Positions 1 to 64,000 are shown, numbered from the stretch's first letter. The stretch is DNA of 64,000 nt from Candidatus Latescibacterota bacterium (GCA_965204375.1 OZ241986.1:5728001-5792000), one strand, 5' to 3'. Notes: generated by a model from the sequence alone, not told the origin. Program-made: numbers and translations.

Positions 1-572
1 AGAAAGTTGGCATCGGTAGAATAGGGTTTTTCGTAAGTGGCTGTGATCGGCAAGTTGTATGCATTGCAAAAATCGATCATTTCTTTGCGGCCTCCAAATA
101 TGTCGAGAAATGCGGGATCGCGCCAGGGGGCATACACGGTTACGCTGGGCTTGAGCATGTTGGCGACGAGTTGAAAACGCACCTGATCGTTGCCGCGTCC
201 GGTTGCACCGTGCGCGAGTACATCGATATCGCGACGGTCCATTTCTTCCAATAATCCCCGCGTGGTGACATATCGCGCGATGCCGGTTGTATTCCAATAT
301 CCGCCTTCGTAACGCGCTTGTCCAATCAGCATCGCAATACCCGCTTCTGCCAGTTCGGTTTTTAGATCGACCAGTACGGCTTCACGCGCGCCACAGGCGA
401 GCATGCGTTTGGATATATCATCGATATTTTCCTCATCGGGTTGTCCAATATCGGCGGTTAAACTCACGACATTTACGCCGCGGTCAGCCAGCCATTTTGT
501 CACGGTGCAACTGTCCAATCCTCCCGAGGATGCAAGTGCTACTGTTTTTCCGCGCAGTTCATTAAGCGTCAT
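1..572 (-). CDS. argG: Argininosuccinate synthase, N-terminal part (runs off the window start)
   Basis: Not in the ORF track. Manual translation from ATG 572: MTLNELRGKTVALASSGGLDS...LTADIGQ...ARYEGGYWNTTGIAR...AHGATGRGNDQVRF...APWRD...KPYSTDANF; the SGGLD, HGATGxGNDQVRF and YSxDxN motifs are ArgG hallmarks. GAAAAGGA RBS-like sequence upstream. Confidence 0.93.
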   Translation of the reverse strand, partial: MTLNELRGKTVALASSGGLDSCTVTKWLADRGVNVVSLTADIGQPDEENIDDISKRMLACGAREAVLVDLKTELAEAGIAMLIGQARYEGGYWNTTGIARYVTTRGLLEEMDRRDIDVLAHGATGRGNDQVRFQLVANMLKPSVTVYAPWRDPAFLDIFGGRKEMIDFCNAYNLPITATYEKPYSTDANF

Positions 573-585
573 TGTTATTTCCTTT

Positions 586-1440
586 TCAGGTCTCGTCTAA
601 AGAAAAACCCGCACTGGTCAACAGGTCTATCACATTTTCGCGTGCGCGTTGGATGCGAATATCGATTTCTTCAGCCGTAAAAGCGCCACCTGTGCCGTTT
701 ACGCGCTCGACGACCACTGGACCATTAAAGCCCGCTTTGAATGCCGTGGCAAAGATGCGTTCAAAATCCACATCTCCTTCGCCGGGAATGGGGAAATTGT
801 TTTCTGCTTTCGGGCCGATGTGATCTTTGGCTATTAATTTACAGGTTTGGTCTGCAATATGGGGAAAATCATCTTCGGGAGAGATTCCTTCGTAATAATG
901 GACATTTCCCGGGTCGTAACACGCCTGCACCGAAGGTCGGTCAATTTCGGGCAATAACCGAGCGAGATGTTTTGCGGTCGCGGTATTGCCCGTATGCGGT
1001 TTGGGTGCGAGGATAATGTCTCGTTCCTGCGCATAGGTGCCTGCTTCTTTCAGGTCTGCGACATAGGCTTCGTGGGCAGCACGAAAGATTTCGGGCGCGA
1101 GCGGTTCATCGGGAAATCGCCGATACCCACCCACTCCGGCCATCTGAATTGTTTCGGCGCCAAGTGTCCGGCATACATCAATTCTGCGCATAAGATAATG
1201 CGCGTTATCTCTTGCCGGGGTGGATCCAAGTCCGATTACGACAGGGGTTAATCCCGCTTGTTCACACAGGGTCCTGGTTCGATGCACAAGGGGTCCATCG
1301 GGATCAAAACCGAGCGTATCTTCGCCTTCGTGCGACCAGCCCAGACCCACATAGGAATATCCCGCACGGGCAACGCCTTCAATTCCTCGCTCGAGAGAGT
1401 AGTTTGCATAGGGCAGTGTTAGACAGACGAGTTTGATCAA
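586..1440 (-). CDS. Sugar phosphate isomerase/epimerase (xylose isomerase-like TIM barrel)
   Basis: YDPGN, AKDH, PGEGDVDF and GPVVVE motifs. Start trimmed from the track (1704) to TTG 1440, which has GGAGG upstream and avoids overlap with the next gene. Confidence 0.8.
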   Translation of the reverse strand: MIKLVCLTLPYANYSLERGIEGVARAGYSYVGLGWSHEGEDTLGFDPDGPLVHRTRTLCEQAGLTPVVIGLGSTPARDNAHYLMRRIDVCRTLGAETIQMAGVGGYRRFPDEPLAPEIFRAAHEAYVADLKEAGTYAQERDIILAPKPHTGNTATAKHLARLLPEIDRPSVQACYDPGNVHYYEGISPEDDFPHIADQTCKLIAKDHIGPKAENNFPIPGEGDVDFERIFATAFKAGFNGPVVVERVNGTGGAFTAEEIDIRIQRARENVIDLLTSAGFSLDET

Positions 1441-1457
1441 AAGAGACCTCCACACTG

Positions 1458-2000
1458 TTAGTCGGTTTTTCGCGTTACAAATAGTGCGAGAAATCCGGGC
1501 AAAAAGGCAATGGTCCAGGAAAGCAACTTGTAGAGATAATGTGGCCCGCCGAGCGCGTGACGGGTCCAGATGCCCAAAATCAAGAAGGCGAGGCCGGAAA
1601 TCACGGCGGCCAGAATACCCCGGAGCAATGTGCGCTTCAGGTTTTCGGAGATGGTGCCCACCCACCAGTGGAGCAGGGCCGCGAGGATCCACAATTCCAT
1701 CCACGCGACGACGATTGCGTCAGAGCGAATGAACGGGCGCATGAGGTAATATCCACCGGCGGACAATATGCCAATTGCGAGGCCACCGAGTGCGCCTAAC
1801 AAGATCGTTTGTGTTGTTTTGCCGCCATATCCGAGAACAACGCCCAAACAGAGGCACAATAGTGCGCCGTGAATAATGCCGGCAAACATGCGGTGTTTGA
1901 TCCCGTGGTGCGCCCACAAAAAATCGCCCAGTGTGCTGAGTGCGGCGAGTATGAGCGCAGCGACGAGTGCGCGTAATATTCCGTTGTATTGAACAGTCAT
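1458..2000 (-). CDS. Hypothetical membrane protein (about 6 TM)
   Basis: Alternating hydrophobic segments; GGAGG RBS; packed between co-oriented genes. Confidence 0.7.
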   Translation of the reverse strand: MTVQYNGILRALVAALILAALSTLGDFLWAHHGIKHRMFAGIIHGALLCLCLGVVLGYGGKTTQTILLGALGGLAIGILSAGGYYLMRPFIRSDAIVVAWMELWILAALLHWWVGTISENLKRTLLRGILAAVISGLAFLILGIWTRHALGGPHYLYKLLSWTIAFLPGFLALFVTRKTD

Positions 2001-2016
2001 GTGTTCCTCCAGAGAT

Positions 2017-3408
2017 TTATTCCCGGTACGCGGGATTGGGTGTGGGTATCACGGCGCCGGTATCCGTCAGGAATTGGTCTATGAGGTCATTCAATTCAGA
2101 TACGCGGTCGGGATATTCGTCCGCCAGATTATTTGTTTCGCCGATGTCTTCGGTCAGATTGTAAAGTTCTACGCGGTCGCTCTGGTCGTCGTTGTCGCAA
2201 TAGAACCGGATGAGTTTCCAATCGCCTTTGCGAACATAAGTCGATGGCAGGCCATCTGCTGCCGGCGTATAGTGCGGGAAGTGACAGAAAATGGTGTCCC
2301 GATCAAAGATTTCGCCGCGAAGTGCGGGTGCAAAACTGATGCCGTCAACCGATGCAGGTGCTTCGAGGCCGCAGAGTTCGGTCAGTGTGGGAAAGAAATC
2401 GATGCTTTGTACGATCGCCTGATCGTTGCGGCTGCCCGCTTCAATCTGACCGGGCCACGCGATAATCAGTGGTTCTCGGGTGCCGCCTTCGTAGGTATTT
2501 GCCTTTCCGCCTCTCAGAGGTGCGTTGCTCGTGATGGGTATATCGACATAATCGGGATGGACATTGTCTGTCGCGCTCCAGTGTACTCCGCCATTGTCGG
2601 AAAAGAAAATCACGATGGTATTGTCTAAAATTCCCTCTTCTTCAAGCGTTCCCATTAATTGTCCTACAGCGTCGTCCATTGTTTCAACCATGGCTGCGTA
2701 AACGGGATTGTGCTGGGGGTATTCGATATCGACTTTTTGCGCGTATTTTTCTATTACGTCCTGTTTGGCGTGCCAGGGAGAATGTACGGAAAATTGCCAG
2801 AATTGGAGATAAAAAGGTGTGTCTTTGTTTTGGCGAATAAATTCAATGGCTTCTTGTGCCATGCGATCTTCCAGGTGCTCGCCGGGTTCGCCTTTGTCGG
2901 GATAGACTTTCCACGGCGCAAACCACCCATCGGCCAATGGACTGGGGGCAGGTGTGTGCGGGATGTCGATGTCGAATCCGTGTTCAAACGGGCTATAAGG
3001 CTCCGCACCCAGGTGCCATTTCCCAATGTGTGTGGTTTTGTATCCGGCATCGCGAAATACCGAGGACAGGGTCTGGTATTCTGTGCTTAAGCGGGTGACA
3101 CTTTGCGCGATCAGAGCTTTGTTATGCGGTGGTCCTTTTTCGTTTAAAGAGGATTCGAGTACAATGCGGTCCAGATGGCATCCCGGTGTTGTAATGCCAA
3201 CGCGCGCGGGCCACAATCCCGTCATGATACTCGCGCGGGTAGGGGAACACAGCGGGTTGGCGGCGTACGCATTGGTAAACATCATGCCGCGCGCGGCAAG
3301 GGCGTCGATGTTTGGGGTTTTGCAAAATGCGCTGCCGTATAACGATGTATCGCGCCAGCCCAGGTCGTCTGCGAGAATGAATAATACATTTGGTTTGTTG
3401 TTAGGCAT
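2017..3408 (-). CDS. Sulfatase (formylglycine-dependent, S1 family)
   Basis: PNVLFILADDLG, CSPTRASIMTG (CxPxR), GKWHLG, FSDNGG, YEGGTREP. Confidence 0.95.
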   Translation of the reverse strand: MPNNKPNVLFILADDLGWRDTSLYGSAFCKTPNIDALAARGMMFTNAYAANPLCSPTRASIMTGLWPARVGITTPGCHLDRIVLESSLNEKGPPHNKALIAQSVTRLSTEYQTLSSVFRDAGYKTTHIGKWHLGAEPYSPFEHGFDIDIPHTPAPSPLADGWFAPWKVYPDKGEPGEHLEDRMAQEAIEFIRQNKDTPFYLQFWQFSVHSPWHAKQDVIEKYAQKVDIEYPQHNPVYAAMVETMDDAVGQLMGTLEEEGILDNTIVIFFSDNGGVHWSATDNVHPDYVDIPITSNAPLRGGKANTYEGGTREPLIIAWPGQIEAGSRNDQAIVQSIDFFPTLTELCGLEAPASVDGISFAPALRGEIFDRDTIFCHFPHYTPAADGLPSTYVRKGDWKLIRFYCDNDDQSDRVELYNLTEDIGETNNLADEYPDRVSELNDLIDQFLTDTGAVIPTPNPAYRE

Positions 3409-3422
3409 AAGATCCCTCTATT

Positions 3423-4568
3423 TCAGACTTTATCAATTCCCTCTTGGGTTTCAGCAATTAGCTGATCGACGACGGCGCGCAATGCCTCTATTTCGGTGGC
3501 ACCCTCCAGGCAGCGGATGCGAAAATGGTCAACCTGTCGGTCAGCGCTACTGCCGTCACGGATAATTTCGGATACGCGGTGTAATTCATCTTCGCAGCCG
3601 AGTGCGTGGGCGTCTTCGTCTAACTGTTCAATTAGTCCGCGTGCGTAGTCGTCGATGTCCATGCGCCCGCCGTCGCGCGTATCCCCAAGGAACGCAAATA
3701 CCCCGTAGCGCTGTGCAAGCCAGCGATTCTCGGCGATGATTTCGGTGCGTGGCTCAGGGGGCAGGGTGTCCGCTCGCGCCTGTCGCAGCAGCATGCGGAT
3801 GAGGGATGCGTAGAGTGCGACAATGCATACTGCGTCTTCAACGCGGGAACAGGTGTCGCAGATGCGTATTTCCACTGTTGGATAAGCGTTGCCGGGGCGG
3901 ATGTCCCACCAGAGTTCGCCGCCGTCTCCGATGAAGTTCAGGCGCTGGTAGTCTTCTACGAGTTGTTCGTATTCGGCCTGGGAGTACAGGGGTCCGGGAA
4001 GGCCTGTGCGCGGGAGGGCACTGAAGATGTTCAGGCGATAGGATTTGAAGCCGGTGAGGTTTCCGCCGCTGAATGGCGACGAGGTAGATAGTGCGTGGAG
4101 CAGGGGCAGGTACCGGCGAAGTGCGGTCATGACGCGGATGCGTTCATCCGGGTTACCGAAGCTGGCATGGATGTGCATGCCCCCGATGAGCAATCGCCGC
4201 ACGGATTCCTGGTATGTGACTTCAAAGTCCTCATAGCGCTTTTGGGGTGTGGGCGTCTGTGCTGACCACGACGCGAAGGGATGAGTAGAGGCAGCGATCA
4301 CTGCGGCACCGTACTGTGCAGCACCTTCAATGACTATCCGGCGGGTCTCCATCAGTGCTGTGCGGACTTCGGCTATTGATGTGCAGACGCGGGTGTTGGT
4401 CTCTATTTGGGAGCGCAGAAATTCCGTTACTACTTTGTGCGGTCCGCTGTTTTTTTCGCAAACGGCGAGGATGCCCGGGTCGGGGTCGGCAACGAGGTCG
4501 CGGGTGTTGGGGTCAACGAGAAAGAATTCTTCTTCGACGCCGAGGGTGATTGTGAGGTCTTTATCCAT
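3423..4568 (-). CDS. ybdK: Carboxylate-amine ligase (YbdK / glutamate--cysteine ligase GCS2 family)
   Basis: TLGVEEEFFLVD, GMHIH, LSTSSPF, LWWDIRP, TVEIRICD, ENRWLAQRYG. Confidence 0.88.
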   Translation of the reverse strand: MDKDLTITLGVEEEFFLVDPNTRDLVADPDPGILAVCEKNSGPHKVVTEFLRSQIETNTRVCTSIAEVRTALMETRRIVIEGAAQYGAAVIAASTHPFASWSAQTPTPQKRYEDFEVTYQESVRRLLIGGMHIHASFGNPDERIRVMTALRRYLPLLHALSTSSPFSGGNLTGFKSYRLNIFSALPRTGLPGPLYSQAEYEQLVEDYQRLNFIGDGGELWWDIRPGNAYPTVEIRICDTCSRVEDAVCIVALYASLIRMLLRQARADTLPPEPRTEIIAENRWLAQRYGVFAFLGDTRDGGRMDIDDYARGLIEQLDEDAHALGCEDELHRVSEIIRDGSSADRQVDHFRIRCLEGATEIEALRAVVDQLIAETQEGIDKV

Positions 4569-4578
4569 ATTGGGCCTT

Positions 4579-5274
4579 TTATGCGATTGATTCGGCCAAT
4601 TCTGTAAAATCGGCGACTGTTACATCTGCGCGATATGGAGAGTCTTCGTAGGGCAGGTTATAGCGGTTCACGTATGCACCTCGCATACCGCACGCGCGGG
4701 CACCTACCACGTCAAATGAATTGGCCGATACCATCATGCATTCGCCTACTTCCAGTCCGAGGATTTGCGCGGCGCGGCGATACACGGCGGGATGCGGTTT
4801 GAATGCGCCCATTGTCGTTACGGAGATGACGGCGTCGAAATCCCATTGAATCCGGTTTTTCGCCAGGTGATCGAGAAAGGCAGGATCGCCGTTGGATAGT
4901 CCGACGAGTTTGTAACGCGTAGCCAATTTCTCCAGCCCTGCTCTGACTTCGGGAAAGGGTGACAGTTCCTGCCAGCAGGCGAGAAATGTCTGTACTTCCT
5001 CTTTTGACATTTCAATTTTATTCAGGGCGAGCACATATACATAAGCCCGTCGCACTGTTTCCAGGTAGCCCCCGTGCCCGAGCATCATGATTGTGTCTTG
5101 AAATTGTTCCAATCGCTGACGATAGCGCCATTGCTGCCAGAATTGTTCTGCTGTGGTGTCGGCTCCTTTTTTTTGTAGCATTTCGCCGATAAACGGGGTT
5201 AAACTTCCACCCAGATCCAAAATCGTGCCAAATAAGTCAAATGTCAATGCCTGTACTTGGTTGAATTTTGCCAT
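4579..5274 (-). CDS. Haloacid dehalogenase type II (HAD superfamily)
   Basis: FDLFGTILD, LSNG, FKPHPAVY, VSANSFDVVGA. Confidence 0.88.
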   Translation of the reverse strand: MAKFNQVQALTFDLFGTILDLGGSLTPFIGEMLQKKGADTTAEQFWQQWRYRQRLEQFQDTIMMLGHGGYLETVRRAYVYVLALNKIEMSKEEVQTFLACWQELSPFPEVRAGLEKLATRYKLVGLSNGDPAFLDHLAKNRIQWDFDAVISVTTMGAFKPHPAVYRRAAQILGLEVGECMMVSANSFDVVGARACGMRGAYVNRYNLPYEDSPYRADVTVADFTELAESIA

Positions 5275-5326
5275 TAAAACCTCCAGCCTACTTTATTTTT
5301 TATTTTTGACTAAGGACAATCAAGGG

Positions 5327-5355
5327 TTGATTCGCTACTGCAAATAGTCTATTTT
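5327..5355 (+). promoter_or_regulatory. Putative sigma70 promoter giving a leaderless transcript
   Basis: TTGATT (5327-5332), 17 nt, TATTTT (5350-5355); ATG at 5361 with no Shine-Dalgarno. Confidence 0.3.
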
Positions 5356-5360
5356 TTCGG

Positions 5361-5621
5361 ATGCTTACTTCTCCAGATAAAAAAACAGTTATCGCAACAA
5401 ACGTCCGTTTTGACAATACTCTTCTGTATGTCGCATTAAGCGATGGGCGCGAAATGAGTCTGCAGTTGGACAATATTCATTGGCTGGACTGGTTATACGG
5501 GGCAACCGATGAACAACGCGCCAACTGGTCAATAGAACCGGGCGGTTTTGCCATTTATTGGGAAGACTTAGATGATGGTATCGAACTTTGCCATCTCTTG
5601 AGTCTTGAATCCCTTTTTTAA
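5361..5621 (+). CDS. DUF2442 domain protein
   Basis: LYVALSDGRE...WL..AT.EQR.NW.I..GG..IYWEDLDDGI pattern typical of DUF2442. Confidence 0.8.
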   Translation: MLTSPDKKTVIATNVRFDNTLLYVALSDGREMSLQLDNIHWLDWLYGATDEQRANWSIEPGGFAIYWEDLDDGIELCHLLSLESLF

Positions 5622-5633
5622 GTTGTTCGACAA

Positions 5634-6629
5634 TCATCTGGGCGAGCGTACCGGTACTTTTACTTTCTGACCTGTGCGAGCAGATTCATGGGCGGCGAGA
5701 GAAATTGCAATGGTGCGCCGACCGTCGAGACCGTTGGACTGCGGTTGTTCGCCTGTGCGGATGCATTGCAAAAAATAAGTCATTTCTTCCAGCAGGCCGT
5801 TGTTCCGCTCATAAGTCATGTGTTCGGGCTTTTCACCTATCCGGTTGAGTGTGAGTTGCGTGCCTGTTCCGCTGGTAATTTTCACTGAGCCTTCAGTGCC
5901 CGCCACGCCCAGTTCATAGCTCCCGCCCGGATAAATTCGGCTGCTGCTCAAGGATCCGATTGCGCCTGAGCTGAATTCCAGGTTGATAAAGATACTTTCC
6001 TCTACGGTGTTATCTGACGCATCGTCGTATCGCATCACTGCTTGAACTGCGCGCACCCCGCCAGCCATCCAGGTCAGTTGATCCAGTTCGTGGCTGTGCA
6101 TTGAAAAAAGCCCGCCGTATCTCTCCTTATCCAATTGCCATCCCGCCACGCCTCCAGGTGCTCCTGTGCCCAAACGCACGGTATGCGCCATGCGAATCTC
6201 GCCGATTTGTCCTTCGTCGATCAGTCGTTTCATTTCGCGGTACGCATTTTGAAATCGTCGCACATACCCGATCATTAAAAAGACACCGGCATGATCAGCG
6301 GCTTCAATCATCGCGTCGCAATCTTCAACCGCGAGTGCCATTGGTTTTTCGCAAAATACATGCGCGCCTGCTGTGGCGGCATCCACTGTAATGGGACTGT
6401 GTACAAAGTTGGGGGTTACGACCAGTACGGCGTCTGGGGATTGCTCCGATAACATGATTTGGTGATTGTCGTAAACAGCCGGTTGGGACGCGAGTTTGTC
6501 GGATAGAGCCTCTGCCGAATCCCGTACATAATCGCAAACTGCCACGAGTTCTGCGCCTTCTATACTCTCTACGTTGGCGGCGTGACGCGATCCTAACCCT
6601 CCACAGCCTACGAGTCCTATTTTGAGCAT
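5634..6629 (-). CDS. Gfo/Idh/MocA family oxidoreductase
   Basis: IGLVGCGGLG, HVFCEKPMA, GYVRRF, HELD. Confidence 0.93.
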   Translation of the reverse strand: MLKIGLVGCGGLGSRHAANVESIEGAELVAVCDYVRDSAEALSDKLASQPAVYDNHQIMLSEQSPDAVLVVTPNFVHSPITVDAATAGAHVFCEKPMALAVEDCDAMIEAADHAGVFLMIGYVRRFQNAYREMKRLIDEGQIGEIRMAHTVRLGTGAPGGVAGWQLDKERYGGLFSMHSHELDQLTWMAGGVRAVQAVMRYDDASDNTVEESIFINLEFSSGAIGSLSSSRIYPGGSYELGVAGTEGSVKITSGTGTQLTLNRIGEKPEHMTYERNNGLLEEMTYFLQCIRTGEQPQSNGLDGRRTIAISLAAHESARTGQKVKVPVRSPR

Positions 6630-6645
6630 TTGATCATCCTCGTTT

Positions 6646-7659
6646 CTATCTCAGGTGAATAGGCGTACCCCGATCCCGAGCTGATGCTTCAGCGGCGAAG
6701 CAGGCGAGGTGGGTGTTGACCGCTACGGATAGATTATCGTGGGATTCCGCGTCGGTGGTGATACAGTCGATGAAATGGTCGATCATTTCCTGGAAGGGAT
6801 GGTGTGATACTGCGCCACTGTCTGGCAATACGGTTGGAATTTCAGATAGGTCGCGTTGTCCCGGGATTTGTTTTGTATAAAACCGATTGTTGCGGATTAC
6901 GCCTTCGTCGCCAAATACTTCCAGATTGAATACATAGGGCATGAAAAATTCTGTTGATCCGGAGATTTTTCCCGCGGTGCCGCGTTCAAATTGAACTGTA
7001 GCTGCGGTTGTTGCGAGATAGGTTTCGGGATGACTGGAATTGCGGGCGGATACTCCGGATACCTGAACGATGGGGTCATTATCCAGCACGTATCGCGCAG
7101 CATCCATGGCGTGACAGCCCCCGTGTACAATAGCTCCTGCGGTCATGGGATTCCACCCGGGTTTTTCAAATTTTTTTGGACGCTGATGGGTTGGTCCGTG
7201 CCAGTAGTCGGCCTGTACGAGAAGGGGCTGTCCGATCCATCCCTTTTCAATGGCTTGTTTGATGGATAGGACCATCGGGTTCCATCGCAGGACAAAGCTC
7301 ACGACGGTTTTTACCCCGGCTTTTTGAACCGCAGCATCCATGGCGTGAAGTTCGTCGGGATTCAGGGCCACTGGTTTTTCGATCAGGATGTGTTTGCCGG
7401 ATTCGGCTGCTGCGATGGTTTCTGCTGCGTGTAAATCCGGGGGTGTGCAAATCGATACCAGATCCACGCCTGGATGGGCGAGCATGCGGTCGTAAGAATC
7501 GAATAATTCACAATCTATACCACAGGCAATGGCCTTTTTCTGAGCACTTTCCATTGTGCGGCTGCCAATGGCTACGACCCGGGTATGGGGATTGTTCTGG
7601 TATGCTTTGATATGTTCGGTGGATACATTTCCCGCGCCTTGAATTGCTACTCCGATCAT
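6646..7659 (-). CDS. Gfo/Idh/MocA family oxidoreductase
   Basis: GAGNVS, HILIEKPVA, GCHAMD. Confidence 0.92.
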   Translation of the reverse strand: MIGVAIQGAGNVSTEHIKAYQNNPHTRVVAIGSRTMESAQKKAIACGIDCELFDSYDRMLAHPGVDLVSICTPPDLHAAETIAAAESGKHILIEKPVALNPDELHAMDAAVQKAGVKTVVSFVLRWNPMVLSIKQAIEKGWIGQPLLVQADYWHGPTHQRPKKFEKPGWNPMTAGAIVHGGCHAMDAARYVLDNDPIVQVSGVSARNSSHPETYLATTAATVQFERGTAGKISGSTEFFMPYVFNLEVFGDEGVIRNNRFYTKQIPGQRDLSEIPTVLPDSGAVSHHPFQEMIDHFIDCITTDAESHDNLSVAVNTHLACFAAEASARDRGTPIHLR

Positions 7660-7671
7660 TGGGTTTCCTTT

Positions 7672-9636
7672 TTAGTAATTGTGTACATTGTGCCCGCGTG
7701 CGGGGAACCACACCCAATCGATGGCAAAGACCAGAGCCGTGCTCACGGCCTGGGCGACGATCAATCCAATAAAAAAGGGCTTGCCGCGTTCGTAGAGATC
7801 CACGCCGCCTATTCTCATCAGCAGCGATTTGATTGCCCAGACGATCACAATTGAAAAGAAGATCTTTGTGACGCCGTAGTTGCCCTGGATGGCCAGGCCA
7901 ATGGGGTGCAGGGGCCACCAGGGGAGCCAATAGCGCGCGAGTGTGAACGCGGCCATAGCTGCTGCACCGATTAAAGCCCATATTGCCAACCCGCCTTTGC
8001 CTCCCATTGGAATTGGGTTGCGGATGGCGTTGATCGCATAGTCAAATGCGCCCGGCGCGGCTTTTTTGAGTCCCATGTTACCCAGGTTGTACGCGCCATA
8101 AGCGTATCCCAGGTACAGTGTGTTGGCGACGGAAACCATATAACCCAGGATGAGTGATATCCCGATCATCAGGGCAATTTGTCTGGGTTTTACCACGCGA
8201 TCTACGGCTTTGACGGATTGTGTCATGGCGGGCATAACATAGCCTTTGCCTGCGCTGTTAAATATCCGCATAAACGATAGGATTGTGACACTTTGCCCGT
8301 TGATTGTCGGTGTGCCCCAAATTTGCAATACTGCGTCAAACGGCTGGACCTGATAGTACACGTACACGAGGCCGAGTTCGGCAACTACGCGCGAGAGGCC
8401 CAAAAATGTCAACAGGGCAATTGGCAAAAATGTGAGAATGACAAATAGTGCCAGGCCCGCGGCGTATAACCACGTAGCGACAAATAACAGGGAGACGATC
8501 AGTCCGATTACAGCCGTGCGATACGATAGCAATTCGCCGCTGTCATCGACTTCGCAATCTGGTTGCACGGCTTTTCGCCAGACATCTGTGAGGTGTGCAC
8601 GGCCCATCCACAGGCTCCAGATCGCCAGAAAAATGAGTGCGCCCCCGCTTTGCCAACCCAGTGCTGGACTTTGCCACTGGCGGTCTGCTGCGCCTGGCGT
8701 GTACCCGAATTTGTTAAATAAAAGGACTTCAAAGCCCGATAAAAACACCCATACCCAAACGCTGAACAGCACGTCCAATCGCGCAAAATAACCGAAGCCA
8801 ATTGCGTAAAAACTGACTCTGCGAATTAAAAAAGGAAAGTCGGGGTAGAACCGAAACTGCCCGCCTTCAAACGGGATGTGCGGAAAAATCGGTGTGAAGT
8901 ACGACCCGATGTTCCAGACTTTCAGCAACATCACAAGTCCAAATGCGATCCAGAACAGCGGCGACGAAAAAACCTGAGATAGCCTGCCCCCTTGTTGGGT
9001 CTCGGTCAATAGGGTGCCCACTTCTACGATGGGATAGGTCAGGCGTTCGTGATCTACCCACTGTCGGCGCAACATGACGACCACACAAAAGACGGCAAAT
9101 GCGACTGCGCCGAGGAAGCAGGTCCACCAGAAAAGCGGGGTTACCCACGCGCCGAGTGCGGGGACATGGCCTGCGGGCGTGCCCTCGTAAAACCAGTTCA
9201 TCGCACCCGTATCATTTTGCGGTGCCAACCAGGTTGGGATATTGTGATGGAGATAAAAATTCCATCCGTTTTCGGGCGTTGCAAAATAATACACCCCGGC
9301 TAAGACACCGATGAGGTGTCCGGTAACGCCGTCATAAGGTACAATTGCGGCGACGAGTCCCATCCCCAAAACCACGCGCAATTCTGGTGGTGTGAGAACG
9401 AGAGAGGGCAAGAACCGGCGCGCGATGATGTTCAATACGGCAAGCGATAAGAATGGAAAGAGCAGTGCCAGGGGGAAATGGCTGCGGCTGATATTGGAGC
9501 CGCTCATGTAGTAGGCCATCCACTCGTCCCACAAGACGGTTGCGACGATGATCACGATGGCTACAAAAATCGCCCGGGGTGTTACGGCGCGACCGCTTTG
9601 TACCTCAGTTGTCCGATATGTCGATGCTTCTGCCAT
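7672..9636 (-). CDS. Large polytopic membrane protein, probably DUF6785/DUF6784 family (putative transporter)
   Basis: About 16 hydrophobic segments; RRQWVDHERLTYP, WWPLHPIG and KPFFIGL motifs recalled for this family. Confidence 0.7.
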   Translation of the reverse strand: MAEASTYRTTEVQSGRAVTPRAIFVAIVIIVATVLWDEWMAYYMSGSNISRSHFPLALLFPFLSLAVLNIIARRFLPSLVLTPPELRVVLGMGLVAAIVPYDGVTGHLIGVLAGVYYFATPENGWNFYLHHNIPTWLAPQNDTGAMNWFYEGTPAGHVPALGAWVTPLFWWTCFLGAVAFAVFCVVVMLRRQWVDHERLTYPIVEVGTLLTETQQGGRLSQVFSSPLFWIAFGLVMLLKVWNIGSYFTPIFPHIPFEGGQFRFYPDFPFLIRRVSFYAIGFGYFARLDVLFSVWVWVFLSGFEVLLFNKFGYTPGAADRQWQSPALGWQSGGALIFLAIWSLWMGRAHLTDVWRKAVQPDCEVDDSGELLSYRTAVIGLIVSLLFVATWLYAAGLALFVILTFLPIALLTFLGLSRVVAELGLVYVYYQVQPFDAVLQIWGTPTINGQSVTILSFMRIFNSAGKGYVMPAMTQSVKAVDRVVKPRQIALMIGISLILGYMVSVANTLYLGYAYGAYNLGNMGLKKAAPGAFDYAINAIRNPIPMGGKGGLAIWALIGAAAMAAFTLARYWLPWWPLHPIGLAIQGNYGVTKIFFSIVIVWAIKSLLMRIGGVDLYERGKPFFIGLIVAQAVSTALVFAIDWVWFPARGHNVHNY

Positions 9637-9637
9637 C

Positions 9638-11533
9638 TTATTTTATATGCCAATCGGGGTCTTCGAGGGCTTCATAAACCACGCCGCCTTCGACCTGCAT
9701 CGGCATGGGTACACCGGTGAGATAACAGATTGTGGGTGCGACATCGATTGAGCGCACTTGTTTTGTGAGCATGCCGGTCTGCTTAATCCCCGCGCCTGCA
9801 ATTACAAATGTCGAATGCTGCCCGGCCATGCCAAAGCTCACCGAGGGCAATTGCTTGCCGTGAGCACCGTCAAATTCGGGATGCAGTGCATAGACCACGT
9901 CGCCGACCAGATCGCTCCACAAGTTGACCATTTCGGCATTTTCGCGGCTCAGAGCCAGCGCGAAGGGGTGGCGCCCGGTGGCTTCGTCTTTGTATTCCAT
10001 CAGCGCGGCAATTAGTTCTCGACGCACGGTTTCGTAATCTTCTTGAGAAACGATTCCGTCGGGTTCGCGTCCTTCCAGATTGATGAAGATATGCACCAAT
10101 CCCACATCGCATGCGCGCGTTTTGCTCCAGTCGATTTGCCCATTTTCGTGATATTTTACAAATCCCGTTTCTGTGAGGACTTTGCGGATGTTGACCGCGG
10201 GGAATTGATTGGACGTGCCGCCGTGATCGGCCACGACTGCGACGACGGTATCGTCATCGGCAATATCGTCAACGATGCGCCCGATCATGCGATCAATTGA
10301 CTGATAGGTGCGGAAGACACCTTCGCGCGACCGTTCGAGGACCGATTGCTCGGCACCGCTTGTGGGATCGGCCTGTCCCAGGAAGAAGTGGCTCGTATAA
10401 TCCGAAGCGTGCGTTTCGATCATGAGCAGATCCCAGGTGCGAGATCCCGTCAGGTACTGCGCCACATCGGCCAGTCGCTGGTGGTGGAATTCCAGCACTT
10501 CGAAATACGTGTCGTCGTCGATTGTGCCCAGGGCATCGCGGCCGGGGTTTTGCAAGAAGTTACCGACGTTTTCGTCGATTTCTCGCGCGATTGACGCCGG
10601 TTTGGTATAGCCATCGGGAGGCCAGATTTGCGGTACGAATAGCTCGAACATATCGGCATTTTCGGTCAGGGAGATCAGCTTCATCTGTACGTAGCCGCTT
10701 ACCTGTTCGTCGTCAATTTCAAATGTGTCGAGCCACCAATCGCTCCATTCGCCCGCGCCGAGGTCACACACTTTTGTATCTCCGTCGCGCGTGCGACAGA
10801 CGGACACGCGGTCGTATCCCTTTGCGGTTGTCGCGTAGATCAAACCGTAGAACGGTTTGGGCGTGCCCTTTTTTCCCCGGTTCATGGGGGCGCGTCCGCG
10901 CGCCAGAGGCGTGATCACCATTTCGACTTCGAGCGGTGGTTTTTCGGAGTCGGGTAGCGCTGTCCACCCATCTGCCGCTTTGAGGGTGACGGGATCAAAT
11001 TCCGATACTGTTTGCAGGGCGCTCGGGTCCAGTGTTTCGGGATCGCGCTGTACGACCAGTCGCCGCGGTGCCCACTTGCCTCCTACAAATAAGTGATAGC
11101 CCGCGACCTGGTGGTGATTGGATACACCGGGTCCCGTGCCTTCTACCTGGATTCCGGTCGTTACGGTGGGCGGCCACGACATTTCCCATTTGACCAGAAT
11201 CGGCGTTTTACCCGCGCGCTCATAAGTGTTCCAGATGTATTCGGATTTGGACAGATCCGTATTGATGCCCCATACGGTCTGGTCCAGCCGTTTGCCCAGG
11301 GCGCGGATGTTAAAGTCCATGACCTCGTGATTGCCCGGCCATGATCCCGTGGCTATGGCCGTCCATCCCGGCGGCGTGAGAGTGGGAAACACGCCAATCA
11401 TGGGGCGCCATGCCCCGCGTTCCATAAGTTTTGCGATATTGGGCATGTGCCCCCAGTCGGCCAGGTTTTTCACAATTTCCATGCTCGCCCCATCCATCCC
11501 TATGACAATCGCCTTCTTTGCTGGACTTTCCAT
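9638..11533 (-). CDS. Alkaline phosphatase superfamily / type I phosphodiesterase-nucleotide pyrophosphatase
   Basis: IVIGMDGA, PTLTPPGWTAIATG, VADHG, IDVAPTI. Start trimmed to ATG 11533 (GAGGAGG RBS). Confidence 0.85.
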   Translation of the reverse strand: MESPAKKAIVIGMDGASMEIVKNLADWGHMPNIAKLMERGAWRPMIGVFPTLTPPGWTAIATGSWPGNHEVMDFNIRALGKRLDQTVWGINTDLSKSEYIWNTYERAGKTPILVKWEMSWPPTVTTGIQVEGTGPGVSNHHQVAGYHLFVGGKWAPRRLVVQRDPETLDPSALQTVSEFDPVTLKAADGWTALPDSEKPPLEVEMVITPLARGRAPMNRGKKGTPKPFYGLIYATTAKGYDRVSVCRTRDGDTKVCDLGAGEWSDWWLDTFEIDDEQVSGYVQMKLISLTENADMFELFVPQIWPPDGYTKPASIAREIDENVGNFLQNPGRDALGTIDDDTYFEVLEFHHQRLADVAQYLTGSRTWDLLMIETHASDYTSHFFLGQADPTSGAEQSVLERSREGVFRTYQSIDRMIGRIVDDIADDDTVVAVVADHGGTSNQFPAVNIRKVLTETGFVKYHENGQIDWSKTRACDVGLVHIFINLEGREPDGIVSQEDYETVRRELIAALMEYKDEATGRHPFALALSRENAEMVNLWSDLVGDVVYALHPEFDGAHGKQLPSVSFGMAGQHSTFVIAGAGIKQTGMLTKQVRSIDVAPTICYLTGVPMPMQVEGGVVYEALEDPDWHIK

Positions 11534-11543
11534 ATATTCCTCC

Positions 11544-12848
11544 TCAAAGTGATTGAAGAACGTCTCGCGTTTTTGAGAGCGTTTCATCTATATCTGTTTG
11601 TGAATGTGCAAACGATATACTGCCTTGCTTTGTTGCCAGTGGAAAGTGATAGATACCCTTTTCAATCAATGCGCGGCGATACCGCTCGTCAAGCGCGAAA
11701 TCGTGGTGTTCGGCAATATCGTGCCAATCAACGGGCGCGTGGTCCATAAAATAGACGCAAAAAGCCGATCCCTGTCGGGAAATTGTCACTTCTATTCCGG
11801 CTTCTTCGAATAATGCCGTCAATTCCGTTTCCAATTGCTCGCCCGCCGCGTAAAGGTGTTCAAAATCTGCCGATGCGAGTTTTTCCATTGTGGCAATGGC
11901 GCCCGCGCATGATATGGGATGGGCGTTGTACGTTCCCGCGATTAACACGCGCTTTGCTGGATTTTCGTGGACAAAATAATCCATGAGCGACGCCCGTCCG
12001 CCAATCGCGCCAATGGGATAGCCATTGGCTATTGCTTTGCCAAATACGGACAGGTCTGGCATGATGCCACATATGCTTTGATAGCCTCCCATTGCGTGGC
12101 GAAATCCCGTTTTTACTTCGTCGAATATTAGCACAATCCCTCGCGCATCGCACAAATCACGCAATCCCTGTAAATAGCCCGCTTGCGGATGTACGATGCC
12201 GATATTTTGCAATATTGGCTCGAGGATCAGCGCGGCAATATCGTACTTGTCCATTGCCCAGCGTACGGAGTTGAGGTCGTTAAAATTTACTACATGTACA
12301 TCGTCCAATGCGCTATTGGGCACGCCGGCTGAGAGCGGTTTTTTTTTGTATTCACCCGGAGAGACACGCGGTCCGATTGCATCTATCGGCGTCATGACAT
12401 TCAAAGCCACGTCATTGTGCCAGCCGTTATATCCTCCCTGCATTACGATGACGCCATTGCGCCCCGTGTGCGCCCGCGCGATTCGAATGGCGTGATAGGT
12501 GGCTTCCGATCCGGTATTGGTGAGCATGACTTTTTCGACGGACGGTACGTGTTTTACAATTAATGCGGCGCAATGCCCTTCCCAGGGATTGGTGCCCGAT
12601 CCCATCAGTGTTGTGCCATCGGCGAGTACTTTTGCGACTGCCGCGTTTACATCCGGATCATTGTGTCCGAGAATAAATGGCGCGAATGCCGCGTGATAGT
12701 CGATGTATTCATTGCCGTCTGCATCCCACACATGGCTGCCTTGTCCGCGCACAAAGGCAATTTCCGGCGCGACGGCGCGGTTGACTGATACCACGCCTCC
12801 GGGGATGACTTTGCGGTTTTTTTGGAAGATTGTTTTGGAAGACGGCAT
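11544..12848 (-). CDS. Class III PLP aminotransferase, glutamate-1-semialdehyde 2,1-aminomutase-like
   Basis: IPGGV, WDADGNEYIDY, NTGSEA, LIFDEVKTGFR, FGKAIANGYPIGA. Substrate uncertain; YNGW replaces the HemL YHGH. Confidence 0.85.
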   Translation of the reverse strand: MPSSKTIFQKNRKVIPGGVVSVNRAVAPEIAFVRGQGSHVWDADGNEYIDYHAAFAPFILGHNDPDVNAAVAKVLADGTTLMGSGTNPWEGHCAALIVKHVPSVEKVMLTNTGSEATYHAIRIARAHTGRNGVIVMQGGYNGWHNDVALNVMTPIDAIGPRVSPGEYKKKPLSAGVPNSALDDVHVVNFNDLNSVRWAMDKYDIAALILEPILQNIGIVHPQAGYLQGLRDLCDARGIVLIFDEVKTGFRHAMGGYQSICGIMPDLSVFGKAIANGYPIGAIGGRASLMDYFVHENPAKRVLIAGTYNAHPISCAGAIATMEKLASADFEHLYAAGEQLETELTALFEEAGIEVTISRQGSAFCVYFMDHAPVDWHDIAEHHDFALDERYRRALIEKGIYHFPLATKQGSISFAHSQTDIDETLSKTRDVLQSL

Positions 12849-12864
12849 AGCATACGCCCTTAAA

Positions 12865-13578
12865 TCACACGTCGCGTTTGTAGTAATTTTCCCAGCGTTC
12901 AGCCGGTTCGTAACCCAAAATGCGTTTTGCTTTTTCCATGGTGTATTTCTGGTGCGCTGTCATACTCACCATGTTGAATTCCTGATAATTATCCGGCACG
13001 GATTCGATATCCAGCGCGAGACAACACGCATGCGATAGGTCTTTCCAGAATATGCGAAATGGGGGGAAGTCTTCGCCTTTGATCGGCTCACTCGGCTCCA
13101 GACCCAGGCTGTTGAATACAAAACAAATTGTCTGTATATTGTAAATCCGCGCATATGTGCGACAAATCTCGTAGCTGAGCATTTTGGTTATGCCGTAATA
13201 CCCGGTGCCGGGGGCGCGAGGGACATCGGTGATTTCAAAATCCTGATCGTAATAACTCCGCACCAGTTGTGGTCCCGTATGTACCACTTTTTTGATGCCC
13301 AATTCGGCGGCGGCTTTCATGACATGCAATGCGCCCAGTGTACTGACGTGAAAGCTCAGTATGGGGTCGGGACGGTTCACTGTAAAATTCATCACCGCGT
13401 CCATGCCGTGCATGGCGTCGCGCACCTGGTCGTAATGGCGCATATCTACATGTTCGATGGGTCTGCCGTCGGGATAGGGCTTTATGTCGGCCAGTATGAG
13501 ATCGCAATGCGATTCCATATCCGGTATGATATTGGGTGCGATTTGCCCGGAAGCACCCAGCAAAAGTACTTTTTTCAC
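12865..13578 (-). CDS. NAD-dependent epimerase/dehydratase (extended SDR, uronate dehydrogenase-like)
   Basis: LLGASGQIA, YGITK (YxxxK), AKRILGYEP. Confidence 0.8.
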   Translation of the reverse strand: MKKVLLLGASGQIAPNIIPDMESHCDLILADIKPYPDGRPIEHVDMRHYDQVRDAMHGMDAVMNFTVNRPDPILSFHVSTLGALHVMKAAAELGIKKVVHTGPQLVRSYYDQDFEITDVPRAPGTGYYGITKMLSYEICRTYARIYNIQTICFVFNSLGLEPSEPIKGEDFPPFRIFWKDLSHACCLALDIESVPDNYQEFNMVSMTAHQKYTMEKAKRILGYEPAERWENYYKRDV

Positions 13579-14342
13579 GCGTCACCTCCACGCCAGATGG
13601 CTTCAAAATTGTGCTGTGGTTGAAATCCTCGCAACTGAGATCCACTAATTTTGCCGACCAGATATTTTGGATTTGGAATGTCTGCACAAATGTGGTGGAG
13701 GGCAAATCGCCTGTTCCATTTCAATTCGGACTGTGCATCTCGATTGAGAGATAGTCGAAATGCCTGCGCGGCATCGCGATAATCGACCCACATGAGGTCT
13801 GATTCTTCTGCGGAAGCGTCTTTTTCTGCTATTAGCTTGCCCAATCGCAACACGGTGACGGCTACGGGAAAATCGCGCGCAAATTCGCGCGCTGTCATTT
13901 CGCCGAGGTAGCGCGTGAGCTGAAATTTGTCCGTTGATGGCATGGGTCGCCACATTTCGCTGATATATACATCATCGGGATAGGCTTCGAATATTTGGAG
14001 CGTGCTTCCATATACGAATCGCTTTATACCGGCTTCTATTCCGGCTTTGAATAAGACATGGGTGCCCCGCGTTGCCAGATCCAGCAGTTCTTGTTCGCTG
14101 GCGAGGTCGTCCTCGGGCAGATTGGGTGGTGGCTCACCTGTGTGGATAATAGCCTGCATGTTTCGCACGGCACGCCACGCTACGTCCGGGTCGCGCATGT
14201 CGCCTTCAAAATAGGTGATGTTTTCATCCTGTTCAGAAGGCGGGTCGCCCGTTCCCCAGAGTCGCAACTGGTTACTCGGTGCCAATTCTCTGGCGATGGC
14301 CTGTCCCAAACGGCTCTCGGCTCCTGTTATCAGTACATTCAT
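13575..14342 (-). CDS. NAD-dependent epimerase/dehydratase-like SDR, YxxxK apparently degenerate
   Basis: LITGAESRLG, GDMRD, RFVYGST; FQLTR occupies the position of YxxxK. Confidence 0.75.
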   Translation of the reverse strand: MNVLITGAESRLGQAIARELAPSNQLRLWGTGDPPSEQDENITYFEGDMRDPDVAWRAVRNMQAIIHTGEPPPNLPEDDLASEQELLDLATRGTHVLFKAGIEAGIKRFVYGSTLQIFEAYPDDVYISEMWRPMPSTDKFQLTRYLGEMTAREFARDFPVAVTVLRLGKLIAEKDASAEESDLMWVDYRDAAQAFRLSLNRDAQSELKWNRRFALHHICADIPNPKYLVGKISGSQLRGFQPQHNFEAIWRGGDA

Positions 14343-15049
14343 AATTTGTCCTCCAGATCAGATTCCCATCCAAATTGCTGGCATAAGCGCTGAATTGGTC
14401 CGGGGATTGGCGCGGAGATTTCGGTCCATGTTCCCGATGTGGGATGTGCAAAACCGATGCGGGTAGCCATCAGCAATAATCGGTCAATTTCAAAATGGGA
14501 TTGAAAAAAGCGATTGTGATGGCGGTCGCCATAGCGCACATCGCCGATGATTGGGTGGCGCAGATGCGCACAGTGGCGGCGGATCTGATGTTGCCGACCT
14601 GTTACTGGCATTGCGCGCATGAGCGAATACCGCGCGGTTTCATATCGCCCTACGGGGTATGGTAGTTCAACAGTGCCCTTGCAGTGGAAATCGGTGATGG
14701 CTTCGACGGGTGACGATGTGTTGGGCGGGCAATAAGCGTGGTTTATCCGCCCTTTGTCTGGCAAGTATCCGCGCACTACGGATAGGTATTCTTTTTTTAT
14801 ATGTCGCGCTGAAAATGCTGCACCCAATATGCGTGCGATTTCAGGGCGAAGTGCGAATAGCACAACGCCCGATGTCCCGCGGTCCAGGCGGTGAACCGGA
14901 TAAACCCATTGTCCGAGTTGATTTCGCAATACGGGCATGCAACACATGGCTGACCGGTCCAGGTGGGTCTGGTGTACAAACCAGCCACAGGGTTTTTGAA
15001 TGGCGACCAGATCGTCGTCGCGATACAGGATGTCCAGCTTCAAAACCAA
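14339..15049 (-). CDS. truC: RluA-family pseudouridine synthase, TruC-like
   Basis: KPCGWFVH, VHRLDRGTSGV, ARYSL...PVTGRQHQIRRH...HPIIGD...HHNRFF. Confidence 0.8.
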   Translation of the reverse strand: MVLKLDILYRDDDLVAIQKPCGWFVHQTHLDRSAMCCMPVLRNQLGQWVYPVHRLDRGTSGVVLFALRPEIARILGAAFSARHIKKEYLSVVRGYLPDKGRINHAYCPPNTSSPVEAITDFHCKGTVELPYPVGRYETARYSLMRAMPVTGRQHQIRRHCAHLRHPIIGDVRYGDRHHNRFFQSHFEIDRLLLMATRIGFAHPTSGTWTEISAPIPGPIQRLCQQFGWESDLEDKL

Positions 15050-15055
15050 TTCTCG

Positions 15056-15754
15056 CTACTTGATCTCGAGCAATTCCAATTCGAATATAAGCGTTGAATT
15101 GGGACTAATTTGTCCTGCTTGCCGCGCGCCGTAGGCCAGATAGGATGGGATATAGAGTTCCCATTTCGATCCCGCGGGCATGAGTTGCAGGGCTTCTGTC
15201 CAGCCGGGAATGAGTTGATTGACGCGAAATTGCGCTGGTTCTCCGCGGCTGTAAGAACTGTCAAATTCCGTGCCGTCGAGCAATGTTCCGCGATAATGGC
15301 ATACTACTGAGTCGGTTTTTTTGGGTTTCGCTCCGTCGCTGGCTTTGATCACTTTGTATTGCAAGCCGCTGTCCAATGTCACCACGCCTTCTTTTTTCAT
15401 GTTTTCCGCGAGGAAAGCCTCGCCAGCTTTTTTGTTTTCTGCTGCCATTTTGTTTTTCTCCGCAAGTTGTTGTGCCCTTTGTTCTTCCTGTATCTCGATT
15501 AGAGTTTTTAGTGCTTCGTCTGAGGAAAGCAGGGGGGATTCTCCGCTATAACCATCTTTGAATCCCTGTACAAATACATCCAGATCAATTGCCATGCCCT
15601 GCTGCTTTTTTAGTTGATCGGACAGATTTAAGCCGAGTGCATAACTCAGCTTGTGTTGCTTGTCCTCGAGGTTGACTTCTACAAATTCGGGTTTTTCCTG
15701 AGTCTGGCAACCCAATAAGCCAGCGGCAATGCATACGGCAAAAAGACGCTTCAT
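15056..15754 (-). CDS. FKBP-type peptidyl-prolyl isomerase (FkpA/FklB type), lipoprotein
   Basis: Lipobox LLGC; SYALG, SGLQYKV, HYRGTLLDGTEFDSS, IPGWTEAL, LAYG. Confidence 0.93.
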   Translation of the reverse strand: MKRLFAVCIAAGLLGCQTQEKPEFVEVNLEDKQHKLSYALGLNLSDQLKKQQGMAIDLDVFVQGFKDGYSGESPLLSSDEALKTLIEIQEEQRAQQLAEKNKMAAENKKAGEAFLAENMKKEGVVTLDSGLQYKVIKASDGAKPKKTDSVVCHYRGTLLDGTEFDSSYSRGEPAQFRVNQLIPGWTEALQLMPAGSKWELYIPSYLAYGARQAGQISPNSTLIFELELLEIK

Positions 15755-15828
15755 AGTGTCTCCTGAATAATAGGTAAACGTCCACCTGCGAGGTCTGTCC
15801 CGGCAGGTCTGTGCGGGACGTGTACAGA

Positions 15829-17352
15829 CTAAGTAGCCTGAAATCGCGTTTTTACTTCTGATAGCACAATATCTGGAATATCCTCTGTGCGTTCAACTGC
15901 ATAAACGCAGATGTGATCCGCATCAGCAGCCCGCTGGCGAAATCGTTGGGCATCCCGGTTTTGCGCTACATGAACAGCGGTTACCCGGTTTTCTTTTTGG
16001 ATCAGGAATTGCATCAGCGCATCGAGGTTGGTGATCTGCATGTCTGTTATGAGAAAAATATCCACATGATTTTTGAGGAGAGGTTCCAAATCGGGCAGAT
16101 GCAATGCTGTTCCACCACCGAAGTAGCGACACAGTGCGAAAAATACGCGTTTGCGATCTCTTGAGAAATCCAGCACTTCTTTCCCGCTGGCCTGTGCATC
16201 GCTAAAATTGTAAACGGCCACGCGCTTGCCCCGTCGCAAATACGCATCGGCCGCGCATCCGGCACCTAAGACGGCGTGGGATATTTCTCGACACGGATCG
16301 ACCATACTGCCGGAGGAATCGACAATGACCACACAATCGGGTATGCCATCGCCATCGCCGTGGGTTTCGCCATCTCGCCAGTTCCACATCTGGGAAATGC
16401 CCGGCATGACGCGCCCAAAACTCGTCCACACGTCGATGTGCTGAACGGGTTTGCCAATTTCCCAGGGCGAATGAGAATGCGGATGTAATCCGCCCACTTT
16501 TTCCAGGGGCATGGTTTGTACGGGCAGGCGAAATGCGGATGCGCGCGCCATGTAAAACAAGAGGTCGGCATCCGAGGGCGTGCCTTTGCCCCGGCCCATA
16601 TCGGGCATCATATTGGCGTCTTGTAGCTCGTCGGCAAAATCGCGCACCATTTCTCGAAAGGCGTAAAATCCCTGCTCGGCAAATTGCGCCATTCCCTCCG
16701 CGAGTTCGCCTGCGGAATACTGCTGGGTATCGCCCATCATGCCACCCTGTCCATTCCCATCGTCCATTTCTTTTTGGATCAATGGGGCAATCACCTGTGC
16801 AAATGATCGAAGGGTATCGCCCCACTGCGAGGCGTCCAGATAGGGTATGCGGGCGAGCCGATCTACTTCCCCGCGATCTTCTACGCCCAAGTTTTCTCCC
16901 CAGAGGCGCTGGTACAATGCCCGAATTACGTCTGTCACTTCACTCGATTCGGCGTGGCGATATACTTCGGGCAATTTCGATTCGCGCTCGCGCACGGCAT
17001 GGGTATCGACCACTACGTCCGAGAAATATTCGACTACTTGTTTGACCAATGTCCCATCTAATAACACGGGTTTGAGCGCGGCATACAGCTTTAAGTGCGT
17101 CTCAAAATCCCAGGGACAAACGGTGTGATGCCCCACGCCGTGATCCAGTAGTGCCGAGGTGGCGTCTTCTATGTCCATTACTTGCGCGAGGGCGGTTAGT
17201 CGATTGGCATTCAATTGGATTACTTTATCTGTCATTTGAATGCTCGCGGCTTCGTCGCCTGTTTCGATTACTTCTGGCGTCGGCAATTCGGGAAATAGAT
17301 GGCGCTTGCGAACAGCGGGCCAGACGCGCTGGATGATGTCGTTGAAGTTCAT
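15829..17352 (-). CDS. vWA (MIDAS) domain protein with N-terminal zincin-like region
   Basis: VDSSGSM (DxSxS), GGGT, ITD; N-terminal DHGVGHH resembles HExxH. Confidence 0.8.
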   Translation of the reverse strand: MNFNDIIQRVWPAVRKRHLFPELPTPEVIETGDEAASIQMTDKVIQLNANRLTALAQVMDIEDATSALLDHGVGHHTVCPWDFETHLKLYAALKPVLLDGTLVKQVVEYFSDVVVDTHAVRERESKLPEVYRHAESSEVTDVIRALYQRLWGENLGVEDRGEVDRLARIPYLDASQWGDTLRSFAQVIAPLIQKEMDDGNGQGGMMGDTQQYSAGELAEGMAQFAEQGFYAFREMVRDFADELQDANMMPDMGRGKGTPSDADLLFYMARASAFRLPVQTMPLEKVGGLHPHSHSPWEIGKPVQHIDVWTSFGRVMPGISQMWNWRDGETHGDGDGIPDCVVIVDSSGSMVDPCREISHAVLGAGCAADAYLRRGKRVAVYNFSDAQASGKEVLDFSRDRKRVFFALCRYFGGGTALHLPDLEPLLKNHVDIFLITDMQITNLDALMQFLIQKENRVTAVHVAQNRDAQRFRQRAADADHICVYAVERTEDIPDIVLSEVKTRFQAT

Positions 17353-17354
17353 GG

Positions 17355-17381
17355 TCAGTTGCCAGTTGTCAGTTGTCAGTT
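17355..17381 (-). repeat. Heptamer tandem repeat (CAACTGA)x4 just upstream of the vWA start
   Basis: + strand tcagttg-ccagttg-tcagttg-tcagtt; the same unit lies before coaX at 42858-42885. Confidence 0.8.
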
Positions 17382-17406
17382 CCCTGCTCCCGGTCCCTCT
17401 ATTATT

Positions 17407-18207
17407 TTATCTGCGTACATCTGCGTCATCTGCGGATGTTTTTGTCCCTCTGAGCATTTGGTCGCGGTGATAAATCGCGCCGCCCTCGGCATTGCCCACA
17501 CCTCCCAGGCGTCCATTGATGTGGATTTCACCAGCTTGCATTTGTTCGCCGATGTATTTGCCGGCGTCTCCCGAGACTTCAATCCGTCCACCAACCATAC
17601 CTGCGCCCAGATAGTGGCGGACATTTCCCTCGACCTTCAGGCAGCCTCCCATGAGCGAAATGCCCGTGAGGTCGCCCAGGTCGCCCACAATGGTGAGTGT
17701 GATGTCTTTGCGAAGGCGGTATCCCATGAGAGATAGGCGCAAGTCGTGACCTGTGAGATCGAGATGGATTTCCTCTTGGGACGATGCGTTGCAAAAGGCC
17801 GATAAGAACAAGCCCAGGGGTTCCATAACAAAAAAAGCCGCGTCATTACTTTGCAGGGCGTGCGCGCAAAACGCTTCGATATCGGTCATTTCCCAATCGA
17901 TTTGTCCCACGATCTGCGATGCCGCAGCATAGGTCGATTCAATGGTTTTGCGATCGGCTTGCCAGAGTCCCTCGCCGACGCATTCGTCGATCAGTGAGCG
18001 ATAAGCTGCTGTTAACCGATCCATTGTCTCGGTGTGAGATGCGAGAATTTCATCCATGGGCAGGGCGCGCTTTTTGCGCGTATCTTCGACGAATTCGGCG
18101 AAGGGATTGCGCTTTGCGGATAGTAAGCCGTTGACGCGCTCTGCGCTTTCAGGGTTCAAATCGGATGGTGCAATTCGGTCAAATTCTCGAAATGGATTTT
18201 GTCGCAT
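17407..18207 (-). CDS. Hypothetical protein with C-terminal GXGXG beta-helix (FwdC / GltB C-terminal-like)
   Basis: Periodic GDLGDLTG.SLMGG, GNVRHYLGAGMVGG, GDAGKYIGEQMQAG repeats. Confidence 0.75.
   Translation of the reverse strand: MRQNPFREFDRIAPSDLNPESAERVNGLLSAKRNPFAEFVEDTRKKRALPMDEILASHTETMDRLTAAYRSLIDECVGEGLWQADRKTIESTYAAASQIVGQIDWEMTDIEAFCAHALQSNDAAFFVMEPLGLFLSAFCNASSQEEIHLDLTGHDLRLSLMGYRLRKDITLTIVGDLGDLTGISLMGGCLKVEGNVRHYLGAGMVGGRIEVSGDAGKYIGEQMQAGEIHINGRLGGVGNAEGGAIYHRDQMLRGTKTSADDADVRR
17409..17438 (-). repeat. CGCAGAT-core tandem repeat x3 forming the C-terminus of the upstream CDS
   Basis: - strand atccgcagatgacgcagatgtacgcagat(aa); same family at 37908 and 47690. Confidence 0.8.
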
Positions 18208-18222
18208 GTCTGGCTCCTGGAA

Positions 18223-19545
18223 TTACGAAAATTCTGGACGCACAGGCTCTTGGCCCAGATCGCGCATAATTTCCATGTAAATGGGGTGTTCGCCCTGAAT
18301 GGGTTTCTCGTCGGCACCATTCAAGATGTGGTTGGCAGTCATTAGAGCTGTTTGGATGCGTTCGCTTTGCTCGGTATAGCGCCGAAAGACTTGCCGCACT
18401 GCTTCTCGCGCTCTGTGAATGGGCAATACATCATCTCGGTGGTCTTGCGTTTCTTCTTCATCTCGCCATTGAATGCGGTGAGCACAGGTGTATGGCAATA
18501 TCGTGCGGATATGTTCGATATGTACTTCTTTGTCGCGCAGCACCCAGGCGAGTGCCTGTGCGTAGCGCCGGATGGAGATGGGCAGGCGATTGGACGGGCA
18601 TGTTTGTACTTCATAACACAGGTAGCCCGTGTAATGACAGCCTTCGCCACAGACTTCATTTGTGCGTTTTTGTCCGTATTTGCAGCAGAAAGACAATTCG
18701 GCCAAAAAGGTTCGAACATAGGCACTGGCATCGGCCTGGAAAGGCAATGCGCTCATTTCACTGCGAATGGTTTCGCGTTCAGTTCTCCCCAGGGTTGGTA
18801 CGGACAAACGCTCAGAGATCGCTTTTCCATAATCCTCGCAAATCGCTTCTATCTCTGCTTCGGCGTTGGAGTTGACCAGACAGGCCTGGAGTGCTTGCTC
18901 GCGTTGGGGATCTCGCAGGAGATGTGCAGGAGAGGATTCGGTGCCGATCATCCAGGACAAATTCGCGCCCGGATATTTGGATTCCACCATTACGTCAAAG
19001 CGATCCAAAAGGGGGACAACGATGGTATTTGTTCCGCGGTCCTGATAGTTGGCCGTTGCGAACAAACAGTATTCATCGTTGATTTGCATCTGGTTCAGGT
19101 AGGACCAGTTGCCGCGATCCACGCCATTGAGGATCAGGCTCTGCTTGGTTTCCGGCAGGCGGTTGATTTCATCTACGACTTTGACGGGTAGGACGGAAAA
19201 TGCCGACCACACCACATCTTCTTCGCCGCGGTTGAGTGCGCCGAGGTTTGGGCGTCCGACAATTTTTTCTTCGGTCTGTTCGGGATGTCCACTTACTTCG
19301 GCTTCCCACACAGCCCCCAATGGCATGCGGTATAATAGCGCGCCAATATACTCTGCCGATGTTGTTTTGCCCAGGCCGGGTTCGCCTACGATCAGAATTT
19401 TGCCACCTAATAATCCCGTTAGCGCACTGAGCAACAAAGCGGCATTGTGTTTTTGTCCTTCTATCTCCAGGTCTGCCCGGTTAAAATACAACCGATCCTG
19501 GATAAAGGTCAAAATATCGCGTACTGTTTTCTGTAAGTCGGCCAT
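18223..19545 (-). CDS. MoxR-family AAA+ ATPase
   Basis: GEPGLGKTT (Walker A), VVDEINR (Walker B), FATAN, LLDRF. Start trimmed to ATG 19545. Confidence 0.88.
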   Translation of the reverse strand: MADLQKTVRDILTFIQDRLYFNRADLEIEGQKHNAALLLSALTGLLGGKILIVGEPGLGKTTSAEYIGALLYRMPLGAVWEAEVSGHPEQTEEKIVGRPNLGALNRGEEDVVWSAFSVLPVKVVDEINRLPETKQSLILNGVDRGNWSYLNQMQINDEYCLFATANYQDRGTNTIVVPLLDRFDVMVESKYPGANLSWMIGTESSPAHLLRDPQREQALQACLVNSNAEAEIEAICEDYGKAISERLSVPTLGRTERETIRSEMSALPFQADASAYVRTFLAELSFCCKYGQKRTNEVCGEGCHYTGYLCYEVQTCPSNRLPISIRRYAQALAWVLRDKEVHIEHIRTILPYTCAHRIQWRDEEETQDHRDDVLPIHRAREAVRQVFRRYTEQSERIQTALMTANHILNGADEKPIQGEHPIYMEIMRDLGQEPVRPEFS

Positions 19546-19565
19546 GTTTGTTACTCGCGTACGGT

Positions 19566-19632
19566 AACGAATCAACGATAGCAGTTGGGTGGTTGGGCGG
19601 GGTTCGTCTATTCGTCTATTCGTCTATTCGTC
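19566..19632 (-). repeat. Octamer-arm hairpin repeat, copy 1
   Basis: aacgaatcaacgatagcagttggg...gg(ttcgtcta)x3; near-identical to 63217-63269. Confidence 0.85.
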
Positions 19633-20440
19633 CAGCAGAGCGTCGGCGTAGCCATTCGACGGTGAGCAGTAGCAACACGGCAAAGGCGATCAGGAATGTT
19701 GCGACGGCGAGGATGGTCGGGCTGATTTGCTCGCGGATGCCCGCCCACATCTGGCGCGGGATGGTGCGTTGTTCTATGCCGCCCATAAAAAGGACGACAA
19801 CGACTTCGTCGAAAGATGTTGCAAACGCGAAGAGCGCGCCAGAAATAACGCCCGGTGCGATTAGCGGCAGTTGTACTCTGCGGAACGTGAGGATCGGTGA
19901 GGCACCAAGGCTTGCGGCAGCGCGCGTCAGGTTTGTATCAAAGGCGGATAGGGTAGCGGTTACGGTGATTACGACAAATGGCGTGCCCAGTGCGGCGTGG
20001 GATAGGATCAATCCGATGTGGGTCTGTGCGAGGCCCAGGGTTGAGTAAAAAAAGAACATGCCCGCCGCGGAGATGATTACCGGCGTGACCATCGGCGAGA
20101 TCAAGAGTGCCATTGCAAAGCGGCGACCGGGCATGGCGGGGCTGGATAGCCCCAGTGCGGCGAGTGTGCCCAGCGCGGTTGCCAGTGCGGTGGAAGCGAT
20201 GCCGATGATCAGGCTGTTGACCAGCCCGCGTGTCCACAGTTCGTTTTCGATGATCTGTCGATACCAGCGCAGGGAATACGCTTCGGCGTCCAGGTGCAGC
20301 ATGCCTTCGGTGAAGGTGAAGTAGGGTTCGGCGTTGAAGCTCAGGGGTACGATCACCAGAATTGGCGCGATCAGGAACGCGAAGATCAGGGTACAGGAGG
20401 CCAGGTACGCGACCCGGCCAATGTGTTGTGTCGAGATCAT
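19616..20440 (-). CDS. Spermidine/putrescine-type ABC permease (PotC-like)
   Basis: SLRWY, AAASLGASP..TFRRV.LPLI.PG, FATSFDEVVV, TIPRQMW. Confidence 0.9.
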   Translation of the reverse strand: MISTQHIGRVAYLASCTLIFAFLIAPILVIVPLSFNAEPYFTFTEGMLHLDAEAYSLRWYRQIIENELWTRGLVNSLIIGIASTALATALGTLAALGLSSPAMPGRRFAMALLISPMVTPVIISAAGMFFFYSTLGLAQTHIGLILSHAALGTPFVVITVTATLSAFDTNLTRAAASLGASPILTFRRVQLPLIAPGVISGALFAFATSFDEVVVVLFMGGIEQRTIPRQMWAGIREQISPTILAVATFLIAFAVLLLLTVEWLRRRSAGRIDE

Positions 20441-20441
20441 G

Positions 20442-21656
20442 TTAGCCCAATTTCATGCGGTCAATGCCGACTATGCGGTCGTAGAGCAGATAGAGCGCGA
20501 TTACGCATACCAGCAAGATGCCGCCAAGTGCCCCAGCCAGGCTCCAGTTTAGAGAGGTCTGCATGTGGTAGGCGATCATGTTGGAGATGAGTTGTCCGGT
20601 GCTGCCGCCTACCAGCGCGGGGGTGATGTAGTAGCCTATGGCGAGGATGAATACCAGCAGTGATCCGGCACCTACGCCTGGCAGGGTCTGCGGCCAGTAC
20701 ACGCGCCAAAATGCCTGAAAGGCACTCGCCCCCAGCGACGCGGCAGCACTCATCTGGCTCGGGGGGATGGCGCGCATGATGGAGTATAAGGGCAGGATCA
20801 TAAAGGGCAGGAGTACATGGGTCATTGCCACCAGTGTGCCAGTCATGTTGTAGATCATGGCGAGGCGGCCGTCGTCGCCGATCAGCCCAATTGTGACGAG
20901 TAAGTCGTTGATTACGCCCTGGGTCTGGAGCAGTACGATCCAGGATGTGGTTCTCACGAGGAGCGATGTCCAGAAGGGCACGAGTACGAGGATGAGGAGC
21001 AGGTTTGCAATGCGCGGAGGCGAATGCGCGATCAGGTGGGCGATGGGATAGCCGAGCAGCAGACAGATCGCGGTGATGCTCAGGCTGACGACAAAGGTGC
21101 GCCACAAGAGGGACAGATAGATGCGGCGCTCTGGGGGCTGGCGCGCGATGGAACTGTCGGGCAGGGGTTGCAGGTCGAGAGCATTGAGGTAGTGCCGCGC
21201 GGTGAAACGGTCCCCGGCACTGCGGATCGCGTGCCAGGTTTGCACATCGCCCCAGGCGGGATTGAGGCCGATCATGGCATCGCGATAGGGACCTTCGCGG
21301 ACGTTTTGCAAATTTCTCGCGCTGCGCGTGAAAACACTGCGCAGGCCCGGATGCACGCGGTTGACGCGGGTGGCGACCCGACCCAGCGAGCGATCTGTGC
21401 GTGCTTTTAATAGTTCGCGCGCAGCCGCTGCATACACTGCTTCATCGGGCGCGCTCTTTCCGTCCCACTCTCTCAGCAGGTCGAGGGTTTCAGGCAGGGC
21501 ATTGGCGACTGTGGGATCGTACACACTGTGTACGAGCATTGTCGCCAACGGCGCGATAAAGGTGACGCCAATAAATGCCAGTAGCGGCAACACCAGTCCC
21601 GTCGCACGCAGCCGCGGGCGGAGGGTGTTGGTTTTGATGTCTGTGTTAGAGTTCAT
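20442..21656 (-). CDS. Spermidine/putrescine-type ABC permease (PotB-like)
   Basis: LGYPIA, PFWTSLLVRT, LLPFMILPLY, AAASLGA, YYITPALVGG. Confidence 0.9.
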   Translation of the reverse strand: MNSNTDIKTNTLRPRLRATGLVLPLLAFIGVTFIAPLATMLVHSVYDPTVANALPETLDLLREWDGKSAPDEAVYAAAARELLKARTDRSLGRVATRVNRVHPGLRSVFTRSARNLQNVREGPYRDAMIGLNPAWGDVQTWHAIRSAGDRFTARHYLNALDLQPLPDSSIARQPPERRIYLSLLWRTFVVSLSITAICLLLGYPIAHLIAHSPPRIANLLLILVLVPFWTSLLVRTTSWIVLLQTQGVINDLLVTIGLIGDDGRLAMIYNMTGTLVAMTHVLLPFMILPLYSIMRAIPPSQMSAAASLGASAFQAFWRVYWPQTLPGVGAGSLLVFILAIGYYITPALVGGSTGQLISNMIAYHMQTSLNWSLAGALGGILLVCVIALYLLYDRIVGIDRMKLG

Positions 21657-21704
21657 AGGTTAGTTTCGAGTTCGCGGCAAAACTCGTGACACTGTTGCGA
21701 GTTT

Positions 21705-21881
21705 TTATCGGCAAGTGCCATGCTTCGTCGCGTTGATATAGTCTCGCATCATGGCTTTACCGGTGTCCACATCGTCAGCATGTATGCACCGGATGGCCTC
21801 TTTTATCAATTCCTCTCGAAAGACCGGGTCGCGCTGAACGCGGACCTTTATCGTCTCTTTGAAATCACATGTAAGTGCCAT
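21705..21881 (-). pseudogene. Truncated addiction-module antitoxin (N-terminal half, HTH missing)
   Basis: 58-aa ORF below the track cutoff: MALTCDFKETIKVRVQRDPVFREELIKEAIRCIHADDVDTGKAMMRDYINATKHGTCR*. Matches my recollection of the MALTRDF...GKA.LRDYINAT antitoxin family but stops before the HTH. Confidence 0.65.
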
Positions 21882-21928
21882 ATCTCTCTGTGGCCTTTTT
21901 CATCAATGTATGCCTGAATTTCAATCAT
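21848..21928 (-). pseudogene. RelE/ParE-type toxin remnant
   Basis: MIEIQAYIDEKG resembles a RelE/HigB killer-protein N-terminus and runs into the antitoxin start after about 15 codons. Confidence 0.45.
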
Positions 21929-21984
21929 GCAAGCCTCACTCTTCGCCCTGTTGGATGAGGAGTTTGAGGTCTGCAGGTGTGATT

Positions 21985-22076
21985 ATAGCGGTACACCATA
22001 TTGTCTCGCCTCATCTGTACGCTTTTGTGCTCTGCTCCGAGGGGATGAATCCGATAGCGGTACACCGTATTGTCTC
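21985..22076. repeat. 23-bp direct repeat with 46-nt spacer
   Basis: atagcggtacaccatattgtctc (21985-22007) and atagcggtacaccgtattgtctc (22054-22076), 1 mismatch. Confidence 0.85.
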
Positions 22077-22196
22077 AGCGTCAACTCGAACTTGTCCTCA
22101 GCACGCTGTTGAGGCAGTATATCCTTAGCCTCCTCATTTATTACAACGCTGACTTCCATACTGATCCAGTAAGTCAATCATGCGGCGGTAATCCTC

Positions 22197-23780
22197 TTAA
22201 TGCTCAAGCATACTCGCCACTTCAAATGCTGCGATGTTGCGGTTCTCACGGCTAAATTCCACTGCGATCAGGTGGATCGGTTCGCCCCGGGCGCGGTATT
22301 TGTCGGCGTAACGTCGCGCCTTTAATTGCGCCATTGCAGCACCTTTGGGAGACATTTCTACCACTTTGAATTCGAACAGGTACACGTTGCCGTTGAATAA
22401 TACGGCCATGTCCAGACAGCCATGACTGCTGTTGTCTTCTACCGTGATATCAAGCCCCAGTGCCGCAAAATAGGAATAAAATACGCTCGCGTAGTAGCCC
22501 TCGTAGTTGGCGATGTCGTTGTTCGTGTACCACTCGTAGGGAATACTGGCGAAGAAGGCGTGGAACAGTGTCTTGAGTCCCTCAAAGTCATTCGCTTCCA
22601 GCAGGCGGTAGAGTTGGACGCTGTTCGCCATCTGGCGAGACGGGTCTTTTACCAGGTAGCGCAACAGACTGCGGTTGAGGCTCTGGCGCACCTCTCGGTT
22701 GGGATAACTTAGTCGGTAAAGGGGCTCGCCGCCCAAATTCTCTTCACTGATAATGGTTAGATAGCCGGTCTGAAACAACAGGGCCTCGGTCGCTATGTCA
22801 TCGACATCGAAGGTCGATAGCAAGTCGCTACTGCCCAACATCTCGTCAAGCGATAGGGAACTGATGCGGCGTTTGAACAGGGTTTCAATCAGGAATGTCG
22901 GCGTGCCAGTCTCAAACCAATAGGCTTCAAAGCTGCGTCTATGGAACAGTAGGAGGATGTCGAAAGGATTATAGACCTTCTCCTCGCCCCGCCAATTATA
23001 GCCGTTGTACCAGTCGCGGATTTGATCGCGGTCCAGACCTGGCAGTTCCGGTGCGAACACCACATCCAGATCCTCTTCAGTGTAGCCGCAGATGGCGGAA
23101 TAGCCTGGATCCATGGTAATGTCGGTCAGGTTGTTGAGGCCAGAGAACAGATGCACCTTGGAGAACTTACTGACGCCTGTGAGAAAGGTGAACTTGACGT
23201 GGGCGTCGTTGTCCTTGATGGTCGCGTACAAACCGCGCAAAAAGTCGCGATTGGCGCGTGCGATCTCTGGCACTTCGAGTGCGTCTAAAATCGGCTTGTC
23301 GTATTCATCTACCAGAACGGCTACAGGTTGTCCGGTAAGGTCGTGCAATGCCTCTATCAGATAGGCGAAACGACCCGGTACTGTCTCGGCCTCGATAACC
23401 ACCCCGGTTCGGCGTTCGATGGCGTTCAATTGATCCATGAGATTCTTTTGTAGATAGCCCGACTCTTTGAAGTTGCCACTGCCAAAGCTCAGACGCAGGA
23501 CAGGATAGCGAACTGACCAATCCCAGCGGTCGTGGATATAAAGTTTCTCGAACAACGGCTCGTTGCCTTCGAACAGTTCCTTCAATGTGTCGAGAAAGAG
23601 GCTCTTGCCAAAGCGGCGCGGGCGCGACAGAAAGTAGTGCTTGCCCTCGTCCATCAACCGCTGGATGTAGACGGTTTTGTCCACGTAATAGTAGCTCTGC
23701 TCGCGAATCTCGCGGAAGGTCTGAATACCGATGGGCAACTTGCGTTTATCTGTCGATAAGTTGGGACTCGGATTTTGCAT
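22197..23780 (-). CDS. AAA-ATPase-like protein with C-terminal PD-(D/E)XK nuclease domain
   Basis: KLPIGIQTF..IR...YYYVDKT, LSRPRRFGKSL, LVDEYDKP, YNPF, YWFETGTPTFL; C-terminal LDMAV...FEFK...A..Q...Y. Confidence 0.92.
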   Translation of the reverse strand: MQNPSPNLSTDKRKLPIGIQTFREIREQSYYYVDKTVYIQRLMDEGKHYFLSRPRRFGKSLFLDTLKELFEGNEPLFEKLYIHDRWDWSVRYPVLRLSFGSGNFKESGYLQKNLMDQLNAIERRTGVVIEAETVPGRFAYLIEALHDLTGQPVAVLVDEYDKPILDALEVPEIARANRDFLRGLYATIKDNDAHVKFTFLTGVSKFSKVHLFSGLNNLTDITMDPGYSAICGYTEEDLDVVFAPELPGLDRDQIRDWYNGYNWRGEEKVYNPFDILLLFHRRSFEAYWFETGTPTFLIETLFKRRISSLSLDEMLGSSDLLSTFDVDDIATEALLFQTGYLTIISEENLGGEPLYRLSYPNREVRQSLNRSLLRYLVKDPSRQMANSVQLYRLLEANDFEGLKTLFHAFFASIPYEWYTNNDIANYEGYYASVFYSYFAALGLDITVEDNSSHGCLDMAVLFNGNVYLFEFKVVEMSPKGAAMAQLKARRYADKYRARGEPIHLIAVEFSRENRNIAAFEVASMLEH

Positions 23781-23833
23781 AATTTTATCCGGTCATTTCA
23801 TGTATCACTTAGATGGGCAGCGCGATACCTCTC

Positions 23834-24940
23834 TTACTGCGCCAGCCAGGCACTGAAGCGCTCGTTCATTTCGTCGATGTGATCGCTCCACCATTCCCAG
23901 GAGTTTCGCAGGGCGCGTTTAGAATTTTGCGGGCTGTTGGGCATGTGGGGGTTCATTTCCACACCCTTTTCGGCGTGTGTCGAGATCAGTGCCTCTGCGG
24001 AGATGCGCGTGGGACTGTAGGCGATGTAACGGCCGACGCCAGCTATGGCTTTCGCCGTTGCGGCGAAATGGAGAAATTTCTTTGCGGCTTCGAGGTTCCG
24101 TGTTCCCGCGACAATGACAAGCCCGCCTGTATCCAGTATTTGCCCGTCCCACACGATGACAAAGGGCTGGTCTTCCAATACCTGTGCATTGAAGATGCGC
24201 CCGTTGTAGGCTGTGCTCATTACTACCTCGCCATCGGCGAGCATTTGCGGTGGCTGTGCTCCAGCTTCCCACCATACGATGTGGTCTTTTATGGTGTCTA
24301 ACTTGCGGAAGGCGCGATCTACGCCTTCGGGCGTATTGAGCGTGGGATATACTTTGTTGAGCGGCACGCCGTCGGCGATTAGCGCGAATTCCAGATTCGC
24401 CAGGGGTGTGCGGCGCATGCCTCTGCGTCCGGGGAATTTTTCGAGGTCAAAGAAGTCAGCCATTGTGGTGGGTTTGTCGCCCTGGATATTCTCTTCGTTG
24501 TACGCATATACGGTGGAGTAAAATATCGTTGCCGGACCGCAATCCGTCATCGTGCCGAGCGGAAAATCCTGTGACGCAGGTGTTCCATCGGCTCCCGCTG
24601 GCAGCGAGTTTACCGGGATGGGTTCGAGCAGGCCCTCATCGCAGCCTCGTACCATGTCGGGAATTTCCATATCGACAATGTCCCAATGCACATTGCCCGA
24701 TTCGACCTGTGCGCGGATTTGTGCCAGCCCGCCGTTGTAGTCTTCGAGGTTGATTTTAATGCCTGTTTCAGCGGTGAACGCCTCGTGGTAGCCTTTGACG
24801 CATGCGCGTGCATAGGAACCACCCCAGGAGACCACGGTTAGCGGTTGATCGCTGGCAACCGCACGATCTGAGGTCAATATCGCCAGTGCGGTCAGTAATG
24901 TTAGATAAAATGCCGTTTTACACTTGTTTTTCCACTTCAA
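23834..24940 (-). CDS. Polyamine-type ABC substrate-binding protein, copy A
   Basis: SWGGSY, WDIVD, FFDLEKFPGRR, LEFALIADGV, AYNGR; TTG start with AAGGAGG RBS; signal peptide ending AVA. Confidence 0.9.
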   Translation of the reverse strand: MKWKNKCKTAFYLTLLTALAILTSDRAVASDQPLTVVSWGGSYARACVKGYHEAFTAETGIKINLEDYNGGLAQIRAQVESGNVHWDIVDMEIPDMVRGCDEGLLEPIPVNSLPAGADGTPASQDFPLGTMTDCGPATIFYSTVYAYNEENIQGDKPTTMADFFDLEKFPGRRGMRRTPLANLEFALIADGVPLNKVYPTLNTPEGVDRAFRKLDTIKDHIVWWEAGAQPPQMLADGEVVMSTAYNGRIFNAQVLEDQPFVIVWDGQILDTGGLVIVAGTRNLEAAKKFLHFAATAKAIAGVGRYIAYSPTRISAEALISTHAEKGVEMNPHMPNSPQNSKRALRNSWEWWSDHIDEMNERFSAWLAQ

Positions 24941-24977
24941 GTTATTTCCTCCTTGTATGGTATGAGTAGAATATCCC

Positions 24978-26078
24978 TTACTGCGCCAGCCAGGTGCTGA
25001 AGCGTTCGTTCATTTCGTCAATGTGAACGCTCCACCATTCCCAGGCATTTCGCAGGGCGCGCTTAGAATTTTGCGGGCTGTTGGGCATGTGGGGTTTCAT
25101 ATCAACATCCTTTTCGGCGTGTTTCGATATCAGTGCCTCCGCAGAGTGGCGCGTGGGGCTATAGGCGATGTAGCTACCGACACCGGCCATGGCTTTCGCT
25201 GTTGCGGCGAAATTGAGAAACTTCTTTGCGGCTTCGAGGTTCTGCGTTCCCGCGACAATGGCAAGCCCAGATAAATCCAATATTTGCCCGTCCCATACGA
25301 TGACAAAGGGTTGATCTTCCAGTACCTGTGCATTGAAGATGCGTCCGTTGTAGGCTGTGGTCATCACTACCTCGCCATCGGCGAGCATCTGCGGTGGCTG
25401 CGCCCCGGCTTCCCACCATACGATGTGGTCTTTTATGGTGTCCAGCTTGCGGAAGGCGCGATCTACGCCTTCGGGCGTATTGAGGGAGGCATATACCTTG
25501 TTGAGCGGTACGCCGTCGGCGATTAGTGCGAATTCCAGGTTCTCCTGGGGTGAACGGCGCATGCCTCTGCGTCCGGGAAATTTTTCAAGGTCAAAGAAGT
25601 CGGCCATTGTGGTGGGTTTTTCGCCCGGGATATTCTCCTCGTTGTACGCGTATATGGTGGAGTAAAACAGCGTTGCCACGCCACAGTCTGTCGATGTTCC
25701 GAACAGAAAATCCTCTTCCGCAGGCGTTCCATCTGCTCCCGGTGGCAACGAGTCGATCTCAACGCGTTCGAGCAGGCCCTCATCGCAGCCTTGCGCCCAT
25801 GTTGGAAATCTCAAATCGACGACATCCCAATGCACATTGCCCGCTTGAACCTGTGCGCGGATCTGTGCCAGCCCGCCGTTGTAGTCTTCGAGGTTGATTT
25901 TAATGCCTGTTTCAGCGGTGAATGCCTCGTGGTAGCCTTTGACGCAGGCGCGTGCATAAGATCCGCCCCAGGAAACTACGGTCAGGGGTCGATCTTCCAA
26001 AATATCACAGCCCAGAGTCAACATCGCCAGCGCGGTTATTATCGCGGTGCATAATGTTTTTCTCCATTTGGTCTTCAT
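24978..26078 (-). CDS. Polyamine-type ABC substrate-binding protein, copy B (lipoprotein-type signal)
   Basis: Close paralog of copy A; signal ends in the lipobox TLGC. Confidence 0.9.
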   Translation of the reverse strand: MKTKWRKTLCTAIITALAMLTLGCDILEDRPLTVVSWGGSYARACVKGYHEAFTAETGIKINLEDYNGGLAQIRAQVQAGNVHWDVVDLRFPTWAQGCDEGLLERVEIDSLPPGADGTPAEEDFLFGTSTDCGVATLFYSTIYAYNEENIPGEKPTTMADFFDLEKFPGRRGMRRSPQENLEFALIADGVPLNKVYASLNTPEGVDRAFRKLDTIKDHIVWWEAGAQPPQMLADGEVVMTTAYNGRIFNAQVLEDQPFVIVWDGQILDLSGLAIVAGTQNLEAAKKFLNFAATAKAMAGVGSYIAYSPTRHSAEALISKHAEKDVDMKPHMPNSPQNSKRALRNAWEWWSVHIDEMNERFSTWLAQ

Positions 26079-27184
26079 GTCATATCCTCCTCGTCGTCCG
26101 GGTCGAGCACCCGGCAGTCTGTTGGTGTCCAGCCGATGCGAATTTTATCGCCTTTCAGCACGGCTCCGTGTCCCACGGTATTGGGTATTTTTGCGATGAA
26201 TTCCAAGGACTCGCACACGTTCAGGCGAAGGCGCAGATGGTCGCCTAAAAAGGTGATGTCCTCGACTTTTGCTTCGAGTTCATTGGTGTACAGGCCAGGC
26301 TCGGGTTCAATGGCGACGCGCTCTGGGCGAATCGACAGCGTGGTGGCGTCGCCGATCTGGCAAGGTATAATGCGCAACGCATGGATGATTTGGCCGCCGG
26401 TTTCCACTTCGCAGATGTCCCCATTTACTTTTGTTACGCGGCCGGGCAGGCGGTTATTTTCGCCGATGAAACGCGCTACAAATGAACGCTCTGGCTCTTC
26501 GTAGAGGGCCTCGGGTTCAGCAATTTGCTGGATGTCTCCTCCGCGCAGGACAGCGATGCGATTCGACATGACCATGGCTTCTTGCTGGTCGTGTGTGACG
26601 TAAACGATGGTTACGCCGAGGCTCTGATGGATACGGCGAATCTCGTATTGCATCTCTTCGCGCAAGCGCCGGTCAAGTGCGCCGAGGGGTTCGTCCATCA
26701 GCACCAGGTCGGGTTCAAATACCAGCGCACGGGCGATTGCCACGCGCTGCTGCTGACCGCCAGAGAGCTGGTTGGGGTGCCGGTCTTCCAGGCCGCTGAG
26801 GCGAACCAGGTCCAGGGCACGCGCCACGCGTTCGCGACACTGCTCGCGGTCAAATCCTCGTACTTCAAGGGGAAAGGCGAGGTTGCCACCCACCGTCATG
26901 TGTGGGAAGAGCGCGTAGTTCTGAAATACCATGCCAATGCCTCGCCTGCGCGGGGGCAGTGCGTGTACAGAACGCCCGTCAATGCGGATGTTGCCCGATG
27001 TGGGTGTCTCAAAGCCAGCGAGCATCATCAGGCAGGTGGTTTTCCCCGATCCGGATGGGCCGAGCAGGGTCAGAAATTCGCCCTTTCGGACGCTGAAATT
27101 GACGTTTTGGACAATTAGTGTGCGACCGTCGTAACTTTTGCAGACATTCTCAAATTCGACGTAGGCGTTATCGTTTGGGGGCAT
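26075..27184 (-). CDS. Polyamine ABC transporter ATP-binding protein (PotA-like)
   Basis: GPSGSGKTT, VFQNYALFPHM, LSGGQQQR, MDEPLGALD, TOBE tail. Start set at ATG 27184 (uncertain). Confidence 0.92.
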   Translation of the reverse strand: MPPNDNAYVEFENVCKSYDGRTLIVQNVNFSVRKGEFLTLLGPSGSGKTTCLMMLAGFETPTSGNIRIDGRSVHALPPRRRGIGMVFQNYALFPHMTVGGNLAFPLEVRGFDREQCRERVARALDLVRLSGLEDRHPNQLSGGQQQRVAIARALVFEPDLVLMDEPLGALDRRLREEMQYEIRRIHQSLGVTIVYVTHDQQEAMVMSNRIAVLRGGDIQQIAEPEALYEEPERSFVARFIGENNRLPGRVTKVNGDICEVETGGQIIHALRIIPCQIGDATTLSIRPERVAIEPEPGLYTNELEAKVEDITFLGDHLRLRLNVCESLEFIAKIPNTVGHGAVLKGDKIRIGWTPTDCRVLDPDDEEDMT

Positions 27185-27241
27185 TCGCGTGTCCTTATCC
27201 GAGGTCCAGAAAACACAGATCGGCAAGCTGGCGGATCAGAG

Positions 27242-27274
27242 TTTGAAGTAAATTCAAAATTACTCAAATGTCAA
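27242..27274 (-). promoter_or_regulatory. Possible ABC-operon promoter with overlapping palindrome
   Basis: TTGACA on the - strand (27269-27274); TTTGAA-N5-TTCAAA palindrome at 27242-27258 in the divergent intergenic region. The -10 match is weak. Confidence 0.3.
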
Positions 27275-27363
27275 CGTCTTTCCTCTTTCGCCATATCTCG
27301 CTTCGCTATATATTTTAGAAGTTATCATCAACATTTATTATCTTTACAGAGGAGCCAGATTGT

Positions 27364-28128
27364 ATGCGGTACAGACGCGTTGTTCTCAAACTCAGTGGTG
27401 GTGCTGTTTCAGGTGCTTTGGAATCGGGATTTGACCCGGAGGCCCTCGAACATATTGCCGACGAAATTCTCGATATTCACAGCCGGGGTATTGAAATCGG
27501 TATTGTTATTGGCGGGGGCAATATTTTTCGGGGCGAACAGAGTGTGCGGTGGGGTATTGAACGCTCCGAAGCCGATAATATCGGCATGCTCGGCACCATT
27601 ATCAACAGCCTGATGCTGCGCGGTGTGCTCAATGCCAAAAGCGATGCCGAGGTGCGCGTGATGACCGCGATTCCTATTAACGCAGTCGCAGAACCCTTTA
27701 TTCGCCTGGTTGCTGCTCGGCATCTCGATAAGGGGTATATTGTCATTTTTGCCGGTGGTATTGGCAATCCCTTTCTCACCACTGATTATCCCGGGGTACA
27801 GCGTGCCCTCGAGGTTCGCGCAGAAGCCATTTTGTTTGCCAAGCACAAAGCCAATGGCATTTATACTGACGATCCGAACAAAAATCCCGATGCAAAACTC
27901 TATCGTTGCATCAGTCACGATACAATTATTCAAAAGAATCTGGGTGCTCTGGATCAGTCCGCAGTGATTCTCGCACGAGACCATCATTTGCCGATTCACG
28001 TTTTCGACTTTGAACAAAAAGGCATGATGCGCCGCATTGTGGAGGGTGAGGATGTCGGCACACTGATTACCCAAACACCAGAAGATGTGCTCGAAGAAGA
28101 AACAGTCGTTCAGGGGGACCCCACATGA
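27364..28128 (+). CDS. pyrH: UMP kinase
   Basis: RVVLKLSG, VIGGGNIFRG, ADNIGMLGT, GNPFLTTD, DPNKNPDA. Confidence 0.9.
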   Translation: MRYRRVVLKLSGGAVSGALESGFDPEALEHIADEILDIHSRGIEIGIVIGGGNIFRGEQSVRWGIERSEADNIGMLGTIINSLMLRGVLNAKSDAEVRVMTAIPINAVAEPFIRLVAARHLDKGYIVIFAGGIGNPFLTTDYPGVQRALEVRAEAILFAKHKANGIYTDDPNKNPDAKLYRCISHDTIIQKNLGALDQSAVILARDHHLPIHVFDFEQKGMMRRIVEGEDVGTLITQTPEDVLEEETVVQGDPT

Positions 28129-29399
28129 AACTCCTCGTTGTTGGTAGAGGCGGGCGCGAACACGCCTTTGTCTGGAAGCTCGCTCAGAGCAACAAGATTA
28201 CCAGGTTATACGCAGCGCCCGGAAGCCCGGGTATGGCACAGTACGCCGAATGTGTTGATATTTCGGATAGCGATCTCAATGGTCTGGCGGATTTTGCACA
28301 ACGAGAGGGTATTGATATTTCGGTCATTGGTCCTGAAGCCCCTCTTGCAGATGGTATTGTCGATATTTTTACAGAGCGAGGTCTCGTGGTTTGTGGTCCT
28401 ACACAGGCAGCGGCGCAAATCGAAGCGGATAAAGATTTCGCGCTTGAACTCATGCACAAATACGATATTCCAACCGGTGCTTATGAAACTTTTGTGGATG
28501 CGGAAACTGCCAGGGAACGGCTCCGGGAATGGCAACACCCGCTCTATCTCAAAGTGAGTGGTCTGGCTGCGGGTAAGGGAGCGATCTATTGTGAGACTTT
28601 GCGAGATTCGTATAAAACGGTGGATGAAGTGATGGTGCAACGCGCCTTCGGCGCATCGGGTGACAAGCTGGTTGCGATGGAGTTGCTCGAAGGGGAAGAA
28701 GCGTCGATATTTGGATTTTCAGATGGGAAAGATATTGTTTGTGTTGTGCCTTCGCAGGACCACAAGACGATTGGTGAAGGCGATGTGGGTCTCAATACGG
28801 GTGGTATGGGCGCGTATGCACCTGCCCCGGTTATTACGCCGGAACTCTTCGACGATGTTGTTCAGCGCATTATGAAACGCACAGTACACGCTCTGGCACG
28901 GGAAGGCTGTCCGTTCAAAGGCATTCTCTACGGCGGTATTATTGTTACGGCTGATGGTCCCAAAGTGATCGAATTTAACTGCCGCATGGGCGATCCGGAA
29001 ACGCAGGTGGTTCTCCCGTTGATCAAAACCGATTTCGTGGATATAATTGAGGCGGTGTGCAATGGCTCGGTGGCAGATCTCGATATTGAACTGGATAATC
29101 GCGCGGCGACCTGCGTGGTTATGGCTTCGGGAGGGTATCCCGAAGCGTACGATACTGGTTTTCCCATTTCCGGGATTGATCGCGCCGAGGCACCGGGCGA
29201 TGTGATCGTTTTTCACGCCGGTACGGGACGCAATGACGGGCAACTCGTCACCAATGGGGGGCGCGTTATTGGCGTTACTGCAATTGGCGATACGATCAAA
29301 TCTTCTATTGATTGCGTTTACGAGGCCGTGGGCAAAATTGATTTTGACAAGGCCTATTTCCGGCGGGATATCGGGCATCGCGTTTTGACAAATGCGTGA
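28125..29399 (+). CDS. purD: Phosphoribosylamine--glycine ligase
   Basis: GGREHA, IGPEAPL, GLAAGKG, QDHK, NTGGMGAYAP, EFNCRMGDPE, RRDIG. Confidence 0.97.
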   Translation: MKLLVVGRGGREHAFVWKLAQSNKITRLYAAPGSPGMAQYAECVDISDSDLNGLADFAQREGIDISVIGPEAPLADGIVDIFTERGLVVCGPTQAAAQIEADKDFALELMHKYDIPTGAYETFVDAETARERLREWQHPLYLKVSGLAAGKGAIYCETLRDSYKTVDEVMVQRAFGASGDKLVAMELLEGEEASIFGFSDGKDIVCVVPSQDHKTIGEGDVGLNTGGMGAYAPAPVITPELFDDVVQRIMKRTVHALAREGCPFKGILYGGIIVTADGPKVIEFNCRMGDPETQVVLPLIKTDFVDIIEAVCNGSVADLDIELDNRAATCVVMASGGYPEAYDTGFPISGIDRAEAPGDVIVFHAGTGRNDGQLVTNGGRVIGVTAIGDTIKSSIDCVYEAVGKIDFDKAYFRRDIGHRVLTNA

Positions 29400-29432
29400 G
29401 CTACCGCTCTTGCGATGGGATTTTTTTGATCT

Positions 29433-29465
29433 TTGCCAACCAATTTGGCAACTAAGCGTTATAAT
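29433..29465 (+). promoter_or_regulatory. Palindromic operator-like site plus perfect -10 box
   Basis: TTGCCAA-N5-TTGGCAA (29433-29451), TATAAT (29460-29465), GGAGG (29495-29499). Confidence 0.45.
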
Positions 29466-29505
29466 GTGTATCTTTTTTGAATACCAGACATTTTGGAGGC
29501 ATACG

Positions 29506-30603
29506 ATGTCCTACAAAGCTGCGGTTATTGGCCTGGGGCGTATGGGCAGTACATTTGACGATGAAATCACGCAGGGCGGGTCTATTTTCTTGCCTTATTG
29601 TCATGGTCCCACCTATTGCGCGCATCCGCAAACCGATCTCATTGCGGGGGCAGATCCCCACGATGAACAGCGCGCTCTGTTCGGCGAGCGGTGGGGTATT
29701 GATAGCGACCAGTTGTATGCCAATCATCGCGATTTGCTCGAAGATGCTAAACCCGATATTGTCAGTGTGACTACTACAGCGCGTTATCGTCCGCAAATTG
29801 TGCTGGACGCTGTTGAAGCCGGTGTGAAAGCCTTATGGGTTGAAAAACCCATTGCCTTTAGTCTTGAAGAAGCCGATGCTATGGTCAATGCTTGCCGGGA
29901 AAATGGCGTTCCCATCGCCGTGTATTGCTCGCGGCGTTACAATCCCTATTTCAGCGAAGCTCGCCGCATGATCAAAGCTGGAGATCTCGGCGACATTCTC
30001 CAGATTACGGCTTATGCCCAGTGTGGCTTGTCGCACAATGGCAGTCACGCGATTGATACGATTCGTTATCTCGCTGGTGGCGATGTTTCATGGGTTTTTG
30101 GAGATATGGCGTCGGATGAAGAAGCCGCATCTGATGACGATCTGATGGGCAATGGGTATCTCGCTTTTGACAATGGCGTTCGGGCGTATCTTCGCGGGAC
30201 ATCGACGGGTGTTGCTTCGTGGGAATTTGATATTATTGGGACACAGGGCAGGGTACGCACGTTATCGGACGCGCTTGAGTTTGAGTTTTTCCAGAGGGTT
30301 TCGGGCGGCTTGGGGAACCGGGGTATTCCCGCCAGATCTCCTTTTCCGCAGCCAGCGCGTCCCGTAGGCCAGGGTATTACCACTGTTGATGATTTGATTG
30401 ATGCTATGGAGAACAACCGACCGCCGCGTTGCTCTGGAGCCGATGGTCGCGCTGCTCTCGAGGTTGCTATTGCACTTCGGGAATCCCATCGCCGTGGCGG
30501 TGCCCGTATTGACCTGCCTGTTGAAGACAGGTCGCTCAAGATTTTTTCCAGCGAGACTCAGGCTGACCACACGCCTGCGCGAGTGCGCCGGTTGAATCAG
30601 TGA
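29506..30603 (+). CDS. Gfo/Idh/MocA family oxidoreductase
   Basis: AVIGLGRMG, WVEKPIA, NGSHAID. Start trimmed to ATG 29506 (GGAGG RBS). Confidence 0.9.
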   Translation: MSYKAAVIGLGRMGSTFDDEITQGGSIFLPYCHGPTYCAHPQTDLIAGADPHDEQRALFGERWGIDSDQLYANHRDLLEDAKPDIVSVTTTARYRPQIVLDAVEAGVKALWVEKPIAFSLEEADAMVNACRENGVPIAVYCSRRYNPYFSEARRMIKAGDLGDILQITAYAQCGLSHNGSHAIDTIRYLAGGDVSWVFGDMASDEEAASDDDLMGNGYLAFDNGVRAYLRGTSTGVASWEFDIIGTQGRVRTLSDALEFEFFQRVSGGLGNRGIPARSPFPQPARPVGQGITTVDDLIDAMENNRPPRCSGADGRAALEVAIALRESHRRGGARIDLPVEDRSLKIFSSETQADHTPARVRRLNQ

Positions 30604-30631
30604 AGAAAGCTAAATACCAAAGGAGATTTTT

Positions 30632-31087
30632 ATGGCAGATCCAGTTGTTGGCATTATTATGGGCAGTTCATCGGATGAACCTACGATGCAAAAAGGCTGC
30701 GCCATTCTCGACGAACTCCAGATTCCCTACGATATGATTGTATGTTCCGCCCATCGCAATCCCGAGCGTACCGCTGAATACGCCAGTACGGCAAAAGCGC
30801 GAGGTCTCAAGGTGATTATTGCGGGTGCTGGTTTGGCCGCAGCGCTGCCCGGTGTGATTGCCGCGCATACGACTTTGCCAGTTGTTGGCGTTCCATGCGC
30901 TTCGGGTGCGCTCAACGGCGTTGATGCGTTATACGCTATTGTTCAGATGCCACCGGGAGTTCCCGTTGCGACTGTGGGTATTGACAATGCACGCAATGCC
31001 GCTGTGCTGGCAGCGCAAATTCTCGCGCTTTCCGACGAGGGCATACAAGAGCGCCTGCAAGCGTATAAAGATGCCCTGGGTGGATAA
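30632..31087 (+). CDS. purE: N5-CAIR mutase
   Basis: IIMGSSSD, SAHRNP, IAGAGLAAALPG, IVQMPPGVPVATV. Confidence 0.97.
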   Translation: MADPVVGIIMGSSSDEPTMQKGCAILDELQIPYDMIVCSAHRNPERTAEYASTAKARGLKVIIAGAGLAAALPGVIAAHTTLPVVGVPCASGALNGVDALYAIVQMPPGVPVATVGIDNARNAAVLAAQILALSDEGIQERLQAYKDALGG

Positions 31088-31115
31088 TACTATTGCGATT
31101 TAACGGAGGTCTTTT

Positions 31116-31640
31116 TTGCAACGTCATATATTTGTTTTTGTTGTTCTTCTTTTTGTAAGTTGCAACGCACCCAAAACAGATCGCGCATCGAGTACTGACC
31201 AGTATCTCATTCCCGCTACGGCAGAGGAGATTCTCAAGCATGTCAAAGATGCCGATGCCAGGGTCGTTCTCGTCAATGTCTGGGCAACGTGGTGTCCACC
31301 ATGTGTTGAAGAGTTTCCCGATTTGATGGCCGTTTATAATCAGTACAAAGACCAGGGCTTAAAGATTGTCTTTATTTCTGCTGATTCTGAAGGCCAGGCC
31401 GATGGCGCAATTGCCTTTCTCAAAGCGCATGGTGTTGACTTTCCAAGCTATATCAAATTGAAGAGCGATGGGGCGTTTATCAATACATTAGACCCCGACT
31501 GGTGGGGCGCAATACCCGCTACCTGGCTATACGATAGCGAGGGCAATAAACGCCATTTTTGGCTCGGGAAGACCTCGCGCGAACAATTTGAAAAGAAAAT
31601 ACGCGATGTATTGATGGGGGGCGATCAAGGGGTACTTTAG
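31116..31640 (+). CDS. TlpA/ResA-like disulfide reductase, lipoprotein
   Basis: LVNVWATWCPPCVEEFP; lipobox FVSC; TTG start with GGAGG. Confidence 0.88.
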   Translation: MQRHIFVFVVLLFVSCNAPKTDRASSTDQYLIPATAEEILKHVKDADARVVLVNVWATWCPPCVEEFPDLMAVYNQYKDQGLKIVFISADSEGQADGAIAFLKAHGVDFPSYIKLKSDGAFINTLDPDWWGAIPATWLYDSEGNKRHFWLGKTSREQFEKKIRDVLMGGDQGVL

Positions 31641-31704
31641 GGCGCGTCTATTCGAGAATCCAGACTATAGATACTCTCACATCAACAAATATCAGGAGGA
31701 TTCT

Positions 31705-32316
31705 ATGCGTAAATTATTAGTCATTGCACTTGTCGCTGCGATGGGTTTCAATGCCGAAGCGGCCAAGAGCGAAACCCTCGCATTGGGCGCAGAAGCACCG
31801 GCAACTGACCTGGAGATGAAAGGTACTGATGGTAAGATGTACACTCTGGATAGTGTGCTGGGCGAGAAGGGCACTCTGGTGATTTTTTCGTGCAATTCCT
31901 GTCCGTGGGCTGTCAAATGGGAAAGCCGTGTAGCCAGTATTGGCAATGCGTATCGCGGCAAGGGTTTTGGTGTGATTGTGATTAATCCCAATGATCCCGA
32001 GCGTGCTGCCGAAGATGGTTTTGATGAGATGGTTGCGCGCGCCAAAGCGCTATCTTACGAGTTTCCCTATGTGGTCGATCCCGCATCCCAGGTCGCCCGC
32101 GCATTTGGTGCCAGCCGCACGCCCGAAGTTTTTCTTTTTAATGACAAAGGCAAGCTGGCGTATCACGGCGCGATTGACGATAATGCTTCGGATGCCAATG
32201 CCGTGGAAGCGGCTTATCTTAAAGACGCACTGGACGCATTGTTGGCAGGAGAAGCGATTTCAATATCCGAGACCAAAGCTCTCGGTTGTAGCATTAAGTT
32301 CAACGAAGACTCGTAG
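31705..32316 (+). CDS. Exported thioredoxin-like / AhpC-TSA family protein
   Basis: Signal peptide; FSCNSCP, INPND, GASRTPEVF, YHGAIDD, GCSIK. Confidence 0.85.
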   Translation: MRKLLVIALVAAMGFNAEAAKSETLALGAEAPATDLEMKGTDGKMYTLDSVLGEKGTLVIFSCNSCPWAVKWESRVASIGNAYRGKGFGVIVINPNDPERAAEDGFDEMVARAKALSYEFPYVVDPASQVARAFGASRTPEVFLFNDKGKLAYHGAIDDNASDANAVEAAYLKDALDALLAGEAISISETKALGCSIKFNEDS

Positions 32317-32333
32317 GGAAGGAGGATGAAAAG

Positions 32334-32576
32334 ATGAGTGTGTCATCCGCTTACAGAGAAATCATTGATTTTATTGCAGAGGGGATAACCCCCGAAGATT
32401 TGGTAGCTTTTCATCCATCTAAAACCGCCAAAAAGCAAGTCGCAGATCTGGTCTATCGCGAGAAAACAACAGGACTTACTGCAGAAGAGACGGCTGAACT
32501 CAATCATTATTTGGAACTTGAGCATCTGATGCGTCTTGCTAAGGCTCGTACTCGCCACTATTTGAAAGATGAGTAA
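32334..32576 (+). CDS. Small hypothetical protein coupled to an HNH nuclease
   Basis: AGGAGG RBS; overlaps the HNH start by 8 nt. Confidence 0.7.
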   Translation: MSVSSAYREIIDFIAEGITPEDLVAFHPSKTAKKQVADLVYREKTTGLTAEETAELNHYLELEHLMRLAKARTRHYLKDE

Positions 32577-33012
32577 AACCTATATCAGCGTTGCCTTGCG
32601 ACAACTTGTGATAACACGCGCCAGGGGGCTGTGTGAGTACTGCCTGATTCACGAAGATGATGCCTATTTTGGATGCGAAATTGATCACATCATTAGTGTG
32701 AAACATGGCGGACCAACAGAAGATAGCAATTTGGCCTATGCGTGTTTGTTCTGCAATCGCAACAAGGGTAGTGACATTGGGTCTATAGTGAGACAAACGG
32801 GGCAATTTTATCGTTTTTTTAATCCTCGTATTGATCATTGGGCAGACCATTTCGCTTTGAACGGTGTGAGAATTGATACTCTTACAGAAATAGGCGAAGT
32901 GACTGCTCGTATTTTGGATTTTAATCATATAGACCGTTTAATTGAGCGTCAGGAATTGGAGACATTTGGCTATTATCCTCCTCCTGACGCTCTTGTATTA
33001 ATTTCAAGGTAG
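32569..33012 (+). CDS. HNH endonuclease
   Basis: CEYC, EIDHII..KHGG, NLAYACLFCNRNKG, FNPR..W..HF. Confidence 0.9.
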   Translation: MSKTYISVALRQLVITRARGLCEYCLIHEDDAYFGCEIDHIISVKHGGPTEDSNLAYACLFCNRNKGSDIGSIVRQTGQFYRFFNPRIDHWADHFALNGVRIDTLTEIGEVTARILDFNHIDRLIERQELETFGYYPPPDALVLISR

Positions 33013-33089
33013 CATATCAGACCGCTCGAGTTGTATCGTTTACCCAGAACTAAAAAAAAGTCGTGTGTGTTTTGAAAGGAGTTCTCATT

Positions 33090-34295
33090 ATGACCATGCC
33101 GATCACCCCATCTCTTAGCGAGCAACAGATTGCGGATTACCACGAGGATGGTTATTTGATTATTCGCAATGTGTTATCTGCGAATGAAGCGAATGACCTT
33201 CGGCGCGTCGTGCAAGAAAAGGTCAAACGTGGTGCGTACCCACCAAAGCTTTCGTATCCCGAGCCGGCGAAGTACACGGTGAGTGGCAACAGGCTCGCAG
33301 AACCGGGACTTACTTCGATTTCCGAGCATCCGACGGTTATTGGTGCGGTAGAGTCCGCGCTGGGGCAACCCGCGCATTTGACGGCTTTTGTGGCGTATTT
33401 GCGAACGCCGGGTGATAAGGGGGGCGGTGCTCACTGCGATTACAAACGGTGGCGCCCCGTGGGTTCGTCGATGAACTGGGTGTTTGCCATTATTCCGCTG
33501 ACTGATTTCGATCCTGTGTATGGCCCCTTTCTGGTGTCGCCGAAATCGCACAAACTGACGCGGGTAATCGACGAGGAGGCGCATATTTTAGATCTCACGC
33601 GGCCCGATAGGAGTCAATTGCCGGATTTTATCGATCCAGAGCTTAAAGCGGGAGATTTGCTGATTGTCAATGAGCATGTCTGGCATGAAGCACCTGCGGG
33701 TACGAGTACAGAAGACCGGTGTGGTATTTTTAATAAGTATTGTGCGGTAAACGCACCGCCTGCCGCGGGATATTATCCGTACAATCCCGCCGCTTTTGAG
33801 GCTTTGAGCGACGATGGAAAACGGCTTATTCCCGTGTGTTTTGACAGACCGATTGAGACGACACGTCTGCTTATCGAGTGTCCTAATGGTGGAGAACCGA
33901 GGTTCTTGCTGCGACGCGATGCTGAGACGGAGCGCTGGGAGTTGCCGGGAGGCGAGGGTTGGGAAGAGGAGGATCTGGTCGGTTGGGATGTCGGCGCGCG
34001 TGTCGGCTCTTTGCAAGAACTTACCAGGACGCAACTCGGGTTGGAGGTGCCGTGGATGTCCTACATTGAGGATGTCGAAGAGGAAGATGGTATTTGCCGC
34101 GTTTATGGCTTTTCGGATGAGAATATAGATGTCGATGCGCTGTCAAATGGACACTGCGACTGGTTCACCAGAGCACAGATACGACATCTCGGCGAGGGTG
34201 ATGCGATTAGTCGCACTGTTGAGCTATGGCAGCGACCAGATATTATCCGCGGCAAGGGCAAGGCGTGTAATCAGAGTAAAAAACAGTTTGAATGA
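33090..34295 (+). CDS. Phytanoyl-CoA dioxygenase (PhyH) family fused to a Nudix-like C-terminal domain
   Basis: EDGYLIIRNVL, HCD (HxD), AGDLLI...WH; C-terminal RWELPGGE. Start trimmed to ATG 33090 (AAGGAG). Confidence 0.8.
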   Translation: MTMPITPSLSEQQIADYHEDGYLIIRNVLSANEANDLRRVVQEKVKRGAYPPKLSYPEPAKYTVSGNRLAEPGLTSISEHPTVIGAVESALGQPAHLTAFVAYLRTPGDKGGGAHCDYKRWRPVGSSMNWVFAIIPLTDFDPVYGPFLVSPKSHKLTRVIDEEAHILDLTRPDRSQLPDFIDPELKAGDLLIVNEHVWHEAPAGTSTEDRCGIFNKYCAVNAPPAAGYYPYNPAAFEALSDDGKRLIPVCFDRPIETTRLLIECPNGGEPRFLLRRDAETERWELPGGEGWEEEDLVGWDVGARVGSLQELTRTQLGLEVPWMSYIEDVEEEDGICRVYGFSDENIDVDALSNGHCDWFTRAQIRHLGEGDAISRTVELWQRPDIIRGKGKACNQSKKQFE

Positions 34296-34364
34296 GTTGG
34301 ATATAAAAGAAAACGGGCAGGAATGAAACGCTACGGGCAGGATACATTTGAGGAGGTTTTACCC

Positions 34365-34580
34365 ATGAAAAAGAAACAGATTATTTCGCGGAACCCAAAT
34401 GTGATGAGTGGTGCCTTAGTTTTTGCTGGCACCCGCGTCCCGGTTGAGATTTTGATCCAGCATCTGACAGCAGGAGATTCACTCAACAAGTTTCTTGATG
34501 ACTTTCCAACAGTCTCCCGTGAGCAAGCTGTGGCGTACTTGAAAATGACGCTCGAGGTCGCTGATGCGCGTGCTGCTTGA
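34365..34580 (+). CDS. DUF433 domain protein (antitoxin-like)
   Basis: NPNVMSGALVFAGTRVPV...GDSL..FLDDFPTV..EQ; GAGGAGG RBS before ATG 34365. Confidence 0.9.
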   Translation: MKKKQIISRNPNVMSGALVFAGTRVPVEILIQHLTAGDSLNKFLDDFPTVSREQAVAYLKMTLEVADARAA

Positions 34581-34593
34581 TGAAAAATTATAA
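34564..34593 (+). pseudogene. Truncated DUF5615-type PIN toxin (first 9 codons)
   Basis: ATG overlapping the DUF433 end reads MRVLLDEKL*, the typical start of the DUF433 partner. Confidence 0.65.
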
Positions 34594-35859
34594 CTATTCT
34601 TTTTTAAACACAACGACGCGATTGGTGTTTGTCCCTTTTTTAAGATTATCGACGCCCCAGACATTGGCGGTTTTGGTGAATTTTTGGTCGTTGATTAAGA
34701 CGAGCAATGGCGTTAGTCCCGCTTCGATGCCGCACGGGATAACCGCTTCTTCAAGTTTTATTTTGCCGTGTCTGACTTCACCGACTTCAAAGGCGATGTG
34801 TCCGCCGGGTTTCAAAACGCGCTCTAATTCCACAAAGACCTTTGTCATTTCGCGTTGCCACTGCTCGACTTTTCTCGCCATGGTGATGGGAACATCCTCG
34901 GGGTCTATCCCGCAAAACCAGCATCGCAACCAATTATCCTGTGCGTAGTTGACGACATCGAGAAACGGCGGAGAGGTTACGACAAGGGAGACGGAGTTGG
35001 ACGCGATTTCGGGAATGCTATCTGAGGGTTGTGTGAGGAACTTTGCCTGGGGAAAGATGCCTATCAGGGTGTGCCGAGTTTGATCATCGCAGTGTTTCAA
35101 AAGGTCATGCGTTTTTTTGAGGATGAGATTTTTGACATCTCGCAATGGCGGTGCTTGATTTCTCTTCTGGTTAATTTTTTTTTGTGAATCAACAGAGACA
35201 GCCTGATTGGGGGGCAGGGTATAAACAGAGAAAAACCCCGATGAGTGTCCCGTCAATCTACTCAGTGCGACCAGGCGAATCCATTGATCGACTTGATCAG
35301 ATCCTCCATTTTGTTCTTTTTCTTTAAGATATTTTTTCAGCGAACAAATCTGTTTCAAGGTTTCTGGGTGATAAAAGACCAGTAATTCTTCCGGATATTC
35401 ATCTACATCTTCGAGTTCTATACGCGATAGTCTGTTGGCGACTTGATCTACAGTGGGTGGATTCAGGCGGGGAAGCGTCATAATGGAACTCAACGGATTA
35501 ATATCGCATCCCATGGGAACGCGCCCCAAAAGAGCAGATTCGATAAGTGTTGTACCTCGTCCAGCAAAGGGGTCATAGACCGCGTCGCCCGGTAAGGTCA
35601 ACCGTTCGATAAAGAATCTGGGGAGTTGGGGCTTGAAGCATGCCCGGTATGATATTTCGTGGAGCGCGTTGGCCGCTCTTTGTTTTGAGGTCCAAAATTC
35701 GTTTACGTAAGTTTCAATGCGAATCCGCTCGCATTTAGTGGTGGCTTCCGTAGAAGTCACAATTGTATTTTTGCCAAATGTGCTAAAGTCCGCCAGTTCC
35801 CGTTTGAGGCAGTCAGATGTAGAGGATTCTATCACTAATGTCAGTTGTTTCGCAGTCAT
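34594..35859 (-). CDS. Amino-type DNA methyltransferase (probably m4C), no adjacent REase
   Basis: YDPFAGRGTT (motif I), then VTSPPF (motif IV), RVLKPGG. Start uncertain (35859-35934). Confidence 0.88.
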   Translation of the reverse strand: MTAKQLTLVIESSTSDCLKRELADFSTFGKNTIVTSTEATTKCERIRIETYVNEFWTSKQRAANALHEISYRACFKPQLPRFFIERLTLPGDAVYDPFAGRGTTLIESALLGRVPMGCDINPLSSIMTLPRLNPPTVDQVANRLSRIELEDVDEYPEELLVFYHPETLKQICSLKKYLKEKEQNGGSDQVDQWIRLVALSRLTGHSSGFFSVYTLPPNQAVSVDSQKKINQKRNQAPPLRDVKNLILKKTHDLLKHCDDQTRHTLIGIFPQAKFLTQPSDSIPEIASNSVSLVVTSPPFLDVVNYAQDNWLRCWFCGIDPEDVPITMARKVEQWQREMTKVFVELERVLKPGGHIAFEVGEVRHGKIKLEEAVIPCGIEAGLTPLLVLINDQKFTKTANVWGVDNLKKGTNTNRVVVFKKE

Positions 35860-35954
35860 ATATGGATTCTTTATAGAAAAGTTCATATTTATAGACACAA
35901 AATTGCCCGGTGTCAAGGAGGAGGGATATTCCATTCGGTGAATGGAAGCGGGTC

Positions 35955-37940
35955 ATGAAAATAAAAAAAGAAATATGCCGAGATCTCGATCAGGCGATAG
36001 GGCGGGAGTGGCTTGAGACCAATGGCCTGGGGGGATTTGCGTGTTCGACTATTATTGGGATGAACACGCGGCGGTACCACGGCTTGCTCATTCCCGCACA
36101 AGATGAGTCGCACGGTCGGTTTGTGGCACTGTCCAAATTTGAAGAGACGCTTATCGTGCCCGGCGCAGGGTCTTTTGAACTGAGCAGTAATTGCTACGCT
36201 GGCGTGATTCACCCGAACGGTTATACCCATCTCGAACATGTCCGCCTGGATCCTTTTCCCATCTTTACCTATTGTACTGACGATTTGTGTTTTGAAAAGC
36301 AAATTTTTATGGTCTATGGTCAAAATACCACTGTGATTTCTTACGGTCCTTTTGATCGTTCCGTTATGCTCGCGCTGCGTCCGCTCGCGGCTTTCCGAGA
36401 TTACCATCACCTGATGCGCCAGAATCATTCGCTCAATGGCGATGTCGATATTTGCGATGGTTTGATGAGTTTTCAGCCCTATTCGGAATACCCGCCTTTG
36501 CATATCGCGCACAATGGAGAATTTCAGTCGCGTGGCGATTGGTATTACAATTTTGAATATGCCGTTGAAGCCTATCGCGGTCTGGACAATCGGGAAGACC
36601 TGTATTGTCCCGGAGAATTTACCTTTGATCTCGAAGCGGGCGAATCCGCGCATTTGCTCGTCAGCCTTGAACGCGGTACTTGTGATGAGGTGAATGCGCT
36701 TCGGCAGGCTGAGGTAGATCGCAGAAATAAAATTGTTCAATCAGTTTCCAAATGCACTGGTCTCAGTTTGAGTGCGGATGCGTTTCTCGTTAGACGCAGC
36801 GACGCACGCGCTACTATTATCGCGGGTTATCCCTGGTTTACGGATTGGGGGCGCGATACGATGATTGCGCTGCCAGGTCTGTCGCTGGTGACCGGACGAT
36901 TTGAGGAAGCCCGCGATATTCTCGCTGCGTATGCACATTTTTGCGACAAGGGGGTAATTCCAAACCGTTTTCCCGATTGCGGTGATATACCTGAGTACAA
37001 TAGCGTGGATGCAACCCTGTGGTACGTCTATGCGGTGGATCGCTTTCTGGCGTACACAGATGATTATGCGTTTATGCGCGAAAATCTCTGGCGAGTGCTC
37101 CAGGAGATCATTCACTATTTTGTTCGGGGAACGCGCTATAATATTCATCTGGATTGCGATGGGTTGCTCTATGCCGGGGAACCCGGTGTGCAACTGACAT
37201 GGATGGATGCTAAGGTAGGAGATTGGGTCGTTACTCCGCGGCAGGGCAAACCCGTTGAGGTCAATGCGCTGTGGTACAATGCGCTGTGTGTGATGCGGAA
37301 TCTGGCTGACAGATATGGCAAATCCGATCTCAGTGTCGAATACGCTGGCCTTGCGGAAAAAACAGCCGCGAGTTTCGCGGAGGCATTTTGGAACCCCAGT
37401 GCTGGATGTCTGTACGATTGTCTGACCGATACGGTGTCCGATGCGGCAATTCGTCCGAATCAGATTTTTGCCCTCAGCCTGCCGCATCGCATGCTCGATG
37501 CCGTGCGTGAACGCAGTATTCTCAATGTGGTCGAACGCGAGTTGTTCACGCCTTATGGTTTGCGAAGTCTATCGCCGTCCGACGCGGCATACAGGGGCAC
37601 TTATGGCGGCGACCCATGTAGTCGCGATGGCGCGTATCATCAGGGGACGGTTTGGGCATGGCTTATGGGGCCGTTCATTACTTCATGGGTTCGCATTCAT
37701 GGCAAGGAGGCAGGTGTTCGTGCTAATGCAAGACGTATGTTGCGCCCTTTGTTGCGGCATGTTGAAGCGTCAGGCCTGGGACATATTTCTGAAATTTTCG
37801 ATGGCGACCCGCCCCATGCATCTCGCGGTTGCTTTGCCCAGGCTTGGAGTACTGCGGAAGTTTTGCGTGCTTTTGTGGAAGATGTGCTGGATCAGGGACC
37901 TGAAAAAAATCCGCAGATGGACGCAGATGGACGCGGATGA
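35955..37940 (+). CDS. Amylo-alpha-1,6-glucosidase (glycogen debranching enzyme, GDE N and C domains)
   Basis: EWLETNGLGG, TRRYHGLL, IAGYPWFTDWGRDTMI, TWMDA, GKPVEVNALWY, YHQGTVW, QAWS. Confidence 0.93.
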   Translation: MKIKKEICRDLDQAIGREWLETNGLGGFACSTIIGMNTRRYHGLLIPAQDESHGRFVALSKFEETLIVPGAGSFELSSNCYAGVIHPNGYTHLEHVRLDPFPIFTYCTDDLCFEKQIFMVYGQNTTVISYGPFDRSVMLALRPLAAFRDYHHLMRQNHSLNGDVDICDGLMSFQPYSEYPPLHIAHNGEFQSRGDWYYNFEYAVEAYRGLDNREDLYCPGEFTFDLEAGESAHLLVSLERGTCDEVNALRQAEVDRRNKIVQSVSKCTGLSLSADAFLVRRSDARATIIAGYPWFTDWGRDTMIALPGLSLVTGRFEEARDILAAYAHFCDKGVIPNRFPDCGDIPEYNSVDATLWYVYAVDRFLAYTDDYAFMRENLWRVLQEIIHYFVRGTRYNIHLDCDGLLYAGEPGVQLTWMDAKVGDWVVTPRQGKPVEVNALWYNALCVMRNLADRYGKSDLSVEYAGLAEKTAASFAEAFWNPSAGCLYDCLTDTVSDAAIRPNQIFALSLPHRMLDAVRERSILNVVERELFTPYGLRSLSPSDAAYRGTYGGDPCSRDGAYHQGTVWAWLMGPFITSWVRIHGKEAGVRANARRMLRPLLRHVEASGLGHISEIFDGDPPHASRGCFAQAWSTAEVLRAFVEDVLDQGPEKNPQMDADGRG

Positions 37941-37970
37941 ACTGTGCTGGATCAGGGACCTGAAAAATGA
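37883..37970 (+). repeat. 25-bp duplication of the gene 3' end enclosing a CGCAGAT-core repeat
   Basis: tgtgctggatcagggacctgaaaaa at 37883-37907 and 37943-37967; 35-nt insert aatccgcagatggacgcagatggacgcggatgaac. Confidence 0.92.
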
Positions 37971-37984
37971 AATAGAGGGGATAT

Positions 37985-39589
37985 ATGAATGAGATAGATC
38001 AAAATGGTCGTGAGCCAGTTGTGACAAAGTGGGGACGCATTGAGATCGATTTCGAGAGTGATAAAGATTACGGAAATCCCATTCAAGAAGCGGCATTGCA
38101 GGTGGTGTTTACATCGCCTTTTGGATCGGTCTATAATGTGATGGGATTCTGGGATGGTGGGCGGCAATGGCGCGTGCGGTTTTGCCCAGATGAAGAGGGC
38201 GAGTGGTCGTATGCGACGTTTTTTTCAGATGCGGAAAACACGGGATTGCACAATCGCGAGGGGCGTTTTACGTGCGGGCCATCGCAGACGAGCAGTGAAT
38301 TTGATGTTCACGGCCCGATTGCGCTGTCCGCAAACAGGCGGCATTTTGTTTATGCGGATGAGAAACCGTTTTTCTATATGGCAGATACAGCGTGGAACGG
38401 GTGTTTGCGGTCAACGCGGGATGAATGGCGCTATTATCTCAGCGAGCGCGTGCGACAGGGATTTAATACCGTGCAATGGGTGGCTACGCAGTGGCGTGCG
38501 GCTCCAGATGGCGATGTCGAGGGCAACCGGGCGTTTTCCGGTGTGGAGAAGATCGCAATAAATCCGGCTTTTTTTCAGCGGTTGGATGACTGGGTGGAGA
38601 TGACTTTTCAGGCGGGCCTGGTCAATGCGCCCGTGATGTTGTGGGCACTGGGAGGGCGCAATCATCCGGAAAAGAGTCCGGGCGTCTCGTTGTCAGAGGA
38701 CCAGATGATTCTGCTGGCTGAATATATGGTCGCGCGATGGGCGTGTTATCCCGTGGTGTGGATTCTGGGTGGGGATGGCAATTACGATGGTGAGAATGCT
38801 GAGCGATGGCAGCGCGTTGGTCGCGCGGTTTTCGGGAAAGGTCCACACGCACCTGTGGCGATGCACAGTTCGGGGCGGCGATTTCCGACTGATGAATTTC
38901 GGTCTGAAAATTGGCTTGATGTGGTGGGTTATCAAAGCGGCCACGGCGACAGCGACGAGACTTTGCAGTGGATTGTGAGGGGTCCGCCTTCGGAAGATTG
39001 GAAAAAGACACCGCGCCAATTTTATATTAACATGGAGCCTTCTTATGAAAATCATGTGGCCTATCATTCAAAGCGGCCACACGATGCAGCGTCGGTGAGG
39101 AGAGTGCTGTACTGGAGCCTGCTCAACGCGCCAACCGCTGGCGTGACTTATGGGGGACACGGCGTGTGGGGGTGGGACGATGGCAGCGGGCCGCCTGTTG
39201 ACCATCCCTATACGGGAACGCCCCTGCCTTGGCATGACGCGCTGATGATGGATGGGGCAGAGCAAGTGCGGCATCTCGTCAATGCATTCGATTCTATCGG
39301 GTGGTGGAATTTGCGCCCGGCGCCAGAGTTGTTGGGCGCGCAGCCCGGCGAGCGAGATGTACACAAACACATTTTGATTTCTAAATCTGTGGCAAATGAT
39401 CTCGTGGTTGCCTATACACCACAGGGTGAGGCGGTGGAGGTGATGGTGGCGGGTTTGGCACCACATCTGCGGGGTATCTGGTACAATCCGCGCGATGGAG
39501 ATGTCGATGCAGCAGAAGTGCGCGAGGTCAATGGCAGGCGCGTTTACGAAGCACCGGGAGAAGGCGATTGGCTTCTGGTTTTGGCATGA
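37985..39589 (+). CDS. DUF5060/DUF4038 family putative glycoside hydrolase (apiosidase-like)
   Basis: GFWDGG..WRVRF.P...G.W, PFFYMADTAW, RQGFN, QSGH, MEPSYE, GVTYG.HGVW, WYNPRDG...DWLLVL. Confidence 0.8.
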   Translation: MNEIDQNGREPVVTKWGRIEIDFESDKDYGNPIQEAALQVVFTSPFGSVYNVMGFWDGGRQWRVRFCPDEEGEWSYATFFSDAENTGLHNREGRFTCGPSQTSSEFDVHGPIALSANRRHFVYADEKPFFYMADTAWNGCLRSTRDEWRYYLSERVRQGFNTVQWVATQWRAAPDGDVEGNRAFSGVEKIAINPAFFQRLDDWVEMTFQAGLVNAPVMLWALGGRNHPEKSPGVSLSEDQMILLAEYMVARWACYPVVWILGGDGNYDGENAERWQRVGRAVFGKGPHAPVAMHSSGRRFPTDEFRSENWLDVVGYQSGHGDSDETLQWIVRGPPSEDWKKTPRQFYINMEPSYENHVAYHSKRPHDAASVRRVLYWSLLNAPTAGVTYGGHGVWGWDDGSGPPVDHPYTGTPLPWHDALMMDGAEQVRHLVNAFDSIGWWNLRPAPELLGAQPGERDVHKHILISKSVANDLVVAYTPQGEAVEVMVAGLAPHLRGIWYNPRDGDVDAAEVREVNGRRVYEAPGEGDWLLVLA

Positions 39590-39598
39590 GGAGATGAT

Positions 39599-40438
39599 AT
39601 GGATCACACTTTTGAACAGAATTGCACGGTGTCTTATAAGGTTCTCAGTCCCAATACCCGCGGATCAGATCACCATTACGAAATAGATGTCTGTGCATCG
39701 GCAGAGGAGTTGCGGCAATTTGACCGGGAAGGGTATCTGGTGCGCGAGGGATTGTTTGCGGGCGAGGACTTGAAAGCATTGCAAGACGCGCTGGATCGGT
39801 TGGAGGATCGGGAATCGGGTGCGTTTCGAGATACTGGAAAGCGGTCTTGGGGGCGTATCCCGCGGCATTTGATGGACAAGGATCCGGTGTTTTTGGATTT
39901 GTTGAAGTTTTCTCCTGTACTATCAGTGGCGCGGGCGATGATGGGGCCACTGGTCAGGCTTCGGGGATTGAGCGCGCGGATCAGTTATCCGGCTGAAACG
40001 CCTCATCAGACCCCATGGCACCAGCATTTGCGCGTGGTTTCCAATCCTTTGCCGCCGTGGTTTTCCAGACCACATGGGATAGATGCTCTGATTTATCTGG
40101 ATGATTTGAATGAGGATACGGGGGCTGTGGGAATTGTGCCGGGGTCGCACAATTGGTTGGATAGAGCACCGCCTCCCGATACTTATGAGCCGGTTGAGGG
40201 CGAGCTTGTGGTCCGCGTGAAGGCCGGGGGCGGCGTGTTGATTCACAGCAATCTCTGGCATCGCGGATTGCCGACGTTGAGAACAAAGCGCAGGATGTTG
40301 ATTTTGAGTTATACGCCCACCTGGTTGCGCCGATCACCCCACGGGGGACCGCCACCCGGCGACGGGTTGACGCAGGCGATTTTAGAAGGCGATGACGAGG
40401 AGGCGCGTATTTTGTTGGGTAAAGGTGGATATACTTAG
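39599..40438 (+). CDS. Phytanoyl-CoA dioxygenase (PhyH) family protein
   Basis: FDREGYLV, WHQH, IYLDD, VPGSH, LWHRG...R; HxH instead of HxD. Confidence 0.85.
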   Translation: MDHTFEQNCTVSYKVLSPNTRGSDHHYEIDVCASAEELRQFDREGYLVREGLFAGEDLKALQDALDRLEDRESGAFRDTGKRSWGRIPRHLMDKDPVFLDLLKFSPVLSVARAMMGPLVRLRGLSARISYPAETPHQTPWHQHLRVVSNPLPPWFSRPHGIDALIYLDDLNEDTGAVGIVPGSHNWLDRAPPPDTYEPVEGELVVRVKAGGGVLIHSNLWHRGLPTLRTKRRMLILSYTPTWLRRSPHGGPPPGDGLTQAILEGDDEEARILLGKGGYT

Positions 40439-40545
40439 AAGTGTGAAGTGTGAAGGTTGAAGTGTGAAGAAGCATCCGCTCTGGGGGTGTGTTGGGCGGA
40501 CTTCTAACTTCTAACTTCTAACTTCTAACTTCTAACTTCTTACTT
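40438..40545 (+). repeat. Heptamer-arm hairpin (GAAGTGT)n ... (ACTTCTA)n
   Basis: Left arm 40438-40472; inner stem TCCGCTC/GGGCGGA; right arm 5 perfect ACTTCTA plus 1 variant (40500-40541). Confidence 0.9.
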
Positions 40546-40564
40546 GTTTCTAAAGGAGTGATAT

Positions 40565-42733
40565 ATGAGCAGGGTAGCAGTTGGAGAATTGAATGTAGAT
40601 GCCGCGCTCTACGCATTGGTCAAAGACGAAATTGCGCCCGATACGGGCGTGGATGCAGAGGTTTTTTGGCAGGGGTTGGAAGAGATTGTAAGAGATCTGG
40701 GGCCGGAGAACCGGCGTTTATTGGAGAAACGCGATGTTTTGCAGGCTAAGATCGATGCCTGGCATAAGGGGCGCGAATCTATTGATGGGGAAGCGTACAG
40801 GGCATTTTTGCAGGAGATCGGGTATTTATTGCCCGAAGGGGATCATTTTCAGGTGTTGACAAATGGCGTTGATCCAGAGGTTGCGACAGTGGCGGGACCG
40901 CAACTGGTCGTGCCGGTGGATAATGCGCGTTATTGTTTGAATGCGGCCAATGCGCGCTGGGGCAGTTTGTACGATGCGGTGTATGGGACAGATGTGATTC
41001 CGGAGGATGATGGCGCGGATAAGGGAACGGCTTATAATCCCGTGCGCGGTGAGAAGGTGATTGCCAGAGCGAATGAATTTTTGGATGAGACTGTGCCGCT
41101 GTCCAATGGGTCTTATGTAGCAGTGACGGCGTTTGCTCTGGGTGAAGAGGGCGAGCAGAAGGTGCTCATCGCAGAGGTTGATGGTCGGGGTACAGGGCTG
41201 TCAGACCCGCATCAGTTTGTGGGTTATGCGGAGCGAGATGGGGCACTGTCCAGCGTGTTGTTGGCGCACAATGGGTTGCATATTGAGATTCAGATTGATC
41301 CGGGCCATCCCATTGGCAAAGACCATCCGGCAGGGGTGAAAGATGTGGTGCTGGAATCAGCAATTACCACGATTCAGGATTGTGAGGATTCCGTATCGGC
41401 TGTGGATGCCGCGGACAAGGTGCTCGTGTATCGCAACTGGTGCGGTTTGATGAAGGGGACGCTGGAGACGACTTTTGAAAAGAATGGACAACCTCTGAAT
41501 CGCAAATTGAATCCCGATAGGAATTATATCCGTCCAGATGGCGGTGCGTTGACATTGCCGGGGCGAAGCACGTTGCTGGTGCGAAATGTGGGTATTCACA
41601 TGTACACCGATGCGGTGACGACTGCCAACGGAGAGGCGATTCCCGAAGGGTTTCTGGATGTGATGGTAACGTCGCTGGCGGCTATTCACGATTTGAAGGG
41701 CAATGGCGTGTTTCAAAATAGCCGCTCGGGCAGCGTGTATATCGTAAAGCCCAAGATGCACGGTCCCGAAGAGGTGGCGGCGACGGTAGAATTATTCGGG
41801 CGTGTGGAAGATGCGCTTGGACTTGAGAGAAATACGCTGAAGATCGGGATTATGGATGAGGAACGGCGCACGACTGTCAATTTGAAACGCGCTATGTGGG
41901 AGGCCCGAGAGCGCGTCATTTTTATCAATACGGGATTTTTGGATCGCACGGGTGATGAGATGCACACGAGTATGGAAGCCGGTGCTATGCTTCCCAAGAA
42001 TGAAATTAAGGCGCAGCCGTGGTTGTCGGCTTATGAAGATTGGAATGTGGATGTGGGGATTGAGACGGGGTTGATCGGCAAAGGGCAAATTGGCAAGGGT
42101 ATGTGGGCGATGCCCGATGCGATGCGGGAGATGGTGGAGACGAAGATGAATCACCCCGAAGCAGGGGCGACTACTGCGTGGGTTCCTTCGCCGACGGCAG
42201 CCACATTGCATGCGATGCACTACCATCAGGTGAATGTTTCGGCGCGGCAGGCAGAACTCGCGAGGCGAGAACGCGCGAGTCTGGAGGCGATTTTGACGCC
42301 GCCTTTGCTGGATAGGGATCTGACGGCTGAGGAGATCGCGCAGGAATTGGATAATAACGCGCAGGGTATTTTGGGTTATGTGGTGCGCTGGGTCGATCAG
42401 GGTGTTGGCTGTTCTAAGGTGCCCGATATTCACGATGTAGGTCTGATGGAAGATCGCGCGACATTGCGTATTTCGAGCCAGCATATTGCCAACTGGCTGC
42501 ATCACGGGATTGTGAGTGCAGAGCAAGTCCGCGAGACTTTTGAGAAGATGGCAGCGGTTGTCGATCGGCAGAATGCGGGCGATCCGGCGTATCGCAATAT
42601 GGCTCCAAATTTTGATGAGAGTATTGCGTTTCAAGCGGCGCTCGATCTGGTTTTCAAGGGTCGCGAAGTGCCCAATGGATATACTGAACCGGTTTTACAC
42701 GTGCGACGGCGAGAGGTGAAGGGGGAAGTGTGA
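40565..42733 (+). CDS. glcB: Malate synthase G
   Basis: [73 protein letters not shown]. Confidence 0.97.
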
Positions 42734-42886
42734 AGTAGGAAGTGTGAAGGGTGAAGGGGGATTTCACACTAAGACACAAAGACGCAAAGATATAAGGGGA
42801 AGGTAAGAGGCAAAGAGGGGCTGGAGACTGGGGGCTGGGGCTGAGGAGGTGGTTGGGACTGACAACTGACAACTGGCTACTGAACT
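42715..42886 (+). repeat. Stack of several short tandem-repeat families in the glcB-coaX junction
   Basis: GAAGTGT/GAAGTAG units, cacactaagacacaaagacgcaaag, GGGGCTG-like units, and (ACTGACA)-like x4 before the ATG. Confidence 0.8.
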
Positions 42887-43642
42887 ATGGGGCGAAAGCT
42901 GCTGGTTTTTGATGTGGGCAATTCGCGTTTGAAGGCGGCGTTATACGATGACGACCGTCTGATTGCGCGTGTGTCTATTAGCGGAGTTCAAGATGCGACA
43001 CAGGTCGTGAATGTGCTTGAATCGCGTTTTGCCCCGAGAGGGACGCCTGATCGGTGTTTGGTTGCTTCTGTGGTGCGCGGCGCAGATGAGGTGATCCACA
43101 AGGCGGTTCAGACGGTATGGGCGATAGCGCCGCAGGTGGTTGATACAGAGATGGATCTGGGGATTGATGTCTCTGTGCCCCGTCCCGACCATGTTGGTAT
43201 TGACCGGCTATTGCAGGCGAGCGAGGCGTTTCGCATTTGCGCGGGAAGTGTGGTTGTCGCTGCTTTTGGCTCTGCGCTGACTGTGGATCTGGTGACGGCA
43301 GATGGTGTTTTTCGCGGGGGGACGATTGCGCCGGGTTTGGGTATGGGGTTGCGCGCGCTGTACGATGAAACGAGTTTGCTTCCCCAGGTGGCGCTTCAAC
43401 CGCCGGATTCGGCTGTTGGGACGGATACGACTTCTTGTATCCGGGCGGGTGTTATTTATGGGGCTGCTGGTGCCGTCGAGCGACTGTTTAGTGAATTGGT
43501 TCCAGATGGGGGGGCGACGCTTGTTTTGACCGGGGGAGATGCCGAGTTGATTGCGCCTTTTGTGAAATTTCCTCATCGGGTGGAGCCAGATCTGGTCATG
43601 CGTGCGCTGGTTTCTTTAGATCGCAGGATTTTTGACGGTTAA
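42887..43642 (+). CDS. coaX: Type III pantothenate kinase
   Basis: FDVGNSRLK, ASVV, VGIDR, GSALTVD, GGTIAPG, TSLLP, LTGGD. Confidence 0.9.
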   Translation: MGRKLLVFDVGNSRLKAALYDDDRLIARVSISGVQDATQVVNVLESRFAPRGTPDRCLVASVVRGADEVIHKAVQTVWAIAPQVVDTEMDLGIDVSVPRPDHVGIDRLLQASEAFRICAGSVVVAAFGSALTVDLVTADGVFRGGTIAPGLGMGLRALYDETSLLPQVALQPPDSAVGTDTTSCIRAGVIYGAAGAVERLFSELVPDGGATLVLTGGDAELIAPFVKFPHRVEPDLVMRALVSLDRRIFDG

Positions 43643-46347
43643 GGGGAAAAGGTTGTGGCGTTGAGGAGAACGATGCGGTCGCACGCGGTGGCGGGATAGT
43701 CCCTTACGGTGATGGTTTTTTCCGAGGCGGATTCGATTTCGTAGCCGGTGTCTGCGGCTAATAGATAGGTACCAGGGAGGGTATCGGGTTCGGACAGGGT
43801 TTGCGATATATGATAGGTGCGCTTGTCAATTGAGGTGACGTCGAGGGGGGTCTGCGCCTGCGGGAGTGTGAGGGTGTGACTGCCGCAGCGGAGTTCGGTG
43901 CCGCAGAGCAGATAAGCCCGTTGGAGATTGCCCTGATTGTCGATGGATGCATATGCAAATTGGCCTGTGATGGAGACGGGTCCGAGGTCGTGGATTGTGC
44001 CTTCTGGGGCTGAGAGAATGTAGTCGGTACAGTCGTCGCGTTTTACGGCTATTGCCATGGTGCTGGTGTCGGGGTCGTTCAGAATGAGATGTGCGGATTG
44101 GATGGGTGATTTGTTGGTGTAGGGTGCGATGACGGCGGCGTACTGACTATTTGTGTTCGCGTCGTGTTTGCGTTCGGCCAGGATTTGCTGGACGGGTGGG
44201 GCGTTGAGTTGGTCGCCCAGGTCCGAACGCCAGCCGGGCGCGTCTGCGAGCAGGAGGCGATGGATGGGGTTGAGCAGGGTGAGGTCCATTCGCAGGTCCT
44301 GGTTTTGCCATGTGGCGGTGAAGGGGGCTTGGGGATGGTCGGCTCGGATGTTGTCGAGCCATTCGATTTGTTCGTCAACGGGTTGGGGATCGGCACCGCG
44401 AATGTCCGTGAGGTGGCCGTTGCAGTGGAAGCCATACTGGTGGAGATTGCCGCCGTTTATTCGGAAGATGTCGATGGCGTAGGTCTGTTCGCCGGGGATC
44501 TGGATGAGCGCACAGGTGCGCTGGTAGCGATCGCACTGTTCGTAAGGGGCGGCGGATGCCTGGACGATTTCGACGCCTGCGCCCGTGCCGAAGAGTTGTA
44601 GAGTGGCGGGTTTTGGGTTGCCGCTCTGGTTTTGGGCGTCAACGGTGACGATGTTGTGGGAGAGGGTGCTTTTGGTCCAGGCATTTCTGGGGTCGTCCCA
44701 GATATAACCCCTGTCTGCAGCCATTTCTCGCCCCTGGGCGATGTAGATGATGCCCAGGCTGTCGTAGTGGCGATGGCCGCCATAGCCATAACCGTTGAAG
44801 TAGAAGGCGGTGTGGCCTTTCGGGTTTCCGCCGCGCAGGACAGCGACGTGCCAGCCGGGGAACCATTCGGTGTGGTGGGGCAGGTCGGTATTTTGTTCGG
44901 CTATCAGATCGGGATCCCGATGCCAGAGGGCGTATTCGTCGCCTTTTTGTGAGAGGGGGGCGTTCTGCGATTTTTCCAGCAGGCCGGCGTAGCGATTGCC
45001 GTAGTGGGCGCTCAGGACTTCGGCGTAGATGGGGTCAATGCCTCGGCCTTCCCGGGAGTCTCCGATGACGGGGTCTTGCAGGTTTGGGTCGAGCATGCGG
45101 ACCATGCTTTCCAGAGCCAGGCGGTAGCGGTCAAAGTGTTGAAAGGGGTCCAGGTTTTTGAGGACTGGACCGGTTTCGGGTTCGTAGCCGTCGGGGTCGG
45201 AGTATCCGACGAGCAGTTCTGGTATGTCGCGCAACAGGTTGAGGTGCATGGCGGAATAGGAGGGGGATTCGGTGCAGAAGCCGTCGAAGTGGAAGGCATC
45301 TTCGAGGAGGGTTTCAAGGCCTTCGATGGCGCGGCGCACGCTTTGCGGTTTGTTGCAGAGTATGCCAACGGCGGCACTTAGTGCGCGGCCAGGACCACAT
45401 TTGTTGTTGATTTCGCTCCAGTTTTCGGTGTCTGCACAGCCTGATAGGATGAGGTCGTTGACGATGCGTTGATCCATTTCGGGTGTGAGGACGGGTGAGC
45501 CATCTGGATACTGGGCAGTTCGAATGAGGTCGTAGGATAGGGTGACCTGGAGAATGGCTCCGCCATCGGAGCCGCTGCAGCCAAAGCGTCCGGCGCCCCA
45601 GAAGCCGTTGTTGAGGATGGCATGGTCGGCCTCGCGATGGCGACCTTCAAAGGCGGTGATGATGGTTTCGACGGGAAAACGCCCGGCACGGGGATATTTG
45701 CCCAGGGAGATGGCGGCTTCGGCTGGCGGGCAATCCGCTATGGTGCCGTCGTAGGAGTGGAAGAGCCAGTTGGGGTATCGCCGCGCCATGCAGTCCAGGA
45801 TCCAGGCGCACCGCTGGGCGTATAATACGTCATCCGTGAGGGCGTATAATTTGGCAAGCGGTAGCATTTGTTCAAAGATCCAGCGGCTTTTTTTTGTGCG
45901 GATGATGCCGGTCCAGCTCGTGTGTACGGGCCACCGGACCCATTTGAAGGCGTGTTTGCCCGATTTGTCTTCGGGGTGGGCGCGTTCTTCGTCGGTGAGG
46001 TAGTAGGTGAAGGTTTGGTTCATTCTGGGCGCGGTGATGCTGCCGATTTCGGGATAGTTGGTGTTGGGGTATTCGGTTTTGCAGTATTTGCAGATGAGCC
46101 TGTCTGGATCGGTGGGATCCCATTCGTACAGGCCGGTTTCGCCCATGGAGGAGAGGCGGTTGACGCAGGCGGGACAGTTCTGGCCGTATTCGGGCCAGGG
46201 GGTGAGTTCGGGCATCATGGTGTCGATAAAGTCGCGGTTCTGGTCCATGAGGTGGGCAACCTGTTGTTTCCAGTCTTCGAGGATGGCCTGCGCCCAGGGA
46301 TAGCGTCTGAGGTTTTCACGGGCGTTTTCGACGTTGAGGAGGGGCAT
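43639..46347 (-). CDS. Heparinase II/III-like protein
   Basis: DGFCTESPSY, PVIGDS, GGHRHYDSLG, DRGY, TLSHNIVTVD. Start trimmed to ATG 46347 (AGGAG). Confidence 0.78.
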   Translation of the reverse strand: MPLLNVENARENLRRYPWAQAILEDWKQQVAHLMDQNRDFIDTMMPELTPWPEYGQNCPACVNRLSSMGETGLYEWDPTDPDRLICKYCKTEYPNTNYPEIGSITAPRMNQTFTYYLTDEERAHPEDKSGKHAFKWVRWPVHTSWTGIIRTKKSRWIFEQMLPLAKLYALTDDVLYAQRCAWILDCMARRYPNWLFHSYDGTIADCPPAEAAISLGKYPRAGRFPVETIITAFEGRHREADHAILNNGFWGAGRFGCSGSDGGAILQVTLSYDLIRTAQYPDGSPVLTPEMDQRIVNDLILSGCADTENWSEINNKCGPGRALSAAVGILCNKPQSVRRAIEGLETLLEDAFHFDGFCTESPSYSAMHLNLLRDIPELLVGYSDPDGYEPETGPVLKNLDPFQHFDRYRLALESMVRMLDPNLQDPVIGDSREGRGIDPIYAEVLSAHYGNRYAGLLEKSQNAPLSQKGDEYALWHRDPDLIAEQNTDLPHHTEWFPGWHVAVLRGGNPKGHTAFYFNGYGYGGHRHYDSLGIIYIAQGREMAADRGYIWDDPRNAWTKSTLSHNIVTVDAQNQSGNPKPATLQLFGTGAGVEIVQASAAPYEQCDRYQRTCALIQIPGEQTYAIDIFRINGGNLHQYGFHCNGHLTDIRGADPQPVDEQIEWLDNIRADHPQAPFTATWQNQDLRMDLTLLNPIHRLLLADAPGWRSDLGDQLNAPPVQQILAERKHDANTNSQYAAVIAPYTNKSPIQSAHLILNDPDTSTMAIAVKRDDCTDYILSAPEGTIHDLGPVSITGQFAYASIDNQGNLQRAYLLCGTELRCGSHTLTLPQAQTPLDVTSIDKRTYHISQTLSEPDTLPGTYLLAADTGYEIESASEKTITVRDYPATACDRIVLLNATTFSP

Positions 46348-46551
46348 GGGTACTCCTGTGGAACGCGTTGGTTTTATCGCTTTTACTTTTTGCAATATAT
46401 TGAGAAATAGACTTTGTGTCTAACCAAAGAATGGACGCACGATATAACTGTTTGTATCTCATTTCTTGCGTCTTGTATCTCTCTTTTGTAATATTTTCAC
46501 TGACCAGACGCGTAATACCAGAATACAGGCTATTTATTTTGGAGGAATACG

Positions 46552-47589
46552 ATGGGAAAGCAGCAGATAGCAGCAACAACGCTCAATAAAGACGATTTGA
46601 TCGTTATTTGCGGGGCGGGTGGTTTTATTGCTGGTGCGCTGACGCGATATTTTCATGAACAGGAGTTTGTGCGGCTTCGCGCTGTTGATAAGAAGCCTTT
46701 GCCCGAATGGTACCAGCGCGTGCCGGGGGTGGAGAATCTGTGTTTGGATTTGAGCGATGAAGATAATTGCAAACGCGCCGTTGAAGGGGCTGCTGAAGTT
46801 TACAATCTCGCGGCGGATATGGGTGGGATGGGGTTTATTGAGCGATTCAGGGTCGAGTGTTTGCGGAGTATTCTCATTAATACTCATCTGATTGAAGCAG
46901 CTTATTGGGCAGGTGTTGAGCGGTATTTCTTTTCTTCTTCTGCCTGCGCGTATAATACTGAATTGCAGGAGGATCCCAATGTGCGCGCACTCAAAGAATC
47001 AGATGCGTATCCGGCTATGGCAGAGCGCGGATACGGTTGGGAGAAGTTGGTTTCGGAGATGTTTTGTGAGGAGTACTGGTCAGAGCGCGGGATGAAGACC
47101 GCGATTGCGCGGTTTCACAATGTGTATGGTCCTTATGGGACGTGGGATGGCGGACGAGAGAAGGCACCTGCAGCGCTTTGCCGCAAAGCGATTGAGGCCA
47201 AAGATAGCGGCAATCTCGAGATTGATATTTGGGGCGATGGCAACCAGACGCGCAGTTTTATGTATGTTGACGATTGTATTAAAGGCGTCGATATGATTAT
47301 GCACAGTGAAGACTTGATTGCAACGCCTATCAATCTGGGTTCGAGTGAATTGGTTTCTATCAATGAACTGGTGAGTGTTATTGAGGAGATCGGCGATGTT
47401 AAACTCAATCGCACGTATGATTTGACTGCGCCTCAGGGCGTTGCCGGGCGCAATAGTGACAATACCATGATTAAAGAGATTCTCGACTGGGAGCCAGATA
47501 CCTCTTTGTGCGATGGTATGGCTAAGACTTATGCCTGGATTGCACAACAATATGCGGACCGCAAAGCGGGTAAGCGAACGGTGAGTTGA
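46552..47589 (+). CDS. GDP-mannose 3',5'-epimerase-like extended SDR
   Basis: GAGGFIA, NLAADMGGMGFI, SSSACAY, YGWEK, GGREKAPAALCRK, GRNSDN. Confidence 0.85.
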   Translation: MGKQQIAATTLNKDDLIVICGAGGFIAGALTRYFHEQEFVRLRAVDKKPLPEWYQRVPGVENLCLDLSDEDNCKRAVEGAAEVYNLAADMGGMGFIERFRVECLRSILINTHLIEAAYWAGVERYFFSSSACAYNTELQEDPNVRALKESDAYPAMAERGYGWEKLVSEMFCEEYWSERGMKTAIARFHNVYGPYGTWDGGREKAPAALCRKAIEAKDSGNLEIDIWGDGNQTRSFMYVDDCIKGVDMIMHSEDLIATPINLGSSELVSINELVSVIEEIGDVKLNRTYDLTAPQGVAGRNSDNTMIKEILDWEPDTSLCDGMAKTYAWIAQQYADRKAGKRTVS

Positions 47590-47591
47590 GA

Positions 47592-47711
47592 GAAGTGTGA
47601 AGTAGGAAGTGTGAAGTGTGAAGTAGGAAGTGTGGAACGATGTACAATTGGTCGCATTCCAGACCAATTCACTGTGAAGAAGCACCCGCCATCTGCGTTC
47701 ATCTGCGGATG
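47592..47711 (+). repeat. Composite: GAAGTGT/GAAGTAG x6, 38-nt hairpin, ATCTGCG arm
   Basis: Heptamers 47592-47633; AATTGGTC-N8-GACCAATT (47646-47669); catctgcgttcatctgcggat (47690-47710). Confidence 0.85.
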
Positions 47712-47726
47712 CTTTTGGAGAATTAT

Positions 47727-48518
47727 ATGGGCAAAGATATTACGAGCGTTATTGGCAATATTCCCTTTCGCATGGCTTTTGCCGGTGGATGGATTGATCA
47801 GCCATTTTTGTCGCAGCACAATCCATCGCCTCCCGGGTCTATGGTTGTGGTTTCGCTTGAGCCGACCAGTCGTTTTATGAATCGCTGCGGTATGGCGACG
47901 AGTACGAGAGATGTTGCGATGAAGCTCTGGGGTTCTACGTTTCCCGATCGCGCGCCGTCCGATCTGGTGAAGGAATTGTACACGGTTGAAAATGAAGGCA
48001 AGGCCGAGCCGTCGGGGTCGCAAGATATGATTGGGTTGATTTATCCAGGTGTGAGCAGGCTCGACTACGATTGCGATTACGAGGGGGGGTATTTTCCGGT
48101 CCATATCGAGTCCAATAACGATCCCGATGTCGCGCGTTGGCTCGAAGGTGTGATCTATATGGTTCCCGTTGCCCCGCGGCCCGATGGATATGAGCCGTTG
48201 GGTGAAAAAAATTTAGATCTGAGATGGATTGATAGATTGAGTCAGTCGGGCAAGGATTGTTATGATGCGATTATTGCCCGAGATGCGCGGGGATTGGGCG
48301 CGTCTCTGAATGAGTGTATGGTGTGCTGGGAGACGCTTTTGCCACATACGGTGCGGCACTCAACTATCCGGATTGATCTGATGGGTATTCTGGAATATTA
48401 TCAGTCGAGATATGTCGGGGCGATGTATTCTGGCTGTGGCGGTGGGTATATTTACGTTGTGTCTGAAGAACCCGTGCCGGGTGCTCTTCGCGTGGATGTC
48501 CGATATGACAGAGGGTAG
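47727..48518 (+). CDS. GHMP kinase-like protein
   Basis: PFRMAFAGGWID, CGMATST, SGSQD, SGCGGG. Start trimmed to ATG 47727 (GGAG); the upstream in-frame part is repeat sequence. Confidence 0.7.
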   Translation: MGKDITSVIGNIPFRMAFAGGWIDQPFLSQHNPSPPGSMVVVSLEPTSRFMNRCGMATSTRDVAMKLWGSTFPDRAPSDLVKELYTVENEGKAEPSGSQDMIGLIYPGVSRLDYDCDYEGGYFPVHIESNNDPDVARWLEGVIYMVPVAPRPDGYEPLGEKNLDLRWIDRLSQSGKDCYDAIIARDARGLGASLNECMVCWETLLPHTVRHSTIRIDLMGILEYYQSRYVGAMYSGCGGGYIYVVSEEPVPGALRVDVRYDRG

Positions 48519-48521
48519 TGT

Positions 48522-49319
48522 ATGAAGACGGTCATTGTTTCAGGCAGTTTTGACGATATGAGGGCGCGCGATATACGTTTTTTGCAAGAGGCTTCCAGAT
48601 ACGGATGTCTTCACGCGCTGGTATGGGGGGATGGTGCCATTGAGGGGCGACCCAAATTTCCACAAGAAGAGCGCATGTATATGATGGATGCGATTCGCTA
48701 TGTGGACCGCGCGACGCTTGTGACGGAGTTGGGAGATAAAGATGGTCTTCCCGATACGATTCAGGCAGATGTTTGGGTGGTGGATGAGCGAGACGATACG
48801 CCGCAGAGACGACATTTTTGTGATGTGCACGATATCGCATATCGCGTTTTGACCGCAGATGATGTTAGAGGTTTTCCGATAGGGGAGACAGCGGATGGGG
48901 ATGCGCAAAATAAAAAAGTTATTGTTACGGGGTGTTTTGACTGGTTTCACTCCGGGCATATCCGATTTTTTGAAGAGGTGTCGGAGTTGGGCGATTTGTA
49001 CGTTGTTGTGGGTCACGATGCCAATGTCCGTTTGCTCAAAGGCGAACATCATCCGATGTTCGATGAAGACGAACGACGGTATGTGGTGCAATCCGTCCGT
49101 TTTGTCAAACAGGGGCTTATTTCATCTGGCGACGGATGGATGGATGCCGCGCCTGAGATTGATGTTATTAAACCGGATATTTATGCGGTGAATGAAGATG
49201 GCGATAAGCTGGAGAAGAGAGTTTTTTGCGAGGAACACGGTCTGGAATACGTCGTGTTAAAACGCGCGCCAAAGGAGGGATTGCCCCGCAGAGAAAGTAC
49301 GGTTTTGCGGGGGTTTTGA
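48522..49319 (+). CDS. Tandem cytidylyltransferase-family (HxGH) protein
   Basis: Domain 2 TGCFDWFHSGH...ERRY; domain 1 SGSFDDMRARD...ERMY lacks the histidines. Confidence 0.82.
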   Translation: MKTVIVSGSFDDMRARDIRFLQEASRYGCLHALVWGDGAIEGRPKFPQEERMYMMDAIRYVDRATLVTELGDKDGLPDTIQADVWVVDERDDTPQRRHFCDVHDIAYRVLTADDVRGFPIGETADGDAQNKKVIVTGCFDWFHSGHIRFFEEVSELGDLYVVVGHDANVRLLKGEHHPMFDEDERRYVVQSVRFVKQGLISSGDGWMDAAPEIDVIKPDIYAVNEDGDKLEKRVFCEEHGLEYVVLKRAPKEGLPRRESTVLRGF

Positions 49320-49361
49320 TTTTTCCACAATGAAACTTTATCGCGGAGCGTTTTGTCTTTT

Positions 49362-49396
49362 TATGTAGTTGCGGGTTTCAAACCCGCAACTACATA
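49362..49396. repeat. Perfect palindrome, GTAG-type REP-like
   Basis: TATGTAGTTGCGGGTTT-C-AAACCCGCAACTACATA, 17-bp arms. Confidence 0.8.
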
Positions 49397-49417
49397 CACA
49401 AATAACAGGATTGTGCG

Positions 49418-50950
49418 ATGTCAAATATTCTTTTCGATAAATACGATCTCGAATCCTATCTCAAGAAGCTTGGCTTCGACAGGGAACTCGCTTATAGACT
49501 CTGGTGTTATCGCAATGGGTTGGATACCGGTCTGGATAAAACTGCTGCTCAACGCAGGGCAGAAATTGATCTTATGCAACGCGAGGTTGAGCAGCGCGAT
49601 CCCGATGTTAGCCCGAGGCACAATGCCCACCGCGCCAAATTTATCGCCCGTATCTTTAAAGGCGAGCTTCAGGACGAGACTGTTTCAGATTTGCTCTTTC
49701 GCATTCGCGCGATTTACAATAATCTCGACGGTGATCCCGATGCGCAACGAGCATTGGGTCGCCTTGTTCTGCATGTTGAAAAATACGGCGATTTGATGCG
49801 GCCCGCACGCGCCTGCAAGCGTTTTGGTCATACGGTTGTCAATACCTATATCGCCGCTCTTGAGCAACTCGCTCGCAATCACACAGATTGGATTCGGCCC
49901 GTTGAGGATTGGCGACCTGGTAGCTATAAACCAGCGCACCAATTCTATAGCCTTGCGCGTCATCTTCTGGCACAATACGATGTGCCCGCATTTTTTGATA
50001 CGGCATTTTTGCAGGGCAATACACCAAAGGCGCGACAGGAACAAGCGTGGTTTATTCACGTTGGCATGGGGCAAAATATCCGCACAGCCGGTGTGCCTAT
50101 GCGGATTACAAAGCGCATGGCGCATTTGCTTTTGCAAGAAAAACGCAGTTATCACACCGTTGTTCAGTGCCTTCGCAAGGTTCAGTACATAGCTTATGGC
50201 GGCAACCCGAAAAGTGCCTGGGAAATTGCCCATGGGCCTCTGGGGGAAGGATTCGAGAACGAAGATTTTTGGGAGACTGTTGTCCATTTTCTCGCCAATC
50301 AGGCTTTTCTTGAACGCAGCTATATCAATCCCATTATCGACTATATCCGCAATCAAAAATTCACGCCCCAGCGCATTCCACAACCCGACGGTACGGAGAT
50401 CGAAGGGCCGCCGCTACATCCCAATTTTTGTATGAAGGGCCGCAGTATTAACAAGCTTCTCCGCCAGGTCGATGTGTGGCATCAAGAGCTTACGGGTCTG
50501 GAAGATGTCGAATTGGAAATTTGGGCGTCCTCTGGCTTTAGGGAGTTTGAACATGTGACACTGGACCCCAGGCTCAAACGCAATATTCAGTGGACGGTTC
50601 ACGAACTCATTACTTCGCAACAACTCTACGCCGAGGGGCGCATTATGCATCACTGCGCGGGGTCTTATGCCAAACGCTGTGCGGCGGGTGAGAGATCTCT
50701 CTGGTCTTTGCGCGCGATCGATCTCGACGCTGCCGAAGAAAATCAGGTGCAGGAGCATGTGCTTACTATTGAGGTCGATAATAAGAAAAAATCCGTCGTT
50801 CAAAACGCCGGCAAATTCAATCTCAAACCCTTTGGCAAAAAACATCTCGCCAAACAACGCCAAACGGGAAATGTTTACCTCCATCTCCTCCGCGAGGCGC
50901 CGACGATTATGCGCCTGTGGATGAATCGCGAAGGGTTGTCCCATGGATAA
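49418..50950 (+). CDS. PcfJ domain-containing protein
   Basis: L.AEG..MHHC.GSY...C..G...LWSL...LTIEV......Q..GK.N pattern. Confidence 0.78.
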   Translation: MSNILFDKYDLESYLKKLGFDRELAYRLWCYRNGLDTGLDKTAAQRRAEIDLMQREVEQRDPDVSPRHNAHRAKFIARIFKGELQDETVSDLLFRIRAIYNNLDGDPDAQRALGRLVLHVEKYGDLMRPARACKRFGHTVVNTYIAALEQLARNHTDWIRPVEDWRPGSYKPAHQFYSLARHLLAQYDVPAFFDTAFLQGNTPKARQEQAWFIHVGMGQNIRTAGVPMRITKRMAHLLLQEKRSYHTVVQCLRKVQYIAYGGNPKSAWEIAHGPLGEGFENEDFWETVVHFLANQAFLERSYINPIIDYIRNQKFTPQRIPQPDGTEIEGPPLHPNFCMKGRSINKLLRQVDVWHQELTGLEDVELEIWASSGFREFEHVTLDPRLKRNIQWTVHELITSQQLYAEGRIMHHCAGSYAKRCAAGERSLWSLRAIDLDAAEENQVQEHVLTIEVDNKKKSVVQNAGKFNLKPFGKKHLAKQRQTGNVYLHLLREAPTIMRLWMNREGLSHG

Positions 50951-51989
50951 TACTGCGATAGCCGGTCATGCGTTTCCTTTTGTCGAAGTGTCCGGTACGG
51001 CGTACGACATGGGGTATCAGCACGGCAAACAGGCTGCGGATCTCGTTCACAAATATCTCGTGTGGATTGAAAAGCTCACGGGCAAATCCCGCGATGAACT
51101 CTGCCAGAATGCGCGTGCTTTTTATCCCTTAATTGAAAATCTGAGTCCGTTGTTTATGGAAGAGATTCGCGGGCTTGCCGATGGTGCGGGTATTTCTTTT
51201 GACGAAGCTCTTTTGTGTCAGGCGCGGGGCGAGGCCGCCAGTGTTCCGCCCGAGGGGTGTACGGCTTTCGCGCTTACTGGCTCTGCGACTGCCGATGGGT
51301 ATCCCCTGGCCGGTCAAAATCAGGATCTCGCGCCCGAATACGCCGATGTCGCCATTCTCTTGCACGTCTGTCCTTCTGATGGGCGTCCCCGGGCATTGCT
51401 TTTCACTTTTGCGGGACAATTGGGTTATTCGGGTATGAACCAATACGGTCTGGCTCATTTTGCCAATGCGCTTTACGATTGTCCCTGGCAGATGGGCTTG
51501 CCTCACTACCCGCTCAAACGCATTATGCTGGAGCAGAAGGGTCTGGATACCTGTCTTCGAATTCTCAGACAACATCCCACCTGTTCGGCTGGCAACATGG
51601 TTTTTTGTTTTGGCGATGGACAGATTGCCGATCTCGAGATCCGTCCCGAAGGCGTGATGCAATTTACCGATACACATCCCGATGCGATTGTTCACGCCAA
51701 CCACTATCTCACGCCTGAATTTGCACCCTGCGAAACCAATAGTCTCGCCGATTCCTGCCCCCGGCGCGATAGGATGCGCGATCTGGTCAGAGAACACTGG
51801 GGCGATATCACAGTGGATACAATGAAGGCCATTCTCTCGGATCACGATGGCGATCCCGCAGCGATATGCCGCCACGGTGCTGTAGATATGTATTCTATTT
51901 CGGGTTATATTGCCGAACCCGCAAAGGGGTTGCTCCACGTTAGACGGGGATTGGGTTGCACGGGAACGTGGACGGCTTATGAGGTGTAG
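50943..51989 (+). CDS. C45 family (AAT) Ntn-hydrolase/acyltransferase
   Basis: G..YDMGYQHG, EEIRGLADG, GCT autoproteolysis site, GQNQD, GMN..G, HANH. Confidence 0.88.
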   Translation: MDNTAIAGHAFPFVEVSGTAYDMGYQHGKQAADLVHKYLVWIEKLTGKSRDELCQNARAFYPLIENLSPLFMEEIRGLADGAGISFDEALLCQARGEAASVPPEGCTAFALTGSATADGYPLAGQNQDLAPEYADVAILLHVCPSDGRPRALLFTFAGQLGYSGMNQYGLAHFANALYDCPWQMGLPHYPLKRIMLEQKGLDTCLRILRQHPTCSAGNMVFCFGDGQIADLEIRPEGVMQFTDTHPDAIVHANHYLTPEFAPCETNSLADSCPRRDRMRDLVREHWGDITVDTMKAILSDHDGDPAAICRHGAVDMYSISGYIAEPAKGLLHVRRGLGCTGTWTAYEV

Positions 51990-52006
51990 TGTTTTTACAG
52001 GCGGGT

Positions 52007-52945
52007 TCAGGGGGTCCAGGTTTTGGCGCGTTCGGCGTAGTCTCGGGCCTGAGCGGGGATATCTACGCCGACTTCTTCGGACCAGGCTGTGAGAAGCTGT
52101 TGATAGATGGGACCGGGTTTACCCGTGCCGACGGGTTGGAAGTTGAAGCGGGTGATGGGGACCATACAGATGGTGGTTGACGTGTACCAGGCTTCGTCGG
52201 CTTCTCGCACGTCGTAGGGTTCGATGTCGGTTTCATAGACGGGAATATTCAGTCTCGCAGCGATGTCCATGCAGACCTGGCGAGAGACGCCCCGCAGGAT
52301 ATCGTGTGGTTTGGGTGTGTGGATTTCGCCATTGCGGGCGATGAAGAAATTGGTGCCAGTGCCTTCGGTTATAAAGCCGCGTTCGTCGGTGAGGAGGGCG
52401 TTGGCACCTTTTTCCATGCGTTGAGCCTGGAGGTTGGCAATCTGGTAGTAGATGCGGCTGCGATTTTTGGCTTTGGGGTCGATGTACCGGGCGGGTACGG
52501 ATTGCTGGGGCGTGATGACAAAGTGAGCGCCCTGTTCGTAATAGTGGGCACTGCCTCCAATGTGGCGCACGAGCGGGATGACGTTGATGGTGACGATGGG
52601 ACTGGCACCTTCTGCGACGAGGGTGTCGTAAAAGCCCAGGGCTCCCCGGGTGACGTTGTGCATGATCTGAAAGTCCAGATTTTCCAGGGCGGACAGATTT
52701 TTTTTTATGGTTTTGTGTGTGGCGTCTTCCATCTGGTCAATGCTGAGGCCGCAGTCGATTTCGGCGTATTTCATGGAGGCGTACAGGCGTTTCAGATGGT
52801 TGCGAAGGCAGTAGGGTTTTTGCTTGAAGGAGCGGGTCATTTCAAATACCATGTCTCCAAACATCAGGGCGGAGTCGAAGATGGAGATACGGGCTTCGCG
52901 TTCGGGAACAAAGTTCCCGTTGAAATAGACGAGGCGCTGGGGCAT
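52007..52945 (-). CDS. Class IV PLP aminotransferase (branched-chain/D-amino acid type)
   Basis: FGDMVFE, HLKRL, AKNRSR, ITEGTGTNFF, ILRGVSR, ADEAW.TST. Confidence 0.9.
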   Translation of the reverse strand: MPQRLVYFNGNFVPEREARISIFDSALMFGDMVFEMTRSFKQKPYCLRNHLKRLYASMKYAEIDCGLSIDQMEDATHKTIKKNLSALENLDFQIMHNVTRGALGFYDTLVAEGASPIVTINVIPLVRHIGGSAHYYEQGAHFVITPQQSVPARYIDPKAKNRSRIYYQIANLQAQRMEKGANALLTDERGFITEGTGTNFFIARNGEIHTPKPHDILRGVSRQVCMDIAARLNIPVYETDIEPYDVREADEAWYTSTTICMVPITRFNFQPVGTGKPGPIYQQLLTAWSEEVGVDIPAQARDYAERAKTWTP

Positions 52946-53079
52946 GGGGAGACCTTTCATGAGAGTCGGAATTTGGGAAATAGGTTGTTATATATACGAC
53001 AATTTTTTTGAAATTCAAGTGAGGATGGCGATGGAGGTCACGGAGGTCGAACTATAAACCGAAAGAGAGGATCGAGACA

Positions 53080-54135
53080 ATGGCGGAGCGATATAGAGCG
53101 GCGTTAATCGGATGCGGCAGGATGGGGGCGACGATTGACGATGAGGTGCTGGATCGTCCCGATAGGCATCTGTGGATCCCGTATTCACATGCAGCAGCGG
53201 CTGTGGCGTGTGAGCGGACGGAACTCGTAGCGGTTTCGGATGTGATAGCAGAGAAGGCAGAGGCGATTCGCCAGCGGTACGAGGTTGCGGTTTGTTATAC
53301 GGATTATCGGGAGATGATTGAGAAGGAGAAGCCGGATATCGTGTGTATCGCGACCCGTCCAGCGACCCATTCAGATATAACGGTTTTTGCGGCCGAACAT
53401 GGGGTGAAGGGGATTTATTGCGAGAAGCCATTGTGCTGTTCGATGGCAGAGGCAGACGCGATGGTGGCAGTGGTTGAGAAGTACGGAGTGAAGTTCAATT
53501 ACGGTACGCAGCGGCGATATATTTCGGTTTATCGGAAGATGCGGGAACTGGCGGATGCCGGGGAATTGGGTACGGTGCAGGCTGTGATTGTGCAGGATGG
53601 GGTGACAGCGGCGTTGTGGGGGTTAACCCATGGGGCAGATATGATGTTATTATTAGCCGGAGATGCCGAGATTGAGTACGTGCAGGGCACCATTGTGTGT
53701 GAGGATGAGGATTGGGAGGGCAATCGCCTGAATGTGGATCCGGGCATAGCCAGCGGGTACGTTCGGTTTGCCAATGGGGTTCACGGATATACAACGGCGG
53801 GTAGCGGCTCAGAGTTTGAGATTTGTGGCTCGGAGGGAAAGTTGAGAACGTTTAATAATGCGATGACCTATCAGTTTCGAAAGGCAAGCGGCGTGCGATA
53901 TATGCTGGAGGAGCAGGCATTTCCAGAGGTTCCGTGCGAGAGTGGCACGGTGAATGGGATTCGGGATATCGCGGAGGCGCTGGATACAGGGCGAGAGACA
54001 AAGGGGCCGGTTCATCTGGCGCGACGGAGCCAGGAGATGGTGATGGGGTTTATTGAGTCGCATCGGTTGGGCGGTGTGCGGGTAAGTTTGCCGATGGAGA
54101 ACCGAGAACTGTATGTGGGGCGGGAGAACTGGTGA
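53080..54135 (+). CDS. Gfo/Idh/MocA family oxidoreductase
   Basis: IGCGRMG, YCEKPL, THGAD; same subfamily pattern as 29506-30603. Confidence 0.9.
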   Translation: MAERYRAALIGCGRMGATIDDEVLDRPDRHLWIPYSHAAAAVACERTELVAVSDVIAEKAEAIRQRYEVAVCYTDYREMIEKEKPDIVCIATRPATHSDITVFAAEHGVKGIYCEKPLCCSMAEADAMVAVVEKYGVKFNYGTQRRYISVYRKMRELADAGELGTVQAVIVQDGVTAALWGLTHGADMMLLLAGDAEIEYVQGTIVCEDEDWEGNRLNVDPGIASGYVRFANGVHGYTTAGSGSEFEICGSEGKLRTFNNAMTYQFRKASGVRYMLEEQAFPEVPCESGTVNGIRDIAEALDTGRETKGPVHLARRSQEMVMGFIESHRLGGVRVSLPMENRELYVGRENW

Positions 54136-54194
54136 GCGCGCGTTATTACTCCCCAGCCCATATTCTATTTCTGCTGTCTGGAAGGAGGATGGCG

Positions 54195-55454
54195 ATGAAG
54201 ATCACGGAGATTGAGGTGATTCCGCTTCGGGTCCCGTATGAGGCGCGTATCCGGAAGGCGTATTATCATTTTGCGATGAGGGAAGAGGTGACGGTTTATA
54301 AGTTTTATACGGATACGGGACTGATAGGGTTGGGGGAGAATGTGGGGTCGCCGTTTGGTCAGAAGATGCTGGAGACTTATATCGGGACGGATCCATTTGA
54401 CCATGTGATGGGGCAGGGGCGGTTTAATCTGGATATGGCGTGCTACGATTTGATGGGCAAGCATCTGGGGTTGCCGGCGTGGAAGCTGATGGGGCAGCAG
54501 GTGCGTCAGTGGGTGGCTATGGGGTGGTGGATGCCGTGTATGTCGGTGGAGGATACAGCGGCGGAGGTGCAGGTGGCGGCAGAGCGGGGATACCGGGGGT
54601 TGAAGTGCAAGGCGCGGGCGTTTTACGATGTGGTGGCATGCGCACAGGCGATTCAGGATGTTGCGCCAGTGGATTTCCGGGTGGAGTTCGATTTTAACGG
54701 GGCGCTGATTTGTGTGGAGAAAGCGTTGCCGGTGTTGCGGGAGTTGGAGAAGATTCCGGTGGTGAAGGGGGTGGAGGAGCCAATTTTTGCGTATGATGTT
54801 GAAGGGTGGCGCAGGCTGCATGAGGCGATTCGGATACCGTTCTATTTGCACGGGGTGCGGGTGCTGTGTGAGGCGGCGTCGCGGCAGCCATCAGGGCCGT
54901 GGATAGGACTTCGGGCGGGAGATTTTGATGGGGCGCTTTGCAGCCATGAGTGTGTGCGGGATGCACTGGCGGCGGCTTGGACTTTTGCGGCGGCGAATAC
55001 GCCGATTTTGTTGCAGTATGTGGGAACGGGGATTACGACGGCGTTCGCGCTTCAGTTGGGTGCGGTGATGCCGACAGCGACGCTGCCTGGGGTGACGGCA
55101 AGCCATTCTTATGAGGACGATTTGATTGTGGATGCACATTTGGTGCAGCGCGGGTTTATGAAGGTTCCAGAGGGGCCTGGCCTGGGCGTGGTGCTGGATG
55201 AGGATGCCGTGGCGGAGTATCGGGAGATACCTGCTGTGGAATGGCCCCGGCACGTTTCGGTGGTGACGCTGCCGGGTGGTATCAAACATTATTATCGCGA
55301 TTTGCAACAGGCAGAGCGGCTGATGAAACAGGGGGTGGATGAGTCGTTTGCACCGGGCGTGCGCCTGGATGAGTGGGAGGACGATGGGAGCGAGGAATTT
55401 GACAGGCTTTGGACCCAGTTGCAGGCGCAGGATGCACCGATTTGGGACGGGTGA
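54195..55454 (+). CDS. Mandelate racemase / muconate lactonizing enzyme (enolase superfamily)
   Basis: TDTGLIGLGE, DMACYDLMGK...P, KCK (KxK), DFN, EEP, PEGPGLGV. AGGAGG RBS before ATG 54195. Confidence 0.85.
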   Translation: MKITEIEVIPLRVPYEARIRKAYYHFAMREEVTVYKFYTDTGLIGLGENVGSPFGQKMLETYIGTDPFDHVMGQGRFNLDMACYDLMGKHLGLPAWKLMGQQVRQWVAMGWWMPCMSVEDTAAEVQVAAERGYRGLKCKARAFYDVVACAQAIQDVAPVDFRVEFDFNGALICVEKALPVLRELEKIPVVKGVEEPIFAYDVEGWRRLHEAIRIPFYLHGVRVLCEAASRQPSGPWIGLRAGDFDGALCSHECVRDALAAAWTFAAANTPILLQYVGTGITTAFALQLGAVMPTATLPGVTASHSYEDDLIVDAHLVQRGFMKVPEGPGLGVVLDEDAVAEYREIPAVEWPRHVSVVTLPGGIKHYYRDLQQAERLMKQGVDESFAPGVRLDEWEDDGSEEFDRLWTQLQAQDAPIWDG

Positions 55455-55456
55455 AG

Positions 55457-57004
55457 ATGAGATGGTTTTTAACAGTATTGTTGCTGTGGCCTCTGTGTGG
55501 GCAGACTGAGGAGAAAATATTGATGCAAATTGCGACGACGATTGATTTTGGCAAAGATGTGGGGCAGAACTGGGGTACGCTGTTTGAGGCGCGAGATGCA
55601 GAGGGTCGCGCGGTTTTGGGCGCGGGGTTTACAGGTGTGTATAATACGGCGTTTCGCATGGATCGATATACGTTGCAGTTTTTTGTGCGGGATGATGAAG
55701 CGGAGATGAATTTTGAGACGTTGCCGCCTTCGACGGAGGATGGGGGAAGTTATTTGTTCGATCTGGATGGCCGGGTGTACGCGTGTAGCTACCATCAGGA
55801 TCGGACTGTGAGAGCGTGGGACGATGTAGCAGGTGCCTGGCAGGTGGATGAGAGTTTTGGCGTGGGTGAGACGGTGAGCGGGGAGGGCAAGATGCAGGTT
55901 GGAGGGAAGGTGCTTCAGTTTAAGGGGGGTGAGGCGTGGTATGATGGGGAGCGGGTTCTCGCAAAACCGGTGTCCGGATATTACCATCATTTTTATTACG
56001 CGCTGGGCTATCTGACGTTTTTCTATAAGAACGAGGAGGTGGAACAGCCATACACGAAATTGTACGCAGTGCCCTATGTGCCGGGAGATGGGGCGGTTGA
56101 TCTGGGGAAAGCGGTGGTGCTCGATCTGAAGTACGATCGAGAGACGCCGTTTGCCATTGGGCAGCTTGGGAATGAGATTGTAAATTCGTCCAATATGGGC
56201 GGGATATATGCGTTCGACGGGGCGAGGTGGAAGGTGTTGCGCGCGTCATTGGAGGGGGTGAGTTTTCAGCTTTATTCGATGTTGAACTGGTATGATAAGT
56301 TGTTGATGGCGCAGTATCCAATGGGTAATTTGTTTATTTACGATGGGGAGGAGGTTCGTCACCTGAAGGATTGGCCGCCTGTGATGCCGGGGGTGTCGGA
56401 TAGGGTGCGAGAGGCACAGACAACGGGGTTTTACGGCGGGGATCTCTATGTGGGCGTTTGGCCGTGGTCCGAGTTGTGGCGGTACGATGCACACAGAGAT
56501 CGCTGGCAGTTTGTGAAGCGGATGTTCCGGCGTCCGCCAATTACAGATGAGATGAATCACCCGTGGGAAGATCGAGTTGTGGCGTATAATGAAGAACACG
56601 ATGGCGATATGGTGCTTAATAATTGGGGGCAGCGCGTGACGGGACTATCTCCGATGGGGGACGCGCTCTATCTTTCCGTGAGTGCTAAGGGGTGTCCCGA
56701 GCGAGATATGCGGCTTGCGTTTTTGCACGATGACGAGGTGTGGGATGAATACCGCGTGGTGCATCGATTAAAAAAGCCGGGGCATGTTTCTGTGCCGGTT
56801 GTGTGGCGCGAAGGGCCGACTACGCTTATGTTTACGGTTGGAGAGGCGGAGATCAGTGTCGTGCAGGATGGGAGGCTTTTGGGTTCGGCGCCAGTTCGAC
56901 GAGAACAGGCGGAGCGGGTGGTGGAGGGTGCCGAATTTCAGTGGGGATATGGGATGTATGGACCGCTGCGAGCGGAGTTGCAGTCAAAGGCGGTGGATCG
57001 GTAG
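55457..57004 (+). CDS. Secreted hypothetical protein, possibly beta-propeller
   Basis: Signal-like MRWFLTVLLLWPLCG; repeated Y.FDG..W / YDG / RYD...W beta motifs. Confidence 0.6.
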   Translation: MRWFLTVLLLWPLCGQTEEKILMQIATTIDFGKDVGQNWGTLFEARDAEGRAVLGAGFTGVYNTAFRMDRYTLQFFVRDDEAEMNFETLPPSTEDGGSYLFDLDGRVYACSYHQDRTVRAWDDVAGAWQVDESFGVGETVSGEGKMQVGGKVLQFKGGEAWYDGERVLAKPVSGYYHHFYYALGYLTFFYKNEEVEQPYTKLYAVPYVPGDGAVDLGKAVVLDLKYDRETPFAIGQLGNEIVNSSNMGGIYAFDGARWKVLRASLEGVSFQLYSMLNWYDKLLMAQYPMGNLFIYDGEEVRHLKDWPPVMPGVSDRVREAQTTGFYGGDLYVGVWPWSELWRYDAHRDRWQFVKRMFRRPPITDEMNHPWEDRVVAYNEEHDGDMVLNNWGQRVTGLSPMGDALYLSVSAKGCPERDMRLAFLHDDEVWDEYRVVHRLKKPGHVSVPVVWREGPTTLMFTVGEAEISVVQDGRLLGSAPVRREQAERVVEGAEFQWGYGMYGPLRAELQSKAVDR

Positions 57005-57061
57005 TTCGAGCAGGGATGGCGGTTTTTGTGGATAACCACATTCTAAATTTGGAGGAGATGC

Positions 57062-58111
57062 ATGGCTGTTACACGTGAGGATTTACAGGCCGCTATTGAT
57101 CAGTTCCCGCGTACGGAACTGGCTGATTTGCCGACGCGGTTGGACGATTGTCCGCGGTTTTCAGAGGCGCTGGATGGGAAGGTGCGGGTGATGGTGAAGC
57201 GGGATGATTTGACGGGGCTGGCTTTTGGAGGGAATAAGACGCGAAAGTTTGATCTGGCGCTGGGAGATGCGGTGGCGCAAGGGGCTACGGCGGTGATAAC
57301 GGGCGCGGCGTCACAGTCGAATCACGCGCGGCAGGCGGCGGCAGCGGCTGCCAGGCTGGGGATGAAGTGCGTGCTGGTGAATCGGCACGATCACCGCAGC
57401 CAGATGGGTATTCAGGGCAATCAGTTGCTGGACAATATTCTGGGGGCGGATGTGCGGCTGGTGGTGGATGGCGTGAATCAGAATGAGGTGAAGGAGCGGG
57501 TTGTGGCGGAACTGACGGCGCAGGGAGAGAAGCCCTATCTGATCGGGCAGCGTGCGGTGGTGTTGGGGACGTTGGCTTATGTGGGCTGTGTGCTGGAGAT
57601 TGTGGCGCAGCTTGAAGCGATGGATGCACGGGCGGATTTTATTTGTACCGCGTCCGGGCACGGGACACATGCGGGGTTGGCATTGGGGGTGAAAGCGCTG
57701 GGGTTGCCAATTCAGACGCAGGGGTTTTCGCCGAGCAAGGGGGATGAGGCGCAGCGGAAGGTGAGGCTGGCAGAGGTGGCCAACGAGGCGGCAGAGCTTT
57801 TGGAGTTGGATGTTCGGTTGCGGACAGAGGAGTTGGAAAATACGGATGCGTACGTGGGTGAGAATTATGGCATTGTGACTGAGGCAGGACTAAATGCATT
57901 GCATTTGCTGGCGCGGACAGAGGGTATATTGCTCGATCCGGTATATACGAGTAAGGCGATGTCAGGGGTGATTGATAGAATTCGGACGGGAGAGATTCCA
58001 GAGGGTTCTACAGTGGTGTACGTGCATACAGGTGGGAATCCAGCGCTGTTCGCGTATGCGCCAGAGTTGATTTCACATGGAGATTATCGGCAAAACCTCG
58101 TGACGAATTGA
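57062..58111 (+). CDS. D-cysteine desulfhydrase / ACC deaminase family PLP enzyme
   Basis: KRDDLTG..FGGNKTRK, QSNH, YG, EGILLDPVYTSKA, HTGG. Confidence 0.92.
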   Translation: MAVTREDLQAAIDQFPRTELADLPTRLDDCPRFSEALDGKVRVMVKRDDLTGLAFGGNKTRKFDLALGDAVAQGATAVITGAASQSNHARQAAAAAARLGMKCVLVNRHDHRSQMGIQGNQLLDNILGADVRLVVDGVNQNEVKERVVAELTAQGEKPYLIGQRAVVLGTLAYVGCVLEIVAQLEAMDARADFICTASGHGTHAGLALGVKALGLPIQTQGFSPSKGDEAQRKVRLAEVANEAAELLELDVRLRTEELENTDAYVGENYGIVTEAGLNALHLLARTEGILLDPVYTSKAMSGVIDRIRTGEIPEGSTVVYVHTGGNPALFAYAPELISHGDYRQNLVTN

Positions 58112-58153
58112 AGCGGGCTCTAGAACTGGAGGCGAATTGGGTTTGTCTGTTTC

Positions 58154-58849
58154 TCATTGATAGACACCATCGATAAGCGTCTTTCCAAATTCTGCGACAA
58201 ACAAAAGAAAATCGCTAATACTTATTGTTCCATCAAAATCTAAATCGCCATGTCTCGCCCTGAAAAGAGAGTCTTGTGTCGCGGTAAAAATAGGAGCTAT
58301 GCGGTTCGGGTCATTCCACACGCCCTTGTTTTGGGCCTTTGCTTCCTTTTGTGCTGATACAAACTCATTTCGCTTTTCGTATTCGTGTTCAACGTCAGCT
58401 ACGCCATATCCCTGCCTTACCAATTCAAGGTTAAACAAAACGCCGTCCAAATACACATAAACGAGCAACCTGTCAAAAGCGTCTTTTTGCTGGTGGTCAA
58501 AAGATAATTTTACTTTTTTTCCGTACAGTCTTTGTCGTGTGTATTCTTTCGCTTCGGGGCCGTAAAAACCAACGGGTTCGAATGGGTGATTTGTCTCTGG
58601 CGTATCTACTCCTAACAAGCGCACGGTCACTGTGTATTTTAAATGCGTAACGTCTATTGTATCGCCGTCTTTCACGTCGGTTACTGTAAAATACACGTCG
58701 TCAAGGTCAACGCATCCAGAAGGCGCATGGCAATGGTAGGTGTTATCCGATGTGTCAAAGTGACCGCCCTGTGAATCTTGCCCGCCTCCGTGGGCAATCG
58801 CTAATGAAACAAAACAAAACAAATTACCAAATATCAAAATCTTTTTCAT
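58154..58849 (-). CDS. Secreted thermonuclease (SNase) with N-terminal YHYH-like and C-terminal dockerin/EF-hand-like domains
   Basis: Signal peptide; HGGG.D..GGH...YHCH; DGDTI, VRLLGVDTPE, D.F.RLL.YV, A.....G.W; GDLDFDGTISISDF. Confidence 0.85.
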   Translation of the reverse strand: MKKILIFGNLFCFVSLAIAHGGGQDSQGGHFDTSDNTYHCHAPSGCVDLDDVYFTVTDVKDGDTIDVTHLKYTVTVRLLGVDTPETNHPFEPVGFYGPEAKEYTRQRLYGKKVKLSFDHQQKDAFDRLLVYVYLDGVLFNLELVRQGYGVADVEHEYEKRNEFVSAQKEAKAQNKGVWNDPNRIAPIFTATQDSLFRARHGDLDFDGTISISDFLLFVAEFGKTLIDGVYQ

Positions 58850-58879
58850 GTTTCTACTCGTTTCTCAAAAATAGCAACT

Positions 58880-60406
58880 CTAAGCGTTTATTTCGCCTTT
58901 TAACCGCAGGCCGCGTGATACAAACACGCGCTCAAACAACTCGAACAGTCCCTGTACAATGAGCGCCAGCAATGCCGCAGGTACAGCCCCTTGTAAAATT
59001 AGACCGATATCGTCTAACCGAATCCCCGTTAAAATGGGTTGCCCATATCCCCCAGCGCCAATTAACGCCCCCAAAGTCGCTGTGCCCACATTGATCACAG
59101 CCGACGTTTTGATGCCCGCCAAAATCGACCGCGAGGCCATGGGTAATGTCACCAATCGAAGTTGTGCCCAGTCGGACAAACCCAATGCTGTAGCTGATTC
59201 TCGTATCCCCACTGGAATATCGTGCAGTCCCGCGTATGTATTTCGCACTATGGGCAGCAAACTGTACAAAAACAGCGCCACGATCGCAGGTGCCCCGCCA
59301 ATACCCAAAAACGGAATCATAAACACCAGCAGAGCCAGAGATGGAATGGTCTGGATAATGCCCACCAATCCCAAAATAATTTGTCCACCTCTTGCCCATC
59401 GGAATGCCACAATTCCCAGGGGAATTGACACCAGAATCGCCCCGAAAAGAGAAATTCCTACCAGGGCCAAATGATCCCATGTGTGCCGCCAGAATCGAGT
59501 GCCAGCAGTTTCTTTTTTTATTTTTATCTGTACATTGAGATTTTTAGCCAAAAAATTGGCCGCAACCTGGGCTTCTGGCTTTTTCTCCAATTTGACCTGT
59601 GCATTCATGACCATCATTTTTTTTTCTGAAATCAGCCCCTCTAATTTTAAAATTTCCTTTACTACTTGAGGTGCTCGATCTATCAAATCTACCCGATAGA
59701 CAATGACGGCATTGTAAATGGGGAAATGCTGCAGGTCATCCACCAGTGACCGCAACCCGTAATACTGGATCTCGGCATCTGTCGAATACATATCCATTAC
59801 GTCAATTGTACCACTCTCCAACCCGCGATAGGCCAAATCGTGGTCCAATCCACTCACATTCTGATGCGGGAGCACATACCGGTTCCTCAAACTCGGCCAC
59901 CCATCTCCTCTATCCATAAACTCGTTGCCAAATCCCAACTTCAAGTCTGGATGTTTCTTTAAATCCGAAATCGTCCGGATTCCCAGCGCTTCAGCCCTTG
60001 TTTCCAGCATGCCCAGTACGTATGTATTGTTAAATCCCAAAGGCCGACTCATCACAAGGCCCATCTCCGCCAACCGGGCGCGAATATCCGCTTCATTACT
60101 CAAATTTTCTCCCGCCAGAATCTCCCGACTCAGGGTACCTGTATAATCCGGATAAAGATCAATATCGCCCGCAATCAGTGCATTCCACAACACCCGCGTT
60201 CCTCCCAACTCGCGCCGATGCGTAACCGATGCGTTTACACTGCGCCCGATATGAGATAGCACTTCACCCAAAACGACCGACTCAGTGAACTTCTTTGATC
60301 CCACAACAATCTCTTGTGCCTGGGCTGATGTGCAGAACAAAAAGGAAAGTAGAATACACAGGGTGGTGAATTTCACTGACGTTGTGGTGTCGTGCAGGCG
60401 CGTCAT
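58880..60406 (-). CDS. Osmoprotectant (glycine betaine/choline-type) ABC substrate-binding protein fused to permease
   Basis: VGSKKFTES, YPDYTGT, FNNTY, YSTDA; TIPSLAL, LLPIVRNT, GAGGYG. Confidence 0.92.
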   Translation of the reverse strand: MTRLHDTTTSVKFTTLCILLSFLFCTSAQAQEIVVGSKKFTESVVLGEVLSHIGRSVNASVTHRRELGGTRVLWNALIAGDIDLYPDYTGTLSREILAGENLSNEADIRARLAEMGLVMSRPLGFNNTYVLGMLETRAEALGIRTISDLKKHPDLKLGFGNEFMDRGDGWPSLRNRYVLPHQNVSGLDHDLAYRGLESGTIDVMDMYSTDAEIQYYGLRSLVDDLQHFPIYNAVIVYRVDLIDRAPQVVKEILKLEGLISEKKMMVMNAQVKLEKKPEAQVAANFLAKNLNVQIKIKKETAGTRFWRHTWDHLALVGISLFGAILVSIPLGIVAFRWARGGQIILGLVGIIQTIPSLALLVFMIPFLGIGGAPAIVALFLYSLLPIVRNTYAGLHDIPVGIRESATALGLSDWAQLRLVTLPMASRSILAGIKTSAVINVGTATLGALIGAGGYGQPILTGIRLDDIGLILQGAVPAALLALIVQGLFELFERVFVSRGLRLKGEINA

Positions 60407-61161
60407 TTCACTATCTCTCCCGGCGCCATACTTTCCAACGGATTTCTCTGCGCATGAATAAACTGCGTCACAAATTCATGCGCCGGGTTCTGCATCAATT
60501 TTTTCAAGCTTCCAATCTGAACAATCTTCCCTTCCCGCATCAATACAATCTGATCTCCGAAGAATCCCGCCTCGCCCATATCGTGTGTCACCATTACTAC
60601 TGTTTTGCCCAATGTCTGAAATATCGAACGCAGATCCGATTGCAAATCCGCCCGAATCATCGGATCCAGGGCACCGAGCGGTTCGTCTAATAGCAATACG
60701 TCCGGGTCCAACATCAATGCCCGCATCAATCCCACGCGCTGTTGCTGACCACCTGACAATTCTCCTGGAAATCGTTCCAATCCATCTGCTGGAAAATGCG
60801 TTAAAGCTGCCAATGTCTCGATCCGAGAGTCGATCCGATCCTCTGCCCAACCCAGATAATTTGCCATTAACGCTACATTTTTTCGCGATGTTAAATGCGG
60901 AAACAAGCCTCCCTCTTGTATCACATAACCCATCTTTTGCCGCAGAGACAACACATTTGCTGGCGTCAGAGCTTGTCCTTTATAACTAACCGTGCCTTCG
61001 TCGGGCCAGATCAGTCCCACCATCAATCGAATTAAGGTTGATTTGCCACATCCACTCGGCCCAATTAACACCGTCGTCTGTTTAGCCTGCACACTCAGGT
61101 CAACTTCGCGCAGCGCCTGCAAATCGCCAAATGTTTTCGAAACACCTGTCACCTCAAACAT
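60403..61161 (-). CDS. Osmoprotectant ABC ATP-binding protein
   Basis: GPSGCGKST, GYVIQ.GGLFPH, LSGGQQQR, LDEPLGALDP, VTHD. Confidence 0.92.
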   Translation of the reverse strand: MFEVTGVSKTFGDLQALREVDLSVQAKQTTVLIGPSGCGKSTLIRLMVGLIWPDEGTVSYKGQALTPANVLSLRQKMGYVIQEGGLFPHLTSRKNVALMANYLGWAEDRIDSRIETLAALTHFPADGLERFPGELSGGQQQRVGLMRALMLDPDVLLLDEPLGALDPMIRADLQSDLRSIFQTLGKTVVMVTHDMGEAGFFGDQIVLMREGKIVQIGSLKKLMQNPAHEFVTQFIHAQRNPLESMAPGEIVK

Positions 61162-62123
61162 AACGTCTCCGTTTGCACGTGGTTTCTCAACATCAATTCC
61201 ATGGGATATGGGTTTAAGTAGGTTTGCTCGTGTACCCAGTCTGGTACGCGGTTGCGGTTGAGATGGTGTTTTAATAATGTGATTGGCACGATGAGAGGTA
61301 GCAGTCGCTGGCGATAGGATTCAAATACGTCGAGCAGTTCTTTTTTGTCCGCGGTGGTCAGTCCGTTTTTTATAAATCCCATCAAGTGCATCAATACGTT
61401 TACGTGTTTGCCCGGTGTGCTCATTACTTTCAGGCCCTCCATTAGCAATTTGCCGTATTGAAGCGCTATATCTTCGCTGGAAGACTGTGCGACCAGTTGG
61501 CCCAACTCGCTGTAGTGTTTTGGGCTGTGTGATAGAAGGCTCATTTTGATTCCGGTGTGAAATTTTACCAGACTACCGGGCGTTGGATTATGGGTCAACA
61601 TTTGCTGCCATCGGTAATAGACAAATGCGCGTTCGATAAAATTTTCCCGCAAAGGCAGATCATTTAGCCGACCTTCTTCTTCGATGGGCAATAAGGGGAA
61701 CCGGGCTGTCAATGCTTTTGCAAATAGCCCGCGCCCATTGCGCGTGGGTATCTGCGTTTTTGTATCAAATACCCTTACGCGAAATAACCCACAACTCGGC
61801 GAATCTTTTTTGAGTATATACCCATGTAAGTTCAGGTCTGTCAGTTCGTTGAGTCGTTTTTCTGCCCATGTCTGCATACCAACGGTGTGATCTGTGCCCG
61901 ATTTTGGGGCAATGAGTTGCGGTGATTCCGCGTCGCCCTCGAGCCGGATGGTTTCTCGTGGAATGCCCATTCCCATTTCCACTTCTGGACATACTGGTAT
62001 CCACTCGACGTAATTGCTCAATACGGTTGTCAAAAATGGCATGTGTTTGTGACCACCATTGTATCGCACTTCTTCGCCGAGCAGACACGCGCTCACGCCG
62101 AGCCTCAGTTTTGATGTTTGCAT
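61149..62123 (-). CDS. DUF523 + DUF1722 protein (YbgA-like)
   Basis: GVSACLLGEEVRYNGGH, VCPEVE.G, KDSPSCG, EEEGRLND, H.NVLMHL.G, YLNPYP.EL.LRNH. Start trimmed to ATG 62123. Confidence 0.88.
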   Translation of the reverse strand: MQTSKLRLGVSACLLGEEVRYNGGHKHMPFLTTVLSNYVEWIPVCPEVEMGMGIPRETIRLEGDAESPQLIAPKSGTDHTVGMQTWAEKRLNELTDLNLHGYILKKDSPSCGLFRVRVFDTKTQIPTRNGRGLFAKALTARFPLLPIEEEGRLNDLPLRENFIERAFVYYRWQQMLTHNPTPGSLVKFHTGIKMSLLSHSPKHYSELGQLVAQSSSEDIALQYGKLLMEGLKVMSTPGKHVNVLMHLMGFIKNGLTTADKKELLDVFESYRQRLLPLIVPITLLKHHLNRNRVPDWVHEQTYLNPYPMELMLRNHVQTETLCLR

Positions 62124-62134
62124 TTCTGTGTTCC

Positions 62135-63166
62135 TCACAGACCCACTGTGCTCGATGCGAGCCACAAATGGGGATGTGTTTCCAATATCAAATCTGCTAC
62201 TTTTTGCACGGCCTTTTTTACCCCCCAGGTGGGGCGTGGCTGACCCATTGGTGCCAGTCTGAGCAATAGCTGATTGTTTTTGCGAAATAAGAGGGATATG
62301 CCGAAATACTGGGCGAGTTCTCCTTCGCGTACCATGACTGAGATGAGGCCGTGATTGTCGGGCAGTTGGCAGTAGATGTCTGTCATCTTAATCACGGTCT
62401 GCATATCCCGATGGTTTTCGCGCCACACTTGATCTGTGGCATGTTCGATAAGTGTCAGAATATCTTTGCGTTGGTATGCGCCTTCTAATACGATATTTGG
62501 CATTTTTCCTACCTTTTGAATGCGCGTTTCGACTGATAGTTCCGATTCCCGACGCCAGACAAAATAGTGGATGGGTACGCCCGCATCTATTGCCTTTTGT
62601 TCGTATTTGGTTGGGGTACGTCCGGGCAACTGGTGAACAGATGAGGTTTCGTAAATAGATTGCAGGTGCGATTGTCGCGTCAATATATCGGTGATCCAGG
62701 CTGCGTAGTCTGCGTGGTCTGTCGCTATGGTTACTTCGCCACCCGGTTTTAAGCGCTCGGCCAGTATTTTTACAAACACATCTTGAATCAGACGCCGATT
62801 GTGGTGTCGCTCTTTGGGCCATGGATCTGAGAAATTGATCCATATCTCCGATAGGGATTGCGGGGCAAATACGTGTTGTAATAAAAATGCGGCGTCGCCC
62901 TCTATTGCGCGCACGTGATTTAATTTCAGGGCGTTTAACCGCTTGAATAATCGACGCATGGATCCCCAGGCGCGTTCGATTCCGACAAAACACGCATCGG
63001 AACGCGCTGCTGCCATATCGGATAGAAAATGCCCATTGCCAAATCCGATTTCGAGCAAGAGATCGTCTGGCCGATCAAAAATCTGTTGCCAGTCTATCGG
63101 CCAATCCAGTTGCAGCCATGGGACTGTGTATTTTTGTATTTCCGCGCTTAACGGTAGAGACATCAT
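62135..63166 (-). CDS. trmB: tRNA (guanine-N7)-methyltransferase with C-terminal extension
   Basis: LEIGFGNG, NFSDPWPKERH..RRL, ATDHADY, TKYE.K. Confidence 0.9.
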   Translation of the reverse strand: MMSLPLSAEIQKYTVPWLQLDWPIDWQQIFDRPDDLLLEIGFGNGHFLSDMAAARSDACFVGIERAWGSMRRLFKRLNALKLNHVRAIEGDAAFLLQHVFAPQSLSEIWINFSDPWPKERHHNRRLIQDVFVKILAERLKPGGEVTIATDHADYAAWITDILTRQSHLQSIYETSSVHQLPGRTPTKYEQKAIDAGVPIHYFVWRRESELSVETRIQKVGKMPNIVLEGAYQRKDILTLIEHATDQVWRENHRDMQTVIKMTDIYCQLPDNHGLISVMVREGELAQYFGISLLFRKNNQLLLRLAPMGQPRPTWGVKKAVQKVADLILETHPHLWLASSTVGL

Positions 63167-63177
63167 GTGTTATACCT

Positions 63178-63316
63178 GCGAATCGGCGAATCAGCGAATC
63201 AACGAATCAACGAATCAACGAATCAACGATAGCAGTTGGGGGTAGGGTGGGGTTCGTCTATTCGTCTATGAACTGGCCTGAGAGGCGGCCAGTTGTACCC
63301 CGCTCCGTCTATTCGT
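63178..63316 (-). repeat. Octamer-arm hairpin repeat, copy 2, with embedded 38-nt hairpin
   Basis: (RCGAATCR)x6 at 63178-63225, core shared with 19566, TTCGTCTA units, AACTGGCC-N8-GGCCAGTT (63271-63294). Confidence 0.88.
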
Positions 63317-63320
63317 TTTT

Positions 63321-64000
63321 TTATCTCCGGATTTCGGTAAAGCGTTTGACCTGAGCCGTCATAGCCACTTCCGTCGGCAGGCGTTCCATTGAGCTGGCGC
63401 CGTAGAATCCATCGACTTCGGGGACCCGTTCAAGGATGTAAGAGGCGTCTTCTGGTTCGGCAATAGGCCCGCCGTGGCAAAGTGTGATTACATCGTCCCG
63501 GATCGATTTGCAGGCATTGCAAATCGCCTTTACTTCTTCCACGCAGTCATCAAGCGTTTTTGCCGTGTGCGCGCCAATTGTGCCCTTGGTTGTCAATCCC
63601 ATGTGCGCCACCACAATATCGGCGCCTGCTTCTGTCATGAGTTGTCCTTCTTCGACATTGAACGCATAGGGCGTTGTCAGCATGTCCATTTCATGGGCTG
63701 CTGCGATCATTTCCACTTCGAGGTGATAGCCCATTCCCGTTTCTTCCAGATTGGCGCGAAATAATCCGTCAATGAGTCCCACTGTTGGAAAATTTTGAAT
63801 CCCCGCGAAGCCCAGTTCTCCCAGTTCTCGCAAGAAGTGATCCCGCAACATGAATGGATCTGTCCCATTCACCCCGGCGAGTACGGGGGTGTGTTCTACT
63901 GCTGTGATGACTTCATAAGCCATTTCTTTTACTATTTCGTTGGCATTGCCATAGGCCAGGACGCCTGAGAGCGATCCTCGCCCCGCCATGCGATAGCGTC
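63321..64000 (-). CDS. Phosphoenolpyruvate hydrolase-like TIM-barrel family protein (5' end outside the window)
   Basis: [50 protein letters not shown]. The frame stays open to the window edge. Confidence 0.85.

Follow-up and report, generated by a model that had tools for sequence, protein, structure and literature searches.

The stop codons of ordinary genes in this Candidatus Latescibacterota genome (G000) carry small, fast-changing insertions of 7–10-letter tandem repeats, and they do so genome-wide. Seven such sites lie in the window, the 64,000-nt stretch of DNA analysed here, and we give a probability of roughly 0.6 to the reading that they are genus-wide small insertion elements, non-autonomous or decayed relatives of IVS-like small-gene cassettes that enter at gene ends. 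Their anatomy, stop-codon bias, loops in either orientation, presence/absence polymorphism and association with genes are observed. Tandem Repeats Finder detected arrays at all seven junctions (7/7) listed in the first-pass annotation, a reading made from the sequence alone, each between co-oriented genes. Genome-wide there were 945 non-redundant tandem arrays, of which eight core-motif families hold 465, spread over 340 gene junctions. The annotation's claim that such sites avoid convergent and divergent junctions is true of the window but not of the genome, where arrays occur at 5.7% of co-oriented, 10.5% of convergent (58/555) and 8.3% of divergent (46/555) junctions; with 46 co-oriented, 5 divergent and 5 convergent junctions in the window, the chance of seven co-oriented sites in seven is about 0.23 by our own hypergeometric arithmetic. 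Arrays of GAAGTGT were found in 17 of the 21 genomes of the genus set and, in a search of 110 genomes from elsewhere in the class, in 0.

The complete hairpin at 40.4 kb (40434..40545, + strand) consists of GAAGTGT x4.6 (40438–40469), a G-rich loop and ACTTCTA x6.6 (40500–40545); its first unit yields the TAG stop of a PhyH-family gene, and downstream comes malate synthase G with its RBS and start ATG. Filled in 3 and empty in 9 of 12 congener loci, it is a single block within an otherwise identical junction, the empty allele reading ..ATATACTTGAgttt.. and the filled one ..ATATACTT[element]Gtttc... The hairpin at 63.2 kb (63167..63320, − strand) begins, read as transcribed, 6 nt past the stop with a ACGAATAG arm that is split by a second, small hairpin (AACTGGCC..GGCCAGTT) nested in it; behind this lie a loop with the C-rich box and the other arm, TTGATTCG x6.4 (63179–63229), which ends 12 nt short of the ATG of a methyltransferase gene. 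On the given strand the arrays are CGAATCAA x6.4 at 63179–63229 and a second one at 63253–63269. Both G000 and its sister genome G008, about 93% identical, carry an element at this junction (j4780), with different nested inserts. At 19.6 kb (19546..19635, − strand) the TAG stop (19616–19618) of an ABC permease gene (19616–20440) comes from a ACGAATAG x3.8 arm (19603–19632; TTCGTCTA x3.8 as given); beyond this arm come a loop with the C-rich box CCCCGCCCAACCACCC and roughly a single TTGATTCG unit, and the next ATG is 21 nt further on. This site is filled in G000 and in G018, where it has 12 units and nested inserts, and empty, with a different gene 3' end, in G008, G015, G010 and G009.

At 17.4 kb (17353..17436, − strand) two arrays are separated by a spacer and are not complementary: a CGCAGATGnA array (17409–17434; ATCTGCGTAC x2.7 as given) makes the last codons and TAA stop (17407–17409) of gene 17407–18207, and a single nucleotide separates an AACTGAC x4 array (17354–17381; GTCAGTT x4.0 as given) from the ATG that opens gene 15829–17352. 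Filled alleles of this junction occur in G018, G008 and G009, empty ones in G015 and G010. At 37.9 kb (37883..37967, + strand) a CGCAGATGGA x2.8 array (37912–37939) within a 35-nt insert provides the TGA stop (37938–37940) of a glycogen-debranching gene, and 25 nt of the gene's 3' end are repeated without mismatch on either side of the insert (37883–37907 and 37943–37967), bearing out the 3'-end duplication noted at the outset; G018, G008, G015 and G010 are empty here and G009 has a different filled form. The composite junction at 42.8 kb (42716..42883, + strand) begins with a GTGAAGG/GGGAAGT array (42716–42756) that provides the TGA stop of malate synthase G (42731–42733) and continues with ACACAAAG x3.1 (42766–42790), GGGGCTG x3.4 (42817–42840) and ACTGACA x3.7 (42858–42883), the last of which leaves about 5 nt to the ATG of a pantothenate kinase gene; it differs in nearly every congener, the emptiest alleles being 66 nt. 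At 47.6 kb (47590..47710, + strand) a GAAGTGT/GAAGTAG array (47592–47634) begins 2 nt past a TGA stop and is followed by a small nested hairpin (AATTGGTC..GACCAATT) and a ATCTGCGTTC ATCTGCGGAT pair (47691–47710); the next gene probably has its conserved start at ATG 47727. G008 shares this element, at this stop G015 and G009 have GGAATTA repeats instead, and the alleles of G018 and G010 are empty. Thus five sites (17.4, 19.6, 37.9, 40.4 and 42.8 kb), rather than the four first counted, have an array-supplied stop. Right-hand arrays end near the next start, as had been described, at distances of 1 nt (17.4 kb), about 5 nt (42.8 kb), 12 nt (63.2 kb), 16 nt (47.6 kb) and 19–21 nt (40.4 and 19.6 kb).

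Placement relative to stop codons was also biased across the genome, judged against genes from our own crude codon-usage caller, in which stops are unambiguous and starts less certain. At co-oriented junctions 120 of 198 purine-rich arrays, versus 2 of 105 pyrimidine-rich ones, lay at most 3 nt from the upstream gene end (Fisher p 6.5e-28), which upholds the proposal that left-type arms start at or within the upstream stop; pyrimidine-rich right arms ended within 3 nt of the next start at 19 of 105 sites. Of 352 gene ends, 117 had their stop codon within an array, and at a further 53 the array began 0–3 nt away. Short operon spacers would allow selection alone to hold any insertion near a stop codon, which counts against our reading; at the 160 of 236 co-oriented junctions with at least 60 nt of free spacer, less than 5% of that space lay on the stop side for 74 elements and more than 95% for 10 (KS p 9e-28).

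The order of paired arms was uniform. Same-family arm pairs were ordered purine-then-pyrimidine in 64 cases and in reverse in 0, and the loops of complete hairpins, read along transcription, were G-rich in 18 and C-rich in 15. Any palindrome of purine arm, loop and pyrimidine arm gives a left-type/right-type pattern on either strand, so the polarity towards transcription first ascribed to whole elements is explained by this constant build and does not stand. Sub-motifs are indeed common to families: one G-rich box (TTTGGGnGGnTGGGCGGGG) or its complement recurs in the loops of different families, and whole arm–loop–arm units with this box were found at dozens of unrelated junctions, copies being 82–92% identical across about 100 nt. 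The hairpin label fits some sites and not others. RNA folding was better than in shuffles at three of the seven, namely 40.4 kb (z −5.9; −47.8 kcal/mol, equalled by 0 of 200 shuffles), 63.2 kb (−2.1) and 19.6 kb (−1.9), but not at 17.4 kb (−1.0), 37.9 kb (−0.1), 42.8 kb (−0.8) or 47.6 kb (+1.2). These four sites count against our reading, as do the 174 lone arrays in co-oriented junctions, many sites not being palindromes. Intrinsic Rho-independent terminators (GC-rich stem plus T run) were rejected as an identity for the arrays, since none of the terminator-like sites in 37–48.5 kb (10 versus 11.5 expected) coincided with an array on the sense strand; one antisense-strand site (37928–37909) overlaps an array region. 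Rfam gave 0 matches at gathering score in the whole window.

In support of the original proposal, comparison with congeners revealed filled and empty alleles at many junctions, among them every window junction but that at 63.2 kb, where both G000 and G008 carry an element. Across 322 junctions mapped between these two genomes, arrays were present only in G000 at 18, only in G008 at 10 and in both at 5, so that 28 of 33 array-bearing junctions are not shared with the sister. Insertion at gene ends, another of the original claims, agrees with breakpoints that lay −9 to +13 nt from the stop end in 20 of 22 non-divergent pairs having a stop. Different species can carry different families at the same stop codon (42.8 and 47.6 kb). 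Insertion junctions were mixed, being clean, replaced or accompanied by a 16–25-nt duplication; exact flank duplications of at least 12 nt occurred at 6 of 340 junctions (control 0; lengths 12–25), and short ones such as ACTT at 40.4 kb are inseparable from arm sequence. No regular target duplication was apparent, which also counts against our reading.

Two families of tiny genes were found between arms of the same kind. The sole IVP gene of G000 (four-helix-bundle, PF05635, 23S IVP) is preceded by a GAAGT arm that begins in the upstream stop codon and followed by about 18 ACTTCAC units finishing at the next ATG, and the sole full GxxExxY gene (TIGR04256) has CAGGATG/ATCCTG hairpin elements on both sides, standing between tandem whole elements. 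The association with these families, put forward in the first-pass annotation, was recovered across the phylum: among the loci scored, repeats complementary to each other (z ≥ 3) flanked 22 of 30 for IVP and 16 of 30 for GxxExxY, versus 5 of 150 random small genes, although the two counts overstate independent cases because many loci are orthologous copies. No known transposase is encoded by either family; the GxxExxY product has a PD-(D/E)XK nuclease fold, matching PF13366 (PDDEXK_3) at E 1e-38. That arms of one kind enclose both families suggests a mobile element of a sort not described before. At the IVP junction the arms hold different cargo from one congener to another: the gene is present in G000 and G002, an IVP remnant in G009, a toxin–antitoxin pair in G004, G015 and G006, small hairpins in G014, other arrays in G012 and G013 and almost nothing in G018. 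Against our reading, IVP was found in only 7 of 21 congeners, at one copy per genome (GxxExxY has 1–3), and GAAGTGT pattern matches do not track it, numbering 7 in G002 versus 236 in G000 despite the same IVP element.

The complete form is an imperfect palindrome of 7–10-nt tandem repeats, rapidly gained and lost. Its purine-rich 5' arm (GAAGTGT, ACGAATAG, CGCAGATGnA or CAGGATG units) has stops in all frames, since its period is not divisible by three, its loop of about 30 nt holds the common G-rich or C-rich box, and its 3' arm is pyrimidine-rich (ACTTCnn, TTCGTCTA/TTGATTCG, ATCTGCG). Such an element could enter either way round because a palindrome is the same on both strands, and a gene running into it in either orientation would still end at once. 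Entry would take place at stop codons or within about 15 nt of them, often replacing the native stop and sometimes replacing or duplicating the gene's last bases, after which the arms may lengthen, shorten, decay and take up nested inserts. Since the same kind of arms surround the IVP and GxxExxY genes, the gene-less copies may be to IVS-like cassettes what MITEs are to transposons, moving as units, mobilised by a cassette protein, most plausibly the nuclease, and, where intact, folding in polycistronic mRNA. A wider version, which we hold only tentatively and consider rather doubtful, would make the IVP and GxxExxY PD-(D/E)XK nuclease genes autonomous members of one undescribed mobile class, a small gene between inverted tandem-repeat arms whose units are read by an oligomeric cassette protein, homing to the first bases past a stop or, in the classical 23S IVS, to an rRNA tetraloop; gene-less hairpins, lone arrays and, by extension, cyanobacterial STRR/TAACTGA-type repeats would be its MITE-like offspring and debris.

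Several features could instead suit host-selected intercistronic RNA structures that regulate operons through translational coupling, REP-like mRNA stabilisation or RNase III processing. Every window site is within a co-oriented gene run, and the foot of the strongly folding 40.4 kb stem adjoins the stop codon and RBS; in the coupling version, a terminating ribosome would melt the left arm and free the leader of the next gene. The 19 right arms that end within 3 nt of a start would fit, as would a G008 insertion that splits an overlapping TGATG stop/start (j5145), which a stem would rejoin, and a role as translational signals has been proposed for analogous TAACTGA repeats that lie immediately before start codons (PMC4679880). 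We nevertheless judge this explanation unlikely, because turnover relative to the sister genome is far too fast for conserved regulators, sister species have other families or nothing at the same stop, four window sites fold no better than shuffles, and convergent and divergent junctions also hold elements.

Even less probable, in our estimation, is growth in place by replication slippage from short native gene-end motifs, with no mobile element. Unit counts do vary between orthologous copies (3.8 versus 12 at 19.6 kb, 18 versus 8 at the IVP locus), and native ends can look like units, as with GGTGAAGGG at 42.8 kb, GGAATAA and AGACG, and ACAACTGA at j4929, where G000 carries ACTGACA repeats; this microhomology counts against our reading to the extent that part of the arrays could have grown in place. 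Slippage leaves unexplained, however, the complementary second arms and their 64:0 order, the one loop box at dozens of unrelated junctions, the similarity of copies over about 100 nt and the single-block insertion at 40.4 kb. We give similarly little credence to the idea that the arms might be recombination sites of a cassette system, by analogy with integron attC, which would exchange IVP, GxxExxY and toxin–antitoxin genes and leave gene-less hairpins as vacated sites. The varied cargo at the IVP junction, with an ACTTCAC-like right arm kept in most congeners, and the position of the GxxExxY gene between whole hairpins would be in keeping with it, but toxin–antitoxin cassettes at three window junctions in congeners (28128|28125, 29399|29464 and 50950|50943) are without arms, and about 340 gene-less sites stand against one IVP and one full GxxExxY gene in G000.

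Under the preferred reading of small insertion elements related to cassettes, one of the closest described systems would be the 23S rRNA IVS with an S23p/IVP ORF, known from Coxiella, Leptospira and Xanthomonas, whose stems are cleaved by RNase III and which is regarded as selfish, its mobility unknown (PMC4990558). In both the IVS and the IVP element here, complementary ends form a long stem whose loop contains a small gene for a four-helix-bundle protein (PF05635); an IVP ORF between complementary termini occurs in one element of G000 and at the 22 scored phylum loci noted above, the gene-less copies having no ORF. Unlike 23S IVSs, which have unique inverted repeats, the elements here lie between or even inside protein-coding genes, nearly all are without a gene, and their arms are tandem 7–10-mers starting at stop codons. 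Insertion in 23S helix 9, 25 or 45, which marks an IVS, is ruled out, as the genome's single 23S gene contains no tandem arrays.

The repeats also resemble TAACTGA heptamers, direct repeats of Beggiatoaceae, Cyanobacteria and Bacteroidetes that are intergenic, at gene boundaries, and give forward-sense stops in all three frames; among them are cases overlapping an upstream stop, many leave a single nucleotide before a start, strains differ in 7-nt steps, and nearly all are direct (one inverted case) and mostly beside start codons (MacGregor 2015, PMC4679880). Both sets include tandem heptamers that lie at gene boundaries and bring a stop in each frame, and the window's ACTGACA unit, when rotated, is one base off TAACTGA, the only unit so close. 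The elements here differ in having several unit families, palindromic pairs with conserved loops, a stop bias and ties to two small gene families. Cyanobacterial STRR repeats are likewise intergenic heptamer arrays concentrated at gene boundaries; a match to described STRR/TAACTGA unit sequences was rejected, the units here being GAAGTGT, ACGAATAG, CGCAGATGnA and CAGGATG.

REP/BIME sequences, and REPINs with their RAYT transposases, are short palindromic extragenic repeats present in hundreds of copies, non-autonomous and in lineage-specific families. Dispersed short imperfect palindromes in many copies (340 junctions, 64 arm pairs) are found in extragenic space here too, and both are common after genes in transcribed spacers, but what sets the present elements apart is their overlap with stop codons and their arms built of tandem repeats; a Y1/RAYT search (PF01797) gave 0 matches in G000 and, as a control, matched 6 of 14 reference genomes. 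MIRUs are operon-oriented tandem repeats of intercistronic regions whose ends overlap the upstream stop and downstream start, with units of 40–100 bp that encode short ORFs and are not palindromic. Overlap with the upstream stop is shared, the 7–10-nt units and palindromic build are not, and we know of no link between MIRUs and IVP or nuclease genes. As small gene-less inverted-repeat insertions that are polymorphic among close relatives, the elements are also similar to MITEs, but no fixed-length target duplication or matching transposase was found for them, and their arms are made of tandem repeats of variable number. An ordinary TIR-type MITE has also inserted in congeners, on TAAG at stop codons.

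Throughout the G000 genome (the source of the window; 6.34 Mb, a single contig, 51% G+C), we detected short tandem arrays whose complete form is a purine-rich arm, a loop and a pyrimidine-rich arm. Tandem Repeats Finder (TRF) returned 945 non-redundant arrays of period 6–11, and 465 of these fall in eight core-motif families: GAAGT/ACTTC (171 arrays), GCAGAT/ATCTGC (113), CGAAT/ATTCG (73), CAGGAT/ATCCTG (40), and four smaller families (68 together). The eight-family arrays sit at 340 gene junctions (236 co-oriented, 58 convergent, and 46 divergent) against a genomic background of 4124, 555, and 555, respectively, in a gene set of 5235 genes (90% coding density) from a simple codon-usage caller trained on G000, in which stops are unambiguous and starts less certain. 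The first-pass annotation had placed arrays between co-oriented genes only, but the per-junction rates of 10.5% (convergent), 8.3% (divergent), and 5.7% (co-oriented) show that the claimed avoidance is wrong genome-wide; with 46 of 56 window junctions co-oriented, including that at 63.2 kb, seven co-oriented sites out of seven would be expected about 23% of the time.

The proposed attraction to stop codons was strongly borne out by array positions across G000. Where the flanking genes are co-oriented, an array begins no more than 3 nt from the end of the upstream gene in 120 of 198 cases if it is purine-rich and in 2 of 105 if it is pyrimidine-rich (Fisher p 6.5e-28). Array-bearing junctions are bordered by 352 gene 3' ends; 117 of these have their stop codon inside an array, and a further 53 are followed by an array starting 0–3 nt past the stop. 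The skew persists where an element at a co-oriented junction leaves 60 nt or more of other spacer (160 junctions): the share of this spare space on the stop side is below 5% for 74 elements and above 95% for 10 (KS p 9e-28), so the bias is not only a squeeze from short spacers. Of the 58 elements between convergent genes, 41 touch a stop and 11 touch both; of the 46 between divergent genes, 5 are no more than 3 nt, and 20 no more than 30 nt, from a gene.

Same-family array pairs no more than 150 nt apart always run from purine-rich to pyrimidine-rich arm (64 pairs, with none in reverse order). Because such a palindrome reads alike on both strands, a gene running into an element always meets the arm with stops in three frames, and a gene leaving it is always preceded by the G-poor arm. 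The loop reveals the true orientation, as it contains either a G-rich box (TTTGGGnGGnTGGGCGGGG) or its complement; at co-oriented junctions we counted 18 G-rich and 15 C-rich loops (p 0.73), so complete elements are unpolarised relative to transcription. Lone arrays are skewed, with 123 in the stop-bearing sense and 51 in the other (p 5e-8), a bias expected if stop-abutting arrays arise, or are tolerated, in that sense only. Sub-motifs are shared between families, as had been noticed, since the loop box is common to the GAAGT, CGAAT, and CAGGAT families, so that these are either related or draw on one module.

Within the window, TRF found arrays at all seven junctions noted in the first pass, each between co-oriented genes, and the sequence there reads as first described. 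At five of them, read along the transcribed strand, the first array extends over the upstream stop and supplies it: 17.4 kb (..CGCAGATAA), 19.6 kb (..GACGAATAG), 37.9 kb (..GCGGATGA), 40.4 kb (..ACTTAGAAGTG), and 42.8 kb (..GAAGTGTGA); at 47.6 and 63.2 kb it starts 2 and 6 nt past the stop, respectively. Between the second arrays and the next start codon 1 to 21 nt remain, close as proposed, and the 3'-end duplication reported for some sites is present at 37.9 kb, where the array is flanked by a perfect 25-nt copy of the gene 3' end. The gene that follows the 47.6 kb junction probably starts at ATG 47727, conserved together with its GGAG box in all congeners, and not at the in-element ATGs further upstream (47640 or 47709). 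RNA folding justified the term hairpin strongly at 40.4 kb (−47.8 kcal/mol, z −5.9) and modestly at 63.2 kb (z −2.1) and 19.6 kb (z −1.9), while the other four sites did not fold better than shuffles. An Rfam scan of the whole window gave no match, and a terminator and promoter scan of 37–48.5 kb found no excess and neither signal in the sense-strand arrays. The surrounding genes serve housekeeping and carbohydrate metabolism and are nothing unusual (e.g., glycogen debranching enzyme, apiosidase-like hydrolase, PhyH dioxygenase, malate synthase G, type III pantothenate kinase, and an ABC permease).

The arms at 63.2 and 47.6 kb contain small, unrelated nested hairpins. These belong to a separate module of 28–40 nt (GAACTGGCC..GGCCAGTT, then GTACCCCGYTCCG) that is recurrently nested within 8-mer arms, in the window at 63270–63297 and 47637–47672 and at many further loci. 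Other modules recurring at such junctions are a hairpin family GTAGGGGCG..CGCCC and a 'CATGCCGCAATGAC' module. Several tiny repeat families collect at gene ends, as in a dump.

Comparison with twenty congeneric genomes, most of them 90–95% identical to G000 in the compared regions and the most distant four about 80–84%, revealed the anticipated filled and empty alleles, both at window junctions and across G000–G008 synteny. The 40.4 kb element is present at 3 of 12 congener loci and absent from 9. Its empty allele reads ..ATATACTTGAgttt(c/t)caaaggag..ATG, and the filled allele carries the block AGAAGTGT...ACTTCTTACTT between ACTT and G, with an element TAG in place of the native TGA and the protein end unaltered. 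In a malate synthase tree, which is poorly resolved (5 of 9 inner branches unresolved), the three filled alleles do not form one clade and need 3 changes, at least 2 of them forced, so this pattern may reflect repeated gain, precise loss, or recombination. The other junctions vary as well: 17.4 kb is filled in G000, G018, G008, and G009 and empty in G015 and G010; 19.6 kb is filled in G000 and G018 and empty in four genomes, where the gene 3' end is different; and 37.9 kb is filled in G000 and G009 and empty in four. At 47.6 kb, a GAAGTGT array (G000, G008) and a GGAATTA array (G015, G009) occupy exactly the same stop codon, with empty alleles in G018 and G010, and at 42.8 kb the allele differs in almost every genome, the emptiest being 66 nt. 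Assembled contigs of four sequencing runs from related strains (three RNA, one DNA) include none that bridges the 40.4 kb element and two that bridge junctions, each in its own allele (empty or other).

Over about 560 kb of G000–G008 synteny, in which 322 of 469 junctions were mapped, arrays occur in G000 only at 18 junctions, in G008 only at 10, and in both at 5. Of the 22 pairs at non-divergent junctions with a recognisable stop, 20 have the main alignment gap opening −9 to +13 nt from the stop end of the empty allele. Insertion boundaries in this comparison are heterogeneous: clean and directly past the TGA at junction j5006, with the last codons and spacer replaced at j4742, j4962, and j5039, and with 16–25 nt of the gene end duplicated at j4853, as at 37.9 kb. 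Flank duplications of at least 12 nt are rare, occurring at 6 of 340 junctions, compared with 0 in shuffled pairing.

Within the genus, a GAAGTGT-type pattern search found repeat-built elements in 17 of 21 genomes; it found none in the 110 other genomes searched in the class. The G000 chromosome has 48 matches on the forward strand and 188 on the reverse, whereas congeners have 2–38 where the pattern is present and none in G032, G001, G017, and G011; a count so far above every congener points to recent expansion in G000, and the matches there are asymmetric between the strands. The elements are lineage-restricted, repeat-built palindromes and arrays that are rapidly gained and lost at or on stop codons in either orientation.

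Their architecture is common to the arms around two small-gene families, the four-helix-bundle 23S IVP-like family (IVP, PF05635) and the GxxExxY family (TIGR04256), an association put forward in the first pass and found here in G000, the genus, and the phylum. G000 encodes one IVP (122 aa, L001:1471–1839; Pfam E 1e-25); the stop codon of its upstream neighbour is the first unit of a GAAGT arm, and about 18 ACTTCAC-type units fill the span from the IVP stop to the next ATG. The one full TIGR04256 gene of G000 (128-aa product; L114:200–586, minus strand) is flanked by whole CAGGATG/ATCCTG hairpin elements, the first downstream one beginning directly at the gene's stop. The GxxExxY protein matches PDDEXK_3 (PF13366, E 1e-38), a PD-(D/E)XK nuclease-fold family whose function is given as unknown in a survey (PMC3424549), and no sequence relatives were found in the PDB. 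Seven of the 21 genomes of the genus carry one IVP copy each; one weak match adjoins a reverse-transcriptase-like ORF and is probably an accessory gene of a DGR, and all others are enclosed by complementary heptamer arms of three different unit types. Phylum-wide, IVP was matched in 52 of 168 genomes and GxxExxY in 63. Complementary flanks (z ≥3, upstream against downstream flank, 200 shuffles) were present at 22 of 30 IVP loci (32 extracted, 2 dropped for short flanks) and 16 of 30 GxxExxY loci (31 extracted, 1 dropped), counts that are not independent events because many loci are orthologous copies, compared with 5 of 150 random small genes of G000 (none dropped). IVP arm units are lineage-specific 7–8-mers and those of GxxExxY mostly 8–10-mers.

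At the junction that holds IVP in G000 and G002, the content between the arms varies among congeners, and an ACTTCAC-like arm before the downstream ATG is kept in most: G009 (locus L107) has an IVP deleted from about its 40th base into the first bases of the downstream gene, leaving the left arm and IVP start region joined to the downstream ORF; G004, G015, and G006 have a toxin-antitoxin pair, G014 small hairpins, G012 and G013 other arrays, and G018 almost nothing. Elsewhere, an IVP gene with CAGTGGC/GCCACTG arms splits an apparent single gene into two ORFs at one conserved position (..NLFVIFGEPDI / VHGVDVFxPxTGE.., the slash marking the insertion point; loci L037 in G001, L038 in G017, L067 in G077, L069 in G123, L071 in G071, and L072 in G130). 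Genomes of four families of the class share it, which marks it as an 'intervening sequence' long and stably established within a protein-coding gene. Array pairs in the kilobase range in G000 were also considered as further cargo cassettes and rejected, being arrays of neighbouring junctions around ordinary genes (e.g., cupin).

We consider it very probable that these are insertion elements of stop-codon-proximal sites rather than conserved regulators or products of chance. Our overall reading, to which we assign a probability of roughly 0.6, is that the gene-less elements are non-autonomous or decayed derivatives of small-gene cassettes resembling intervening sequences (IVS), moved or seeded by a cassette protein. 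Such elements would derive from IVP and GxxExxY cassettes, the PD-(D/E)XK-fold GxxExxY protein being the best candidate for the mover, and slippage may later lengthen and shorten the arms. With stops in all frames of the 5' arm and a start-free, G-poor 3' arm, insertion at a gene end is nearly harmless, so such copies survive. Intact copies such as that at 40.4 kb would have to fold within the polycistronic transcript, where the cell might cut them, as RNase III cuts 23S IVS stems (PMC4990558), or might use them for coupling. Against a simple cassette origin, there are very few gene-bearing copies for some 340 sites, and GAAGTGT load does not track the presence of IVP: the pattern matches 236 times in G000 and 7 times in G002, although both genomes have the IVP element. 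Armless toxin-antitoxin cassettes and a MITE with terminal inverted repeats also occupy stop/start junctions in congeners, so gene ends are a general safe harbour in these compact genomes. RAYT-driven mobility was rejected because G000 lacks a Y1/RAYT transposase, and a reverse-transcriptase origin, raised by variable duplications resembling target-primed insertion, was dropped when no link to the elements was found, as both reverse transcriptases of G000 contain maturase and HNH domains and are group II intron proteins of the ordinary kind.

Boundary heptamer repeats (STRR, TAACTGA) and ORF-bearing 23S rRNA IVS have been known for decades, and we know of no explanation of their origin or mechanism. 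MITEs and MIRUs are also among the closest described systems. ORF-bearing IVS resemble the arm-flanked IVP loci in that a gene of the IVP family occupies the loop of their terminal stem; they differ in sitting in rRNA and in having unique arms. No 23S rRNA IVS with arrays was found in G000. The TAACTGA and STRR arrays are likewise heptamer-type repeats at gene boundaries, though in the best-studied genome (PMC4679880) they are single-unit, direct, and start-proximal. REP/REPIN elements differ in that G000 has no RAYT. Full-text literature searches, with most subscription journals outside their reach, found descriptions neither of IVP or GxxExxY cassettes with repeat arms nor of repeat palindromes or hairpins targeted to stop codons. 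The genus offers a tractable natural experiment, with 21 genomes, dozens of clean filled/empty junctions, several arm families, and two candidate cassette proteins, of which one has a nuclease fold. Should the derivation from IVP/GxxExxY cassettes prove true, two widespread families of 'unknown function' would gain a role, and three separately described repeat phenomena would be connected. On the practical side, the elements alter stop codons and C-termini by rewriting them, and they break genome assemblies of these bacteria, which are associated with corals and sponges; runs containing the window stretch are mainly coral and sponge metagenomes.

The putative toxin-antitoxin-like cassettes lie between tight or overlapping genes, with no repeat arms, in G015, G010, G018, G008, and G009, at orthologues of window junctions 28128/28125, 29399/29464, 50950/50943, 5274/5361, and 58111/58154; at 29399/29464, G000 has only a short remnant. 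Named by inspection of translations and not by family search, their ORFs include a nucleotidyltransferase with a HEPN-like ORF, an 87-aa ORF paired with a PIN-like 140-aa ORF, a ribbon-helix-helix-like 76-aa ORF, and a 77-aa ORF. The MITE is an ordinary one of about 190–260 nt with terminal inverted repeats AGAGACTGTTTTAAAA ... TTTTAAAACAGCTTCT, found in G015 (locus L025, orthologue of 32316/32334, and at 43642/43639) and in G018 (2000/2017); it is inserted at TAAG-like sites that coincide with or adjoin stops, and G000 lacks it at these sites. Window positions 21724–23794 (including a 527-aa ORF at 22197–23780 and a 540-nt spacer) have no counterpart in the syntenic regions of five congeners. 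The adjacent paralogues at 23834–24940 and 24978–26024 cross-match at 86–89% identity in the congener comparison, and a third copy (366-aa ORF) is present at 26024/26075 in G018 and G015.
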